Below the pieces are notes generated by a model. The model was not told the DNA's origin. It ran no database searches and saw nothing but the letters and a program-made list of their open reading frames with translations. Shown one piece after another: positions 1 to 64,000 of a DNA stretch of 64,000 nt. Both the position numbers and the translations under genes were made by a program. This DNA comes from Eledone cirrhosa (taxonomy: Eukaryota): NCBI GenBank assembly GCA_964016885.1, contig OZ024744.1:29202001-29266000 (forward strand). The letters run 5' to 3'. Positions within the stretch are counted from its first letter, which is position 1, and every line of letters starts with the position of its first letter.

Positions 1-282
1 CGATTTATACACGCTATCGAAATACTCAATAAATATTCCGTCGCAACTGACAGGAAGGGCTGCTTTCGGTTATTTGTCGGAGATTTCTTCATAGAAGCCT
101 TTATTCTTATAGCCTGGTCTAATTGATTTTTATATGGTTAATTATGGTAATTGGGAGAGGAAACGGTATATATATTTTATCTGGTGATTCTATAGACATG
201 TTTTATGATATATAGCTCTGATTGTTTAATTTATTAACTCTTCATTGAGCCACAAAGTGACCCGTTGCAAAACACACAGACG

Positions 283-331
<49 letters not shown>

Positions 332-338
<7 letters not shown>

Positions 339-443
339 TGAGATTCTACAGGACTAGAACTGTTTCATTCATTTGAAATTATCAGATTCCTGATGATTTC
401 AAATGAATGAAACAGTTCTAGTCCTGTAGAATCTCATCTATAT
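332..443. repeat. Near-perfect inverted repeat (54-bp arms, 4-nt loop)
   Basis: Arms 332-385 and 390-443 are reverse complements with one mismatch. Confidence 0.95.
384..434 (+). ncRNA. Type I hammerhead ribozyme motif (Penelope pLTR-like) inside a fold-back
   Basis: agattc-CTGATGA-tttcaaatgaat-GAAA-cag ttctagtc ctg-TA-gaatct. Stem I is 6 bp, stem III is cag/ctg, the triplet is GUA. Stem II is weak (U-U closing pair). Confidence 0.6.
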
Positions 444-516
444 TAAAACTGTTATACTCTGCTATGTATTGAGTACCTTACTTACTGTGGTTACCTCCGA
501 TTCAACCCGGAATAAC

Positions 517-875
<359 letters not shown>

Positions 876-1019
876 TTGAGATTGATGACTGACTTAATAT
901 GAAATAAATTTACATCTGTGTCAACATAACTATTTCACATCTTCATAGATACCAAGGGAGTCATTTGGAATGGACAACAACAACAGCAACAATATCAACA
1001 ACAACAACGACATGATAAC

Positions 1020-1398
1020 CAGCAAACACACACACACACACAATCACACACACACACACATAAGCAACACACAATCACACAGACACACACACACACACAC
1101 ATAAGCACACACACAATCATACAGACACACACACACACACACACATAAGCACACACACAATCACACAGACACACATAAGCACACACACAATCACACAGTC
1201 ACACACACACACAAGCACACACACACAATCACACAGACACACACACACACACATAAGCACACACACACACATATACACACACACATACACACATACACAC
1301 ATACACACATACCTCAGACACACACACAGACACATACACACAGACACACACACGTTCACGCACGCACACACATACACACAAACAGGTACACACACACA
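1020..1398. repeat. CA-rich compound micro/minisatellite
   Basis: (CA)n interspersed with recurring taagcacac/caatcac units. Confidence 0.9.
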
Positions 1399-1644
1399 AA
1401 GGAAAACAGTGTAAAACTCTAGCAGAACCGTCCTCATTTCTTCAACCGAACCATCATCTATCATCCCTCACACCAACATCCCAACCCACCCATGCCAACT
1501 CCCCAAGACAACAAACTCCGTCAGTTATTAAGAACCACTTAACATTTCATCGACATCCAATTATCCTCCCTTATTTCATCTTAAATCATCATTTAGCAAT
1601 GGCATTAACATCACCGCCAAACTCTTTTAAACTATTCTTTCAAC

Positions 1645-1829
1645 CGGTGGATTGACAGAATCGGTAGAGGGCCGGACACCATGCTTTGCAGAATAGAGTT
1701 ATGGCCGTATACGTTCTGAGTTCAAGTCCCGCCGAGGTTAGCATTGCCTTTCATCCTTACGGAATCGATAAAATAATGTACCAGTAATTCACTGGGGTAA
1801 TTGCTAGCCTTGTACCAAAAGTAGAAACA
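1645..1829 (+). mobile_element. tRNA-derived SINE (diverged copy) with (ATT)n tail
   Basis: A-box-like tgacagaatcgg and B-box-like gttcaagtcc. Body gcctttcatccttacgg..gtaccagt and end ccttgtaccaaaagtagaaac match the other copies. Confidence 0.85.
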
Positions 1830-1890
1830 TTATCATTATCATCATTATTATTATTTTATTATTATTATTATTGTTGTTGTTGTTGTTGTT

Positions 1891-2017
1891 TACACGCAAA
1901 ACCTCCACACCAACACACACACACACGCACTCTGTGTTTTCATCCTGTACTGTCATAATGTTTTAGTTGATGTAAACCCTTTGTGGTTAATAAAGAAATC
2001 ATTTTTATTATTATTAT
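1891..2017 (+). mobile_element. Severely 5'-truncated Tx1 3'-UTR end
   Basis: tacacgca...tgtaaaccctttgtggttaataaagaaatcatt matches the 3' terminus of the copy ending at ~49295. Confidence 0.75.
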
Positions 2018-2272
2018 AGCTGTTGTTGTTGTTGTTGTTTCCATACTGCTTAAATTAGTTACTCCTAACAAAATGGATTAACAAGATAAAACCAGAAAGA
2101 AAAGCTAACACTAAAAGAACAAATTGTCATTCAGGAGGTCACAGTATGTGTCACGAAAGTCCTGGACGAACTAAATAACTAATAGAAAAGATACAGAAAA
2201 TCGTATAGTGTGTGTGTGTGTAATTTTATTGGCAATACATGTAACATGACCCTCCCCAAATATAAAAATATA

Positions 2273-2967
2273 TACGAGGGTGCTTCAAAAAAATCATATG
2301 CAGGGATTTTGATCTCGATGCACTTGTACGTTCTCGTACTAACGTGTCATAACATGTTCTAACGTGAACCCTTAAATGCATATTGCAACGTGGCACCGCC
2401 AGTCGGAAGTCAGCAGCCTTCGAGCAGCATGGCCTTCATCAAAACATCAAATTCATGGAGCAAGTTTATGGGGACAATGTCCCAAATAAATCAGCAACCT
2501 ACAAATAGATAAGTCGTTTTAGAAGTGGAAGAGATGACGTTGAAGATAATCCCCAGTTGAAGATGTAAAAATAAGCTGCTTTGAAATGGTTTAAGTTACA
2601 TGGTCCTCAGTTTTACACAGATGGACTTAAAGGCTGGTATCAATGGTTGTTTGACATGGTTTAACTCACATGGCCCTCAGTGTTACACAGATGGACTTAA
2701 AGGCTGGTATCAACGGTTATTTGAAATGGTTTAACTCACATGGCCCTCAGTGTTACACAGATGGACTTAAAGGCTGGTATCAACGGTTATTTGAAATGGT
2801 TTAAATCACCTGGCACACAGTGTTACACAAATGGACTTAAAGGCTGGTATCAACGCTTGCAGAAGTGTATTGACCTAGATAGAGCATATATTAGAAAATA
2901 AACATCATAATTTAAACCAATTTTTCCAACTGTCCTTTTTCCATAAACATTTTGAAGTCCCCTTGTA
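2273..2967 (+). mobile_element. Internally deleted mariner (Tc1/mariner) transposon
   Basis: TIRs tacgagggtgcttcaaaa / ttttgaagtccccttgta with TA ends. HTH remnant VYGDNVPNKSATYK*ISRFRSGRDDVEDNP and C-terminus TNGLKGWYQRLQKCIDLDRAYI. Confidence 0.8.
2581..2855 (+). repeat. 4 x 70-bp tandem repeat made from the mariner transposase 3' end
   Basis: Units start at 2581, 2651, 2721 and 2791 (ttgaaatggtttaa...aggctggtatcaa). Confidence 0.9.
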
Positions 2968-3879
2968 TTTCACCACGCGATTTTACATCACGAATCTTGC
3001 AAAATAAATACATATTAATGATAATAGTTTCCTACATGCTTAGAAAAAATAAACCATGAGGTAGCAGGTCAAAAATCAAAACATGTGACTAAATATGGTT
3101 GGCACCAGAATCACATTCAACTATAAATATTTGCCTCATGGAACCTGCCAGGTCGACCCTGCTTTATTGGGGGAAGGGGACATCAAAATGCTTTTTTGTG
3201 TTGTAGAGGCCAGAAATTTGAGGGCAGAGAAACAGTTTTTTTTTAATGCATTGGCTGTCTTCTCTGTTTCACTGAACAATGTCAAGGTTGACAGAATGTT
3301 TTTAAGTGTAACCTCCATCAAAACTAAACTCAGAATAAGGTAGCGATAAAAACAAGACACTATTAAAGAGAACAAAAACAAGGAGATGAAAAGAAGAAAA
3401 GGAATCAAGAAACGAAGAAAGGCAGAGGGGAAGAGACAATCACTACATTATTTTAACCCCAGAACTTGACTGCTACTTTATTTATCAACCCTGTTATTTG
3501 ATCATAGGAGAGTACCGTATATCCCGGCGTACAAGTCGACATTTGCAACCTAAACATATCTCTCCAAAACTATTCAGGTGTGACGCCAGAAATGACTGCA
3601 CAGGCGGGAGAGTGGATAGTCACAAGCTCACTGTTGTCAAAATGAAAAGAAGAAAAGATTAAGGGAAAGTGTAACACAAAATAGCAAAGAATATGAGGTG
3701 TATGGGTGGGGGGGATAAGTTGACGCATGATGGGTAAGGGGCCAAAGGAGCGAAATAATCCACAAATTCCTTACAATTTTGAAACAAAATACAAAGAGAT
3801 GAGACAAAATTGGGAAAGGTAAACATGTAAAAAATGATAATTATGATTCTTTTCTTATCAAGGAGAAATGGTAGGAATA

Positions 3880-3990
3880 TCAATTGACCCCAGAATATGA
3901 CTGGTACTTTATTCCATTGAACCCACAAGTATGATAGATGGCGTAGTTGACTTTAGTGGGGTTTCAACTTAGGACATAATAGAAGGTATT
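3880..3990 (-). mobile_element. Old degenerate SINE fragment
   Basis: gactggtactttatt...gttgacttt..gggtttcaact resembles the SINE body on the - strand. Confidence 0.4.
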
Positions 3991-4209
3991 TCTAAATAGC
4001 ACAAGATATTTTGCCTAATGCTCTACAGAATCTGGCTAATCCTATACCAGTCATTAATGCCGGTAACTTTGAAAAATGAAGCTGCTGGCGTATGTCCAGC
4101 ATACGTCACTTTGTCACTTCCTCTTCCGCCTCCCTAATTTTTTACTCTTTTATCTTTTTCCTCCCTCACACTATTCCTCCATTTGTATATTTGCTACCAT
4201 CAGAGAACA

Positions 4210-4260
4210 GTACTACTACAACTACCAACAGCAGCAGTAGCAGTAGTAGTAGTAGTAGTA

Positions 4261-4346
<86 letters not shown>

Positions 4347-4411
4347 GGTGGTGGTAAGAAGAAGAAGTAAAGCAACTACACCAACTACTACTACTACTAC
4401 AAAAGCAACAA

Positions 4412-4485
<74 letters not shown>

Positions 4486-5488
4486 GCAACTACCATATCA
4501 CCATCGCTATCATCACCATTGTCATTCCCACCACCACCATCATCATCACCACCATCATCATCACCACCATCATCATCATCATCATCACCATCACCACCAC
4601 CATCACCATCACCATCATCACTACCATCGTAACTATCATCACCACCATCATCATCATCTCCATCACCACCATCATCATCATCATCACCGCCATCACAGTC
4701 ATCCCCATCGCTATCATCACCATCATCATCAACACCATCACCATCAACACCATCACCATCAACACATCATCATCAACACCATCATCAACACCATCATCAC
4801 CATCACCATCATCACCATCACCATCATCACCATCACCACCATCACCACCATCACCATCATCACCATCACCATCATCACCATCACCATCATCACCATCATC
4901 AACACCATCATCACCATCCCCATCATCACCATCACCATCATCACCATCATCAACACCATCATCCCCATCATCATCAACACCATCATCATCCCAATCATCA
5001 ACACCATCATCACCATCCCCATCACCATCATCATCATCAACACCATCATCACCACCATCATCATCCCCATCACCATCACCACCATCACCACCATCAGCAT
5101 CATCCCCATCATCATCATCACCATCACCATCATCACCATCACCATCATCACCATCACCATCATCATCATCATCATCATCACTATCATCACCATCATCATC
5201 ATCCCCATCATCATCATCACCATCATCACCATCACCATCATCATCATCATCACTATCATCACCATCATCATCATCCCCATCATCATCATCACCATCATCA
5301 CCATCACCATCACCATCATCATCCCCATCACCATCAACACCATCATCACTATCATCATCATCATCAACAACATCATCATCATCATCACCATCATCACCAT
5401 CACCATCATCACCAGCACCATCATCATCATCATCCCCATCATCATCAACACCATCGTCATCATCACCATCATCATCGTCATCATCACC

Positions 5489-5519
<31 letters not shown>

Positions 5520-5625
5520 ACAACATCATCATCATCATCACCATCATCATCATCACCATCATCACCATCACCATCACCATCATCATCCCCATCATCATCA
5601 ACACCATCACCATCAACACCATCAT
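4210..5625. repeat. (AGT)n, (ACT)n and long (CAT/CAC)n trinucleotide low-complexity tract
   Basis: Directly visible. Source of spurious poly-S/T/D/M ORFs. Confidence 0.95.
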
Positions 5626-5918
5626 CCACCGCCCTAACATGGCGTCCGACCCTCTACTGATACTGCCAATCCACTGCCAATCCAAGTAATAATGATTTCT
5701 TTATTTATTTATTTCTTTATTTATTTATTTATTTATTAATAATAATTTCTACTTTAGGCACAAGGCCAGCAATTACCCAGTGCATTACTGGTACTTTATT
5801 TTATCGACCCCGTAAAGATGAAAGGCAAAGTCAACCTCGGCGGGATTTGAACTCAAATCGTAAAGGGACGTAACTATGCTGGAAAGCATGGCTTCCGGCC
5901 CTCTACCGATACTGCCAA
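5626..5918 (-). mobile_element. SINE (5746-5918), then a Tx1-type terminus (5688-5705), then a SINE head fragment (5626-5684)
   Basis: The - strand reads tggcagtatcggtagagggccgg...ccttgtgcctaaagtagaaa, then attatt..aataaagaaatcattatt, then ggattggcagtatcagtagagggtcggacgccatg. Confidence 0.85.
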
Positions 5919-5958
5919 TAATAATGAAACGCATTATTTCTCAAAATGGCAACACTTA

Positions 5959-6185
5959 TCTAATATATATTTGTGAAATGGGTGGTGGTTGAAATTCAGA
6001 TGTGCACGGTTAAATGGTAGTAGACGTGGTTGGACTGACATGAAAATTTACACACCTATGTAAAAAGTGCCAAGGAAGCAAATAGACTTGAAAAATGTGG
6101 TCCCTGGGGCCCCAAAACTATCGCGTTCGGTGAGTTATTTCCCCCTGTTCTAATACGTTTGTCTTATTTACAATTTTATACAAAT
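5959..6185 (+). mobile_element. 5' part of a non-autonomous Helitron-like element
   Basis: Starts a|TCtaatatata and is nearly identical to 7993-8235. Confidence 0.5.
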
Positions 6186-6479
6186 AAAGCAGTAAATAAA
6201 AGATTATGAGAAAATATCAACTGTAATGTATGTATGCATGTATTTATGTGTTTATATGAGCGGGGATATGCAAGTAAATCTTACTTTGTGGACAGCTTAT
6301 CCTTAGCATAATATTCATGCTAGAACAGCATATATTTGAAAGTTTTCAGGGAGTTGAATTACTGATTTTTGATCGGCAGCTTTAGCTTTGAAAAAATGAA
6401 ATGTGCAGTGTAAACATTTTTTATTATTCCTCCGGGTATGAATCTTCTCTACATGTTTCCATCTCTTTTTTTCTCTCTG

Positions 6480-6829
6480 GAAGAAATCAGCCGTAGTAAG
6501 ACCTAAAAAAATGGTTAGATACACCATGACGCACCGTGCATCACGGTGGAGTTGAAAAGCAGACTCAGAACATGGCGTTGTGTGGGGTGGCTCGCAGCCC
6601 AGTGTTCCAGGGGGAGCAAAAGGAGAAGGAGAAGAAGAAGAAGAAGAAGAAGAAGAAGAAGAAGAAGAAGAAGAAGAAGAAGAAGAAGAAGAAGAAGAAG
6701 AAGAAGAAGAAGAAGAAGAAGAAGAAGAAGAAGAAGAAGAAGAAGAAGAAGAAGAAGAAGAAGAAGAAGAAGAAGAAGAAGAAGAAGAAGAAGAAGAAGA
6801 AGAAGAAGAAGAAGAAGAAGAAGAAGAAG

Positions 6830-6858
<29 letters not shown>
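6480..6858 (+). mobile_element. Probable LINE (RTE-like) 3' remnant followed by a ~230-bp (GAA)n tail
   Basis: Frameshifted ...GGVEKQTQN / AAQCSRGSKR resembles an RTE C-terminus. The (GAA)n tract at ~6628-6858 is certain; the LINE call is tentative. Confidence 0.4.
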
Positions 6859-6860
<2 letters not shown>

Positions 6861-7169
6861 GAGTTGGAGTCCTATCAAATATGTAGGTTGTGTCTTAAAT
6901 TGAAGGTTTAGTAGAAACAATTCATGTATAGTTTTGTACTTTTCTTTTTGTCATTCATATATAAACAAATCAACTATATAAATTGGAAGTGCTCGGACGT
7001 TGTATATGTAGGTGTAGTCGGATAAACGTCGAAACGGCTTGGTGGAATGCAGCGAAAATTTACACAGTTATGCAGATTGACCCGAGGTGGGCGTTGGGTC
7101 GACTTTCAAGCTACAAACTTCCATAGTTACGGAGAAAATCGATGAAACAGGAATTTCCTATTCAAATTG

Positions 7170-7390
7170 AACTGAGAGTAATCTGTGAACGCAGAAGTAA
7201 TTATTTCGAGAAACGTTGCAACCGAACGAAAACAGGAAGACGATATTTTGGTTCGTGAAGACGTTCCCTGGCAATGAACGGGAAAAAAGCGAGGATAATA
7301 CGTCGTTATGTGGAGTGTGAAGAACAATTTCATGCAAAGACAGGACCAAGTTTATGTTATAAATGGAGTCGTTAGACTAATATTCTATTT
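7170..7390 (+). repeat. Dispersed copy of the TIR-like repeat also at 24023-24150, 24406-24697 and 25590-25885
   Basis: Shared aatctgtgaacgcagaagt...acaggaagacgata..ttggttcgtgaa.acgttccctggcaa...gactaatattct. Confidence 0.7.
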
Positions 7391-7589
7391 AAAATAACAG
7401 AATGATTTCCAGCCCCGGAGTTTAAGAATGATGTAAATAAAATTGAAAACGAAAATGACAGAGGTTATTAAAATAGTAAAAGTAAATAGTGAAGATTTAG
7501 GCCGGACATACACATACACACTCACACACACACACGCGCGCACACACGCACGCACGCGCTTATGCATTTCTACAGTATTTTCACCAAAC

Positions 7590-8586
7590 TTAAGACATAG
7601 GTTACTTATGTACTCCGGATGGTCATGGGCACTGTTATTTTTCCAGATATTGATTATAGGGTCCCCCGGCAGATAACCCCTTTAACCACTTTAACCATTT
7701 CCTTGGAGTCGACTGAAGCACTGCAGTGTAATGATACAAAACTTCATAATTTCTTGAGTTCGCAACCGATTTTCACAAAACTTGACACATGGGCTACGTT
7801 TGTCCTACAGATGAATGTGAACTCTCAGTATTGGCACATATTGGGTAGGGGACCCCTGGGGGCAGGAACCCCCTTTTGGAAAAAGCCGATGATTTTGTAA
7901 AAGTATAGTTTTCGAAGCAGCACTGAAGTATTGACATAAGTGGTATACACAACTGCTATTTAATATCCAAGCAACGCCGGGTTATCTGCTAGTCTAATAT
8001 ATAACTGTGAAATGGGCGGTGGTTGAAATTCAGATGTGCACGGTTAAATGGTAGTAGACGTGGTCGGACTTACATGAAAATTTACACACCTATGTAAAAA
8101 GTGCCAAGGAAGCAAATAGTCGAGGTTTCAAATCTCTAACTTGAAAAATGTGGTCCCTGGGGCCCCAAAACTATCGCGGTCGGTGAGTTATTTCCCCCTG
8201 TTCTAATACTTTTGTCTTATTTACAATTTCATACAAATTTTTAAACTCATCAACGTTCTTTCGCTGTTAATATACAGTACCAATAATTTGAAAAATATTA
8301 TTGAAAGTTTATTATAAAGAAGCAGTTTCAGGAAAAAGTGTAAACTATCATACAAACCTTCATAATATGCATTTTTAAACTTGCATATCATCGACATTGC
8401 TATTTCGCTGTTAATAAACAACGCTTTTCACGTCGCTCGACTTCTCATTGTACGCCGTCCAGCCCCAAGTGCATATTTCTATTTTTTTTCCTGAAACTGC
8501 TTCTTTATAAAAAACTTTCAATAATATTTTTCAAATTATTAACTTAATAAAAAGTGGCTCCGGGTGCAACCGGGCTCAGCTGCTAG
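7590..8586 (+). mobile_element. Two tandem non-autonomous Helitron-like units (junction at 7991/7993)
   Basis: 3' ends gcaacgccgggttatctgCTAG|t and ccgggtgcaaccgggctcagctgCTAG|t (GC-rich hairpin-like sequence plus CTAG). The second unit starts TCtaatatata. Confidence 0.55.
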
Positions 8587-8712
8587 TATTATATATTTTA
8601 TACTTTTGTTCTAATATCTGTCTGTAATAATACAAAATCTCACACTAAAGATCACTGAGTGAAACTTGAGCTGCAGTTAAAATTAAAAACTTGTTCATAT
8701 GTACACACACTC

Positions 8713-8751
<39 letters not shown>

Positions 8752-8811
8752 CGTGTATCTGTGTGTGTGTGTGTGTATTTATACATATACACACACACAC
8801 ATATATGAATA

Positions 8812-8879
<68 letters not shown>

Positions 8880-8884
<5 letters not shown>

Positions 8885-9160
8885 TAAACCATATAAAACA
8901 TATATATATATATATCATAAAACATGTCTATAGAACATGCACCGGACTCTTCAGGAAGTTAGCTCAAATTTAGACAATAAATTTTCCAAAGTGATCGTGC
9001 CAAGAATACATTCAAAAATGGCTAAGAATCGTGACGTAGCAGCGGTCAGGTTAGAAGGAATGTGGTTAGTTGCTTACGGCTGGTGGCTTTTTGCTAGAAA
9101 GCGCAGCACAATACAGCCAAATTTGAATCTCAACCTAACGGGAGATTATTACATATAAAG

Positions 9161-9226
<66 letters not shown>

Positions 9227-9689
9227 GTGTTTTGCAACGGGTCACTTTGTGGCTCAATGAAAAGTTAATAAATTAAATAATCAGAGCTATATATCATAAA
9301 ACATGTCTATAGAATCACCAGATAAATTATATACCATTTCCTCTCCCAATTAGCATAATTAATCATATAAAAAATCGAATAGACCAAGCTATAAGAATAA
9401 GGCTTCTATGAAGAAATCTCCAACAAATAACCGAAACCAGCCCTTCGCGCCGGCTGCGACGGAATATTTATCGAATATTTCGACAGCGTAATCGCCCAGA
9501 TATACAGTCAATTAAACAGAATTAGGTGTAAAATAAACTAGGAGAAAAGTGAACACATTTAGTTACTTCGACCATGGTTTCGTCCACATGTTAAGATATC
9601 CGATAGCTTCGGAACCTAGAGCACCGGACTCTTCAGGAAGTTAGCTCAAATTTAGACAATAAATTTTCCAAAGTGATCGCGCCAAGAAT
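8880..9689 (-). mobile_element. Non-autonomous Penelope-like/retrozyme element: one ~680-nt unit plus a deleted second unit
   Basis: 9621-9689 is repeated at 8939-9007, and 9290-9314 is repeated at ~8912-8935. A complete hammerhead lies at 9565-9641. No ORF. Confidence 0.65.
9565..9641 (-). ncRNA. Type I hammerhead ribozyme (canonical core)
   Basis: acttc-CTGAAGA-gtcc[ggtgctctaggttccgaagctatcggatatcttaacatgt]ggac-GAAA-ccatgg-TC-gaagt. Palindromic stem III, GUC triplet, predicted cut between 9570 and 9569. Confidence 0.85.
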
Positions 9690-9729
9690 GATATTAAATA
9701 AATGGAAACTATATTTATAAAACCATATT

Positions 9730-9792
9730 TATTTTATTATATATATTTCAAGGGTACCAAAACACTTTGGTACGCTTTCTTCAGATAAAATA
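9730..9792 (-). ncRNA. Second type I hammerhead ribozyme (different sequence family)
   Basis: tattttat-CTGAAGA-aagcgtaccaaa gtgt tttggtaccctt-GAAA-tatata-TA-ataaaata. Stem I 8 bp, stem II 11/12 bp, palindromic stem III, AUA triplet. Confidence 0.75.
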
Positions 9793-9844
9793 CAAAGTTT
9801 GTTTTATAAATAGAGACATACCCAGGAAAAGCATACCTTATCAG

Positions 9845-9926
<82 letters not shown>

Positions 9927-9928
<2 letters not shown>

Positions 9929-10110
9929 GCGGTAGATTGGCAGTAATAACGGTAGAGGGTCGGACGCCATGCTTTCCAGCATAGTTACCTCCCTTTACGA
10001 TCTGAGTTCAAATCCCGCCTAGGTTGACTTTGCCTTTCATCCTTACGGGGTCGATAAAATAAAGTACCAGTAATGCACTGGGTAATTGCTGGCCTTGTGC
10101 CTAAAGTAGA

Positions 10111-10116
<6 letters not shown>
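9927..10116 (+). mobile_element. tRNA-derived SINE inserted in (TA)n
   Basis: gggcggtagattggcag...gttcaaatccc...ccttgtgcctaaagtagaaacaat, flanked on both sides by (TA)n. Confidence 0.9.
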
Positions 10117-10174
<58 letters not shown>

Positions 10175-10213
10175 ATAATAAAATACATGGAACTCCTTTA
10201 ACCATCTTTTGAT

Positions 10214-10303
<90 letters not shown>

Positions 10304-10934
10304 TGTGTATCTATATACGTATATGTATATATTGTTTGGTAAATCTATTGACATTTTACGAAAACGTAGCTTCAAACAACTCACATGGGATTGGCTATAT
10401 TCTTTTATTTACTGCTTTTTCTTTGTTTCTTTATTTTTCCTTAATTTAAAACCTAATGAAGTTGGCTATCAAGTGGCCGTTTCTATTCCTACGAGAATCT
10501 ATTATTCTAAATACCTTTCAGGCTATTACCAAAAAGTCAACAGAACAAAAAATTTAAAAAATATATTTTTTTTAAATCATAAAAAGTAGGTTTAGAATTT
10601 CCGTGAAAGATACTTTATATAAGACCACCATCACTTGCACCAATAAATTCGTCTTGGTATTCTTACCAATAATAGTTCCACCCTATTAAATATACTTTTA
10701 CAGTAAAATAATTATTATCAAGTATTGATTGTTAATCTCTTTTTTGTTGTTGTTGTTTTTAATTTTCTTTTTTGTGCATTGTTTCTTAATTTAATTTCTT
10801 CATTACTATTATTACTAGCAGAAAACCCGCACCACGGCCAGTTTTCTCCTAGCGTATGTAGTGTGCATATAGATATTATATGCAAATATATATACATATA
10901 GATATGATACGTAAATTGAAATGTAAATTGTCTT

Positions 10935-11062
10935 AACTTGGTGGCTTATTAACAGAGGTAATTGGCGATGCTCGCGAAGGCGCTTGGCTGTCCCAACACA
11001 TCAGCCTCGCTGTCACATGAGGTAACGCTGCGAGTGTGCTGGCTTGCCTCAAAAATTATTAG
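10935..11062 (+). pseudogene. C-terminal remnant of a CRE-like (restriction-like endonuclease) non-LTR retrotransposon
   Basis: Translates LTEVIGDAREGAWLSQHISLAVT*GNAASVLACLKNY*, matching the QRISxAxQRGNAxxxL terminal motif. Confidence 0.55.
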
Positions 11063-11147
11063 AGAGGTTTCCCAGTACTCCTCGCTATATTGTAAGCTGT
11101 TGTTTTGGTAGTGGTTTGTTTGTACACCCCTTTCACCTGACTTTTGT

Positions 11148-14100
11148 TCTATGTGGTCCTATATGTGTGTATTACCTACCTGTGTATTGTATGTGGTCCT
11201 AGATGTGTGTATTACCTGCTAGTGTGTTGTATGTGGTCCTAGATTTGTGTATTACCTGCTTGTGTGTTGTATGTGGTCCTAGATTTGTGTATTACCTGCT
11301 TATGTGTTGTATGTGGTCCTAGATTTGTGTATTACCTGCTTGTGTGTTGTATGTGGTCCTAGATTTGTGTATTACCTGCTTATGTGTTGTATGTTATCCT
11401 AGATGTATGTATTACCTGCTTGTGTGTTGTATGTCGTCCTAGATGTGTGTATTACCAGCTTATGTGTTGTATGTGGTCATAGATGTGTGTATTACATGCT
11501 TAGGTATTGTACATGTGTGTATTACCTGCTTGTGTGTTGTAAGTGGTCCTAGATGTGTGTATTAACTGGTTGTGTGTTGTATGTGGTCCTAGATGTGTGT
11601 ATTACATGCGTGTGTGTTGTATGTGGCCCTGGATGTGTGTATTACCTGCTTCTGTGTTGTATGGGGTCGTAGATGTGTGTATTCCCCACCAGTGTGTGGT
11701 ATGTGGTACTAGACGTGTGCATTACCTACTTATGTGTTGTATGTGGTCCTAGGTAAGTGTATTACCTGCTGGTGTATTGTATGTTGTCCTAGATGTGTAT
11801 ATTACCTGCTTGTGTCTTGTATGTGGTCCTAGATATATGTAGTACATGCTTTTTTGTTGTATGTGGGCCTAGGTGTATGTATAATCTGCTTCTGTGTTGT
11901 ATGTGTTCCTAGATGTGTGTATTATCTACTTGTGTGTTGTATGTGGTCGTAGATGTGTGTATTACCTGCTTAGGTATTGTATGTGGTCCTAGATGAGTAT
12001 ATTACCTGCTTGTGTATTATATGTGATCTTAGATGTATGTATTATCTACTTGTGTATTGTATGTGGTCCTAGATTTGTGTATTACCTGCTTATGTGTTGT
12101 ATGTGGACCTAGATGTGTGTATTAGGTGCTCGTGTGTTGTATGTGGTCCTAGAAGTATGTATTACATGTTTGTGTACTGTATGTGGTTCTAGGTGTGTCT
12201 ATTACCTGCTTGTGTGTTGTATGTGGTCCTAGATGTATGTATTACCTGCTTGTGTGTTGTATGTAGTCCTAGATGTATGTATTACATGCTTGTGTGTTGT
12301 ATGTGGCCCTAGATGTTTGTATCACCTGCTTGTGGGTTGTATGTGGTCCTAGATGTATGTATTACCTGCTTGTGTGTTGTATGTGGTCCTAGATGTGTGT
12401 ATTACCTGCTTGTGTATTGTATGTGGTCCTAGATGTATGTATTAATGCTTGTATGTTGTATGTAGTCCTAGATGTATGTATTAACTGCTTGTGTGTTGTC
12501 TGTGATCCTATATGTATGTATTACCTGCTTGTGTGTCGTATGTGGTCCTAGATGTATTTATTACCTGCTTGTGTGTTGTATGTGGTCCTAGATAAGTGTA
12601 TTACCTGCTTGTGTGCTGTATGTGGTCCTAGATGTGTGTATTACCTGCTTGTGTGTTGTATCTGGTCCTAGATATATGTATTTTCTTGCTTGAGTGTTAT
12701 ATGCGGTCCTAGGTATGTGTATTACCAGCTTGTGCTGTATGTTGTCATAGATGAATGTATTACCTGCTTGTGTGTTTTATGTGGTCCTAGATGTATGTAT
12801 TAATGCTTGTATATTGTAGGTGGTCCTAGATGTGTGTATTACCTGCTGGTCTGTTGTCTGTGATCCTAGAGGTGTATATTACCTGCTTGTGTGTTGTATG
12901 TGGTCATAGATGTGTGTATGACATGCTTGTGTGATGTATGTCGTCCTACATGTATGTATTATCTACTTGTGTGTTGTATGTTGTCCTAGATGTATGTATT
13001 ATCTACTTGTGTATTGTATGTGGACATAGATGTGTCTTTTACCTGCTTAGGTATTGTATGTGGTCCTAGATGTGTATATTACCTGCTTGAGTGTTGTATG
13101 TAGTCCTAGATGTGTGTATTACCTGCTGGTGTGTTTTATGTAGTCCTAGATGTGTGTATTACCTGATTCTGTGTTGTATGTTGTCCTAGATGTATGTATT
13201 ATCTACTTTTGTATTATATGTGGTCATAGATGTGTGTATTACCTGCTTATTTGTTGTATGTGGTCCTAGATGTGTGTATTACGTGCTCGTCTGTTGTATG
13301 TGGTCCTAGATGTATGTATTACCTGCTTGTGGGTTGTATGTGGTCCTAGATGTATGTATTACCTGCTTGTGTATTGTATGTGGTCCTAGATGTGTATATT
13401 ACCTGCTAATGTATTGTATGTGGTCCCAGATGTATGTATTACTGCTTGTATGTTGTATGTGTTCCTAGATGTATGTATTACCTGCTTGTGTGTTGTCTGT
13501 GATCCTAGATGTGTATATTACCTGCTAATGTATTGTATGTGGTCCCAGATGTATGTATTACCTGCTTGTGTGTTGTATGTAGTCTTAGATGTATGTATTA
13601 CCTGCTTGTGTTTTGTATGTGGTCCTAGATTTGGCATTACAGATTGTGTGTTGTATGTGGTCCAAGATGTGTGTATTAGTTGCTAGTGTGTTTTATGTGG
13701 TCGTCGGTGTGTGTATTACCTGCTAGTGTATTACCTGTGTATGTGGTCCTAGAATTGTTTGTTACCTACTTGTTACCTGCTTGTGAATTGTATTTGTTCT
13801 TAGATGTGTGTATTACCTGCTTGTGTGTTGTATGTGGTCCTGGATGTGTGTATTACCTGCTTGTGTGTTGTATGTGGTCCTAGATGTGTGTATTACCTGC
13901 TTGTGTATTGTATGCGGCCCTAGATGTGTGTATTACCTGCTTGTGTGTTGTATGTGGTCCCAGATGTAGGTACTATCTGCTTGTGTATAGTATGTGGTCC
14001 AAGATCAATGTATTACCGTCTAATGTGTTGTATGTGGCCATAGATGTGTGTATTACCTGCTTGTGTGTTGTATGTGGTCCTGGATGTGTGTATTACCTGC

Positions 14101-17100
14101 TTGTGTGTTGTATGCGGCCCTAGATGTGTGTATTACCTGCTTGTGTTGTATGTGGTCCTAGATGTGTGTATTACCTGCTTGTGTGTCGTATGTGGTCCTA
14201 GATGTATGTATTACCTGCTTATGTGTTGTATGTGGTCCTAGATGTGTGTATTACCTGCTTATGTGTTGTATGTGGTCCTAGATGTGTGTATTACCTGCTT
14301 GTGTGTTGTATGTGGTCCTAGATGTATGTATTACCTGCTTGTGTGTTGTATGTGGTCCTAGATGTATGTATTACCTGCTTGTGTGTTGTATGTGGTCCTA
14401 TATATGTGTATTACCTGCTTGTGTGTTGTATGTGGTCCTAGATGTATGTATTACCTGCATGTGTGTTGTATGTGGTCCTAGATGTATGTATTACCTGCTT
14501 GTGTATTGTATGTGGTCCTAGATGTGTATATTACCTGCTAATGTATTGTATGTGGTCCCAGATGTATGTATTACTGCTTGTATGTTGTATGTGTTCCTAG
14601 ATGTATGTATTACCTGCTTGTGTGTTGTCTGTGATCCTAGATGTGTATATTACCTGCTAATGTATTGTATGTGGTCCCAGATGTATGTATTACCTGCTTG
14701 TGTGTTGTATGTAGTCTTAGATGTATGTATTACCTGCTTGTGTTTTGTATGTGGTCCTAGATTTGGCATTACAGATTGTGTGTTGTATGTGGTCCAAGAT
14801 GTGTGTATTAGTTGCTAGTGTGTTTTATGTGGTCGTCGGTGTGTGTATTACCTGCTAGTGTATTACCTGTGTATGTGGTCCTAGAATTGTTTGTTACCTA
14901 CTTGTTACCTGCTTGTGAATTGTATTTGTTCTTAGATGTGTGTATTACCTGCTTGTGTGTTGTATGTGGTCCTGGATGTGTGTATTACCTGCTTGTGTGT
15001 TGTATGTGGTCCTAGATGTGTGTATTACCTGCTTGTGTATTGTATGCGGCCCTAGATGTGTGTATTACCTGCTTGTGTGTTGTATGTGGTCCCAGATGTA
15101 GGTACTATCTGCTTGTGTATAGTATGTGGTCCAAGATCAATGTATTACCGTCTAATGTGTTGTATGTGGCCCTAGATGTGTGTATTACCTGCTTGTGTGT
15201 TGTATGTGGTCCTGGATGTGTGTATTACCTGCTTGTGTGTTGTATGCGGCCCTAGATGTGTGTATTACCTGCTTGTGTTGTATGTGGTCCTAGATGTGTG
15301 TATTACCTGCTTGTGTGTCGTATGTGGTCCTAGATGTATGTATTACCTGCTTATGTGTTGTATGTGGTCCTAGATGTGTGTATTACCTGCTTATGTGTTG
15401 TATGTGGTCCTAGATGTGTGTATTACCTGCTTGTGTGTTGTATGTGGTCCTATATATGTGTATTACCTGCTTGTGTGTTGTATGTGGTCCTAGATGTATG
15501 TATTACCTGCATGTGTGTTGTATGTGGTCCTAGATGTATGTATTACCTGCATGTGTGTTGTATGTGGTCCTAGATGTATGTATTACCTGCGCATGTGTTG
15601 CATTTGGTCTTAGATGTCTGCATTGTTTGCGTGTGTATTGTATGTGGTCCTAGATGTGTGTATTACCTGCTTGTGTGTTGTATGTGGTCCTAGATGTATA
15701 TATTACCTGCTTATGTGTTGTATGTGGTCCTAAATCTGTGTATTACCTGCTTGTTTATGGTATGTGATCTTAGATATTTGTATTACATGCTTGTGTTGTA
15801 TGTGGTTCTAGAAATGTGTATTACCTGCTTGTGCGTTGTATGCAGTTCTAGATGTGTGTATTAACTGCGTATGTGTCGTATGTGTTCCTAGATATATGTG
15901 TTACCTGCTTGTGAATTGTATTTGTTCCTAGATGTGTGTATTACCTGCTTGTGTATTGTATGTGGTCTTAGATGTGAGTATTACCTGCTTGTTTGTTGTA
16001 TGTGGTCCTAGATGTCTGTATTACCTGCTTGTGTATTGTATGCGGCCCTAGATGTGTGTATTACCTGCTTGTGTGTTGTATGTGGTCCCAGATGTAGGTA
16101 CTATCTGCTTGTGTATAGTATGTGGTCCAAGATCAATGTATTACCGTCTAATGTGTTGTATGCTGTCCTAGGTGAGTGTATTACCTACTTATGCGTTGTA
16201 TGGGGTCCCAGATGTGGTATTACTGCTTGTGTCTAGTATGTGGTCCCAGATATGTGTATTACCTGCTTGTGTCTTGTATGTGTTCCTAGATATATGTATT
16301 ACCTGCTTGTGTGCTGTATGTGTTCCTAGAAATATGTATTACCTGCTTGTGTGTTGTGTGTGTTCCTAGATATATGTATTAACTGCTAGTGTGTATGTGT
16401 TACTAGATGTATGTATTACCTGATTGTGTGTTGTATGTGGTCATAGATGGTTGTTTTACCTGCTTATGGGTTGTATGTGGTCCTAGATGTATGTATTACC
16501 TGATTGGTGTGTTGTATTTGGCCACTGATGTGTGTATTACCTGCATGTGTAATGTATGTGGTCCTGGATGTGTGAATTACCGCTTCTGTGTTGTATGAGG
16601 TCCTAGATGTATGTATTACCTGCTTGTGTGTTGTACGTGGTCCTAGATGTGGGTATTACCTGCTTGTCTGTTGTATGTGGTCCTAGATGTATGTATTACC
16701 TGCTTGTGTGTTGTATATGGTCCTAGATGTATGTATTACTGCTTGTGTGTTGTATGTAGTCCTAGATGTGTGTATTACCTGCATGTGTTTTGTATGTGGG
16801 CCTAGATGTATGTATTACTGCGTATTTGTTACATTTGGTCTTAAATGTATGTATTACCTGCTTGCGTATGGTATGTGATCTTAGATGTTTGTATTACCTG
16901 CTTGTTTGTTGTATGTGGTTCTAGAAATCTGTATTACCTGCTTGTTTGTTGTATGTGATCCTAGATGTATGTATTAACTGCTTCTGTGTTGTATGTAGTT
17001 CTAGATGTGTGTATTAACTGCGTAAGTGTTGTATGTGGTCCTAGATCTATGTGTTAAATGCTTGTGAATTGTATTTGTTCCTAGATGTGTGTATTACCTG

Positions 17101-20100
17101 CTTGCGTATTGTATGTGGTCTTTGATGTGTGTATTACCTGCTTGTTTGTTGTATGTGGTCCTAGATGTGTGTATTACCTGTTTGTGTATTGTATGTGGCC
17201 CTAGATGTGTCTATTACCTGCTTCTGTGTTGTATCTGGTCCTAGAGGTGTGTACTAACAGCTTGTGTGTTATATGTGGTCCTAAATGTGTGTATTAGCTG
17301 CTTGTGTATTGCATGTGGTCCTAGACGCATTTATTACCTGCTTGTGTGGTGTATGTGGTCCTGCATGTATGTATTAACTCCTTATGTGTTGTATGTAGTC
17401 CTATATATTTGTATTAACTGATTGTGCGTTGTATGTGGTCCTAGATGTGTGTATTACCTGGTTGTGTTTTGTATGTGTTCCTAGATGTATGTATTACAGC
17501 TTGTGTATTGTATGTGGTCCTAGATGTGTGTATTATCTGCTTGTGTGTTGTATGTGGTCCTAGAGGTGTGTATTACCTACTTGTCTATTGTATGTGGTCC
17601 TAGATGTAGGTATTACCTGCTTGTCTACTGTATGTGGTCCTAGGTGTGTGTATTAGCTGTTAGTTGGTTGTATTTTGTCCTAGAGGTGTGTATTACCTGC
17701 TTGTGTACTTTATGTGATCCTAGATGTGTGTAGTACCCGCTTGTGTGTTGTATGTGGTCCTACATGTGTGTATTGTATGTGATCCTAGATGTGTGTATTC
17801 ACCGCTTGTGTATTGTATGTGTGTTATATTTGGTCCTATATCTATGAATTAACTGCTTGTGTGTTGTATGTGGTCCTAGATGTATGTATTATCTACTTGT
17901 GTAAGGTATGTATTCCTAGATGTGTGTATTACCTGATTGTGTGTTGTATGTGGTCCTAGTTGTGTGTATTCCCTGCTTGTGTGTTGTATGTGGTCCTAGA
18001 TGTGTGTATTACTGCTTGTGTGTTGTATGTATTCCTAGAAAAGTGTATTACCTGCTGGTGTGTTGTATGTGGTCCTAGATGTATGTATTACCTGCTTGTG
18101 TGTTGTATGTGGTCCTAGATATGTGTATTACCTGATTATGTATTGTATGTGGTCCTAGATGTGTGTATTACCAGCTTGTGTATTGTATATGGTCCTAGAT
18201 GTGTGAATTACCTGCTTATGTGTTATATGTGTTCCTAGATATGTGTATTAACTACTTGTTTATTAAATGTGATCCTAGATGTGTGTAATACCTGTTGGTA
18301 TGTTGTATGTGTTCCTAGATGTATGTATTACCTGCTTGTGTGTTGTATGTGGTCCAAGATGTGTGTATTTTATGTGATCCTTGATGTGTATTACCTGCTT
18401 GTGTGTTGTATTTGGTCCTAGATATGTGTTTTAACCGCTTGTGTATTGTATGTGTGTGATATGTGGTTCTAGATCTGTGTATTAACTGCTTGTGTGTTCT
18501 ATGTGGTCCTAGATGATTGTATTATCTACTTGTGTATTGTATGTGTTCCTAGATGTGTGTATTAGCTGATTGTATGTTGTATGTGATCCTAGATGGATGT
18601 ATTACTTAGTAGTGTGTTGTATGCGGTCATAAATGTATGTATTACCAACCTGTGCATTGTATGTGTTGCTAGCACTATGTATTACCTGCTTATGTGATGT
18701 ATGTGGTCCTAGTTGTGTTTATTACAGCTTCTGTGTTGTATGTGGTCCTAGATGTACGTATTACCTGCTTGTGTGCTGTATGTAGTCCTAGATGTATGTA
18801 TTACCTGCTTGTCTGTTGTATGTGGTCCTAGATGTGTGTATTACTGCTTCTCTGTTCTATGTGGTTACCTGCTGGTATGTTGTATGTGGTCCTAGATATG
18901 TGTATTACGTGCTTATGTGTTGTATGTGGTCCTAGATGTATGTATTACCTGGTGGTGTGTTGTATGTCGTCCTAGATGTGTGTATTACCTGCTTGTGTAT
19001 TTATATGGTCCAAGATGTGAATAATACCTGCTTATGTGTTGTATGTTGCCCTAGATGTGTGTATTACCTGCTTGTGTGTTGTATTTGTTCCTAGATGTAT
19101 GTATTACCTCCTGGTGTGTTGTATGTGGACCTAGATATGTATATTACCTACTTGATTATTATGTGTGGTCCTAGATGTATGTATTACCTGCTTGTGTGTT
19201 ATATTTATTCCTAGATGTATGTATTACCAGCTTGTGTATTGTTTGTGTTCCTAGATGTGTGTATTACCCACTTATGTGATGTATGTATTCTTAGATATGC
19301 TATTACTGCTTGTGTGTTGTATGTGGTCATATATGTATGTATTACCTGCTTGGGTGCTCTATGGGTCCTAGATATATGTATTACCTGATTGTGTGTTGTA
19401 TGTGATCCCAGATGTGTGCATTACCTGCTTGTGTGTTATATTTGATCCTAGATCTATATATTACCTGCTTGTGTGTTGTATGTAGTGCTAGATGTATGTA
19501 TTACCAGTTTGTGTATTGTATGTTGTACTAGATGTGTGTATTACTTGCTTGTGTGTTGTGTGTGGTCTTAGATGTCTGTATTACCTGCTTGTGTGTTGTA
19601 TGTAGTCCTAGATGTGTGTATTACCTGCTTGTGTGTTGTAAGTGCTCCTAGATGTATGTATTACTGCTTGTGTGTTTTATGTGATCCTACATGTGTGTAT
19701 TACCTGCTTCTGTGTTGTATGTGGTCCTAGTTGTGTGTATTCCCTGTTTCTGTATTGTATGTAGTCCTAGATGTATATATTACTGCTAGTGTGTTGTATT
19801 TGTTCCTAGATGTATGTATTACCTGATTGGTCTGTTGTATGTGGCCCTAGATGGGTGTATTACCTGCTTGTGTGTTGCATGTGGTCCTAGTTTATATTGC
19901 CTGCTTGTTTGATGTATATCGTCTTAGATGTATGTATTATCTGCTTGTGTGCTGTATGTGGTGCTAGATGTATATATTGCCTGCTTGTGTGTTGTATGTG
20001 GTCCTAGACGTGGGTATTACCTGCTTATGTGTTGTATGTGGTCCTAGATATATCTATTAATGCTTGTGTGCTGTATGTTATCCTAGATGTATGTATTACT

Positions 20101-21560
20101 GCTTCTGGGTTATATGTTGTCCTAGATGTGTGTATTACCTGCTTCTGTATTGTATGTGGTCCTAGATGTATGTATTACCTGCTTGTATGTTGTATGTGGT
20201 CCTAGATGTATCAATTACTGCTTGTGTGTCATATGTAGTCCTATATATGTGTATTACCTGATTATGTGTTTTATGTGGTACTACATGTATGTGTTACCTG
20301 CTTGGGTGTTGTATTTGCTCCTACATGCATGTATCACCTGCTTGTGTATTGTATGTGTTCCTAGATGTGTGTATTACCTTCTTGTGTATTGTGTGTGTTC
20401 CTAGATGTATGTATTACCTTCTTGTGTGTTGTATGTGTTCCTATATGTGTGTATTACCTGCTTGTGTGTTGTATGTGGTCCTAGATGTGTGTATTACTGT
20501 TTGTGTGTTTTATGTGGTCCTAGATATATGTATTGCCTGCTTGTGTGTTGTATGTGATCCTAGATGTATGTAATACCTACTTATGTGTTATATGTTGTCC
20601 TAGATAAGTGTATTACCTGATTATGTTTTGTATGTGGTCCTAGATGCATGTATTACCTGCTTGTGAGTTTTATATGATCCTAGATGTATGTATTATCTGC
20701 TTGTGTGTCGTATGTGGTCCTAGATGTATATATTACATGCTTGTGTGTTGTATGTGGTCCTTGATGTATGTATTACTGCTTGTATGATGTATGTAGTGAT
20801 GTATGTGTGTATTACCTGCTTATGTGTTGTATGTGGTCCTACATGTATGTATTATCTGAGTATGTGTTGTATATGAGCCTAGATGTATGTATTACCTGCT
20901 TGTGTGTTGCATGTGGTCCTAGGTGTATGTGTTTCCTGTTTGTGAGTTGGTTTTGGTCCTAGATGTGTGTATTACCTGCTTTTGTATTGTATGTGATCTT
21001 AGATGTGTGTATTGCCTGATTATGTTTTGTATGTAGTCCTACTTGTGTTTAACTGATTCTGTGTTTTATATCGTCCTATATGTGTGTATTACCTGCATGT
21101 GTGTTGTATGTGTTCCTAGATGCATGTTTTAACAGCTAGTGTGTTGTATTTGTTCCTAGATGTATGTATTGCCTGATTGGTGTGTTCTATTTGGCCCTAG
21201 ATGTGTGTATTAACTGCATGTGTGTTGTATGTGGTCCTAGATATATGTATTGCCGGCTAATGTGTTGTATGTGGTCCTACATATCGTATTAATGCTTGTG
21301 TGTTGTATGTATTCCTAGATGTATATATTACCTGCTTGTATGTTTTATGTGGTCCAAGATGTGTTTTACCTGCTTGTGTGTTGTATGTGGTCCTATGTGT
21401 ATGTATTATCTGCTAGTGTGTTGTATGTTGTCTTAGGTATGTGTATTACCTGCTTGTGTGTTGTACGTGGTCCTAGATGTATGTATTTCTTGCTTGGGTG
21501 TTGTATGTGTTCCTTTATATATTTACTTCTTGCTTGTGTGTGGTATGCCCTATGTGTGTG
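11148..21560 (+). repeat. 40-bp satellite array (~10.4 kb, ~260 units)
   Basis: Consensus tgtatgtggtcctagatgtgtgtattacctgcttgtgtgt. Higher-order duplication with period 1132 bp (13390-14521 vs 14522 onward). Confidence 0.97.
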
Positions 21561-21561
21561 T

Positions 21562-22786
21562 ATTCGATGGCAATACTTACAAGCAAATATCGGGGACTGC
21601 GATAGGCACAAAAGCCGCTCCAACTTATGCCAACTTAGTCATGGCATACTTAGAAGTCCAGATATATGAACAGTCCAAATCAAAATACGGATTGAACTTC
21701 CACAAATATTTATCAGAGAATTGGAAACGCTACTTGGATGATTGCCTCATTCTTTGGTCCCACACACTCGACCAACTGAAGGATTTCAAAAACTTAATAA
21801 ACGGCATCAATAACCACATCCAATTCACAATGGAATACAGCCAAGATCAACTCCCATTTCTGGACATCTTAATCACAAAAAAAGACACAAATATCGAAAC
21901 TGACATACACTACAAACCAACAGATTCCAAACAATATCTGCTATTCACCCCCAACCATCCAAAGCACACGAAGACGAACATTCCTTTTAACCTAGCAAGA
22001 AGAATTTGCACAATTGTCTCCAATTATGAAACGCGAAATAAAAGACTTCAAGAATTAAAGGAAATTCTACTTGAGAGAAAGTACCCACTATTACTAATAA
22101 ATAATGGAATAGAAAGGGCTAAAGCAATAGGCATTGATGAATTACGGAAACAGAAACAAATTCAAGGTACGTCCAATATTCTATCATATATCTCAACACA
22201 CAACCCAAGAAATGCGGAAGCTTACAACACTATTCACAATAACATCCCACTACTAAAACAAAACCCAAGAATGAAAAAAGCCCTTGAAACACACAAAATA
22301 ATCAAAAGCAAAAGACAACCAAAATCACTGAAAACATTACTCACCAATGCCAAATTACCTACCACAAACCCACAACCAAGTATCAAAAAATGTGGTCGCT
22401 CTAATTGTGGAACCTGCACTCACCTCATTGAAGGCAACACGTATACATTTAAATCAGGACAAAATTTTACTGTAAAAAATCACTTCACTTGCTCATCAAA
22501 AAATCTAATTTATGCCATTAAATGTAAAGGATGCAATGAAGATTATATAGGACAAACTAAACTCACACTCAGAAACAGAATGACAGTTCATCGCCAACAA
22601 TTACGAGATCCAACCACGAGACAAATACCACTAAGTGCACATCTAGACATTTGCGCAAGTAATAAGACACCCAAATTCCAAGTCTTCCCATTTTACCTTT
22701 GCGCTAACAATACAACAGAACAAATGCGAATAAATAAGGAAAATATGTTTATTCAAAAATATAGACCAACATTAAATAAGGTTTAA
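21562..22786 (+). CDS. 5'-truncated Penelope-like element ORF: reverse transcriptase C-half + GIY-YIG endonuclease
   Basis: YKQISGTAIGTKAAPTYANLVM, RYLDD, LPFLD, CGRSNCGTC, NLIYAIKC..C...YIGQT..LRNRMTVH..PLSAH..ENMFIQKYRPTLN. The N-terminus of ORF 21458 is satellite read-through. Confidence 0.9.
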
Positions 22787-23986
22787 TATACATTATGTCA
22801 ACACCACAATATGACATACACACACACACATAACACCTACTTTAGAAAATAAAAACCCGAACTAAATAAACCTTAAACATACGTTTGCACTGGCAATACA
22901 ACAGCAAACACGAAAAAGTCAGGAAAATATGTTCATTCAAAAATATTCCTACTAAAGGAATCATTTTCCTACACACACACATACACACACACAATATATA
23001 TATATATATATATATATTCTCTTCATCTTAACATGCTAACCATACTCCCACACACATAACACCCATACACACACATAAAAACCCCCACACCTACAACACC
23101 CTCCCCATTTCTACTAATAGAACCACTTTCCTACACACATATATATATACACACACACAAAAAATATATATTCTCTCTATCTAACATACTCGCACACACA
23201 CACATAACACCCATATACACACACACACAACTCCCTCCCCCATCTCTACTAATAGAATCATCTTCCAATACACACATACACACACACACATATACACACA
23301 CACAAGCACACAAATAAACACATATCTTCAGTCTCAATAGAAAATCTGAACTCTGACACCTGAACTCTGACAGCTGGCCATATTCACTGAACCAGAACAT
23401 TTCTCCCAATCCCTTTTCCCTTGACCACTATCTCTCCATTGTCATAACATTCACTATAGACTACAGAATAGTTTTCCAAATAAGGGCGCAAAAATGTAAT
23501 GAAAACTTGTTCACGTGACAGCCAAATTTCATTTATAACCAACCAAAAAAAAGCCTTCGTGAGCCTCATTTTTTCAAGTAAAAAGAAATTCAAACACTCA
23601 TATATGAAAAAACAACCTGTGACAACCCCCCCCCCCCCTCTCTTATTTGAAGAACTATTGTAACGCGAACTGGCGCAAAATTTATTATAATTATTGACAA
23701 ACCAATCAAATTACTTCTCGAAAAACCTGGTTTTCGAGCCAGTTTTTCCATATAAAACAAGTAACATTTAGAGACCAACCAGATGTGAGAAAAACCACAG
23801 ACCCTCCATCTCAACTCACCTTTTGAAAAGCAGAAGAACTGCGAAACCGGTAAAGGAACCAAATAAATATATATATTTTTAAAAAAATAAGACTTCAGTT
23901 GCATTTTCGATTTCATCCCTTTTTCTTTATACTTCCACTCGTGTAGGACACCTCGGTTATTTTTCATTTTGTAAAAAAAACCTCAC

Positions 23987-24027
<41 letters not shown>

Positions 24028-24248
24028 TAACAGATTAGAGTAAAGCAAAGAATCGCTGCTTTCACCCTTAACGGAATCTTCTGAAACTAAAATAAAAAAA
24101 ATCAACCTGTAAACGCAGAAGTAAATATTTCGAAAAACGTTACACACACTATATCTATATATATATATATAACGAAGGAAATGTGGTAAGGAACCAGGTG
24201 GACCATAACGCACCAAAGTACTCAATACTTGAGGTAGTAGAGTGGGTA

Positions 24249-24356
24249 ATAGGAACCAGTAAGACCCCGACAGCTGAGCTCAAGCCGTTTCGACGGCTAA
24301 TTCTCAGAATTAGCCGTCGAAACGGCTTGAGCTCAGCTGTCGGGGTCTTACTGGTT

Positions 24357-24361
<5 letters not shown>
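24249..24361. repeat. Perfect 56-bp-arm palindrome containing the 3' half of a hammerhead (Penelope pLTR-like fold-back)
   Basis: Arms 24249-24304 and 24306-24361. Contains GAAAcggc ttgagctca gctgTC. Flank gtattgagtac (-) is shared with the 332-520 element. Confidence 0.85.
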
Positions 24362-24405
<44 letters not shown>

Positions 24406-24408
<3 letters not shown>

Positions 24409-25885
24409 TTAAAATAACAGATTAAAATTTAAGCAAAGAATCGCTGCTTTCACCTTTAACGCGATCTTCTGAAACTGTCAAAGTCAATCTGTAAACGACG
24501 CAGAAGTGAATATTTAAAAAAACGTTGCAACCGGAGGAAGACAGGAAGACGATACTTTGGTTCGTGAAAACGTTCCCTGGCAAAGAACGGGAAAAAACGA
24601 ATATAATACGTCATTATTTGGAGCGGTGAAAAACAATTACACGTAAAGACAGAACCACGTTTATGGTATAAAAGAAGTCGTAGACTAATATTCTCTTAGG
24701 TTGTTCATAGAGACGTTCTCTAGCTTGTAAACATAAATTGCACAAAACTTTCCTGTATTACAGCCACACATTATACCCTAACGGCTAGTACGATCTATAC
24801 GCGGATAATTTACGTCTTGATGTGGTAGCTAAGTATATGTTATGTTTATACCATTACTTATTTGCATAGGTAAGTATTTATTACCTGTATGTTTTGTGAA
24901 GGTACGTATACTTTCTCGTACGTATATTTTATTGTATATGTTATGGCGTATATTTTTTATATATTCTGGTACATACGCTTTTGGCTATGTGTATACGTGA
25001 GTTTTGCGTCTGTGCGAGTATGCGGGTTCGTACGTATGTAGGGTGTGTTTATATGTGTACTTCATGTTTTGGTTGACGTACGTATCCGAACATTTGTGTA
25101 TTTACATGTAGGTATGTGTGTGCGCTTGTTATATACGTATTTATTTATTCATATACGTTTATTTAATTATTTGTATACACGCACACACACACACACATTT
25201 AAATGTGCGTGTTTTTGTATATCTATGGCGAGTGTTTTCGCGTATGCTTGTGTATGTACGTATTTGGATGCGTTTATGTATTTATTTAATTTCAATTACC
25301 TCTGTATTTTATTTACTTTATTCTTAACTCTGAAGCGGAGAATCATTCGGTTCCTAGTTAGAATTTTAGTTATACCATTTAGGGTTTCCAAGGGGTGAGA
25401 CTTCGCCTCTTGGGGTGGGGTGTGTGGTGGTGTGGGGGGGGGGGGAAGTACGTCTACTGTGGCGTACCTTCTGCCGACTTCAGTTATACCATTTACGTGG
25501 TTTTGTCTTTGCGTGCAATTGTTCTCAACGCTCCACATATGACGTATTATCTTCGTTTTTTCCGTTCATTGCCAGAGAACGTCTCTATAAACCACCTAAG
25601 AGAATATTAGTCTACGACTTCTTTTATACCATAAACGTGGTTCTGTCTTTGCGTGTAATTGTTTTTCACCGCTCCAAATAATGACGTATTATATTCGTTT
25701 TTTTCCATTCTTTGCCAGGGAACGTTTCCACGAACCAAAGTATCGTCTTCCTGTCTTCCTCCGGTTGCAACTTTTTTTTAAATATTCACTTCTGCATTTA
25801 CAGATTGACTTTGTCAGTTTCAGAAGATCCCGTTAAGGGTGAAAGCAGCGATTCTTTGCTTAAACTTTAATCTGTTATTTTAATA
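24406..25885. mobile_element. Fold-back/MITE-like element with ~290-bp terminal inverted repeats
   Basis: 24406-24697 is the reverse complement of ~25590-25885. A solo partial arm sits at 24023-24150 and a partial arm duplication at 25480-25590. Confidence 0.7.
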
Positions 25886-25973
25886 AATATTTGCTCTACG
25901 GTTCTTATATATTTGATATATATTTATCCTTATCAAGCCCTCTTTGGATTTTAGTCTTCAAATTTATTATTAT

Positions 25974-26029
<56 letters not shown>

Positions 26030-26150
26030 ATACTTTGGGAGGGTCCGCACCAGATGCTTTCACTTCAATTTATTATAATAAATTTATAAATTTAGGAATT
26101 TATAAATTTCCGGTTGGTTGGTTCTACAACCAGATGGTTGTTTATATATT

Positions 26151-26193
26151 GTCAAAGTTCTTTCGTCACACATTATGTGACCTCTTCAGTGAC
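26151..26193 (-). ncRNA. Degenerate hammerhead-like motif
   Basis: gtca-CTGAAGA-g gtcaca taatg tgtgac-GAAA-gaac-TT-tgac. Stem III is not palindromic and stem I is only 4 bp. Confidence 0.45.
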
Positions 26194-26256
26194 TGGGGAT
26201 TATTTTCTTTGTTTTTTGTGCCTCTCCTTTGTTCTGTGCTACGCCATATAGTGTGT

Positions 26257-26316
<60 letters not shown>

Positions 26317-26323
26317 TATATAT

Positions 26324-26356
<33 letters not shown>

Positions 26357-26439
26357 TACACACAGCTACGTCATAATGTTATAATGCAGACAGACAGACA
26401 TACAGACAGATATTATAAGGGCGCAACGTTATATCTATG

Positions 26440-26666
26440 TATCTATCTATAAAGAGAAAGACTAAGAGTTATAGAGAGAGATCGCTAAATCGCATAATGC
26501 GGTCCGTAGGGCATTGAAAATTTGAAATAATTTTTGCTCAAAACACTCACAGGACCATAAGTATTACACGTGTAAAGTTGGAAAACAATCGGTTCTGTGG
26601 TTCTCGAGTTTTAGTGATCGGACAGACAGACAGACAGACTGACATTCTCTGTTTTAGATATATAGA
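26440..26666 (-). mobile_element. Helitron/DINE-like non-autonomous element 5' part
   Basis: The - strand begins TCtatatatctaaaacagagaatgtcag(tctg)n. No clear CTAG end. Confidence 0.35.
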
Positions 26667-26674
26667 TTATCAAA

Positions 26675-26855
26675 GGGCGGTGAATGGGCAGTATCGGTAG
26701 AAGGTCGGACATGCTTTCCAGCATAGTTACGTCCCTTTACGATCTGAATTCAAATCCTGCTGAGGTTAACTTTGCCTTTCAACCTTACAGGGTCGATAAA
26801 ATACCAGTAATGTACTGGAGTAATTGCTGGCCTTTTGCCAAAAGTAGAAACAATT
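26675..26855 (+). mobile_element. tRNA-derived SINE
   Basis: Same family; ends ccttttgccaaaagtagaaacaatt. Confidence 0.85.
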
Positions 26856-27110
26856 ATATTATAGATTATCGTCATTACCATTATTATTTGCGCGTTATCA
26901 ATGCATTACCAAGCGCAACTCTGTGCACCTTCAGTATGTGCAGTGTGTGGAGGTGTTTGTTCTATTGTATTGAGAGTAATCTTCCTAATGTGTGTGCTGC
27001 CTAGTAGTTCTATTTTTTTGTATGTTGTATATATTTGTGAGTCCTGGAGTTTTGGTTATGTTGTGTCTGCGTGCTTTATTATAATTATTGTTATTATTAT
27101 TATCATTATT

Positions 27111-27166
<56 letters not shown>

Positions 27167-27780
27167 GAGGAGACTTTGGGCGTCGACGAAAATCAACTAG
27201 CCAATCTCTTTGGAAGAACTTTCGGGCAGGGGCCTATCGACAACTCCCAGAAATCCCTGGTCTGGCAGTGCTACCGAGGAGCTTTGCCAGTTAGGGATAA
27301 ACTCTACAGGCATGGAAGTGCCGTCAGCCGGGCATGTCCAAGATGCGAGCAGAGCGAGGAAACCGTCATCCACGCACTCGTCCAGTGTCCGAGCATTGCT
27401 GACTTGTGGGTTTATGTCGAACATCTGCTGTTGCGTGTAGAACGGATCGGGCTATCAGCTGAGTCCATCGTGATGATTTCCGACCCTCCTCCTTTAGCCG
27501 GGAAGGGCAGGCAGTTTTTATCTGTCTGGTGGCCATGGCGAAAGAGATCGTGTGGTGGAAGCGTTTGAAAGGGCTGAAGACGAGCACTTACCTCTTCGGT
27601 GATGCCCTGAGTATGCACCTGTAAATTGAAGGTGAAAAATTGGGAGAGGGCTCTTCCTCTAGTGGTCAGGGTCACCGTGTCTTTTTTAATGGGCTTTCTC
27701 CACGAGTGTCCCTCGGAAGTGTCCCCCCATTTGGAAACTTTTTTTTTTTTTTTTCTTATGTCATTTCCTGTTTTTTTCAA
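27167..27780 (+). mobile_element. 5'-truncated Tx1 copy (ORF2 CCHC end + part of 3' UTR) after (ATT)n(GTT)n
   Basis: ETLGVDENQLANLFGRTFG...CPRCEQSEETVIHALVQC, near-identical to 48450-49140. Confidence 0.9.
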
Positions 27781-30700
27781 CAGTTACCTCGTTTTCAACC
27801 GTTCTAAACCTTTTATTCAAGTTTTATACTTGATAAAATTTAGAAGAAGTGACCCACCTAATACAAGAGTTCATTCGTAAATAATACGGCACTTCTAACA
27901 CAAACAACACAAACAATAACACCAACAACAACACCATCAATAACAACAGCAACAACAAAAATAACAGCGGTAAGGTCGAGAACGACAATAACAAAAATAA
28001 AAGCGGTAAGGTCGAGAACGACAATAACAAAAATAACAGCGGTAAGGTCATGAACGACAATAACAATGACAATAACAACAGCCACAACAACAATAATAGG
28101 CAGGAACAGTATCAACAAAAACAACAATAATAACAACAGCCACAATAACAGTAACAGCAGCAACAGTATCAATGAAAACAACACCAACAACTGTACCAGC
28201 GAAAAGAACAACAATGACACCGATACCTGTAATAGCGACCTCAGCACCACCAGTAAGACCAGTAGCAGCAGCAATAGTGGTGCTGCTGAAAAAGGGACCA
28301 CTTCTTTTGCAGGTGTCGCCCGAAATATAGAAACAGTGTTAGTCACAGAGGACGAGATGGCAGTCGCAAGGGCCATGGTGACAAGAAGCGCCAATGGAGT
28401 CTCCCTGAAACCTCCACCCGGTTTTTTCAAGGACCAGCAGCTACGAACGGTGACTTACCGCACCGTAAGCAAAATCTCACATCGAGTGGAGAGAGCCACG
28501 GAGGCTCAAATCCAAAAGGCCTTGGGCTGTGTCTGGGAACGCAAAACCCACATTACCCGAGGCAGAAGGTACGCCACAGTAGACGTACTTCCCCCACCAC
28601 CACCACCACCACCACCACCACCACCACACACCCCACCCCAAGAGGCGAAGTCTCACCCCTTGGAAACCCTAAAGAGTGAGGAGATAGTCTTGGTGCCCGC
28701 CTACAGGAGGCAGAAAATTGTGAGGGTCAAAGTGACCCAGGTCCCGCCCAACGTGCCCATACCTTGGGTGGCCGCGACTGTACTGGCTGAAATCGAGGAG
28801 AAGACCACCATACTGCAAATACAGAGAATGGGAAGAGAGAACTGATCAGGAATAGGCATGCAAATGCTAATACAGATTGATCAGGAGTGTATCGAGGCCA
28901 TCCCAGACATCATAGACATCGAAGAAGGACTCCAACTCCCTATAATTGTGGAAGAAAGTCGCCCAAAGTGATATCTCTGTAGGCAGAAGGGTCACCTCAG
29001 GGCCTTCTGCCCGCAGAAGATAGCCAAGAAGAGGGCGCCCTTCCTTCCGATCCGCTACTGCCAAGAGCAGGGCAGGCAACAGAGGCAGAAGACCCTTCCA
29101 TGGTGAGTAGGAGCAGTGGTGGAAACACCAATAGTCGCAGTAGCCACACTAGCGACAAAATTGCGGGCTCCGCTACCACCACCAACAACAGTGGAGCTCA
29201 TACCCCTCCCAGATGCCACGGAATCCGACAAGGGGTATGAGGTGGGAGTCAAGTGGCAAATGGTCTGCCACAAAAGCCAAAAGAGGAAAAACCCCTTAGC
29301 TTCACCCTCCAAAAGCGAAGACAGACAAAGAGGGGGAAAGGCTGCAAGGAGACTTTCAGCAACACCACCACCATCACCACCACAAGCATCACCACCAACA
29401 ACAACCACACCACCAGTATCACCAAAAAACACCAACATCGCAAACACAACAAAACACACACACCCAACGACAACAAGAAAACAGCAACTAAAACGCACCC
29501 ACTACCCACCCCAAAGTACACAGCCATAAACATGGCAAAAAAAGAACTCCTACAACATATAAAGCAGCACACAGACAACACAGAAAAAAACTACTACACT
29601 CCACCAACACCAAGAACTCTCCCGACAAACAAACATCATTGAAATCAAAATAGAACATTACAAACTTTTAAAACAAAAATTCCCCAACGCAGTTGGAGAC
29701 TTCAGAGGGTCGGTTACCAAGAGGATATACACTGACATCCTCTTGGAAACACCCATAACCAGCCAAAGGGACCGTTCTACTGTCCCTTCACCACACGATC
29801 AAGGTAAGTGACCCTTTTTCACTTGCCCCGTTTCTCATTCAACATGGCCGTACTTAGAATAGGCAGTATAAATGTACGTGGCCTGGGGTCATCTTGGAAG
29901 CAGGGTCAACTGCTCAACGACCTCAGATCACTAAACATAGATGTGGTTGCCATCAGTGAAACGAGAATCTCCGAAGCACGAGCCTTCGCACCAATCTTAG
30001 GCGGCTACGATGTATACGCATCTCCCAACCATCCAGGATTGGGGATGGGTAGCAGTGCTTTTTCGGAGAGGCTTGGATCTCGCCATACGGACCATCTTCC
30101 TGGACCCAGAAGGTAAGTCGGTGGTGCTGGACGTGACCGGCAGCGAAGGCAATGCTTTCAGGCTAGTAGCCGTCTACGCCCCAACTGGGGTAGGACGACC
30201 AGATTTCTTCAGATGTCTAGAGACCTTTCTTGGAACGTCCCGCTCTTTAGTGTTAGTGGGCGATTGGAACGGTATCTTAGATGCACGCTGGAATTATGTG
30301 GGGCTAGTAGACAGGGCAGGAGGGTGTAAAAGCCTCAGCAACCTGCTCAGACGTTTTGAACTGTCTGACAGGTATAGACTGGATTATCCGAATGTGCCAA
30401 TGTGGACATGGGAAAACCGCATCGGGTCATCCAGATCGTATTTAGATAGGGTATTCTGTAGGGAAACAGATAAGGCTTGTGTAGGTTGTCCACAATTTAA
30501 AGTAGTCGACTACACGGACCACAAATTTGTGAAATGTGAAGTTGACTTAGATTGACTCCATAGGCAATGGCCCGGCTACTGGAAGCTGAACGCGTCGTTC
30601 CCGACGCGCAAAGCTTACAGAGACCGGATTAGCGAATTAGTTAAGCGTGCGTTGACGGGTGCGATCGTCAACAACAGGTGAAAAAGGCTATTAGAGTAGA

Positions 30701-32968
30701 ATCGTTAAGGTTTAGTAAAGGAGTAGGGAGAGAGGAAAATAGAGCAGAGGGAGAGTTAGTTAGAAAGCTAGAAGAGGCGTTTAGGACAGGCATCGCAATC
30801 TACGTGTTTGCGGCGAGCTTGGCACTCGACCAATTCCTCAACGCAAAGCTTGATGGCTGCGATTTCAGAGCTAGAGCGCGTGCTCTAAGACACAAGGAGA
30901 CGAAAGACGTCAATCGGGCCGGATGGAGGAGGCGCGACGAGGTTACAAGTCTACAATTCGGTCTTTGCCTGATCAAAACCGACGCATGTTGTTCGAACCC
31001 GAACAGATGTGTGCGGCGGTCCAGATCGGAGTATGGACTTCGGTGCATACTTCGACGGACTGCCGCGGCTCACGACAACCACCGCGCATTGTTGCGAAAA
31101 GCCGATAGCAGCAGGTGAAATACAGGAAGCGATATCTGACTGCACGAGGGGTAAATCACCAGGTTTGGATGGTCTGCCCTACGAGCTGTATGCGTATATG
31201 CTAGACTTGTTCGGCGACCTCTTGGCAGATGTCTACTGCTACTGCCAGTAGAACGGGAGCATTGCCAGTTTTGTGATCCGGGGAGCGGTGGTGCTGTTGA
31301 GAAAAGACCCGAACAAAGGGGACGTTATAGACAACATCAGTCCTACAATTCTGTTAAACACAGATTTCAAGATTTTGGTCAAGATGTTAGCAACGAGATT
31401 GGCGCTTGTCATCAGTGTTCTGGTAGGAGAGGCGCAGACCTGCGCTATTCCGGACAGATTCATCCACAACAACCTCCATCTCATGCGATAGATCATAGAG
31501 AGGTGGTTGAGTAACCTGGCATGGGTGGGGCACTGATCAACTTGGATCAATCTAAAGCATTTGATAGGGTCGATCATCGGTACCTGGCTGCGGTCCTCCA
31601 GGCAGCCAGCTTCGAGCCCGTTTTTAGGGGCTGGTTCGCTGCGATGCACAGCGACATCTGCTCGATGGTGAGGGTAAATGGTCACATGTCGCAACCTTTC
31701 AGCATCATGAGCTCGGTCCGCCAGGGTTGCCCCTTCTCATCACTCTTGTACTTACTGACCCTCAAGCCGTTACTGCACAAATTGGAGACGAAGAGGTGGG
31801 TCCGACGCGTACTGGGATGCGGGATATCCGTGTCAGCTTACGCCGACGGCGTCAAGTGGTGGTGTCGAGCATCAAACACGTCCAGATGCGCGACACCACT
31901 CTCAAGGAATACGATCGGTGACAGGAGGAAAGATAAACCAGGAAAGGTCGGTGGGCTTGCAGCTCGGCACCTGGGGAGGAAAGTCCATGCGGTCCTACAG
32001 CGTCGTGGGGCGTTGGACGGACGGACCGGTTAAATTGCTCGGAGTCTGGTTTGGACCGGACCTCCAGATAGAGAAAAACTGGTGCGAAGTGACGAGCAGG
32101 GTGGCCTCCCTCACCCAGAAATGGGCCGAGAGGAGCGCCTTCTCTTCCGATTTTTATGGACAGGACGTACTCCCATGGTCACACGATCCATTTGCTGTCA
32201 ACACCCATTGCGTGGAGGACTAGGCATGCCGTGGCTGATGATGCGTAAGCATGCGCTGAGGCTGCGACATCTCTGGTGCTTCCTTGGTGGTGAACAGGTG
32301 TGGTCCCCTTTTTCCAGACGCGCTTTTCCGCAGCTCGTCTCCTTGGCGGAGCTGAAGTCCTGGAATAGGAAAAGACCAAGGGATAGCACTTGGAAGCTGG
32401 AATATGTCTCCAAGCGCTCACTGCCCTGTACAAGCTGGGCACTATTATCGGTGGGTCATACTCCTCGGCGTTCTATAGAGGGTTAGTGTAGGGAAAGAGA
32501 GACGAGGTCCTCGGGGAGATCCTGGGCGTCGAAGACGATCAGCTATTCGCTGTCTTCAAGAGAACTTTCAGCCCGGCGCCTATGGACAGCCTCAAGAAAT
32601 CCCTGGCCTGGCAGTGCTACAGGGGAGCGTTGCCGGTTTGGGATAAGCTCTACAGACACGGAGGTGCTGTCAGCTGAGCCTGTCCAAGATGCGCGCAGGG
32701 CGACGAAACCGTCCTGCACGCACTCGTTCAGTGCCCGAGGACTGCTGACTTGTTGAGCTACATCGAACAGTTGCTGTCGCGTGTAGAACCGAACCGGCTA
32801 TCATCTGAGACGGGAAGGGCAGGGAATTTGTATCTGTCTGGTGGCCATAGTGAAAGTGATAGTGTGGTGGACGCGTTTGAAAGTGTTGAAGACGAGCACT
32901 TACCTTTTCGGTGATGCCTTGATTAACTTTTTCAAATTTCATTTGACAAGGAAAATCAGTGTAGAGAG
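27781..32968 (+). mobile_element. Degenerate near-full-length Tx1 element A (ORF1 ~27900-29810; ORF2 from ATG 29844)
   Basis: ORF1 SFAGVARNIETVL..RATEAQIQKALG. APE GSINVRGL/ISET/GDWN/YTDH. RT LDQSKAFDRVDH, YADG. Many stops and frameshifts. Confidence 0.9.
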
Positions 32969-32969
32969 G

Positions 32970-35941
32970 GTTGACTTAGATAGGCTTATAGACAGGGACC
33001 CGGCTACTGGAAGCTTCACGCGTTGTTAACAGAGCGCAAGGCCTACAGACACCGGATTAGCGAACTAGTTAAGCGGGCGTTGACGAGGGCCATCGTCAAC
33101 AACAAATAGTGGTTTGCTCTGAAAAGAGCAATTAAAATAGAGTACATTAGGTTTAGTAAGGGGTTAGCAATAGAGAAAAATAGAGCTGGGGAGAAATAGT
33201 TAAAAAATTAGACGAGGCGCTTAGTAAAGGCATCGCGACCGACGTGCTTGCGGCGAAATTGGCCCTTGACCAATTCTTCAATGCAAAGCACGAATGCTGC
33301 GTTTTCAGAGCTAGGGTGCGTGCTCTCATACACGAGGGGAGGAAAGCTGTTCGATGGGCTCGAGTGGCGGAGGCGCGTAGTGGCAACAAAGCCACGATCC
33401 GGTCTATGGTGGACCACGACGGGCGCACGCTTCTCGATCCCGGGCAAGTGTGTGAAGCTTTTCAGCGTGAAGCTTTTCAGTTGTTCGGGGTAGCGGCGGG
33501 CCGGATCGATGGATGGACTTTACTGCCTACCTCGAGTGGCGGAGGCGCGTAGTGGCAACAAAGCCACGATCCGGTCTATGGTGGACCATGACGGGCGCAC
33601 GCTCCTCGATCCCGGGCAAGTGTGTGAAGCTTTTCAGTTGTTCGGGGTAGCGGCGGGACGGATAGAGGGATGGACTTTAGTGCCTACTTCGACGGACAAC
33701 CGCGGCTCTCGGCCACAGAGGCGGAATGTTGCGAAAAGCCGATAACAGCCGCTGAAGTACGGCAGGCAATGATTGGCTGCACAATGGGTAAATCGCCTGG
33801 TTTGGATGGTCTGTCCTATGAACTTTACGTACACATGCCAGACTTGTTCGGAGGCCTCTTGGCGGACGTCTACTGCAACTGGCAACAGAACGAGAGAATT
33901 CCCAGCTCTGTGAGCCGAGGAGCGGTGGAGATGCTGAGAAAGGATCCGAACAAGGGGGATAACATAGAAAATTTCAGGCCCATAACTCTGCTAAACACAG
34001 AGTTCAAGATTTTGGCCAAGCTGCTAGCAAAGAGGTTGGCGCTTGTCGTTGGTGGTCTGGTGGGAGAGGCGCAGACATGCGCCATTCCCGACAGATCCAT
34101 CCACGACAACCTCCACCTCATGCGATACATCATAGAGAGGGTAGCTAAGGAACCTGGCACGGGTGGGTCCTTGATCAATTTATATCAGTCGAAAGATTTC
34201 GATAGGGTCGACCATCGTTACCTAGCGGCAGTCCTGAGGGCGGCTGGCTTTGGGCCCTTCTTCAGAGGCTGGATCGCTGCCATGCACAGCGACATCTGCT
34301 CTGTGGTGAGAATGAACGGTCACCTTCGGAATCGTTCAACATCATGCAATCGGTCCGCCGAGGATGTCCCCTCTCGTCCCTCTTGTACGTATTGACTGCA
34401 CAAACTGGAGACGTTGAGGCGGGTCCCGCGCGAACTGGGATGTGGAAGATCCGTGTCAGCATATGCAGGCGATGTCACCGTAGTGGTGTCGAACGCCAAA
34501 CACATCGAGGTGATCGGCACTACACTAAAAGAATACGAAGCGGTAACAGGAGCAATGATCAACTAGGAAAAGTCGGTGCGCCTGCAGCTCGGCACCTGGA
34601 GAGGCAGGTCCATGCCGTCCAACAGCTTCATCGGGCGCTGGACGGACGGACCGTAAAATTGGTGACGAGGAGGGTGGCTTCTACACCCAGAAATGGGCAG
34701 AGAGGAAGCTATCCCTGAAAGGTCGAGCGGAGGTGGCGAATGCGTACATTGCGTCCGTCATCTGCTACCGCCTGACCGTCGTGCCTTGTCCTAAGCCTCG
34801 CCTGGCTACGCTGGAGCGTTTTCTCTTTCGCTTTTTGTGGAAGGGAAGTGCTCCGATGGTCAGGCGGTCCATCTGCTGTCAACACACGCTACTTGGAGGG
34901 CTGGGTATGCCGTGGCTTATGATGCGCAGACACGGGCTCAGGCTAAGACATCTCCACTTCTTCCTCGACGGTGATCAGTTTCGGTCGCCGTTTGCTAGAC
35001 GCGTATTTCCACAGCTCGTCACCTTGGCGGAACTGCAGTCCTGGGTCAAGCGAAGACCGAGCGGGAGCACTTGGAGACTAGCATGTCTTCAGGCGCTCAC
35101 AGCCCTCGACCAGTGGGGCAATGCGATCCGTGGAAACTCCACCTTGGCGTTCTATAGATGAAAATCAACTAGCCAATCGTCGACGAAAATCAACTAGCCA
35201 ATCTCTTTGGAAGGACTTTCGGGCCGGGGCCTATGGACGACTTCCAGAAATCCCTGGCCTGGCAGTGCTACCGAGGAGCTTTGCCAGTTCGGGATAAACT
35301 CTACAGGCATGGAAGTGCCGTCAGCCTGGCATGTCCGAGATGCGCGTAGGGCGACGAAATCGTCCTGCACGTACTCGTCCAGTGTCCGAGCATTACTGAC
35401 TTGTGGGTTTATGTCGAACACCTGCTGTCACGTGTATTACGGATCCGGCTATCATCTGAGTCCATCGTGACGATTGCCCCGCCCTCTTCCTGTAGCCGGG
35501 AAGGGCAGGAAGTTTTTATCTGTCTGGTGCCCATGGCGAAAGAAATAATGTGGTGGACGCGTTTGAAAGGGCTGAAGACGAGCACTTACCTCTTCGGTGA
35601 TGCCCTGATTAACTTTTTCAAATTTCATTTGAAAAGGAAAATTAGGGTAGAGAGGGAAGTACTCTCTTCCCAGCTTTTTGTTGAAGAATGGCAAGAATAT
35701 GCGCCTGTAAATTGAAGATAGAAAACTAGTGGTTAGGGTCACTGTGACTTTTTTAATGGGCTTTTTCCACGAATGTCCCTTGGAAGTCTCCCCCATATTG
35801 GGGAATTTTTTTTTGTTACATCCTCTGCTTTTATTATTTTTTTTACACGCAGAAATGCCCATTTGTACCGTCCTGTATTGTCCTGTATTGTCCTTAATGT
35901 TTTACTTTGTATCATCCCTTGTGGTTAATAAAGAAAGCATT
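32970..35941 (+). mobile_element. Degenerate Tx1 element B (ORF2 from the end of APE to the 3' end), same family as D
   Basis: High similarity to 46310-49295. Internal ~170-bp tandem duplication at 33361-33690. Ends cccttgtggttaataaagaaagcatt. Confidence 0.9.
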
Positions 35942-36065
35942 AAGGTACAGGGCCGTCTTAACGCATGGGTACGCTGGGCAGTTGCCCGGGGGCCCCACGA
36001 GGATAGGGGGCCCATGCTAATCTATGTATGTAGCGACTTGCGGTGAATTGATAAATACTATACTA

Positions 36066-36420
36066 TACAGTAAGATCTCTCTAAACCGGTCCGTCATAAA
36101 ACCGACCACCTCTCTAAAACGGTTGTTTTAATAAGTCTTGGCAAAATGGTGTTAAAATTAATATAATTTTCTTTACAAAACCGGTCACTCCTTCAAACTG
36201 TACACCGGCCACTTTTTAAAATATTTGTTATAATAAATATATTAATTATAACCTCATAACACCGGCCACAACAATAAATTTTTTTTTTATAAAAAAATTC
36301 CCTACATAATAAAAAAAATTTTAATTAGAACATTACGTTTCTGTGGCAATTGAACATCATGATACCATTACAGTTTTTTTGTTTGGTAAGATTTGAATGG
36401 CGACTCTTAGCGAATATTTG
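36066..36420 (+). mobile_element. pogo/Tigger-like terminal fragment
   Basis: ta|cagtaagatctctctaaaccggtc with repeated aaaccgg subterminal motifs. Only one end is seen. Confidence 0.4.
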
Positions 36421-36422
36421 GT

Positions 36423-37135
36423 TTAACCCTTTAATGTTCAAACCGCCCAAAATCGCCCGAAATTTTTTCCCCTTCATTTGTTCAAACCGCCCGAAATCGC
36501 TCGAAAACACCCACACTAAAACATCGTTCTAAAAATAAACAAACCATCATCAAAATCTCGTCAATTCGAGACTGCTGCGAGATTTAGGCCCTTACCGCGA
36601 AAATTAACACTTAATATAGTGAAACAAGTTAAAACAACAAGTGTTTTTTTAACTTTGAAAGCCCAACAAATTTTTTTTTTGTATCAACATGGCTTATGAA
36701 AGTAGCGATACCGACTTTAAACACACGACGACATTCAGAATAAACAAGAAACAAACGATAATATCTTCAAATGAATGTTTATATTTCTGAAATTTCGTCC
36801 GACGATGATTGTTTTGAAAGTGAAAACGAAGGAGATCTCCAGGACGCCATTGAAAATATTACAGCAACGTGTTTGAAAAATACTAATGTTCCCGATTTTA
36901 TTCAAATTACTGGTCCACAACACACATTAGCTCCCGATGCTAAAGCACTGGATTATTTCTTTTTGTTTTTACCACAAACTTTCTTCGAAGTTGTGGCAGA
37001 AGAGATTAATCGATATGCCCAACAACAGATTTCAAATCAAGGAAAACCCGATCTGTTTGGCGTCCGACAGATGCTGCGGAAATGCAAGCATTTTTTGCCG
37101 TAAATATTATATTCGGTATAAAACAATTTCCAAGA
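36423..37135 (+). mobile_element. piggyBac 5' end and transposase N-terminal remnant
   Basis: TTAA|CCCT start. ALDYFFLFLPQTFFEVVAEEINRYAQQ, then frameshifted WRPTDAAEMQAFFAVNIIFGI (PGBD-type). Confidence 0.75.
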
Positions 37136-37675
37136 CTGTGGAGGAGAACGTTCATTTTCAAGACAGAGACTTATAAAAAATCAGCTTCGCAGCATAATGG
37201 GGTAGCAGCGTTTGAACTGGCTTTCACTCATGTGTATGGAAAATGAAATCCTGAAAACCATTGACTTCAAGCCATTTATAAAGCAATTCTCTTCAAAGAA
37301 ATTTTGCAAATATTTGTATTGACCACCTGATTATTAATAAATAGTTCATCGTAATTTGATACTGCGCGATCTGTATGCTTTACGAATTGAATATCATCTG
37401 TGCTGATTTTTTTGTGTTTTTCAAGGCTCATGTTATATTGTTCAAACGTTTGTGTTAATTAATCTTTGATGTACCACATGTTTTTAATGTATAAACACTG
37501 ATTTCGTTGGAAATACCAATACAATGAATATATCTTTAATTATATTGATCATTTGTATTTTTATTCCTGTGAGTGGTTGTGAAGGTAGGGGCCCCAGTGC
37601 TCAGCTTTGTCCGGGGGGGGGGGCTATAATGCTGTTAAAATGGCCTGTGTCCGGGGGGGGTGCCTATAATGCTGT

Positions 37676-40600
37676 TAAGTACTCACCTTGGTTCCAAGGA
37701 AGGGAGACCTCTCAATATTCGGGATTTAAGCCCGAATATTCAGGTTTATTTTTAAAAACTTCGAAAAAATCGCTTTCCCACAAAAAAAAATGGAAATTTT
37801 CGACCTTGAAACGGTAAACAACGTTCAATAACAGCCACTGTAGATCTCACCACAACTACTACTACTACAGACATGCCTGTCGTCCATTCCACTGAATGTG
37901 AAGGGAAAACACAAAGGTTACCAACACAACCGCTCCCTTCTGTAATAGTAGCAGTACCATCTCAAAATGACATCACCACCACCACCACAACAACTCAAAA
38001 CAACAACGACAATAACACCGTTAGCCTCAATGTAAAAACGGATATCGGTAGCAACAGCAATAACAAACACAACAACAACAACAGCAAGAACAACACCAAC
38101 AACAAGAGCAACAGAAGCACCACCTTTGCAGCGGCAGCAGCGAAAACAAAGCGCTTATTGAATGTTGATATTAGCGATAAAGACGAACAGTTGACCCAGG
38201 CGTGGAGGTTAATTAAACGGGAGAAGTCCTGGCAAACCTGACCATCCCGGACGGGGCAATAGCGGCCACGCAAAGGAAGACGGTGTACTTTCGATGCATT
38301 TTAGTGCAGACACGCAAATTGGAACTTGCCAACCAAGCAGAGGTCGAGGCTGCTTCAAAGTGCATCGGAAGTGACATCGAGTACAAAGCAAGGGCCAAGC
38401 AGTTAGGTACCATCTCGGTACTGTTCAAAACTGAGGCCCTTGCTATTAAGCACTCGATGACCCCCTGCAGAACGGAATGCATTATCATGCACCCGTCCTA
38501 CATAGGCAAAAGGAGAGTAAAGATCCGCATTCCCAGGACCCCACCAGGAATGAACATATGGTGGATCCAGGGATGCGTAATCGAGGAGGGAACAAACACT
38601 ACCTTCCTGGATATCAAAAGAACAGAGAGAGAAGACTGGTCCGGAATGGATTTGGAGATTTTTCTCCAAATGAAACCGGAGGACATGAATAACATCCCGG
38701 ATTTTACTCGCCTGAAGGACGGGACAATAATCCAACTAATCATTGACGGAAGAAGGCCACGCTGCTTCGTCTGCGGGGAAGCAACGCATCTGCAAGCCTT
38801 CTGCCCTCAGCGCAAAAATGCAAGGGGTCGCAAACCTCCTTTGTTGCCAACGCCAGTGACACCACGGAAAGCTGCACCACCACCACCAGCAAAAACAACA
38901 CCAACAAAGACACGGACACCAACATCAAAAACAGCCGGATCACCACCAACACCAACACCAATCCAAGAGGAAAACAAGGAAAGCTCTCCCACTCCCACTA
39001 CCCCTCCAATTATACACATAGATAAAACAATAAATGTACACGCAGACACAGATACACTCACAGCCACAGACCCTTTGTCTTCCAGCAGTGAAGATGAAGG
39101 AAAACCCAAAAGTGCCAAAAAAACAAAAGAGAAAACTCACCCCAAAAAAGCCCCCACAAAACAGAAAAACATACACAACAAAAAATACAGACACCACCAA
39201 CGCAAACACTTCCCCAATAACATCAACACCAACATCAACATCAACACCACCCACACAATCCCCGAAACGCAAACAACCTAAACAAACACAAGAAATGCCT
39301 GAAATTGCAGACACCACACCTACAACAAACACAGACATACCCGAAACAACACCACAAAAACCATCACCACCACAGTCACCAAAACGAAAACAAATAAAAC
39401 CACACCAACAAAACATTAAAAACTTCGTGCTTGTCAGAAGATCCAACGATAAATTGATGGCCCTCTTAGCACGAAGCGAAGACATCCAAACAGAGAGGGA
39501 GATCTTTGAATTGAACAGATTTTGCGTGCCAGAAGATTTGCTTCTGGTGCGAATGTCGCTCAATTCTTACAAAGATATTCGAGAGAACTTTCCTCAAGAC
39601 GTGGGAACCCTGAACGTGAAACCCACATCAAGACTTTTAAAGGGGTTCCAAAAGAAACCCCACCAACCATGGAGGATGAACCACCCGATATTTAAGAGAC
39701 CCCGGGAGGTAAGTAAACCTTCCCTCTCTCATTTAGCTTTCCAACATGGCCATATTAAGAGTAGGAAGTTTAAATGTTCGCGGCCTGGGGTCACCCTGGA
39801 ATCAGGGTCGCCTGCTCAACGACCTCAAGTCTCTGGTAATGGATGTGATTGCCGTCAGCGAGACCAGGGTTTCCGACACGCGCGCACTAGCCCCCATTTT
39901 CGACGACGTTCAGATCTTCGCATCTGTTAGCAGGCCGGAAATGGGAGGTGGAGTGGCAGTGCTGTTTAGGAAAGGTCTGGATCTCGAGGGAAGGTCAATC
40001 TTCCCGGAACCGGACGGTAAGTTGGTGGTCCTGGATGTGAGCAGTAGCAAAGGTGGTGCCTTTAGACTGCTGGCCGTACGACTGGGGGCGGACGACCGGA
40101 GTTCTTTAGACGCCTGGAAATCTTTCTGGGTACGTCTCGCCCTCTACTGTTAGCGGGGACCGGAACGGCATCTTAGACGCACGCTGGGATTGTGTGGGAG
40201 TATCTGATAAGAGCGGGGGTGCAAAAGCCTCAAACACCTAATCAGCCATTTCCAACTGTCTGACAGGTATCGACTAGATTTCCTCCAATGCACCAGTGTA
40301 GACGTGGACCAACCGCATAGGGTCATCTAGATCGTATATAGACAAGATCTTTATTAGGAAAATAGATAGAAATAGTGTAAGCTGCCCACTTTTTAAAACG
40401 GTCGCCTATTCAGATAACAAATTTGTGATCTGTATGGTCGACCTAGATAAAACACGTAGGTTGGGACCGGGTTACTGGAAGCTGAACAGGTCATTTCCGG
40501 CACGTAAGGCTTACAGGGACCGAGGCAACAATTAGTTAAGCAAAAGTTGACAGGGGCGGTTATAAACAACATATGGTGGGGGACACTTAAAAGAGAGATT

Positions 40601-43066
40601 AGAGTAACTTCGATAGAGTTCAGCAAAGAACTAGCGTTAGAGAGAAATAGAAAAGGAGGGGGAGCTGGTAGATAAGTTAGACGAGGCTATTTGTAGTGGC
40701 GTTGCAAATGACGTGCTAGCGGCGAGAATGGCATTAGACCATTTCTTCAATGCGAAACACGAAGGTTGCATTGTCAGAGCTAAGGCACGTGCGCTGAGAA
40801 ACGAGTGAACCAAAGCTGTTCGATGGGCCCGCGTGGCGGAGAGGCAGCGTGGTAATAAAACCACAATTCGGTCTTTGGCGGACCGAGAAGGACACGAGAT
40901 AAGCGATTCCAAGCGGATATGTGAGGCCGTTCACCAACAGTTCAGCCTAAACTCAGGGCGCCCTTGTCGGCCGCATGAGGCGCAAGTCACCCGGTTTGGA
41001 TGGCCTGCTCTACGAGCTTTACGTAAATATGCCAGACTTGTTCTCTGATCTCCCTGCAACTGGCAGCAGAATGGGAGTATTCCCAGTTCTGTGAGCAGGG
41101 GAGTGGTGACGCTGATAAGGAAAGACGAGAACAAGAGGGATACATTAGATAATTTCAGGCCCATAACTCTGCTCAACACTGAGTTTAAGATTTTGACCAA
41201 GATGTTAGCAAAGAGATTGTCGCTTGTCATCGAGGATTTGGTTGGGGAGGCGCAAACTTGTGCAATCCTAGCCAGGTCCATACAAGATAATCTCCATCTC
41301 ATGCAATACATCATAGAGAGGGTAGGGTGTAAACCTGGCTTCGGTGGGGCACTGATCAATTTAGATCAATCGAAAGCATTCGATAGGGTCGACCATCGGT
41401 GTCTGGAGTTTGTCCTCAAAGCGGCTGGCTTCGGCCCTGTCTTCAGAAGCTGGATCGCTGCAATGCACAGCGGTACCCGCTTGGTGGTCAAGGTTAATGG
41501 CCACTTCTCGGAACCATTTCGGCTCTCCCGATCGGTCCGTCAAGGGTTCTCTCTCTCTTCTCTTCTGTACGTATTGACTCTCGAGCCTTTACTGCGTAAG
41601 CTGGAGCTGGTGCAGGGCATCCCGCTCGAATCGGGACGTGGAAAGGCGGTGTCGGCTTATGCGGACATCACCGTGATGGTGTCGGACACCTCAGAAATCG
41701 AGGTAATCGGCACCTCATTGAAGGAATATGAAAGGTTGATAGGAGCCAAACTTAACCCGGAAAAGTCGGTGGGCTTGCAACTCGGAACCTGGAGAGGCAA
41801 GCCCATATCGTCAAACAGCGTCGCGGGTTGCTGGACGGACGGACCGGTAAAGTTGCTCGGGATTTGGTTCGGACCAGACTTCCAGGGGGAAAAGAATTGG
41901 GACGAGGTGACGAGCAGGGTAGCCAGTCTCAACCAAAAATGGGCTGGGAGGAAGTTATCACTGAAAGGTCGCGCGGAGGTGGTGAATGTGTACATCGCGT
42001 CTGTCATCTACTACCGCCTGACCGTCGTCCCTTGCCCACGTCCGCGCCTCGTCAAGTTGGAACGGCTCCTCTTCAAATTCTTGTGGTGTGGACAAGTTCT
42101 GTTGCCAGCACCCTCTACGCAGAGGGCTGGGCATAACGTGGCTAATGATGCGCAGACATGCGCTGAGGCTGTGTCATCTCCAGATATACTGACTAAACTG
42201 TGAACAGGTGTGGTCGCCGTTTATTAGAGGGCCTTTCCGCAGCACGTTTCTTTGACTGAGCTGCAGTCCTGGGTCAAGAAGAGACCGAGACTAGGTGACT
42301 GGCACCGGGAATATTGCCAGGCACTCACTGCCCTCTACAGGCACGGAAGTGCTGTCAGACGGACCTGCCCAACATGAGCACAGAACGACGAAACCGTTCT
42401 GCACGCACTTGTCCAATGTCAGTGCATTACTGACTTGTGGAGTTATGTCGAACAGCTATTGTCGTGTGTGGAACTGATCCGGCTATCGGCCGAGTCCATA
42501 GTGATGATCGATCCGCCGCCTTCCTTAGGTCAGGAAGAGCAGGACATTTTCCTCTGTCTGGTGGCAGTTGCGAAAGAGGTTGTATGGTGGACCAGATTAA
42601 AAGGATTGAAGACAGACACTTTTCTCTTCGGCCAATCCCTCATCAACTTCTTCAAGTTTCACCTGGAAAGGAAGGTGAGGGTGGAGAGAGAAGTGCTGCC
42701 CCCTAGTACATTTGCTAAAAGGTGGATGAATGTGGCGAGAATGGCCCGTGCGAATGCGCCTACTCTGACCATGCGCCTATAGACTAGCTAACTTGAGGAG
42801 AGGGGTGCTCTCCCTGGGTGCCCTAGAAGCGCAGGGTGGTTCAGGATTAGTGGGGTACCTGAGTCACCCCAGGGTCGTCCACCCCCTATCGAGGAATTTA
42901 TTTATTTTGTTTATGCATAGTTTATTTTATATTTCTTATATCTTCATTGTTTAATTAGTCTTGCCATTGTGTACTTTTACTCGACCTTATTGTAAACCCC
43001 CACTATCCCTGTCTTTGTATTATCCCCTACATGTTGACCCTTGTGGCTAATAAATGAAATCATTAT
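37676..43066 (+). mobile_element. Degenerate full-length Tx1 element C (second family; ORF1 from 37873, ORF2 39746-42782)
   Basis: ORF1 knuckle CFVCGEATHLQAFC. ORF2 MAILRVGSLNVRGL..., RT in ORF 41091-42203. Ends cccttgtggctaataaatgaaatcattatt. Confidence 0.9.
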
Positions 43067-43067
43067 T

Positions 43068-43267
43068 TTGGCAGTATCGGTAGTGGGTCGGACGCTATGC
43101 TTTCCAGCATAGTTACGTCCCTTTACGATCTGAGTTCAAATCCCGCTGAGGTTGACTTTGCCTTTAACCCTTACGGGGTCGATAAAATAAAGTACCAGTA
43201 ATGCACTGGGTAATTGTGCCTTGTGCCTAAAGTAGAAACAATTATTATTATTATTATTATTATTATT
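43068..43267 (+). mobile_element. SINE + (ATT)n tail between Tx1 C and Tx1 D
   Basis: A box tggcagtatcgg, B box gttcaaatccc, tail 43241-43267. Confidence 0.92.
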
Positions 43268-43480
43268 GAATGCCATGGTTGACGGAGGCTCGGCTCTGTA
43301 AGGTATAGTAATTTTTAACCGTTAAAACAATTGTAAATTGTTTAAAACTTGAACCAAATTGTTGATAAAGACACCCTCCTCCTCGTGAGAGGGGTCTTTC
43401 TGTCCGTTATTTGGCCCTTCGGGTTAAATAACCAGTTATTGGGGTTTTGTACCCAATATTCATTTTAAACAAAAATCAAC

Positions 43481-45247
43481 ATGGCTACGAAAAAGAAATT
43501 TCATACGTCACTCCCACTCATTCCGTTTTCTTCTTCCTCAATCATCACTACAGCAGAGAGAAGATTGTCTCTCTCCCTCCCTTCTTTAAATGTGTCTCTC
43601 TCCCTCCCTTCTCTTTCGCAAGTGACGAAAGAAAAGAAAAGTCTCGTGCAAAGCGTGCAAGGTTTCTCCACGACGACGACGACAGCGACGAAACAGGTGT
43701 GCGGGAAATACGAAAACCCAGTTCATTCGGCTGACGTCAGGAATAATAGCAGTAGCAGCCGTAATAACAACAGCAACAGTGACAATGAAAACAACAGTAG
43801 CAGCCGCAACAGCATCACCAGCAGCATAAACAACAACAGCATTAGCAGCAGCAACACCAACAACAACCACAGCAACAGCGGCGGAGGCAGTAGTCGTAGT
43901 ACCTGCAGCAACAACAAAAGTACCAGCAGCTCTGACGACAACAACAACAATAGCACCAAAGAAAAACCAATCTCATTTGCAGGCATTGCGAGAAACTTGG
44001 AAACAATCCTCATAACAAATGAGGAATTAGAGGAAGCGAAGAAGATGGTGACAAAGAATGGACACCGAGCAATCTGCAAGGCAGCGGAAAATTTTTTCGA
44101 AACCCAACAGCACTGTACGGTCACGTACCGTACAGTAAGTACAAAATCCCGTAGGGTGGAAAGAGTCACAGAGGCTCAGATACAAAAAGCCTTGGGGTCT
44201 GTGTGGCAACGGAAAACGCACATCACCCGAGGCAAAAAATATGCCACCGTAGACGTACTTTTTGCCACACCCCAGGAGGCAAAGGCCCAATCAGTAGTGA
44301 CCCTAAGGAGCGAGGAAATGGTGTTGGTGCCCTCCTACTGCGGGCAAAAAATTGTGAGGGTCAAACTGACCCACGTCCCCCCCGGAATGGCCCCTTCTTG
44401 GCTGGCCGCGTCTGTCCTCGTCGGAATCGAGGACAAAACAAATGTACTTCAAGTACAGAAAAAAGTAAGAGAAGATTGGGTAGGCACCTCCATTGAAATG
44501 CTAATCCAAACCAACCAGGAGTGCATCGAAGCTATCCCGGATGTGATAGACTTCGATAACGGCACTCAACTGCCCATAAGTGTTGAGGGCAAACGCCCGA
44601 AATGCTTTCGCTATGCATCGAAGACTCACCTCAGGGCCTTCTGCAACGAGAAGACCCTGAGAAAGGAGAAAACCCCCCTCTTTCCGAAACCGGCGCCACG
44701 GCTACCAGCAACAGGACAAGCGGCAACCAGGAACGATAGGTCCGTGGCACCCATACCCACGCCACGGAAATCAAAAACAGCAGCAGCATTGGAAATATTA
44801 ACAACAACAACAGCAATACCAAATGCAGCTGCAACAGAGACTCCAGTGCAAATATCACCAACAACAACAAGTGAAAGAGTGGAGCTGGTACCCCTCCCCG
44901 ACCTCACAGAATCAGACATGGAGTGTGAGGTGGGAGAGGGATGGCAAAAGGTCGTAAGAAGGCACAAACGCAGAAGCAGCGCATCGTCGCCTTTGAAAAG
45001 GGAGGAAAGAAATGAGAAAAGGGTAAAGTCTACTGCAAAGAGACCCACAACAGCAACACCACCAACACCATCACCACCCACACTAGCACCACCATCACCA
45101 CCGGCGACAACCCCACCGCCAACAACACCTTCAACACCACAAGCACCAACATCGCAAACACAACGACAAAACACACACACCCAGCAACAACGACAAGAAA
45201 ATAGCAGAACCACACCCACCCCCAGAAAAACAAATGCACGGCAATAA
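43481..45247 (+). CDS. Tx1 ORF1 (nucleic-acid-binding gag-like protein), probably prematurely ended by frameshift
   Basis: 588 aa. N/S-rich N-terminus, conserved core shared with copies A/E/F, knuckle CFRYASKTHLRAFC, P/T-rich tail. The conserved C-terminal domain continues out of frame to ~45576. Confidence 0.8.
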   Translation: MATKKKFHTSLPLIPFSSSSIITTAERRLSLSLPSLNVSLSLPSLSQVTKEKKSLVQSVQGFSTTTTTATKQVCGKYENPVHSADVRNNSSSSRNNNSNSDNENNSSSRNSITSSINNNSISSSNTNNNHSNSGGGSSRSTCSNNKSTSSSDDNNNNSTKEKPISFAGIARNLETILITNEELEEAKKMVTKNGHRAICKAAENFFETQQHCTVTYRTVSTKSRRVERVTEAQIQKALGSVWQRKTHITRGKKYATVDVLFATPQEAKAQSVVTLRSEEMVLVPSYCGQKIVRVKLTHVPPGMAPSWLAASVLVGIEDKTNVLQVQKKVREDWVGTSIEMLIQTNQECIEAIPDVIDFDNGTQLPISVEGKRPKCFRYASKTHLRAFCNEKTLRKEKTPLFPKPAPRLPATGQAATRNDRSVAPIPTPRKSKTAAALEILTTTTAIPNAAATETPVQISPTTTSERVELVPLPDLTESDMECEVGEGWQKVVRRHKRRSSASSPLKREERNEKRVKSTAKRPTTATPPTPSPPTLAPPSPPATTPPPTTPSTPQAPTSQTQRQNTHTQQQRQENSRTTPTPRKTNARQ

Positions 45248-45610
45248 ATACACACAAGAAACTAATGACTTACATAATTGAACACACAGACATTTCACAA
45301 CAGGACTACATAATACCAGCACCAATCAAAACGCCAACTAACATAAGACTGCTAAAAAAATCGCACAGAAACAATACACAAATATTAAAACGAAATTCCC
45401 CAATGCAGTTGGTGATTTCAGGGACCTAGGAGGAACTATCAATCAAAGAGTATATTCAGACATTCTCTTAGAAGAGCCGACGACCAGCCGAAGGGACGAT
45501 TCAACGGTCCCTTCACCAGACGATCAAGTGAAAAGGGATGTAAAAACCATCCCTCCTCTACGAAAAGTACGGTAAGTGGTCTTTCCCATCTTTTCCACTC
45601 TATTTTAAAC

Positions 45611-48600
45611 ATGACCTCACTCAGAATAGGCAGCATAAATGCGCGTGGCTTGGGGTCGTCATGGAAGCAGGGTCACCTGCTCAACGACCTCAGGTCACTA
45701 AACATAGATGTAGTGGCCATCAGCGAGACCAGAATCTCCGAAGCACGGGCCTTCGCACCGATCTTCGGCGGCTACGATGTGTACGCATCTCCCAGCCGTC
45801 CTGGATCGGGTGGGGGAGTTGCTGTGCTTTTTCGGAGAGGTTTGGATCTCGCCATACGGGCCATCTTCCTGGACCCAGAGGGTAAGCTGGTGGTGCTGGA
45901 CGTGACCAGCGGAGACGGGCAAGCTTTCAGGCTAGTGGCCGTCTATGCCCCGACAGGAGCAGGGCGGCCTGATTTCTTCCGGCGTCTGGAGACCTTTCTT
46001 GGAACGTCCCGCTCTTTAGTGTTAGTGGGCGACTGGAACGGGATCTTAGATGCACGCTGGGACTGTGTGGGATTAGCGGATAGGGGTGGAGGGTGCAAGA
46101 GCCTCACCAACCTGCTCAGGCGTTTTGAACTGTCTGACAGGTACCGATTGGATTTCCCGAATGTGCCAATGTGGACTTGGACAAACCGCATAGGGTCATC
46201 CAGATCATATCTAGATAGAGTATTTTGTAGGGAAATAGATAAGTCTAGCATAGGCTGTCCACAATTCAAGATAGTCAGCTACACGGACCACAAATTCGTG
46301 ATCTGTGTGCTTGACTTAGATAGGCTTCATAGACGAGGACCCGGCTACTGGAAGCTAAACGCGTCTTTACCAGCGCGCAAGGCCTACAGAGACCGGATTA
46401 GCGAACTAGTTAAGCGGGCGTTGACGGGGGCCATCGTCAACAACAAGTGGTGGTTTGCTCTGAAAAGAGCGATTAGAACAGAATCGATTAGGTTTAGTAA
46501 GGCTTTAGCAATAGAGAAAAATAGAGCAGAGGGAGAACTAGTTAGAAAATTAGACGAGGCGCTTAGCAAAGGCATTGCGACCGACGTGCTTGCGGCGAAA
46601 TTGGCCCTTGACCAATTCTTCAATGCAAAGCACGAAGGCTGCGTTGTCAGAGCAAGGGTGCGTGCTCTCAGACACGAGGGGACGAAAGCCGTTCAATGGG
46701 CCCGAGTGGCGGAGGCGCGTCGTGGCAACAAAGCCACGATCCGGTCTTTGGTGGACCACGACGGGCGCATGCTACTCGATCCCGGGCAAATGTGTGAAGC
46801 TTTTCAGCGACACTTCGCTCAGCTGTTCGGGGGCAGCGGTGGGCCGGGTAGAGGGATGGACTTTAGTGTCTACCTCGACGGACTGCCGCGGCTCTCGGCC
46901 ACTGAGGCGAAGTGTTGCGAAAAGCCGATAACAGCCGCTGAAGTAAGGGAGGCAATGACTGGCTGCACAAGGGGTAAATCGCCTGGTTTGGATGGTCTGC
47001 CCTATGAACTTTACGTACAGATGCCAGACTTGTTCGGAGGCCTCTTGGCGGACGTCTACTGCAACTGGCAACAGAACGGGAGAATTCCCAGTTCTGTGAG
47101 CCGAGGAGCGGTGGCACTGCTGAGAAAGGATCCGAACAAGGGGGATAACATAGACAATTTCCGGCCCATAACTCTGCTAAACACAGAGTTTAAGATTTTG
47201 GCCAAGGTGCTAGCAAAGAGGTTGGCGCTTGTCGTTGGTGGTCTGGTGGGAGAGGCGCAGACATGCGCCATTCCCGACAGATCCATCCACGACAACCTCC
47301 ACCTCATGCGATACATCGTAGAGAGGGTAGCTAGGGAACCTGGCACGGGTGGGTCCTTGATCAATTTAGATCAGTCGAAAGCTTTCGATAGGGTCGACCA
47401 TCGTTACCTAGCGGCAGTCCTGAGGGCGGCTGGCTTTGGGCCCGTCTTCAGAGGCTGGATCGCTGCCATGCACAGCGACATCTGCTCTGTGGTGAGAGTG
47501 AACGGTCACCTGTCGGAACCGTTCAACATCATGCGCTCGGTCCGCCAAGGATGTCCCCTCTCGTCCCTCTTGTACGTATTGACTCTCGAGCCATTACTGC
47601 ACAAACTGGAGACGTTGAGGGGAGTCCCGCGCGAACTAGGATGCGGAAGATCCGTGTCAGCATATGCGGACGATGTCACCGTAGTGGTGTCGAACGCCAA
47701 ACACATCGAGGCGATCGGCACTACACTAAGAGAATACGAAGCGGTGACAGGATCAATGATCAACCAGGAAAAGTCAGTGGGCCTGCAGCTCGGCACCTGG
47801 AGAGGCAGGTCCATGCCGTCCAACAGCGTCGTCGGGCACTGGACGGACGGACCGGTTAAATTGCTAGGGGTCTGGTTCGGTCCGGACCTCCAGACGGACA
47901 AAAACTGGGACGAGGTGACGAGCAGGGTGGCTTCTCTCACCCAGAAATGGGCGGAGAGGAAGCTATCCCTGAAAGGTCGAGCGGAGGTGGCTAACGCGTA
48001 CATCGCGTCTGTCATCTGCTACCGCCTAACCGTCGTACCTTGTCCTAAGCCTCGCCTGACTGCGCTGGAGCGTTTGCTCTTTCGCTTTTTGTGGAAGGGA
48101 CGTGCTCCGATGATCAGGCGGTCCATCTGTTGTCAACACCCGCTACGTGGAGGGCTGGGCATGCCGTGGCTGATGATGTGCAGGCACGCGCTCAGGCTAC
48201 GACATCTCCACCTCTTCCTCGACGGTGATCAGGTGTGGTCGCCGTTTGCTAGACGCGTTTTTCCCCAGCTCGTTTCCTTGACGGAGCTGCAGTCCTGGGT
48301 CAAGCGAAGACCGAGAGGGAGCGCCTGGAGACTGGAATGTCTTCAGGCGCTCACAGCCCTCGACCAATCGGGCAATGTGATCGGTGGAAACTCCACCTCG
48401 GCGTTCTATAGAGGATTAGTGGAGGGGAAGAGCGACGACGTACTTGGGGAAACTCTAGGCGTCGACGAAAATCAACTAGCCAATCTCTTCGGAAGAACTT
48501 TCGGGCCAGGGCCTATGGACAACTTCCAGAAATCTCTGGCCTGGCAGTGCTACCGAGGAGCCTTGCCAGTTCGGGATAAACTCTACAGGCATGGAGGTGC

Positions 48601-49030
48601 CGTCAGCCGGGCATGTCCGAGATGCGCGCAGGGCGACGAAACCGTCCTGCACGCACTCGTCCAGTGTCCGAAAATTGCTGACTTGTGGGTTTATGTCGAA
48701 CACCTGCTGTCGCGTTTAGGACGGATCCAGCTATCATCTGAGTCTATCGTGAGGATTGCCCCGCCCTCCTCCTTTAGCCGGGAAGGGCAGGCAGTTTTTA
48801 TCTGTCTGGTGGCCATGGCGAAAGAGATAGTATGGTGGACACGTTTGAAAGGGCTGAAGACGAGCACTTACCTCTTCGGTGATGCTCTGATTGACTTTTT
48901 CAAATTTCATTTGAAAAGGAAAATCAGAGTAGAGAAGGAAGTGCTCTCTTCCCAGCATTTTGTTGAAAGATGGGTGAGAGAAGCAAGAATGGCCCGAGTG
49001 AATGGGCCGACTCTGAGTATATATCTGTAA
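45611..49030 (+). CDS. Tx1 ORF2: APE endonuclease + reverse transcriptase + CCHC zinc knuckle (1139 aa, intact)
   Basis: GSINARGL, ISET, GDWN, SYLDR, YTDH; WKLN; KSPGLDGL, FRPITLLN, LDQSKAFDRV, VRQGCPLS, YADD; CPRC..ETVLHALVQC. Confidence 0.97.
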   Translation: MTSLRIGSINARGLGSSWKQGHLLNDLRSLNIDVVAISETRISEARAFAPIFGGYDVYASPSRPGSGGGVAVLFRRGLDLAIRAIFLDPEGKLVVLDVTSGDGQAFRLVAVYAPTGAGRPDFFRRLETFLGTSRSLVLVGDWNGILDARWDCVGLADRGGGCKSLTNLLRRFELSDRYRLDFPNVPMWTWTNRIGSSRSYLDRVFCREIDKSSIGCPQFKIVSYTDHKFVICVLDLDRLHRRGPGYWKLNASLPARKAYRDRISELVKRALTGAIVNNKWWFALKRAIRTESIRFSKALAIEKNRAEGELVRKLDEALSKGIATDVLAAKLALDQFFNAKHEGCVVRARVRALRHEGTKAVQWARVAEARRGNKATIRSLVDHDGRMLLDPGQMCEAFQRHFAQLFGGSGGPGRGMDFSVYLDGLPRLSATEAKCCEKPITAAEVREAMTGCTRGKSPGLDGLPYELYVQMPDLFGGLLADVYCNWQQNGRIPSSVSRGAVALLRKDPNKGDNIDNFRPITLLNTEFKILAKVLAKRLALVVGGLVGEAQTCAIPDRSIHDNLHLMRYIVERVAREPGTGGSLINLDQSKAFDRVDHRYLAAVLRAAGFGPVFRGWIAAMHSDICSVVRVNGHLSEPFNIMRSVRQGCPLSSLLYVLTLEPLLHKLETLRGVPRELGCGRSVSAYADDVTVVVSNAKHIEAIGTTLREYEAVTGSMINQEKSVGLQLGTWRGRSMPSNSVVGHWTDGPVKLLGVWFGPDLQTDKNWDEVTSRVASLTQKWAERKLSLKGRAEVANAYIASVICYRLTVVPCPKPRLTALERLLFRFLWKGRAPMIRRSICCQHPLRGGLGMPWLMMCRHALRLRHLHLFLDGDQVWSPFARRVFPQLVSLTELQSWVKRRPRGSAWRLECLQALTALDQSGNVIGGNSTSAFYRGLVEGKSDDVLGETLGVDENQLANLFGRTFGPGPMDNFQKSLAWQCYRGALPVRDKLYRHGGAVSRACPRCAQGDETVLHALVQCPKIADLWVYVEHLLSRLGRIQLSSESIVRIAPPSSFSREGQAVFICLVAMAKEIVWWTRLKGLKTSTYLFGDALIDFFKFHLKRKIRVEKEVLSSQHFVERWVREARMARVNGPTLSIYL

Positions 49031-49290
49031 ACTAAAGGTGGAAAACTGGGAGAGGGCACTTGCCTTGGTGGTCAGGGTCATTGTGGCTTTTTACTGGGCT
49101 TTCTCCACAAATGTCCCTCCGAAGTCTCCCCCCTATTGGGGAATTTTTCATTGTTATTTTCATTGTTATTTTTGTTACATCCTCTGTTTTTGTTTTTTTA
49201 CACGCAGAAATGCCCATTTGTACCGTCCTGCATTGTCCTGCACTGTCCTTAATGTCTACTTTATGTAAACCCTTGTGGTTAATAAAGAAA

Positions 49291-49325
<35 letters not shown>

Positions 49326-49327
49326 AA

Positions 49328-49529
49328 GGCGGTGGACTGTTAGTATCGGTAGAGGGTCGAACGCCATGCTTTGACGTATAGAGTTACGGCCCTTCTATTC
49401 TGAGTTCAAATCCCGCCGAGGTAAACTTTGCCTTTCATCATTACGGTGTCGATAAAATAAAGTACGAGTAATGCACTAGATAATTGCTGGCCTTGTGCCA
49501 AACGTAGAAACAATTATTATTATTATTAT
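49328..49529 (+). mobile_element. SINE + (ATT)n tail between Tx1 D and Tx1 E
   Basis: Same SINE family; ends ccttgtgccaaacgtagaaacaattattatt. Confidence 0.9.
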
Positions 49530-49530
49530 A

Positions 49531-52500
49531 ATCGTGGAAGTATACACGTCGCGGGATATTTTGTTCCCGTAAGTTTGTGATTTTTTAACAGTTTTTATTG
49601 AGAACTTCATGTAAAAATCATATTGTTTTGTGTTTAAACACACCCGCTTCTTTTGAAGTGGTCGAAATTAATCGGTATTTAGCCCTTCCGTGCTAAATTC
49701 CAATTTGAACTTTGCATTTAGCTAATACGTCCTATCGTGGAAGTATACACGTCGCAGAAATAATTTTGTTCCCGTAATTTTGTGATTTTTGAAGTTTTAT
49801 TGCGAACTTAATGTAAAAATCCTATTGTTTTGTGTAAACACACCCCACTTCTTTTAAAGTGGTCGGAATTAATCGGTATTTAGCCCTTCGGGGCTAAATC
49901 CTAATATGAACTTTGCATCTAGCAAATACGTCAAATCCATTTCCATGCCGTGTATTCACTCAAAAATTACCCTATCTGCAAAATATCCTTCTCAACCTTC
50001 ATTTTTTTCGTCCAGCTGTCAGCGTGGAGTCTCGCTTTCCTTTTCGTCTTCTTCACCGTCCCATAGTCAAGCGAATGACACTCCCCTCTACCCTCCATCA
50101 AGTAGCAGTCGTGAAGCGGCTACTACTGATACATTTGATACATTTGACATCAAAGAAACTAGCAACAGTCAGCGTGGAGTCTCGCTTTCCTTTTCCTCCT
50201 CTTCACCAAATAGTAAAAGTCAGACGAATGCCACTCTTTCCTCTTCACCCAACCGCAGTCTTGAAGTGGCTACTGCTGATACATTTAACAACAATAGAGA
50301 TAGCAGCAGCAGCGGCAGTATTAAACATAACACCTGTGGTAGCAGTAGCGGCAGCAGCAGCAGCAACACCAACAACGCCGTTTGTAGCAGTGACAACAAC
50401 AAGACCAGTAGCAGTAGTAGCGGTGGCAACAACGATGCCACTGAAAAAGAGACCACCTCTTTTGCAAAAATAACTCGCAACGTTAAACAATCATGATCAC
50501 AGAGGAGGAGATGACGGTCGCAAGAAACATGGTAACGAGAAATGATTTTTCAGTGTCCTTGAAACCACCAACCGACTTCCTGGAGGAACAAGAGCGACGC
50601 ACAGTGTCGTACCGCACGATTGCCACAAAATCACGTCGTGTGGAGAAAGCGTCGGAGGCCCAAATCCAGAAGGCTTTGGGAACTGTGTGGGCACGGAAAA
50701 CCCACATCACCCGTAGCAAGAAATACTACTGTGGACGTCCTTTTTGCCACCACCCAGGAAGCAAAATCGCACTCACTGAGGACCGTACGAGGTGATGACA
50801 TAACGCTAGTCCCGTTTTACTGCGGGAAAAATTGCAAAGGTCAAGGTAACCAAGGTGCCTCCCTACGTACCCGTGCCTTGGCTGGTTGTGTCTTTTCTTG
50901 CAGGCATCGAGGGTAGAACAACCATTCTGCAGGTACAGAAGCTGGGGAGCGAGGACTGGTCCGGTATTGGAATGGAGATGCTCATCTAAACCGACGAGGA
51001 CTGCATCAGCACTATTCCCGACGTAATAGACCTCGGGAATGGCTCCCAATTTTCCATATATGTTGAAGAAAGGCGCCCAAAATGCTTCAACTGTGGATCA
51101 AAGTCTCACTTCAGGGCTTTCTGCCCACAGAAAATAACAAAGGCCAAAATCACCCTCCTTCCAACGCCGGAACCGCTGCCATGAGAAACAGAGCAGTCAA
51201 CGAAAAAGTCGGGAGCTTCTACAGAAAATAGTAAGACACCGTCTGTGACACCCACACCAAAGCCACAGAGAACAAAAACAGCGATGGCAGCTGCAGCAAC
51301 AGAAATAATTGCACTAGCTGCACCTGCGCCAAGACAAATGAAATTGTAGAACTCATACCTTTCCCCGACTTCTGACAGTCGGACATGGAGTATAAGGCGG
51401 CTGAGGAGTGAAAACGGTTGTTAACAAAAATAAAAAAACGGGGCTAGTAAATAAGGGAGGAGGATGTAAAAGCCTCAACAACCTTTGGCCAAGGTATTAG
51501 CAAAGAGATTGGCGCTTGGCGTCGGTGATCTGGTGAGAGAGGCGCAGACATGCGCCATTCCGGACAGATCCATTCCCGACAACCTCCATCCCATACATCA
51601 TAGAGAGAGTGGTTAAGGAACCTGGCACGGGTGGGGCCCTGATCAACTTGGATCAATCTAAAGCATTTGATAGGGTCGACCATCGGAACCTCGAGGCGGC
51701 TGGCTTCGGGCCCGTTTTTAGGGGCTGGATCGCTGCGATGCACAGCGACACAGCGACATCTGCTCGATTGTGAGGGTGAATTGTCACCTGTCACAGCCTT
51801 TCAGCATCATGCGCTCGGTCCTCCAGGGTTTCCCCCTCTCGTCACTCTTGTACGTACTGGCCCTAGAGCCGTTACTACACAAATTGGAGACCATGAGGGG
51901 GGTCCCACGCGAACTGGGATGCGGGAGATCCGTGTCAGCTTATGCCGACGACGTCATCGTGGTGGTGTCGAGGCCCAAACAGGTCCAGATGCTCGGCACC
52001 GCTCTCAAGGAATACGAAGCGATGACAGGAGCAAAGATAAACCAGGAAAAAGTCGCTGGGCTTGTAACTCGGCACCTGGAGAGGCAAGTCCATGCCGTCC
52101 GACAGCGTCGTGGGGCACTGGACGGAAGGACCGGTTAAATTGCTCAGGGTCTGGTTCGGTCTGGACCTACAGATAGAGAAAAGCTGGAGCAAGGTGACGA
52201 GCACTGTGGCCTCTCTCACCCAGAAATGGACTGAGAGGAGGATGTCTCTGAAAGGTCAAGCGGAGGTGGCGAATACGTACATAGCGTCCGTCATTTTCTA
52301 CCGCCTGACCGTCGTACCTTGCCCCCGCCCAACTCTGACCAAAATGGAGCGCCTTCTCTTCCGCTTTTTGTGGAAGGGACGTGCTCCCATGGTCAGACGA
52401 TCTATTTGCTGTCAACACCCGTTGCGAGGAAGACTAGGCAAGCCGTGGCTGATGATGCGCAAACATACGCTGAGGTTGCGACATGTCTGGTGCTTCCTTG

Positions 52501-53581
52501 ACGGTAAACAGCTGTGGTCGCCGTTTGCCAGATGCGCTTTTCCCCAGCTCGTCTCCTTGACGGAGCTGCAGTCCTGCATCAGGAAGAGGCCGAGGGATAG
52601 CGCTTGGAAGCTGGAATGTCTCCAAGCGCTCACCGCCCTCTACTGGCTGGGCACTAGTATCGGTGGAACATCCACCTCGGCGTTCTATAGAGCGCTAGTG
52701 GAGGGAAAGAGCGACGACGTTCTCGGGGAGACTCTGGGCGTCGAAGACGATCAGCTGTTCGTTCTCTTCAAAAGAACTTTCAGACCGGGGTCTATGGACA
52801 AATTCCAGAAATCCCTGGCCTGGCAGTGCTACCGGGGAGGGTTGCCGGTTCGGGATAAGCTCTACAGGCACGGAGGTGCTGTCAGCCGCGCCTGTCCGAG
52901 ATGCGTGCAGAGCGACGAAACCGTCCTGCACGCAAACGTTCAGTGCCTGAGGATTGCTGACTTGTGGAGCTATGTCGAACAGTTGCTGACGCGTGTAGGA
53001 CTGATCCGGTTATCGACTGAGTCCATTGTGCAGATAGCCCCGCCATCCTCCTTTAAGGGGGAGGAAGGGCAGGCAGTTTTCATCTGCCTGGTGGCCATGA
53101 CGAAACAAGATTGAAAGGATTGAAGACGGACACTTTCCTCTCCGGTCAATCCCTGATTACCTTTTTTAAGTTTCACTTGAAGAGGAAAATCAGGGTGAAG
53201 AGGCAAGTGCTCTCTTCTAGTAAGTTTGTTGAAAGGTGGGTGAAAGTGGCAAGTCTGGTCCGAGATAACGGGCCCGCTCTGAGTATACGCCTGTAGACTG
53301 AGGAGTTGGAAAAGTGAGAGAGGGTGCTTGCTCTGGTGGTCAGGGTAGCCGTGCTATTTTTGTGTGGTTTTCACCACGAGTGACCCTCGGAGTTTTCCCC
53401 CTTCTTGGGGAATTTTTGTTGTTTGGATTTTTGGGGGGATTTCTAGCCCGATTTTGTTATAACCTGTTTACACGATCAAAACCCACTTTGTATCGTCCTG
53501 TACCGTTCTGTGCCGTATCTAATGTTTTTCTTCGTGTCAGCCCTTGTGGCCAATAAAGAAACCATTATTATTATTATTATT
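49531..53581 (+). mobile_element. Tx1 element E: duplicated ~200-bp 5' UTR, disrupted ORF1, most of APE and the RT N-part deleted
   Basis: atcgtggaagtatacacgtcgc repeats at ~49531 and ~49734. Deletion joints at ~51440 and ~51484. ORF2 remnant to 53296. Ends cccttgtggccaataaagaaaccattatt. Confidence 0.88.
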
Positions 53582-53810
53582 GGGGCGGTGGATTGGCAGT
53601 ATCGGTAGAGAGTCGGACGCCATGCTTTCCAGCATAGTTACGTCCCTTTACGGTTTGAGTTTAAATCCCACCGAGGTTAACTTTGCCTTTCATCCTTACG
53701 GAGTCGATAAAATAAAGTACCAGTAATGTACTGGGTAATTGCTGGCCTTGTCCCAAAAGTAGAAACAATTATTATTATTATTATTGTTGTTATCATTATT
53801 ATTATTATTA
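53582..53810 (+). mobile_element. SINE + (ATT)n tail after Tx1 E
   Basis: ggggcggtggattggcagtatcgg...ccttgtcccaaaagtagaaacaattatt. Confidence 0.92.
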
Positions 53811-53869
53811 ATTTTTTTTTACCAATTCAGTGATGTTCCAAAACAATATAAAAGAGATAATTGGTAATA

Positions 53870-56800
53870 ATGGAGGGGCCCCAGGGTATCACAGCCTGAG
53901 CCCGCTCGGCATCGTGCCACTGTAATAGAGCCAAACAAAGCATTTAATATTGGCTGCTGGAACGTACGGACCATACTGGACAGGGATTCCTCGGAACGTC
54001 CAGAACGAAGGACCGCTCTTGTTGCAAAGGGCTCCGACGTTACGATCTTGACATCGTGGCTTTATCTGAGACGAGGTTAGCTGGAGATGGTCATCTTACA
54101 GAATTTTGTGGAAAATATACATTCTTCTGGAAAGGAAGAGATGAAGGAACCAGAAGAGAGGCTGGGGTAGCATTTGCTGTTAAGACTGCTCTTGTGCATA
54201 AATTAGAAGAATTTCCAGTGGGGATTAGTGAGCGTCTTATGTCCATGAGAATTCCGCTGGACAAAGGAAGATATGCATCCCTGGTGAGTTTGTATGATGC
54301 AACTATGAATTCTGTCGATGAAGATAAAGTGTCCTTTTACCATGCCTTGAAAGGTGTTTTAAGAAATATCCCTCAGGCAGACAAAGTCATCGTGCTTGGT
54401 GACTTTAATGCTAGAGTGGGTAGGGATTTTAACACATGGAATGTAATCGGAAGGCATGGAGTGGGAAAGTGTAACAACAATGGTATGCTCCTGCTGCAGA
54501 TGTGTGAGGAGCTGGATCTGTGTGTTACCAACACTATGTTCCAGCAAGAGAACAAATATAAGACCACATGGATGCATCCTGCATCTAAGGAATGACATCT
54601 TTTGGACTACGCCCTAGTCAGGATGCGTGACAGATGGGATGTGCAGTTTGTTCGTGCTCTTCGTGGAGCTGAGTGCTGGATGGACCACCGCCTGGTACGC
54701 GAAAAAGTGAAATTAATCACTAAACGTAAAATCCGGGTTCCTGGTGTTGCCCTGCCCAAAAGATTGAATGCTACTCGTCTTAAGGATAAAAATGTGAAGA
54801 GGACATTGGAAGAAGAGATGCAGGTTGCAGATCTTGGTGAGGATTGGCGACCCTTAAAAAGTCGGTTTATGATGTAAGCAGGCGTGTTCTGGGATTGATG
54901 CAGAGAAAACATCAAGACTGGTTTGATGAGAATGATGTACATATAGAAGACTTGTTGGCTGATAAGAGGCGTGCTCTGTCACCCTACTTGACGGCAAAAC
55001 CACAGGAGAAGAATATGTTGCATAAGGTACTCAAGGATGTGAAATCACGTGTGAGGCGGAGTCTTTCTCAGATGAAAGATCAGTGGTGGAGTGAGAAGGC
55101 TGGTGAGATACAAGCTACGTCAGATTCCAATAACACAAAGTTGTTTCTTGCGTGAGGTTTATGGACCGTTTTCTTCTCTGGTGACACCGCTTCGCAGCAA
55201 GGATGGTAAGAAACTTCTTCGTGACTCACAAGGAATTCTGTGAAGGTGGCGAGAGCACTTTGATGAACTTTTGAATCAGCCGTCTGTCGTCAATGAAGAT
55301 TTCCTCAATCTCATTCCTGAAAAACCTGTGAGGTAGCGCTCGCAGAACCTCCGACGCTTGTGGAGGTTGCAGTAGCTATCTCGAAGCTGAACAGTGGAAG
55401 GTCTCCAGGTATGGATGGCATACATGCAGAGCTCTTACAATATGGTGGTGAGAGACCTCTGCAACATCTTCACTCTTTCTTTGGCAGGATATGGGGTAGT
55501 GAATCCTTACCTGAGGACTACAGAGATGCAGTAATGGTAGTCTTGTACAAGGGAAAGGGTAACAGGAATGATTGTGGAAACTACAGAGGTATATCATTGT
55601 TTTCCGTCGTAGGGAAAAATTTTATGTAGGGTGTTTCTGGACCGTCTGCTGACACACATTGCAGATTGTGTGCTTTCTGAAAGTCAATCTGGTTTAGGTG
55701 CTGGACGCGGCACTACTGATATGATCTCAGCTAGACAACTCCAGGAGAACAAGGAACAAGGCTTGGATCTGTATCAGGTTTTGTCGATCTGACAAAAGCT
55801 TTCGATACTGTTAACAGAAATGCATTGTGGAAGGTTCTCCAGAAACTTGGTTGCCCTGATAGGTTCCTTGTTTGGTTAGGTCTTTCCATGACGTGAAGAA
55901 GGCTTGGGTTAATGTCAGAAGTAACATGTCGGAGCCTATCTCAGTAAAAGAAATGGAGTGAAACAGGGGGATATTTCAGCACCGATCCTGTTTGCCATGT
56001 ACTTTGGTTTTCTGTATTGCATTCAGGAATTTGTTGCATTCAGGAATTTATTGCATTCGGGCGCTTTGTTGCACTCAGAGAGTGGTATGCAGCACATTTT
56101 GAATGCATTTTCTGATGCTTGCACTGCCCTAAGATTGACTGCCAGTCTCAAGAAAATCGTCGTCATGTACCAACCTTCCCCTGGTAAGTAGTACAGTGAG
56201 TCAAATATCTATGTGTATGGTAAACGACTTGGAGTGGTTGTCTACCTGGGAAGCACTGTCAATCGAAACAGCAACTTTGATAATGAAATTCCACTCAGGA
56301 TTAGGAAAGCAGGTGATGCTTTCGGAAAGCTAGAAAGGTGCCTCTGGGGTCGGCGATACATATGCAAGAAGACAAAGGTAAAGGTGAACAAGGCATGTGT
56401 GCTCTCTTCTCTTCTTTATGCCTGTGAGACCTGGTCACATACCGACACAACCTTAAACAACTGGAGCATTTCCATGGCGTTCACTGGAGGGACCATATCA
56501 GTGATGTCGAGATCGTGGAAATATCTCTGTGTGACAGTATAGAAGCTCTTGTGCTTAAGCAAAGACTCCGTTGGAGTGGTCACCTTGTCAGAATGAAGAA
56601 TTCTAGAATACCAAAACAACTCTTTTATGGAGAGTTAATTAAAGGAAAACGACCTCCACATAAACCAAAAAATAGGTATAAGGATTCCTTGAAAGCCTCT
56701 TTGAAAGACGCTAACATGTCTGCTGATACATTGGAAAATGTAGCTGCTGATCGTAATAAATGGAGAAAGACTGTGTATGAGGGGTAAGTTGCCTTTGAGG

Positions 56801-57190
56801 CATCTCGAATCGCATACGAGAAAGTAAAGCGGGATGGGCATTACTGTTGCATTTCCAGACAGCGAAGGTCTTCCTATGGTGCTGACATGCAGCGTCTGTG
56901 TGAGACTCTGCCTAAGCAAAGCTGGACTCGAAAGTCATCTTCGCAGTCATAAAATAAGACCAGTGGTTGACTACCAGGCTGCTGTTGGAGATGCTACTCA
57001 TCATGCTTGCAAAGCATGTGGTAGAGAATGTTAATCAGCAGGAGGGCTCAAACGACATGCAAAAGTTCATGAACTCCAACCACAGCCGACTATTCCCAGT
57101 GAATGTTTTGGTTGCCAAATCTGTGCAAAACATTTTAGATCATTGGCTGGGCTAAAAATCCACATTCGATCTCAGCCCGTTAATTGTCAT
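53870..57190 (+). mobile_element. Degenerate RTE (BovB-like) LINE with C-terminal C2H2 fingers
   Basis: NIGCWNVRT..RPERRTALVA, VALSETRLAGDG..YTFFWKG, LGDFNARVG, CGNYRGISL, DLTKAFDTVNR, RLRWSGHLVRM..RIPKQLFYGEL. Confidence 0.9.
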
Positions 57191-57244
57191 TCTGTGTGTG
57201 TGTGTGTGCGTATGGGTGTATGTGTGTGTGTATGTATATATATG

Positions 57245-57279
<35 letters not shown>

Positions 57280-57329
57280 ATATATTTTATTATTATCATT
57301 GGTCACATCGGAAGTCTTTTTGCTCGCTC

Positions 57330-60300
57330 CCAGGAAGTCGCTTTATTTACCTGTCACAAATTATTATTGTTAAATTTTTGTTATTGTGTAAGGGACATAA
57401 GCCATTGGACTTTGCCCTGCTAAGAGGAAAGTATAATATTTGGGCCTTTTGGCCCAATTATTTGAACATTTTACTTTCAAAAATTATCAAATAAATATGG
57501 CTGAGCCATGCCACCAACAACACCAACAGCAACACTGCAAATTGCACCGAAAACAACAACAACGGTGGCACCAAAAACACAACCAACTACAACAGTGATA
57601 ACAGCAACATCACCAACAACACCATTTGTAGCAGTAGCAACAGCAACAGCACCAACAACAAGACCAGTAGCAGCAGCACTGAAAGAGGGGCCACTTCTTT
57701 CGCAGGTGTGGCCCGAAATATAGAAACAGTGCTCGTCACAGAGGAGGAGATGACAGTCACAAGGGCCATGGTGACAAAAAATGCCAATGGAATTTCCCTG
57801 AAACCTTCACCCGATTTTTTCAAGGACCAGCAGCTACGCACGGTGACTTACCGCACCGTAAGCAAAATGTCACATCGGGTGGAAAGAGCCACGGAGGCTC
57901 AAATCCTAAAAGCCTTGGGGTGCGTCTGGGCGCGCAAAACCCACATCACCCGAGGCAGAAAGTACTCCACAGTAGACGTACTTTTTGCTACACCCCAAGA
58001 GGCGAAGTCTCACTCTTTGGAAACCCTAAAGAGTGAGGAGATAGTTTTCGTGCCCTCCTACTGCGGTCAAAGTGACCCAGATCCCGCCCGACATGCCCAT
58101 ACCCTGGCGGGCCACGTCTGTCCTTGCTGGAATCGAGGACAGGACCACCATACTGCAAATACAGAGAATGTGAAGAGAGAACTGGTTAGGTATAGGCATA
58201 CAAATGCTAATACAAACTGATCAGGAGTGTATCAAGGCCATCTCAGATATCATAGACTTCGAGGAAGGACTCCAACTCCCTATAAGCGTGGAAGGAAGGC
58301 GCCCAAAATGTTATCTCTGTGAGCAAAATAGTCACCTCAGGGCATTTTGCCCGCAGAAGACAGCCAAGAAGAGGGGGCCCCTCCACCCGACGCCTGATCC
58401 GGTGCTACCGAGAGCAAGACAGGCAACAGAGGCAGAAGACCCTTCCACCGTGAGTAGGAGGGCAACGTCCGTGGCACCCGTACCAAGGCCACAGACAACT
58501 AAAACAGCGGCAGCAGTGGCGGCAACACCAGTAGCTACATTTGCAGTAGCTGCACCAGCAACAAAATCGTCAGAGGGGGCTCCACTACCACCACCAACAG
58601 CAGTGGAGCACATACCCCTCCCAGACGCCACGGAATCCGACATGGAGTCTGAGGCGGGAGTGAAGTTGTAAAAGGTCTGCCACAAAAAAAAACAAAAAAC
58701 GAAAGAGCCAGTTAGCTTCACCCTCCAAAATTGAGGACAAACAAAGAAGGGTAAAGCTGCAAGGCGTTTTCAGTAACGCTACCACCAACACCACCACAAG
58801 CATCATCACCAACAACAGCCACACCACCACCAACATCACCAAAAACACCAACATCGCAAACACAACAAAGCACACACACCCAAGAGCAACAACAAGAAAA
58901 CAGCAACAAAACCACCACCACCACCCCCACACCGACCCCCACCCCCCAAAAAAGTACACAGCCATAAACATTGCACACCAAAGATTAATGGAATACATAA
59001 AACATCACACCGATATTTCAGACGTAAATTACCACACCCCACCAATACCAAGAGCATTACCTAAAAATATTAACATTGTGGAAATTGAACTCGAAGATTA
59101 TAAACAATTAAAACAAAAATCCACAACTCAGTTGGGGATTTCAGGGGGTCACTCTCCAAGAGAATCTATAAAGGTATCATCTTGGAGACACCCATGACCA
59201 GCGGAAAGGACGGTTCTACTGTCACTTCCCCAAACGATTAAGGTAAGTGATCCTTTCTCACTTACCCCGTTCCTCATCCAACATGGGGGTGCTTAGAATA
59301 GGCAATATAGATGTACGCGGCCTGGGGTCATCTTGGAAGCAGGGCCACCTGCTCAACGACCTCAGGTCACTAAACATAGATGTGGTGGCCATCAGCGAGA
59401 GCAAAATATCCGAAGCACGAGACTTCGCACCGATCTTCGGTGGCTACGATGTATACGCATCTCCCAGCCATCTGGGAGCGGGAGACGGAGTTGCTGTGCT
59501 TTTTCGGAGAGGCTTGGATCTCGCCATACGGGCCATCTTCCTGGACCCAGAAGGTAAGTCAGTTTTACTGGACGTGACCGGCAGCGAAGGCAATGCTTTC
59601 AGGCTAGTAGCTGTCTAAGTCCCAGCAGGGGCAGCACGACCAGATTTCTTCAGACGTCTAGAGACCTTTCTGGGAACGTCCTGCTCTTTAACGTTAGTGG
59701 GTGACTGGAACGGTATCTTAGATGCACGCTGGGATTATGTGGGGCTAGTAGACAGGGCAGAAGGGTGTAAAAGCCTCAGCAACCTGCTCAGACGTTTTGA
59801 ACTGTCTGATAGGTATAGACTTGATTATCCGAATGTGCCAATGTGGACATGGGAAAACAGTATCGGGTCATCCAGGTCGTATTTAGATAGAGTATTCTGT
59901 AGGGAAACAGATAAGGTTAGCCTAGGTTGTCCACAATTTAAAGTGGTCGACTACACGGACCACAAATTTTTGATCTGTGAAGTTGACTTAGATAGACTCC
60001 ATAGGCAAGGGCACAGTTACTGGAAGCTGAACGCGTCGTTCCCGGTGCGCAAAGCTTACAGAGACCGGATAAGCGAATTAGTTAAGCGGGCGTTGACGGG
60101 TGCGATCGTTAACAGCAGGTGGTGGTTTACTCTGAAAAGGGCAATTAGAGTAGAATCGATAAGGTTTAGCAAAGGTGTAGTGATAGAGGAAAATAAAGTA
60201 GAGGGTGAGCTAGTTAGAAAGCTAGAAGAGGCGTTTAGGACAGGCATCAGACCGACGTGCTTGCGGCGAGATTGGCACTCGACCAATTCTTCAACGCAAA

Positions 60301-62684
60301 GCATGAAGGCTGCGTTGTCAGAGCTAGAGGTCGTACTCTTAGACAAGAGGGACGAAAGCCGTTCAATGGGCCTGAGTGGTGGAGGCGCCACGTGGCAACA
60401 AGTCCACATTTCGGTCTTTGCTTGATCAAAACGGGCACATGTTGATCGAACCCGAGCAGATGGGTGAGGCTTTTCAACAGCACTTTGCTCAATTGTTCGA
60501 GAGCGACGGCCGGCTGGATCGGAGTATGGACTTCGGTGCATACCTCGACGGACTGCCGTGGATCTCGACGACCGCAGCGCATTGTTGCGAAAAGCCGATA
60601 ACAGCAGGTGAAATACGGGAAGCGATGTCTGACTGCACGAGGTTCGGAAGGTCAGCACTACGAACTTAATGCGAATATGCCAGATTTGTTCGGCGACTTC
60701 TTGGCCGATGTCTACTGCAACTGGCAGCAGAACAGGAGCATTCCCAGTTTTGTGAGCCGGAGAGCGGTGGCGCTGCTGAGAAAAGACCCGAATTAGGGGG
60801 ACGTTATAGACAACTTCAGGCCCATAACTCTGATAACCCCACAGATTAGGATTTGGGCCAAGGTGTTAGCAAAGAGATTGGTGTTTGTCGTCGGTGATCT
60901 GGTGGGAGAGGCGCAGGCATCCGCCATTTCGGACAGATCCATCGACGACAACCTCCACCTCATGCGATACATCATAGAGAGGGTGGTTGAAGAACCTGGC
61001 ATGAGTAGGGCCCTGATCAACTTGGATCAATCTAAAGCATTTGATAGGGTCGACCATCGGTACCTGGCTGCGGTCCTCAATGCAACCGGCTGGATCGCTG
61101 CGATGCACAGCGACATCTGCTCGATTGTGAGGGTGAATGGTCACTAGTTACAGCCTTTCAGCATCATGCACTCGATCCGCTAGGGTTGTCTTCTCTCGTT
61201 CCTTTTATACGTATTGGCCCTCGAGCCGTTACTGCACAAATTGGAGACGATGAGGGGTGGTCCGACGCGTACTGGGATGCGGGAGATCCATGTCAGCTTA
61301 CGGTGACGACATCACCACACTCATCCAGAAATGGGCCGAGAGTAGGCTGTCTCTGAAAGGTTGGGCGGAGGTGGCGAATTCGTACATCGCAGCCGTCATC
61401 TGCTACAGCCTGGGCATCGTACCTTGTCCCCGCCCAACTCTAACCAAAATGGAGCGACTTCTCTTCCGCTTTTTGTGGTAGGGACGTGCTCCCATGGTCA
61501 GACGATCCATCTGCTGTCAACACCCGTTGTGTGGAGGACTAGGCATGCCATGGCTGATGATGCGCAAACATGCGCTGAGGCTGCGACATCTCTGGTACAT
61601 CCGTGGCGGTAAACAGCTGTGGTCGCCGTTTGCCAGATTCGCTTTTCCTCAACTCGTCTCCTTGGCGGAGCTGCAATCCTGGATCAGGAAAAGACCAAGG
61701 GATAGCGCTTGGAAGCTGAAATGTCTCTAAGCGCTCATTGCCCTCTACTAGCTGGGCACTACTATTGGTGAAACATCCGCCTCGGCGTTCTATAGAGGGC
61801 TGGCTAGTGGAGAGAAAAGAGCGACGACGTTCTCGGGGAGACCCTGGGCGTCGTGACGATCAGCTGTTCGCTCTCAAGAGAACTTTCAGCCCGGTGCCTA
61901 TGGACAACTTCCAGAAATCCCTGGCCTGGCAGTGCTACCGGGGAGCGTTGCCGGTTCGAGATAAGCTCTACAGGCACGGAAGTGCTGTCAGCCGAGCCTG
62001 TCCGAGATGCGCACAGAGTGACGAAACCATTGTGCACGCATTCGTTCAGTGTCCGAGCATTGCTGACTTGTGGAGCTCTGTCGAACAGCTGCTGTCGCGT
62101 GTAGGACGGATCCGGTTATCGACTGAGTCCATTGTGCAGATATCCCCGCCATCCTCCTTTAAAGAGGAGGAAGGGCAGGCAGTTTTATCTGCCTGGTGGC
62201 CATGGCGAAAGAGATTGTGTGGTGGACAAGGTTGAAAGGGTTGAAGACGGACACTTTCCTCTCCGGCCAGTCCCTGATTAACTTTTTCAAGTTTCACTTG
62301 AAGAGGAAAATCAGGGTGGAGAGGCAAGTGCTGTCTTCTAGTAAGTTTGTTGAAAGGTGGGTGAAAGTGGCGAGTCTGGTCCGAGTGAACGGGCCCGCTC
62401 TGAGTATGCGCCTGTAGACTGAGGAGTGGGAAAAGTGGGAGAGGGCGCTTGCCCTGGTGGTCAGGGTGGCCGTGGTCTTTTGTGTGGTTTTCGCCATGAG
62501 TGACCCTCGGAGTTTACCCCTTTTCGTGGAATTTTTGTTGTTTTAATTTTTTATTTCTATCTTGTTATAACCTGTTTACATGGCCAAAACCCACTTTGTA
62601 TCGTCCTGTACCGTTCTGTGCCGTCTCTAACGTTTTTCTTCATGTTAGCCCTTGTGGCCACTAAAGAAACCATTATTATTATTA
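57330..62684 (+). mobile_element. Degenerate full-length Tx1 element F (same family as A; ORF2 from ATG 59283 to 62417)
   Basis: ORF1 ARNIETVLVTEEEM.., knuckle CYLCEQNSHLRAFC, APE and RT motifs. Ends cccttgtggccactaaagaaaccattatt. The 5' boundary is approximate. Confidence 0.9.
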
Positions 62685-62881
62685 TGGATTGGCAGTATCG
62701 GTAGAGGGTCGGACGCCATGTTTTCCAGCATAGTTACGTCCCTTTACGGTCTGAGTTTAAATCCCGCCGAGGGTGACTTTGCCTTTCATCCTTACGGGGT
62801 CGATAAAATAAAGTACCAGTAATGTACTGGGTGTTTGCTGGCCTTGTGCCAAAAGTAGACATAGTTATCATTATTATTATT
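62685..62881 (+). mobile_element. SINE + ATT-rich tail after Tx1 F
   Basis: tggattggcagtatcgg...ccttgtgccaaaagtagac, then ttatcattattatt. Confidence 0.9.
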
Positions 62882-62889
62882 GTATTTTA

Positions 62890-63660
62890 CCCTACATGTC
62901 GGCTCTTGTGGCTAATAAATGAAATCAGCACGACGGAGAGATCCTGGGCATCGAAGATCAGCTGTTTGCTCTCTTCCGGAGAACTTTCAGCCCAGGGCCT
63001 ATGGATAACTTCCAAAAATCCCTGGCCTGGCAGAGCTACCGGGGAGCGTTGCCGGTTCGAGATAAGCTCTACAGGCACGGAAGTCCTGTCAGCCGAGCCT
63101 GTCCGAGATGCGCGCAGAGCGACGAAACCGTCATGCACGCACTCGTTCAGTGTCCGACATTGCTGAATTGTGGAGCTATGTCGAACAGTTGCTCTCACGT
63201 GTGGGACTGATCCAGTTATCGACTGAGTCCATTGTGCAGATGGTCTCGCCGGCTTCCTTCGAGGAGGACGGGCAGGAAGTTTTCATCTGCCTGGTGGCCA
63301 TTGCGAAAGAGATTGTGTGGTGGACAAGGTTGAAAGGGTTAAAGACAGACACTTTCCTCTTCAGCGAATCCCTAATTAACTTTTTCAAGTTTCACTTGAA
63401 GAGGAAAATCAGGGTGGAGAGGCAAGTGCTGCTTTCTAGCAAGTTTGTTGAAAGGTGGGTGAATGTAGCGAGAATGGTCCGAGTGAACGGGACCGCTCTA
63501 AATATACGCCTGTAGTTTGAGAAATGGAAAAATTGAGAGAGGGCGCTTGCCATGGTGGTCAGGATGGCCGTGGTCTTTTGTGTGGTTTTCGCGACGAGTA
63601 ACCCTCGGAGGTTTCCCTCCTATTGGGGAATTTTTTATTGTTTCAATTTTCATTTTTATT
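62890..63660 (+). mobile_element. Solo family-C Tx1 terminus (62890-62927) joined to a 5'-truncated Tx1 copy G
   Basis: ccctacatgtcggctcttgtggctaataaatgaaatca matches 43025-43062. Then MDNFQKSLAWQ...ALNIRL* and a partial 3' UTR. Confidence 0.85.
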
Positions 63661-63720
63661 GTTTATATATATATATATGTTTCTATGTCTCTTTCTTCTT
63701 TTCTTGTCGATGACGAACCA

Positions 63721-64000
63721 TAAGTTACCCACCTAGGTCCCAAGAGGGGGAGACTTCTCAATATTCGGGCTTTAAGCCCGAATATTCAGATTTATTTTTT
63801 AAAACTTCGAAAATATCCCCCCCCCCCTCCGCCTAAAAAAAGAGAAATTTTCGACCTTAAACGGTAAACAACGTTCAGGTAAAAAGTTAAAAAACAACCA
63901 CTATAGATCTCACCACAACTACTACTACTACCACAGACATGTCTGCCGACCATTCCACTGAATGTGAAGGCAAATCACAAGGGTTACCATCACAACCGCT
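63721..64000 (+). mobile_element. 5' end of another family-C Tx1 element (H), runs off the window
   Basis: Matches 37676-37935, including the aatattcgggct/agcccgaatatt hairpin and the ORF1 start acagacATG. Confidence 0.88.

Follow-up and report, generated by a model that had tools for sequence, protein, structure and literature searches.

The window analysed here, a single stretch of 64,000 nt, contains a complete type I hammerhead ribozyme, HHR-B (9565–9641, − strand), within a non-coding unit of 682 nt that is followed by part of a second unit. We suggest that the unit belongs to a non-autonomous, Penelope-dependent family of the non-LTR retrozyme type, a reading to which we assign a probability of about 0.65, and that it likely derives from a Penelope pseudo-LTR (pLTR). 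With this finding, the hammerhead-bearing, Penelope-dependent repeats gain a family that is likely from a cephalopod. The known mechanism is left unchanged, and this copy looks decayed, likely a remnant of 1.1 units.

The hammerhead HHR-B

HHR-B has the CUGANGA, GAAA and NUH elements of a type I hammerhead, with stems I–III and an open end at stem I. On the − strand, stem I has 5 bp (9641–9637 with 9569–9565), the core is made up of CUGAAGA (9636–9630) and GAAA (9581–9578), and stem II has 4 bp (gtcc/ggac, 9629–9626 with 9585–9582) and a fifth G·U pair (9625/9586). The 40 nt between the 4-bp arms of stem II contain an inner hairpin (9613–9609 with 9603–9599). Stem III is an 8-nt palindrome (9578–9571) followed by GUC, with C17 at 9570, giving a predicted cut at 9570/9569. 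The initial annotation had described the core, the 5-bp stem I, the stem II with its insert and hairpin, and the palindrome, and all of these are located at 9641–9565; the cut position that it gave agrees with C17.

An Rfam scan of 9500–9720 matched the whole Hammerhead_1 model (RF00163) at 9642–9565, with 25.7 bits and E = 0.00021. The local match bears out the proposal that a hammerhead model would find the motif, although the score does not reach the gathering score of 34; a probable cause is that the 40-nt insert stands in for a 6-nt loop. HHR-B is absent among the 50 matches of the Rfam scan of the whole window, in which matches of low complexity to miRNA models were set aside. A descriptor scan of the 64,000 nt found three type I hammerheads, HHR-B and two others designated HHR-A and HHR-P, compared with a mean of 0.01 per shuffle in 100 block-wise dinucleotide shuffles, none of which had a palindromic stem III. 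For HHR-A and HHR-P this control is post hoc, because both were spotted by eye before the descriptor was relaxed; a stricter descriptor that required four contiguous stem II pairs did not detect either of them. A chance origin of HHR-B was rejected from the Rfam match, the shuffle control and the existence of a family copy. HHR-B is a real type I hammerhead by the Rfam and descriptor searches and its fold, and its self-cleavage is predicted.

The isolated HHR-B monomer is predicted to prefer a misregistered stem II. The pairing probability of the catalytic stem II is 0.14, and the active fold has −15.6 kcal/mol compared with −19.1 kcal/mol for the preferred fold. For a predicted transcript of 9700–8930, the pairing probability of stems I and II is 0.01. 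Cofolding of the homodimer gives a predicted double-hammerhead topology through the palindrome, with an energy gain that is not beyond chance, as it was equalled by 75 of 300 shuffles. Strong folding of the whole unit circle (z = −4.1) was also considered and rejected, since it is due to the (AU)n tract: once the AT tract is removed, the structure of the unit (9689–9226) does not exceed that of shuffles (z = −0.04).

The variation of HHR-B within its family was read from contigs of four DNA runs, X1–X4, aligned to 9230–9855 at 80% likeness. The runs represent at most two samples from one study, with 0.19–0.60 of the sampled words present, and gave 7,877–8,648 aligned contigs each for X1–X3 and 612 for X4. 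The small run X4 has no cover over 9545–9670, which proves nothing. Among the 40 variant rows listed of 106, there are eight substitutions in 9565–9641, and seven of the eight keep the fold. Nearly all of the depth differs from the window at 9567, where the pair is kept as U–A changes to U·G, and at 9586, where G·U changes to G–C. At 9570, about 77% of the X1 depth has A17 instead of C17, which is still a cleavable NUH. Four of the listed substitutions fall on unpaired positions, and a distal pair is lost through another, at 9615. Five of the eight lie on the 22 of 77 positions that are unconstrained (P = 0.039, weak support), and 4–7 contigs per run lack 1 nt of stem I. The listed variation mostly spares the fold. 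It had been proposed that the copies be compared for core conservation and stem covariation. None of the 40 rows listed changes the core or stem III of HHR-B; the unlisted rows may touch the core. There is no two-sided compensatory change for HHR-B among the same 40 of 106 rows. An exact pattern scan for the family core gave 0 matches in metagenome contigs and 0 in viral contigs.

The 682-nt unit and its copies

The full unit (9008–9689, − strand) consists of a 5′ leader, HHR-B, a segment Y on the 3′ side of the predicted cut site (9226–9564), an (AT)n tract (9167–9225) and a segment X (9008–9166). Without the (AT)n tract it has 623 nt and 37.6% GC. No stop-free stretch on the ribozyme strand exceeds 45 codons, the length of the longest, and neither six-frame reading nor tblastn with the local Penelope protein revealed a coding remnant. 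ARAGORN found 0 genes, giving no tRNA head in the unit.

The segment 9689–9621 is repeated 682 nt further on, at 9007–8939, with 68 of 69 positions identical (98.6%). This start of a second unit (8939–9007, − strand) comprises the leader and the 5′ half of the ribozyme, and it breaks off inside stem II, so that it has neither GAAA nor stem III nor the cut site. After 3 extra nt, the sequence continues at the equivalent of 9314, a deletion of 306 nt, and runs into (AT)n (8900–8938, − strand); 8935–8909 is identical to 9314–9288 at 27 of 27 positions. The recurrence of the ribozyme 5′ half, the deletion into downstream unit sequence and the overall layout of one unit plus part of a second had all been noted before, and the present analysis supports each of them. 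The suggestion of a circular RNA is not supported for this locus. Since only one complete family ribozyme is present, no unit-length circle can be excised here. The locus sits within (TA)n, and as each end of the unit is embedded in (AT)n or abuts another repeat, a target-site duplication is unreadable.

A second family copy is located at the start of the window (11–573, + strand), where a family member had been placed at 1–572. The match is confirmed at 11–335, which is 89% identical to the unit over 326 columns. This copy has Y (11–275), then (AT)n with a palindromic insert, the first 10–14 nt of X and again (AT)n; its ribozyme would fall just beyond the window edge. The 10-mer that follows the (AT)n tract and starts X is identical in the two copies and occurs nowhere else in the window. 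Thus, the order Y, (AT)n, X is found in both window copies. The insert at 332–439 is a near-perfect palindrome, the right arm of which starts with a hammerhead-like core, CUGAUGA and GAAA (390–417), without a stem I partner. This core is possibly an inverted Penelope-type stump.

Is the tandem junction peculiar to this locus? Seven X1 contigs have a loose end behind 9689 (agreement 0.95) that is identical to window positions 9008–9037, so that other copies, too, have X on the 5′ side of the ribozyme leader. Together with the Y-(AT)n-X order, this junction gives the multi-copy family an order of X, ribozyme, Y, (AT)n and X, which closes a loop without an ORF. The earlier description of a non-coding tandem unit is therefore in accord with both the short stop-free stretches and the junction, and the search for tandem copies that had been recommended has in part the expected outcome: the X-leader junction is present in the seven contigs, and the second ribozyme at the locus itself is incomplete.

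These data also bear on whether the family is SINE-like, a dispersed repeat of monomers that each have a single ribozyme, the second copy being a local duplication reshaped by slippage or deletion between AT runs. The 69-nt repeats are 98.6% identical, compared with 89% for the other window copy, and the second copy lacks 306 nt and terminates in (AT)n, as such a history would give. Furthermore, the DNA runs could include this very locus. However, the junction is found in the seven contigs, the Y-(AT)n-X link is repeated in an unrelated copy on the opposite strand, and there is no tRNA-like head. We therefore consider a SINE-like origin improbable.

Neighbouring hammerheads and a Penelope-like element

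A second, different type I hammerhead, HHR-A, is located at 9730–9792 (− strand), with an 8-bp stem I, a long stem II, a palindromic stem III and a predicted cut at 9738/9737. It did not figure in the initial annotation. A local Rfam scan gave no hammerhead match for HHR-A, and the motif rests on the descriptor and family variation. It is carried by a stump of about 160 nt (9687–9848, − strand) of a separate repeat family, which overlaps the unit by 3 nt and has an (AT)n tract upstream (9849–9925). The overlap, 9689–9687, reads ATT and may be due to chance in AT-rich DNA; ATT is the triplet that a Penelope endonuclease is described as preferring (PMC11167929). We infer that the stump is the 3′ end of a Penelope-like element. 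In the listed variants, about 97% of the depth has U instead of A at N7, the first stem II pair is kept as G·U, and stem III is changed at 9742; the tip of stem II (9761–9765) varies as well and has 2-nt deletions. A loose-end variant, read by eye, suggests a change of U–A to C–G in stem II.

HHR-A lies 88 nt upstream of HHR-B on the same strand, and the predicted cuts are 168 nt apart. This geometry would allow the two to be one functional cassette, releasing a circularisable 168-nt RNA (9737–9570). However, the contigs of the HHR-A repeat break off at 9687–9697, where the flanks are AT-rich and varied (24 of 734 loose ends listed), while the leader of HHR-B is preceded by X, and none of the 32 contig pieces listed bridges the junction (25,417 more are unlisted). 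The two ribozymes cannot cross-pair because their stem III palindromes differ. The summed X1 contig depth, which is no copy number and serves as a hint only, is 316,000–2,170,000 over HHR-A, 87,000–377,000 over most of Y and 2,000–12,000 over HHR-B, so that the two hammerheads differ more than 20-fold. This gradient hints at 5′ truncation and at two separate families. A joint cassette is thus very improbable, and the HHR-A repeat is separate from the unit and apparently very abundant.

The window also contains a 5′-truncated Penelope-like ORF outside the unit (21560–22786, + strand), with the C-terminal half of the reverse transcriptase (RT), a C-x4-C-x2-C linker and a GIY-YIG domain. It aligns with 75% identity to residues 365–772 of a 772-residue protein, and the first ~363 of ~770 residues are missing. 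Among the 120 matches listed of 161, Octopus bimaculoides provides the named match of highest identity (76% across 58% of the query); Argonauta hians has 61% over 98% of the query, and bivalves are next with 43–47%. From these matches, the host is likely an octopod. A linker of the C-x4-C-x2-C type marks the Neptune and Nematis clades, and the Neptune type is proposed to favour insertion at (TA)n, according to PMC8557442. A metagenome search for related Penelope loci gave one distant locus (24% identity), which lacks a convincing hammerhead.

The 3′ UTR of this element contains the third hammerhead, HHR-P (23819–23856, + strand), about 135 nt before (AT)n. It is a minimal type I motif with a U3:A8 core and a palindromic stem III, and it too had not been named before. 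The local Rfam scan gave no hammerhead match for HHR-P, and the motif rests on the descriptor. Thus, three different Penelope-type hammerheads lie within 15 kb, two of which were missed by Rfam even in a local scan.

It had been proposed that the unit is copied by a Penelope RT such as that of the 21562–22786 reading frame. A non-autonomous, Penelope-dependent family is still the likely reading. The link to this particular copy is not supported: it could not itself supply the RT because it is 5′-truncated, its hammerhead is different, and its 3′ UTR has no BLASTN similarity to the unit. The last two points also led us to reject the unit as a pLTR of the local Penelope element. No mobilising partner was identified for the unit in this analysis.

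Could the unit instead be the pLTR or 3′ end belonging to a Penelope-like family that is autonomous and has ORF copies elsewhere, the locus being a 5′-truncated partial tandem that forms no small circle? HHR-B fits the architecture of pLTR hammerheads given in PMC4209133, and the neighbouring Penelope element with HHR-P has exactly such an arrangement. The rise in summed X1 depth from the ribozyme to Y is what 5′ truncation would give, taken as the same hint and not as copy number. However, Y leads through (AT)n to X in both window copies, and X leads to the ribozyme leader here and in the seven contigs, closing a loop that is free of an ORF. An ORF with RT and GIY-YIG adjoins the unit in neither of the two window copies, and the unit has no coding remnant in either of the searches described above. 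We regard the pLTR of an autonomous family as a serious minority possibility; such a pLTR and a retrozyme-type family are related states.

We favour the non-autonomous, retrozyme-type family, for which the presence of a Penelope-like ORF with its own hammerhead in the same window also speaks. Its steps are modelled on the published scheme as outlined in PMC7229834 and PMC4209133. Intact tandem copies elsewhere would be transcribed as multimers, in which the palindromic stem III may join neighbouring ribozymes, which would cut as dimers or as weak monomers. A host ligase may close the monomers into circles, and a Penelope-like RT/endonuclease acting in trans would insert copies longer than one unit into (TA)n. 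A bolder version is that the family is an active octopod retrozyme, in which intact arrays yield abundant circular RNA of 620–700 nt, the internal (AT)n is the helper's preferred target, and new copies home into old ones and so build arrays. We think this rather unlikely. If intact arrays exist, the family would provide a non-vertebrate test of the proposed origin of retrozymes from pLTRs.

Several other repeats were observed in the window. A near-perfect palindrome of 112 nt (24250–24361) lies beside (AT)n and lacks a canonical hammerhead core. Inverted repeats of about 320 nt (24402–24724 and 25571–25890) surround about 850 nt, with related pieces at 24023–24140 and 7180–7288; this is a MITE-like or inverted Penelope-type structure. 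A satellite array (~11015–21550) with a 40-nt repeat in at least 204 copies directly adjoins the truncated Penelope ORF. Two long ORFs of 592 and 1204 residues are found at 43469–49030 (+ strand), the second of which reads by eye as the endonuclease and RT of a non-LTR retrotransposon; numerous decayed copies lie in the region from 27 to 63 kb. The segment 9947–10112 is a dispersed repeat with copies at 5734–5919, 43068–43216, 49401–49522, 53592–53777 and 62688–62873, which may be a common octopus SINE-like repeat.

Comparison with known systems

An active retrozyme is defined by Li, Clavereau and Pollet (2026, preprint 10.64898/2026.07.22.740005) as a run of two or more units in which every unit has a complete hammerhead. 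Two consecutive complete ribozymes are absent at this locus, where the second is half deleted, and the unit is not unusually self-paired; because of these two points, we do not class this copy as an active retrozyme. The cleavage part of the model is tempered by the lizard Penelope element PAc, the hammerhead of which is described as cutting only with protein and as dispensable for insertion in vitro (PMC11167929). The preprint also reports cleavage by only one of nine retrozyme dimers. Our literature search found no cephalopod retrozyme in the texts that it covered, and supplementary lists outside its reach may name some. For the giant squid genome, 235 Hammerhead_1 motifs are annotated (PMC6962438).

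Compared with the metazoan non-LTR retrozymes, the locus differs in having only 1.1 units and one complete ribozyme. The characterised circles are 170–400 nt long and show a high degree of self-pairing (Cervera and de la Peña 2020, PMC7229834), whereas the present unit is longer, at 682 nt, and has a z of −0.04; it also has an internal (AT)n tract and a stem II extended by the 40-nt insert. In other respects the two are alike. The unit is non-coding, has less than 50% GC and one type I hammerhead per unit, and is arranged head-to-tail; helix III has 2 bp and a palindromic tetraloop, and Penelope-like elements coexist with it. Its length lies within the 51–972 bp reported for the Xenopus retrozyme units, which are related to pLTRs according to the same preprint.

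Hammerheads are standard in pLTRs, and most are single motifs of truncated Penelope-like elements, with a helix I of 4–5 bp, a long helix II and a palindromic helix III, as described by Cervera and de la Peña (2014, PMC4209133). HHR-P resembles these in its U3:A8 core, a variant that the same source reports for Penelope hammerheads. HHR-B shares with them the type I topology, the 5-bp helix I, the enlarged helix II and a palindromic helix III that is predicted to act as a dimer, and the partial tandem layout and AT-rich surroundings of the locus are likewise those of Penelope pLTRs.

What the first reader, a model, noticed from the sequence alone, without database searches (positions are those of the whole stretch)
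26675..64000. 37-kb head-to-tail Tx1/SINE array joined through (ATT)n: candidate self-extending, microsatellite-targeted LINE-SINE system
Seen: nine Tx1 copies or fragments from at least 3 divergent families, one RTE and five SINEs, all on +. All four uninterrupted 3' ends of long Tx1 copies (43066, 49323, 53581, 62684) go Tx1-(ATT)n-SINE-(ATT)n-next element. The fifth end (35941) is cut by a hAT insertion. Established: several Tx1-clade elements are sequence-specific (Koshi/Kibi for microsatellite or repeat targets, Dewa for tRNA spacers, Keno for U2). Inference: both partners insert into (ATT)n and each brings a new (ATT)n tail. The array would then grow with fixed polarity, like telomeric retroelement arrays. 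The strict alternation could alternatively mean Tx1 is targeted just upstream of Pol III A/B-box SINEs, or that Tx1+SINE moves as a read-through unit.
Basis: partly seen in the sequence, partly recalled or inferred. Interest (0 to 1): 0.82.

Follow-up and report, generated by a model that had tools for sequence, protein, structure and literature searches.

The report
LINEs stacking in ATT microsatellites
Thousands of copies of a long jumping gene in this likely octopus-relative genome sit inside ATT repeats and stack head to tail, sharing those repeats with an unrelated jumping gene that lies the opposite way and with a short parasite that likely borrows the long gene's enzyme, so the neat long-short alternation seen in this window is a local outcome and not a rule.

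Summary
The array is real and runs on to about +79 kb. Four Tx1-(ATT)n-SINE-(ATT)n junctions are confirmed, but only 4 of its 8 Tx1 3' ends carry a SINE.

Targeting holds genome-wide. 2,291 of 2,369 family-A heads (96.7%) follow (ATT)3. An RTE whose 5' region carries an internal (ATT)n gives empty and filled sites, with Tx1 in sense and Dong/R4-like LINEs in antisense.

Alternation does not hold. Of 130 sampled Tx1 3' ends, 35 meet Tx1, 30 antisense Dong-like LINEs and 25 a SINE; 2 of 9 unrelated tracts also have one. Co-transduction and targeting upstream of SINEs are refuted.

The SINE is not microsatellite-specific. It lands at ATTA sites with a 16-bp duplication and adds no tail. It shares a small 3' hairpin with Tx1, so Tx1 is its likely carrier.

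Verdict: a new target variant of microsatellite-specific Tx1-type LINEs (Kibi/Koshi-like), not a coupled LINE-SINE system. Tx1-clade membership was not tested by phylogeny. The scan found the same elements before on other pieces of this genome.

The parts
26675..26861 (+). SINE with its own target duplication, not next to a Tx1 3' end
27076..27167 (+). (TTA)n(TTG)n tract at the left edge of the array
27168..27772 (+). Tx1 3' fragment (family-A-like), cut in the 3' UTR
27775..32970 (+). degenerate Tx1 copy (about 81% to the copy at 57301); first bases and 3' end lost
32971..35941 (+). 3' half of an old family-A Tx1, ending in one ATT that joins the next Tx1 head with no SINE
37675..43060 (+). 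family-C Tx1, degenerate
43061..43267 (+). (ATT)2 - SINE lacking its first 10 bases (43068-43240) - (ATT)9
43268..49292 (+). young full-length family-A Tx1 (98.7% to its best match). ORF1 43481-45247 is damaged (588 aa and C-to-Y in the zinc knuckle, against 697 aa in L095). ORF2 45611-49030 is open, 1139 aa, APE-RT-CCHC
49293..49527 (+). (ATT)10 - SINE (49326-49512) - (ATT)5; the SINE's duplication runs on into the bases after the tract
49528..53563 (+). internally deleted Tx1: distinct head with a 201-bp duplication, family-B 3' part
53564..53809 (+). (ATT)6 - SINE (53583-53767) - compound ATT tract that resembles the internal tract of the RTE 5' region
53810..57192 (+). degenerate RTE LINE; its 5' part ahead of the ATT tract is not found in the 70 kb upstream or in the window
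57301..62671 (+). family-B Tx1, full length, degenerate, preceded by a short ATT tract
62672..62881 (+). (ATT)4 - SINE (62685-62866) - (ATT)4
62882..62927 (+). 46-bp family-C 3' end with no ATT and no SINE after it
62928..63663 (+). family-B Tx1 3' fragment
63700..64000 (+). head of a family-C Tx1 that continues to about +69.3 kb; the array ends near +79 kb

Best explanation
The array is a pile-up of independent retrotransposon insertions in one (ATT)n landing pad: Tx1-type LINE families sit in ATT tracts in one fixed direction, likely because their enzyme nicks the AAT strand and primes there, and each insertion likely regenerates the pad by duplicating about 10-20 target bases. The steps are as follows. 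(1) Shown: full-length copies are flanked by (ATT)n and enter tracts that existed before. (2) Shown: informative short copies and the SINE have target duplications that start with ATTA and carry no extra tail. (3) Inferred: the ORF2 endonuclease nicks 5' of ATTA on the opposite strand and the RNA end pairs with it, which fixes polarity. (4) Shown: the same tracts also take Dong/R4-like LINEs in the opposite direction and a very abundant SINE. (5) Inferred: the SINE is copied by a Tx1 enzyme through a shared 3' hairpin, lands at any ATTA site, and builds up in old tracts. This window's array is mostly old, which likely explains its run of SINE spacers.
For: Targeting: 2,291 of 2,369 exact family-A heads follow (ATT)3; background is 91 such sites in 800,000 strand-positions. 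47 of 48 full-length copies among the 100 sampled follow (ATT)3. Pre-existing target: among the first 30 RTE 5' tracts on C1, 23 are empty, 4 hold antisense Dong-like, 2 sense Tx1 and 1 a SINE scrap (with L293 counted empty and L307 and L311 read by eye). L311, L314 and L317 show both RTE halves around a Tx1; L317 has a duplication of about 27 bases and no added tail. Polarity and independence: 16 of 16 neighbouring 3' ends within 10 kb are on the same strand against 1.4 pairs expected, and array neighbours are mostly not each other's best match. SINE: 35 of 50 random copies have a duplication of 9 or more bases, median 16, 28 of 35 starting ATTA. In three loci the SINE's duplication contains Tx1 bases, so the SINE came later. 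SINE share rises with an age proxy, 6 of 62, 8 of 38, 6 of 15 (P = 0.01). Hairpin: loop CUUGU lies 16 bases before the ATT in 127 of 136 SINE ends and 88 of 122 Tx1 ends (33 more at 17), with swapped stem pairs; on nine window ends 85% of cells pair, covariation 0.49, 0 of 500 shuffles as high.
Against: No biochemistry. Only 8 of 40 5'-truncated copies have (ATT)3 upstream and 10 of 40 abut an antisense Dong-like element with no ATT. Many look like later breakage, but this also fits part of the 5' ATT of full-length copies coming from the RNA. The hairpin has only 3-4 pairs, its swaps are about three independent events, and the loop and two inner pairs were part of my search patterns. Local-alignment P values for the SINE-Tx1 3' match run from 0.003 to 0.39 by pair. 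Other LINE families were not screened as carriers beyond two Dong-like ends and one RTE end. The control for SINEs after unrelated tracts is small (2 of 9). The flank samples are the first hits on contig C1, not a random draw.
Confidence: 0.8

Rival explanations
1. Coupled LINE-SINE system: Tx1 and SINE take turns inserting into each other's new (ATT)n tails, giving strict alternation.
For: Four of four long intact ends in the window; SINEs after Tx1 ends are 25 sense to 1 antisense; shared 3' hairpin.
Against: 25 of 130 ends have a SINE, fewer than meet Tx1 (35) or Dong-like LINEs (30). 3 of 48 full-length heads follow a SINE. Same rate after unrelated tracts (2 of 9, Fisher P = 1). The SINE adds no tail.
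Confidence: 0.04
2. Tx1 and the downstream SINE move together as one read-through RNA.
For: Adjacency and same strand.
Against: Two Tx1 copies identical over their last 300 bp carry SINEs only 87.7% alike with different start points. No link between Tx1 and SINE identity over 119 pairs (rho -0.05, P = 0.56). Nearest relatives carry a SINE in 5 of 24 cases, the base rate. SINEs have their own duplications.
Confidence: 0.02
3. Tx1 is tethered just upstream of Pol III (A/B-box) SINEs.
For: SINE heads follow Tx1 tails more often than the SINE's 2.45% genome share would give.
Against: 105 of 130 ends have no sense SINE; many of the SINEs present lack their heads (starts at 33-111); Tx1 fills RTE tracts with no SINE.
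Confidence: 0.02
4. The enzyme has only a loose ATTA preference, and the strict (ATT)n context of full-length copies comes from RNA-target pairing at one or both ends (an AUU-bearing 3' end, or a 5' leader read in from the upstream tract), or from survival of insertions in such tracts.
For: The SINE, with the same duplication signature, is mostly outside tracts (40 of 50). Short Tx1 copies sit at imperfect ATTA sites with 10-27-base duplications. 47 of 48 full-length but 8 of 40 truncated copies have upstream (ATT)3.
Against: By eye, 5 of 7 young (98% or more) truncated copies have ATT or an ATT-led duplication upstream. Flanking tracts in filled RTE sites (5+8 and 8+11 units against a median of 8.5 when empty) need little more than a duplication. 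The SINE's carrier is inferred.
Confidence: 0.35
5. Segmental duplication or assembly artefact.
For: No long read could be laid across the array. Tandem duplication does occur nearby: a 9.3-kb period in the Dong-like array at -46 to -22 kb and one repeated Dong truncation in the C1 55.44-Mb array.
Against: Window copies are 65-91% alike and belong to several families; window SINEs are 85-94% alike; no N in 264 kb; similar arrays recur along C1.
Confidence: 0.03

Closest known systems
Kibi (TC)n and Koshi (TTC)n of teleosts; crocodilian Tx1 families in (TTCC)n/(TTTC)n (PMC4494074: passages and section 15; PMC3812793: passages)
   Same: Two-ORF APE-RT-CCHC LINE that inserts into a microsatellite; far exceeds that paper's 20% flank rule for target specificity (96.7%).
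   Different: Target is (ATT)n, host is likely an octopod, there are more than 7,000 exact 3' ends (5,790 + 1,235), multi-family head-to-tail arrays form, and the target is shared with another clade. Relationship to Kibi/Koshi not tested.
Dong (R4 clade), TAA-targeting in Bombyx, Anopheles and Biomphalaria (PMC3812793: passage)
   Same: Same microsatellite. Dong-like elements are present here (4,152 exact 3' ends of one family) and share the tracts.
   Different: The Tx1-type element uses an APE endonuclease and lies on the opposite strand. The Dong/R4 label for the antisense elements rests on recalled CCHC and restriction-like motifs translations, with no family search.
Crocodilian SINEU / Tx1-Mar pair (PMC4494074: section 16)
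   Same: A SINE inferred to be mobilised by Tx1 enzymes and found at the same targets.
   Different: There the link rests on shared target and 5' heads. Here it rests on a shared 3' hairpin and duplication signature, and the SINE does not share the LINE's strict target.
Stringent SINE-LINE pairs with a common 3' stem-loop (PMC3747384, PMC4824008: passages)
   Same: Conserved loop, variable stem with compensatory changes, fixed distance to the 3' end.
   Different: The hairpin is very short and shared homology covers only about 23 bases; no Tx1 partner was named in the passages I saw.
Telomeric retroelement arrays (HeT-A/TART/TAHRE, SART/TRAS; recalled)
   Same: Head-to-tail stacks in a simple repeat.
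   Different: Interstitial, many loci, mixed orientation once Dong-like elements are counted, no sign of a host function.

Membership tests
Tx1 clade LINE | ORF2 with APE endonuclease, RT and C-terminal CCHC | tested here: met
   Pfam Exo_endo_phos, RVT_1, zf-RVT; motifs located
Tx1 clade LINE | ORF1 with zinc knuckle upstream of ORF2 | tested here: met
   CX2CX4HX4C in the 697-aa ORF1 of L095; damaged in the window copy
Tx1 clade LINE | Belongs to the L1 group | tested here: met
   Best solved-structure match is L1 ORF2p over residues 4-855, E 2e-52, against R2 at 2e-21
Tx1 clade LINE | RT phylogeny groups with Tx1L/Kibi/Koshi/Keno and not other L1 lineages | not testable with these tools
Microsatellite-specific non-LTR element (rule of PMC4494074) | More than 20% of flanks are one repeat type | tested here: met
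   2,291 of 2,369 heads; 47 of 48 full-length copies
Microsatellite-specific non-LTR element (rule of PMC4494074) | Inserts into a tract that was already there | tested here: met
   Empty and filled RTE tracts
Microsatellite-specific non-LTR element (rule of PMC4494074) | Endonuclease cuts the repeat specifically | not testable with these tools
   Needs biochemistry
Microsatellite-targeted SINE | Most copies flanked by (ATT)n | tested here: not met
   40 of 50 random copies lack (ATT)3 on both sides
Stringent SINE-LINE pair | Shared 3' terminal sequence or stem-loop | tested here: met
   short, partly selected by the search pattern
Stringent SINE-LINE pair | Same insertion signature | tested here: met
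   Duplications starting ATTA in both; few informative Tx1 cases
Stringent SINE-LINE pair | LINE protein mobilises the SINE in trans | not testable with these tools
   Needs a retrotransposition assay
tRNA-derived SINE | tRNA-related head | tested here: inconclusive
   A- and B-box-like words visible; ARAGORN found no tRNA and Rfam gave nothing significant
Coupled alternating LINE-SINE array | SINE follows Tx1 3' ends as a rule | tested here: not met
   25 of 130; 4 of 8 in this array
3' transduction unit | Sister LINE copies share the downstream SINE | tested here: not met

The most novel reading that the evidence does not exclude
One Tx1-type enzyme has two targeting modes. It nicks any ATTA site when it copies the SINE, but full-length LINE integration needs an (ATT)n tract, so microsatellite specificity arises after the nick, in RNA-target pairing or 5' joining. 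Target duplications, SINE pile-ups and an RTE that carries its own ATT tract then seed self-renewing landing pads. Two unrelated LINE clades compete for these pads in opposite directions and can decapitate each other (10 of 40 truncated Tx1 copies are fused head to head with a Dong-like element).
Probability: 0.3. Interest if true: 0.7.

Novelty: new variant of a known kind. Interest (0 to 1): 0.48.

Why it matters
It adds (ATT)n to the targets of Tx1-type LINEs and shows two unrelated LINE clades converging on one microsatellite. The evidence is genome-wide, with empty and filled sites, not single loci. Many family-A copies are about 99% alike with an open ORF2 (17 of 27 examined have a frame over 1,100 codons), so the family can be assayed. 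Its likely SINE passenger shares the nick signature but not the strict target, which makes an open question testable: does the endonuclease or the RNA decide microsatellite targeting? It would also name a carrier for a SINE that covers about 2.5% of the sampled genome.

Tried and rejected
A DNA search of the own genome with the Tx1 3' UTR returned nothing because common words are skipped; exact patterns were used instead. Sequencing runs: no RNA holder listed and no long-read run listed. Laying four runs on 42300-54300 gave only short repeat-derived pieces and SINE-to-SINE joints that cannot be told from other copies, so neither the assembly nor an empty allele could be checked. Rfam and ARAGORN gave no class for the SINE. 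Protein search and the Atlas gave no Tx1-named relative. Whole-tail minimum-energy folds did not show the small hairpin consistently. The pair count used a structure string one column off and is void; one search is the corrected one. The RTE's missing 5' part was not found upstream of the window's RTE, so the idea that the left half of the array grew inside that RTE is unproven. Twenty more RTE reporter loci were not examined. One automated 'Tx1 antisense' call among the 100 ends (67525193) looks like a low-complexity hit. By eye, one more end is Tx1 (37108098) and one more is SINE (L183); the Fisher and orientation tests use 26 of 130. Rejected: strict alternation, read-through, Pol III tethering, segmental duplication as the origin, a telomere-like role.
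Full report
Place and anatomy. The window is G000:C28:29202001-29266000 of a 3.0-Gb assembly. The best named protein hit is from Argonauta hians at 74%, so the host is likely an octopod. Self-comparison, Pfam and junction reading confirm nine Tx1-type copies or fragments plus a 46-bp scrap, one RTE and five SINEs on + between 26675 and 64000. The copy at 43268-49292 is young, with an open 1139-aa APE-RT-CCHC ORF2 and a damaged ORF1. L1-group affinity is shown. Tx1-clade membership is recalled, not tested by a tree.

The alternation inside the array. The fifth (35941) is Tx1-ATT-Tx1: the insertion sits a few bases inside the next head and no SINE is found there. The end at 62927 has no ATT or SINE. 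Flanking stretches show the array continuing to about +79 kb, with two more ends that meet antisense LINEs. So 4 of 8 terminal ends carry a SINE. A second array at -60 to -46 kb has three Tx1 copies joined by (ATT)n with no SINE.

Genome-wide 3' ends. Exact patterns give 5,790 ends of families A/B and kin and 1,235 of family C. I examined the first 100 and the first 30 on contig C1. After the tract, the automated calls were: Tx1 sense 25 + 10, antisense Dong-like 28 + 2, SINE sense 15 + 10, SINE antisense 1, one doubtful antisense Tx1, other 30 + 8. In 400 kb of evenly spaced control windows the SINE gave 71 hits (2.45% cover). Of 10 listed (ATT)4+ tracts, two flanking one SINE and counted once, 2 of 9 are followed by a sense SINE (Fisher P = 1). 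This control is small. The SINE share rises with distance to the nearest relative: 6 of 62, 8 of 38, 6 of 15, over the 115 of 130 ends long enough to score. Four of the window's five long ends fall in the oldest class.

Targeting. 2,291 of 2,369 family-A heads follow (ATT)3. 47 of 48 full-length copies among the 100 do so, and upstream of that tract lie antisense Dong-like ends (20), Tx1 tails (18), SINEs (3), sense Dong-like (1) or other (6). An RTE family carries an (ATT)n tract inside its 5' region, which gives empty and filled states. Among the first 30 such tracts on C1, 23 are empty, 4 hold antisense Dong-like elements, 2 hold Tx1 and 1 a SINE scrap. Seventeen further loci, chosen because no exact RTE body matched nearby, added 2 Tx1, 3 Dong-like and 12 empty. 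In L311, L314 and L317 both RTE halves flank the Tx1. Against a simple picture: only 8 of 40 truncated copies have (ATT)3 upstream, and 10 of 40 are fused to an antisense Dong-like element with no ATT. Eleven copies ran off the fetched stretch and one gave no alignment; these 12 were left out.

How arrays grow. Among the 100 ends, 16 neighbouring pairs lie within 10 kb (1.4 expected) and all 16 share a strand. Array neighbours are mostly not each other's best match, so most growth is by separate insertions; some tandem duplication also occurs. 5' and 3' tracts of full-length copies are of similar length (median 8 and 10 units, P = 0.24). Where the target is imperfect, Tx1 joins directly to a duplication that starts with ATTA. 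The pad is therefore renewed mainly by duplication; a short RNA tail is not excluded. From the other side, the automated call for the first 30 tails of one Dong-like family was antisense Tx1 9, sense Dong-like 7, antisense SINE 2, other 12 (4,152 exact ends).

The SINE. It has 49,945 exact head matches. In control windows 35 of 50 copies with an intact 3' end have a duplication of 9 or more bases (median 16; 28 of 35 start ATTA), and 40 of 50 have no (ATT)3 on either side. It is an ATTA-site element with no tail of its own; tracts are dense runs of its site. In three loci its duplication contains Tx1 bases, so it arrived after that Tx1. Read-through is refuted. Its last 23 or so bases resemble the Tx1 end but not the two Dong-like ends or the RTE end (P 0.003-0.39 by pair for Tx1, 0.28 or more for the others). 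I had noted that resemblance before looking at earlier findings (note); the hairpin idea came from them. I then tested it: same loop, same spacing, swapped stem pairs. The hairpin is short and partly built into my patterns, so I put the partnership at about 0.65.

What is known. Tx1-clade Kibi and Koshi target (TC)n and (TTC)n, and crocodilian families (TTCC)n/(TTTC)n; SINEU is inferred to use Tx1-Mar (PMC4494074: passages, sections 15 and 16). Dong targets TAA, including in a snail (PMC3812793: passages). A 2026 Octopus vulgaris annotation lists recently active L1-Tx1 and Dong-R4 families, and the passages I saw give no targets (PMC13282606). PMC4640811, PMC4824008, PMC4758252 and PMC3747384 (passages) name no ATT-targeting Tx1 and no Tx1 partner for a cephalopod SINE. 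Eight searches listed no title or abstract start describing either. Kojima and Fujiwara 2004, Repbase and all supplements were not seen and may already record this target.

Earlier scan notes. 68 notes on this genome fit 'Tx1 ATT' and eight were shown; none was listed near this window. They reach similar readings from single loci and are not independent evidence.

Verdict. This is a new target variant of a known kind of element, in a multi-clade microsatellite pile-up. Interest 0.48.

Noticed in passing
L281-L310, 5' flanks; window 57193-57286: The RTE family with the internal (ATT)n tract is often preceded by (TATG)n or (TA)n, and the window copy ends in (TG)n/(TA)n. It may be a second microsatellite-associated LINE that spreads ATT landing pads; 388 and 420 exact matches for its two halves.
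   Followed up: partly
C1 loci at 16306940, 42602917, 47419870, 53061205, 55086028, 65451225 and others; L236: Ten of 40 truncated Tx1 copies are fused head to head with an antisense Dong-like element with no ATT between them, as if one insertion removed the other's head.
   Followed up: partly
G000:C28 about 22-46 kb left of the window (L043-L045): Head-to-tail array of Dong-like LINEs joined by (AAT)n with a 9.3-kb duplicated period, next to a minus-strand Tx1 array.
   Followed up: no
L146-L154, L160; C1 10.32-10.34 Mb: The SINE's first 45 or so bases form tandem satellites of up to many kb.
   Followed up: no
L141:1400-1700; L015: Inverted SINE pairs sharing a target duplication.
   Followed up: no
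RTE 5' region, e.g. L281 about 750-907: The RTE 5' region contains an antisense SINE-related segment 71-79% like the window SINEs.
   Followed up: no
window 11145-21547: A 10-kb satellite with a 40-bp unit.
   Followed up: no
window 21437-22786 +: 449-codon open frame with a C-terminal GIY-YIG domain, probably a Penelope-like element (label recalled).
   Followed up: no
window 1645-2017 +: SINE-(ATT)n(GTT)n followed by a short Tx1 3' scrap and another ATT/GTT tract: a small version of the same pile-up.
   Followed up: partly
window 43371-45600, run X4 (organism B): Contigs of a differently labelled organism match family A at about 98% (1,516 bases with 26 differences), so the family is shared with a close relative or moved recently.
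   Followed up: no
window 49531-49932: 201-bp tandem duplication at the head of the fourth Tx1 type; this head was not found in any other locus held at the time.
   Followed up: partly

Follow-up and report, generated by a model that had tools for sequence, protein, structure and literature searches.

L1-group LINEs are the textbook relaxed type, and among LINEs of the Tx1 clade target-sequence preference is common, although not universal. Stringent pairs are known in the L2 clade (UnaL2/UnaSINE; ZfL2-1 and ZfL2-2), where a 3′ stem-loop with a specific loop, short repeats and an end shared with the SINE occur together; for the zebrafish elements ZfL2-1 and ZfL2-2, a conserved loop and an exchangeable stem were shown by assay (PMC4176376, in its accessible portions, where the 29 text matches to “Tx1” are mutant names and not the clade). 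L1-clade tails are found in 3 SINEs among 58 pairs, all from plants and algae (maize/sorghum and Chlamydomonas). ZmSINE2/3–LINE1-1_ZM of maize and SINEX-3_CR–L1-1_CR of Chlamydomonas combine a tRNA SINE with a conserved L1-group terminus and a predicted hairpin with compensatory changes, over ∼50–80 shared nucleotides (accessible parts of PMC3472496 and PMC3747384). In Table 1 of PMC3747384, as far as accessible, neither a Tx1 partner nor an octopus SINE appears.

Microsatellite-preferring elements of the Tx1 clade that probably mobilize SINEs are on record. Crocodilian SINEU was linked to Tx1-Mar by target preference and shared heads; its copies start with snRNA heads and end in poly(A), and the authors found no LINE that corresponds to the SINEU-1 3′ half (accessible text of PMC4494074). 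The Tx1 families Kibi, in (TC)n, and Koshi, in (TTC)n, and likewise Dong, in (TAA)n, insert into simple repeats that also form their tails, and the accessible parts of the two papers mention no SINE partner for Kibi or Koshi (PMC4494074, PMC3812793).

The window analyzed here, a 64,000-nucleotide stretch of DNA, contains a SINE and a Tx1-like LINE that share a 3′ terminus. The shared terminus is real, and the pair is best read as the known stringent SINE/LINE trick with an unusual partner clade. Compared with the L2-clade pairs as described in the available text of PMC4176376, the partner here belongs to the L1 group (Tx1-like), the predicted stem has only 3–4 bp, and the pair is known from sequence alone. 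The maize and Chlamydomonas pairs belong to the green lineage, whereas this one is animal, shares ∼22 nt and ends in (ATT)n, not poly(A) (PMC3472496 and PMC3747384, in part). For SINEU, too, a Tx1-clade LINE (Tx1-Mar) was proposed as partner, on the strength of a shared target preference; the present pair is instead connected through its 3′ terminus, and its target is a run of ATT (available text of PMC4494074). The target repeat also equals the tail, as in Kibi, Koshi and Dong, but is sense-strand (ATT)n (PMC4494074 and PMC3812793, in part).

We place the probability at roughly 70% that this is a stringent-type pair whose SINE is mobilized in trans by the Tx1-like ORF2, with recognition of loop and stem, nicking and priming all inferred. 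A sequence-only reading of this DNA had already proposed a tRNA-SINE partnered with a Tx1-clade LINE. Support for the partnership comes from a terminus that SINE and LINE share in register with the tail, from its conservation across subfamilies, from a common loop whose stem carries a flipped pair, and from joint placement in (ATT)n. The label “Tx1” is based on domain architecture. The predicted hairpin and the nesting in (ATT)n are new here. One window, 22 nt and a weak hairpin mean that the pair is not yet proven. If true, a Tx1-type pair in an animal would support stringent recognition as ancestral in the L1 group, would offer a tiny RNA signal together with an open ORF2 for testing how the loss of stringency came about, and would point to a candidate driver of octopus SINEs.

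The octopus tRNA SINEs OK, OR1 and OR2, reportedly described by Ohshima and Okada in 1994, are like the present SINE in likely host group, size and Pol III boxes, as compared by description. The SINE body may resemble the CORE domain of the octopus OR1/OR2 CORE-SINEs; OR1 itself is absent from the MetaSINE supplement. OR1 and OR2 are termed CORE-SINEs in the accessible parts of PMC4824008 and PMC4758252. Neither these nor the accessible parts of PMC8967140, PMC13282606, PMC9115989 and PMC10294476 name a partner LINE for octopus SINEs, and those of PMC3531059, PMC5753468, PMC9004415 and PMC9223172 add nothing on such partners. A SINE sharing a Tx1 tail is not described in the open full-text literature that we searched, and a text search for the motif gave neither an octopus nor a SINE paper among the 20 of 30 matches listed; Repbase, Dfam or SINEBase may note the pair. 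SINEs make up 11.7% of the Octopus vulgaris genome, and 1,279 of 1,317 families are unclassified (PMC13282606 supplement).

SINE and LINE copies in the window

Between 27 and 64 kb, the window consists of clustered copies of a single L1-group LINE, all on the plus strand and most of them broken, interspersed with SINEs, a single RTE-like LINE and a single DNA-transposon-like insert. Eight near-complete SINE copies (∼185 nt, 83–96% alike) are present; they are short (<700 nt), non-coding and dispersed, with a simple-repeat tail. The SINE copies mapped in the window are these:

1645–1828, plus strand: SINE copy without a preceding LINE
5746–5919, minus strand: 5′-truncated SINE copy between ATT runs; a 5′ SINE fragment lies next to it at 5678–5638
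9926–10114, plus strand: solo SINE lying within (TA)n and lacking an ATT tail
26672–26852, plus strand: solo SINE with an 11-bp target site duplication
43070–43240, plus strand: 5′-truncated SINE copy in the tail of a subfamily B LINE
49324–49512, plus strand: diverged SINE copy (83–86% to the others), flanked by two ATT runs
53583–53767, plus strand: SINE copy of ∼185 nt with an A-box-like motif, a mutated B box and the tail motif at 53746–53767
62684–62863, plus strand: 5′-truncated SINE copy with a 13-bp low-complexity direct repeat that starts at the last base of the LINE terminus

By consensus patterns, an A-box-like motif occurs in 4 of the 8 copies and a B box in 5, and the 11-bp duplication is the one clear target site duplication among them. 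Two copies gave no tRNA match at E ≤ 10, and ARAGORN found 0 genes; a missing tRNA match is usual for decayed SINE heads. We rejected a match of the SINE body to U2 snRNA (E 3.5, 12 bits vs. a cutoff of 46), which a second copy did not repeat. More than 92,000 contigs match the LINE-end/SINE stretch in each of two public runs, and the summed contig depth on the SINE is ∼10 times that on the LINE end, a rough ratio that is not a copy number. Depth in these runs suggests that the SINE is one of the major octopus families, which the driver link needs. Loose contig ends in the same runs hint at longer SINE forms with the same tail. At 3820–4080 on the minus strand stands a SINE relative that is old and diverged (72% in the central part) and has a longer stretch ahead of its end.

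Tx1-like 3′ ends number seven and fall into three subfamilies (A, B and C). The LINE copies, ends and reading frames are as follows:

1890–2000, plus strand: 5′-truncated subfamily A LINE end behind the tail of the SINE at 1645
35913–35938, plus strand: subfamily A LINE terminus, its tail split by another insertion
37676–43061, plus strand: degenerate Tx1-like copy, subfamily B; terminus with a 1-nt insertion
43269–49292, plus strand: Tx1-like LINE, subfamily A, apparently full-length, between (ATT)9 and (ATT)10
43481–45247, plus strand: ORF1 of that copy, open; no Pfam match, resemblance to CCHC/ZCCHC3-type RNA-binding proteins
45611–49030, plus strand: ORF2 of that copy, open, 1,139 aa; APE endonuclease, reverse transcriptase and C-terminal zf-RVT
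49267–49292, plus strand: subfamily A terminus with predicted hairpin AACC-CUUGU-GGUU, AATAAA and GAAATC
49528–53563, plus strand: degenerate Tx1-like copy that begins directly after the ATT tail of the SINE at 49324–49512
53538–53563, plus strand: 3′ terminus of Tx1-like LINE subfamily C with predicted hairpin GCC-CUUGU-GGC, AATAAA and GAAACC
57296–62671, plus strand: degenerate Tx1-like copy, subfamily C, with an ATT run at both ends
62885–62926, plus strand: very short 5′-truncated LINE end, subfamily B-like, after a SINE tail

The 5′ boundary of the full-length A copy (43269) is set by the ATT run. Its ORF2 matches Pfam domains PF03372, PF00078 and PF13966 and carries a C-terminal cysteine-histidine motif (CxxC...H...C) at residue 1002; among solved structures, the best match is human L1 ORF2p (E 1.6e-52), with R2 at E 1.6e-21. 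The Atlas look-alikes of ORF1 are CCHC/ZCCHC3-type proteins (score 0.91–0.94), and its zinc knuckle, CX2CX4HX4C, is intact in subfamilies B and C and degenerate in the full-length A copy. A CCHC zinc knuckle in ORF1 is typical of Tx1 and is not known from mammalian L1. By the usual criteria, the architecture (two ORFs, an APE-RT-Cys/His ORF2 and a CCHC ORF1) fits the Tx1 clade; protein searches with the LINE returned no named Tx1 reference among their matches. Among animals, the source-named relatives of ORF2 are confined to Argonauta hians (58% across 45% of the ORF2 protein) and Octopus sinensis, where one protein contains a fragment, so the host is likely an octopod. P0070 and P0082, short proteins annotated as Escherichia coli, are 64–74% identical to the LINE ORF2, probably through animal contamination of those records.

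Several smaller features adjoin these copies. At the 5′ end of one Tx1-like copy stands a tandem pair of 201-bp units (49531–49932, 87% alike); the 5′ regions of the subfamilies are otherwise dissimilar, a pattern that suggests promoter replacement. The DNA-transposon-like insert (35948–37648), which has short terminal inverted repeats, interrupts a subfamily A LINE end within its ATT tail, and the subfamily B LINE begins just 3′ of the insert. On the minus strand at 5695–5737, an (AAAT)n run is followed by the last 12 bases of the subfamily A terminus and ATT; flanked by two SINE pieces, this is possibly a minimal 5′-truncated LINE stub.

The shared 3′ terminus

The sequence-only reading had compared terminus strings of the LINE (53540 and 49269) and the SINE (49490 and 43218), and all four are found at those coordinates. 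The resemblance that it described is confirmed and extends past these sites to 7 LINE and 8 SINE ends. Its motif, ccttgtg-N(∼9)-agaaa, is indeed common to SINE and LINE ends, but the spacer is 8 nt; the SINE inside the interval to which it was assigned, 53539–53775, carries a substituted motif (CCTTGTC). In the window, CCTTGTG-N8-AGAAA has 8 exact matches, at 4 LINE and 4 SINE ends, where shuffles expect 0.01. With one mismatch allowed, CCTTGTG-N8-AGAAA-N2-ATT has 11, every one at an element end.

Because these patterns were fitted to the data, tail-anchored tests are fairer. Anchored at (ATT)n and compared without gaps, the LINE end at 53542–53563 is identical to six in-register SINE ends at 14–16 of 22 positions. 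A score of 16 is reached by 5 of 102,484 background positions with offsets of ±2 allowed, in a null whose 22-nt length was picked after the data were seen and whose background omits the satellite and element ends. Two SINE ends lie one base out of register (6–10/22 when tail-anchored), and subfamily B LINE ends have a 1-nt insertion in the terminus. Over all LINE/SINE pairs, mean tail-anchored identity is 11.7/22 in the last bin and 4.6–6.8/22 in seven upstream bins. In 4 of 4 long LINE copies (4–6 kb), no site matches the SINE tail better than the terminus does, and only the subfamily B copy has a tie.

Without the anchor, a local-alignment test was modest (61 of 34,160 background windows), and against shuffles it ranged from 84 of 3,000 for the best end to 1,583 of 3,000 for the weakest. 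Blastn between SINE and LINE gave no match of at least 30 nt, and a chance match of 17/22 lies inside the RTE ORF at 54190. The signal is therefore short and position-dependent at the exact terminus. We rejected a longer similarity upstream of the hairpin, which was no better than shuffles (64–461 of 500 score as well).

Between LINE subfamilies, the last 25 columns of the ends have 20–23 identities in five pairs, vs. 9–21 in upstream 3′ UTR bins; in a single pair, two upstream bins tie the terminal one. Subfamily B ORF2 fragments are only 52–66% identical to subfamily A, so the terminus was kept as the rest drifted. The ends of 80 distant L1/Tx1-like metagenome loci contained no copy of the motif, with no SINE or 3′ UTR match above 25 nt, which makes the motif lineage-specific. 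The 120 viral-contig matches were chance, and prokaryote genomes gave 0 and then 1 match, judged chance.

The SINE might have another LINE as partner (CR1, L2, Dong-R4 or an RTE family), with the Tx1-like motif explained by convergence on the same ATT target or by tails exchanged long ago. Most of the 58 published pairs have a CR1, L2 or RTE partner and none has Tx1 (PMC3747384 Table 1, as far as accessible), L1-Tx1 covers less of the O. vulgaris genome than RTE, Dong-R4 or CR1 does (PMC13282606; Dong-R4 93 Mb vs. L1-Tx1 56 Mb in its supplement), and TAA repeats are described as the Dong target in the available text of PMC3812793. The sole RTE copy in the window nevertheless ends in (TG)n/(TA)n and matches the SINE tail at 8/22, and a second family would need the same loop, spacing and tail by coincidence; we consider such a partner unlikely. 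A comparison of the SINE tail with all other LINE 3′ ends, which the sequence-only reading had envisaged, was made for window elements, namely the one RTE and one Penelope copy.

A predicted hairpin at the terminus

A hairpin of 3–4 bp is predicted around a shared CUUGU loop, with one stem pair flipped between LINE and SINE. The loop is central in all ends; one SINE copy has CUUUU, and one LINE end, with a 6-nt variant, is not among the 14 rows of the alignment (6 LINE and 8 SINE ends). LINE stems read GCC-loop-GGC or AACC-loop-GGUU, and SINE stems read GGC-loop-GCC. The second stem pair forms in 14 of 14 rows, as C-G in the 6 LINE ends and G-C in the 8 SINE ends. Two-sided change occurs in 3 of 4 stem pairs, and 82% of stem cells pair, compared with 21–50% in slid controls, although relatedness inflates these covariation counts, the flip is one evolutionary event and the structure was picked by eye. 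A random 5-nt loop has three flanking pairs in 5.3% of cases. RNAalifold returned no consensus structure for the aligned ends. When ends were folded singly, the hairpin was in the minimum-energy fold of 5 of 9 (z-scores −1.7 to +1.4), and its pairing probability was at least 0.5 in 7 of 14 ends in short context and in 4 of 14 with 100 nt upstream.

The SINE terminus departs from that of the LINE mainly at the LINE’s AATAAA, which 6 of 7 LINE ends carry within the conserved terminus and whose retention there is expected of a Pol II RNA. Exactly the AATAAA bases are lost in the SINE, and the loop, stem and terminal GAAA are kept, which suggests that the SINE took its end from Tx1-like RNA and kept the parts that the enzyme reads.

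The homology could also be real and recognition relaxed. ORF2 would then read (AUU)n alone, the LINE terminus would be conserved for 3′ processing (AATAAA and its neighbors), and the SINE motif would be a passenger of one old template switch, unless a LINE ancestor captured the SINE end by read-through. The placement of AATAAA and the weak hairpin agree with such an account, and abutting LINEs and SINEs are easy substrates for read-through and template switching. A passenger sequence, however, is not expected to keep the loop while changing both sides of a stem pair, and the SINE did so, dropping the AATAAA bases and retaining GAAA. We find relaxed recognition improbable.

Nesting in (ATT)n runs and a proposed mechanism

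Two such runs flank the SINE at 53583–53767:

53564–53581, plus strand: (ATT)6 run, both LINE tail and SINE insertion site
53768–53809, plus strand: (ATT)n tail of the SINE, with the RTE-like LINE next

The window has 18 ATT runs of at least 9 nt, of which 14 stand at a SINE or LINE junction in the orientation of the element; another 2 come within 70 nt of such a junction, and the last 2 are found elsewhere. ATTATT precedes 6 of 9 SINE starts, compared with 0.5–0.9% in the background; of the other three starts, one is in (TA)n, one has the 11-bp duplication and one has no repeat. SINE and LINE sit head-to-tail in each other’s (ATT)n runs. Between 37.7 and 62.9 kb the elements follow one another as LINE-SINE-LINE-SINE-LINE-SINE-RTE-LINE-SINE-LINE stub, and nearly every joint has ATT. 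At these joints, an ATT run may represent tail as well as target.

In another reading, the SINE is no independent passenger and instead forms the final portion of a LINE+SINE composite whose two parts are copied or duplicated together. In the 43–63 kb cluster, 4 of 4 LINE ends whose tail is uninterrupted do have a SINE directly behind them, and the pairs at 53563/53583 and 62671/62685 are alike in both parts (91% and 94%). Yet at least four SINE copies have no upstream LINE, and those behind LINEs vary in subfamily and 5′ truncation. The SINE at 43070 is nearer to solo copies (94–95%) than to the SINE at 53583 (90.5%), although a tree of the copies does not resolve their branching, and the direct repeat of one SINE overlaps the LINE end. 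Contigs of the two public runs also join a SINE end to another SINE (up to 21–23 contigs per joint, 80% likeness), which together with the roughly 10-fold SINE depth argues that most SINEs lie outside any LINE+SINE unit. A composite, which would leave the shared motif unexplained, is very unlikely. Chance resemblance of two AT-rich ends fits the weak unanchored tests, the 17/22 match in the RTE ORF and the non-independence of three LINE subfamilies as samples, but is equally far-fetched for a match that falls in the exact tail register, is the best site within 4–6 kb elements and has a stem pair flipped rather than broken.

Under the stringent-pair reading, the ORF2 protein would likely recognize the shared terminus as a small CUUGU-loop hairpin and copy the SINE in trans. 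By analogy with zebrafish L2 as described in the accessible portions of PMC4176376, it may read the loop by sequence and the stem by shape. It would nick the (AAT)n strand of a pre-existing ATT run, where the (AUU)n of the RNA could anneal and prime reverse transcription. Every new copy would deposit a fresh ATT run, which would produce the alternating LINE/SINE cluster at 27–64 kb. The SINE itself may have acquired its terminus from Tx1-like RNA by a template switch. Among the observations against the pair is the length of the shared stretch, only ∼22 nt compared with ∼50–100 nt in published L1-clade and RTE pairs. We give even odds to the broader proposal of an animal Tx1 element that is stringent through a minimal 3–4 bp CUUGU hairpin, primed at (ATT)n rather than poly(A) and the engine of the large octopus SINE expansion, in which LINE and SINE seed targets for each other and build head-to-tail clusters.

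The RTE-like LINE (53811–57192) is broken and begins directly 3′ of the ATT run that follows a SINE; its own end, (TG)n/(TA)n, lacks the shared motif. Outside the cluster, long inverted repeats (225 nt, 96%; 94 nt, 95%) enclose an element at 24402–25890, which is probably a non-autonomous DNA transposon. A satellite array at 11145–21514 (40-bp unit, about 259 copies, 79% matches) abuts a Penelope-like GIY-YIG ORF at ∼21548–22786.
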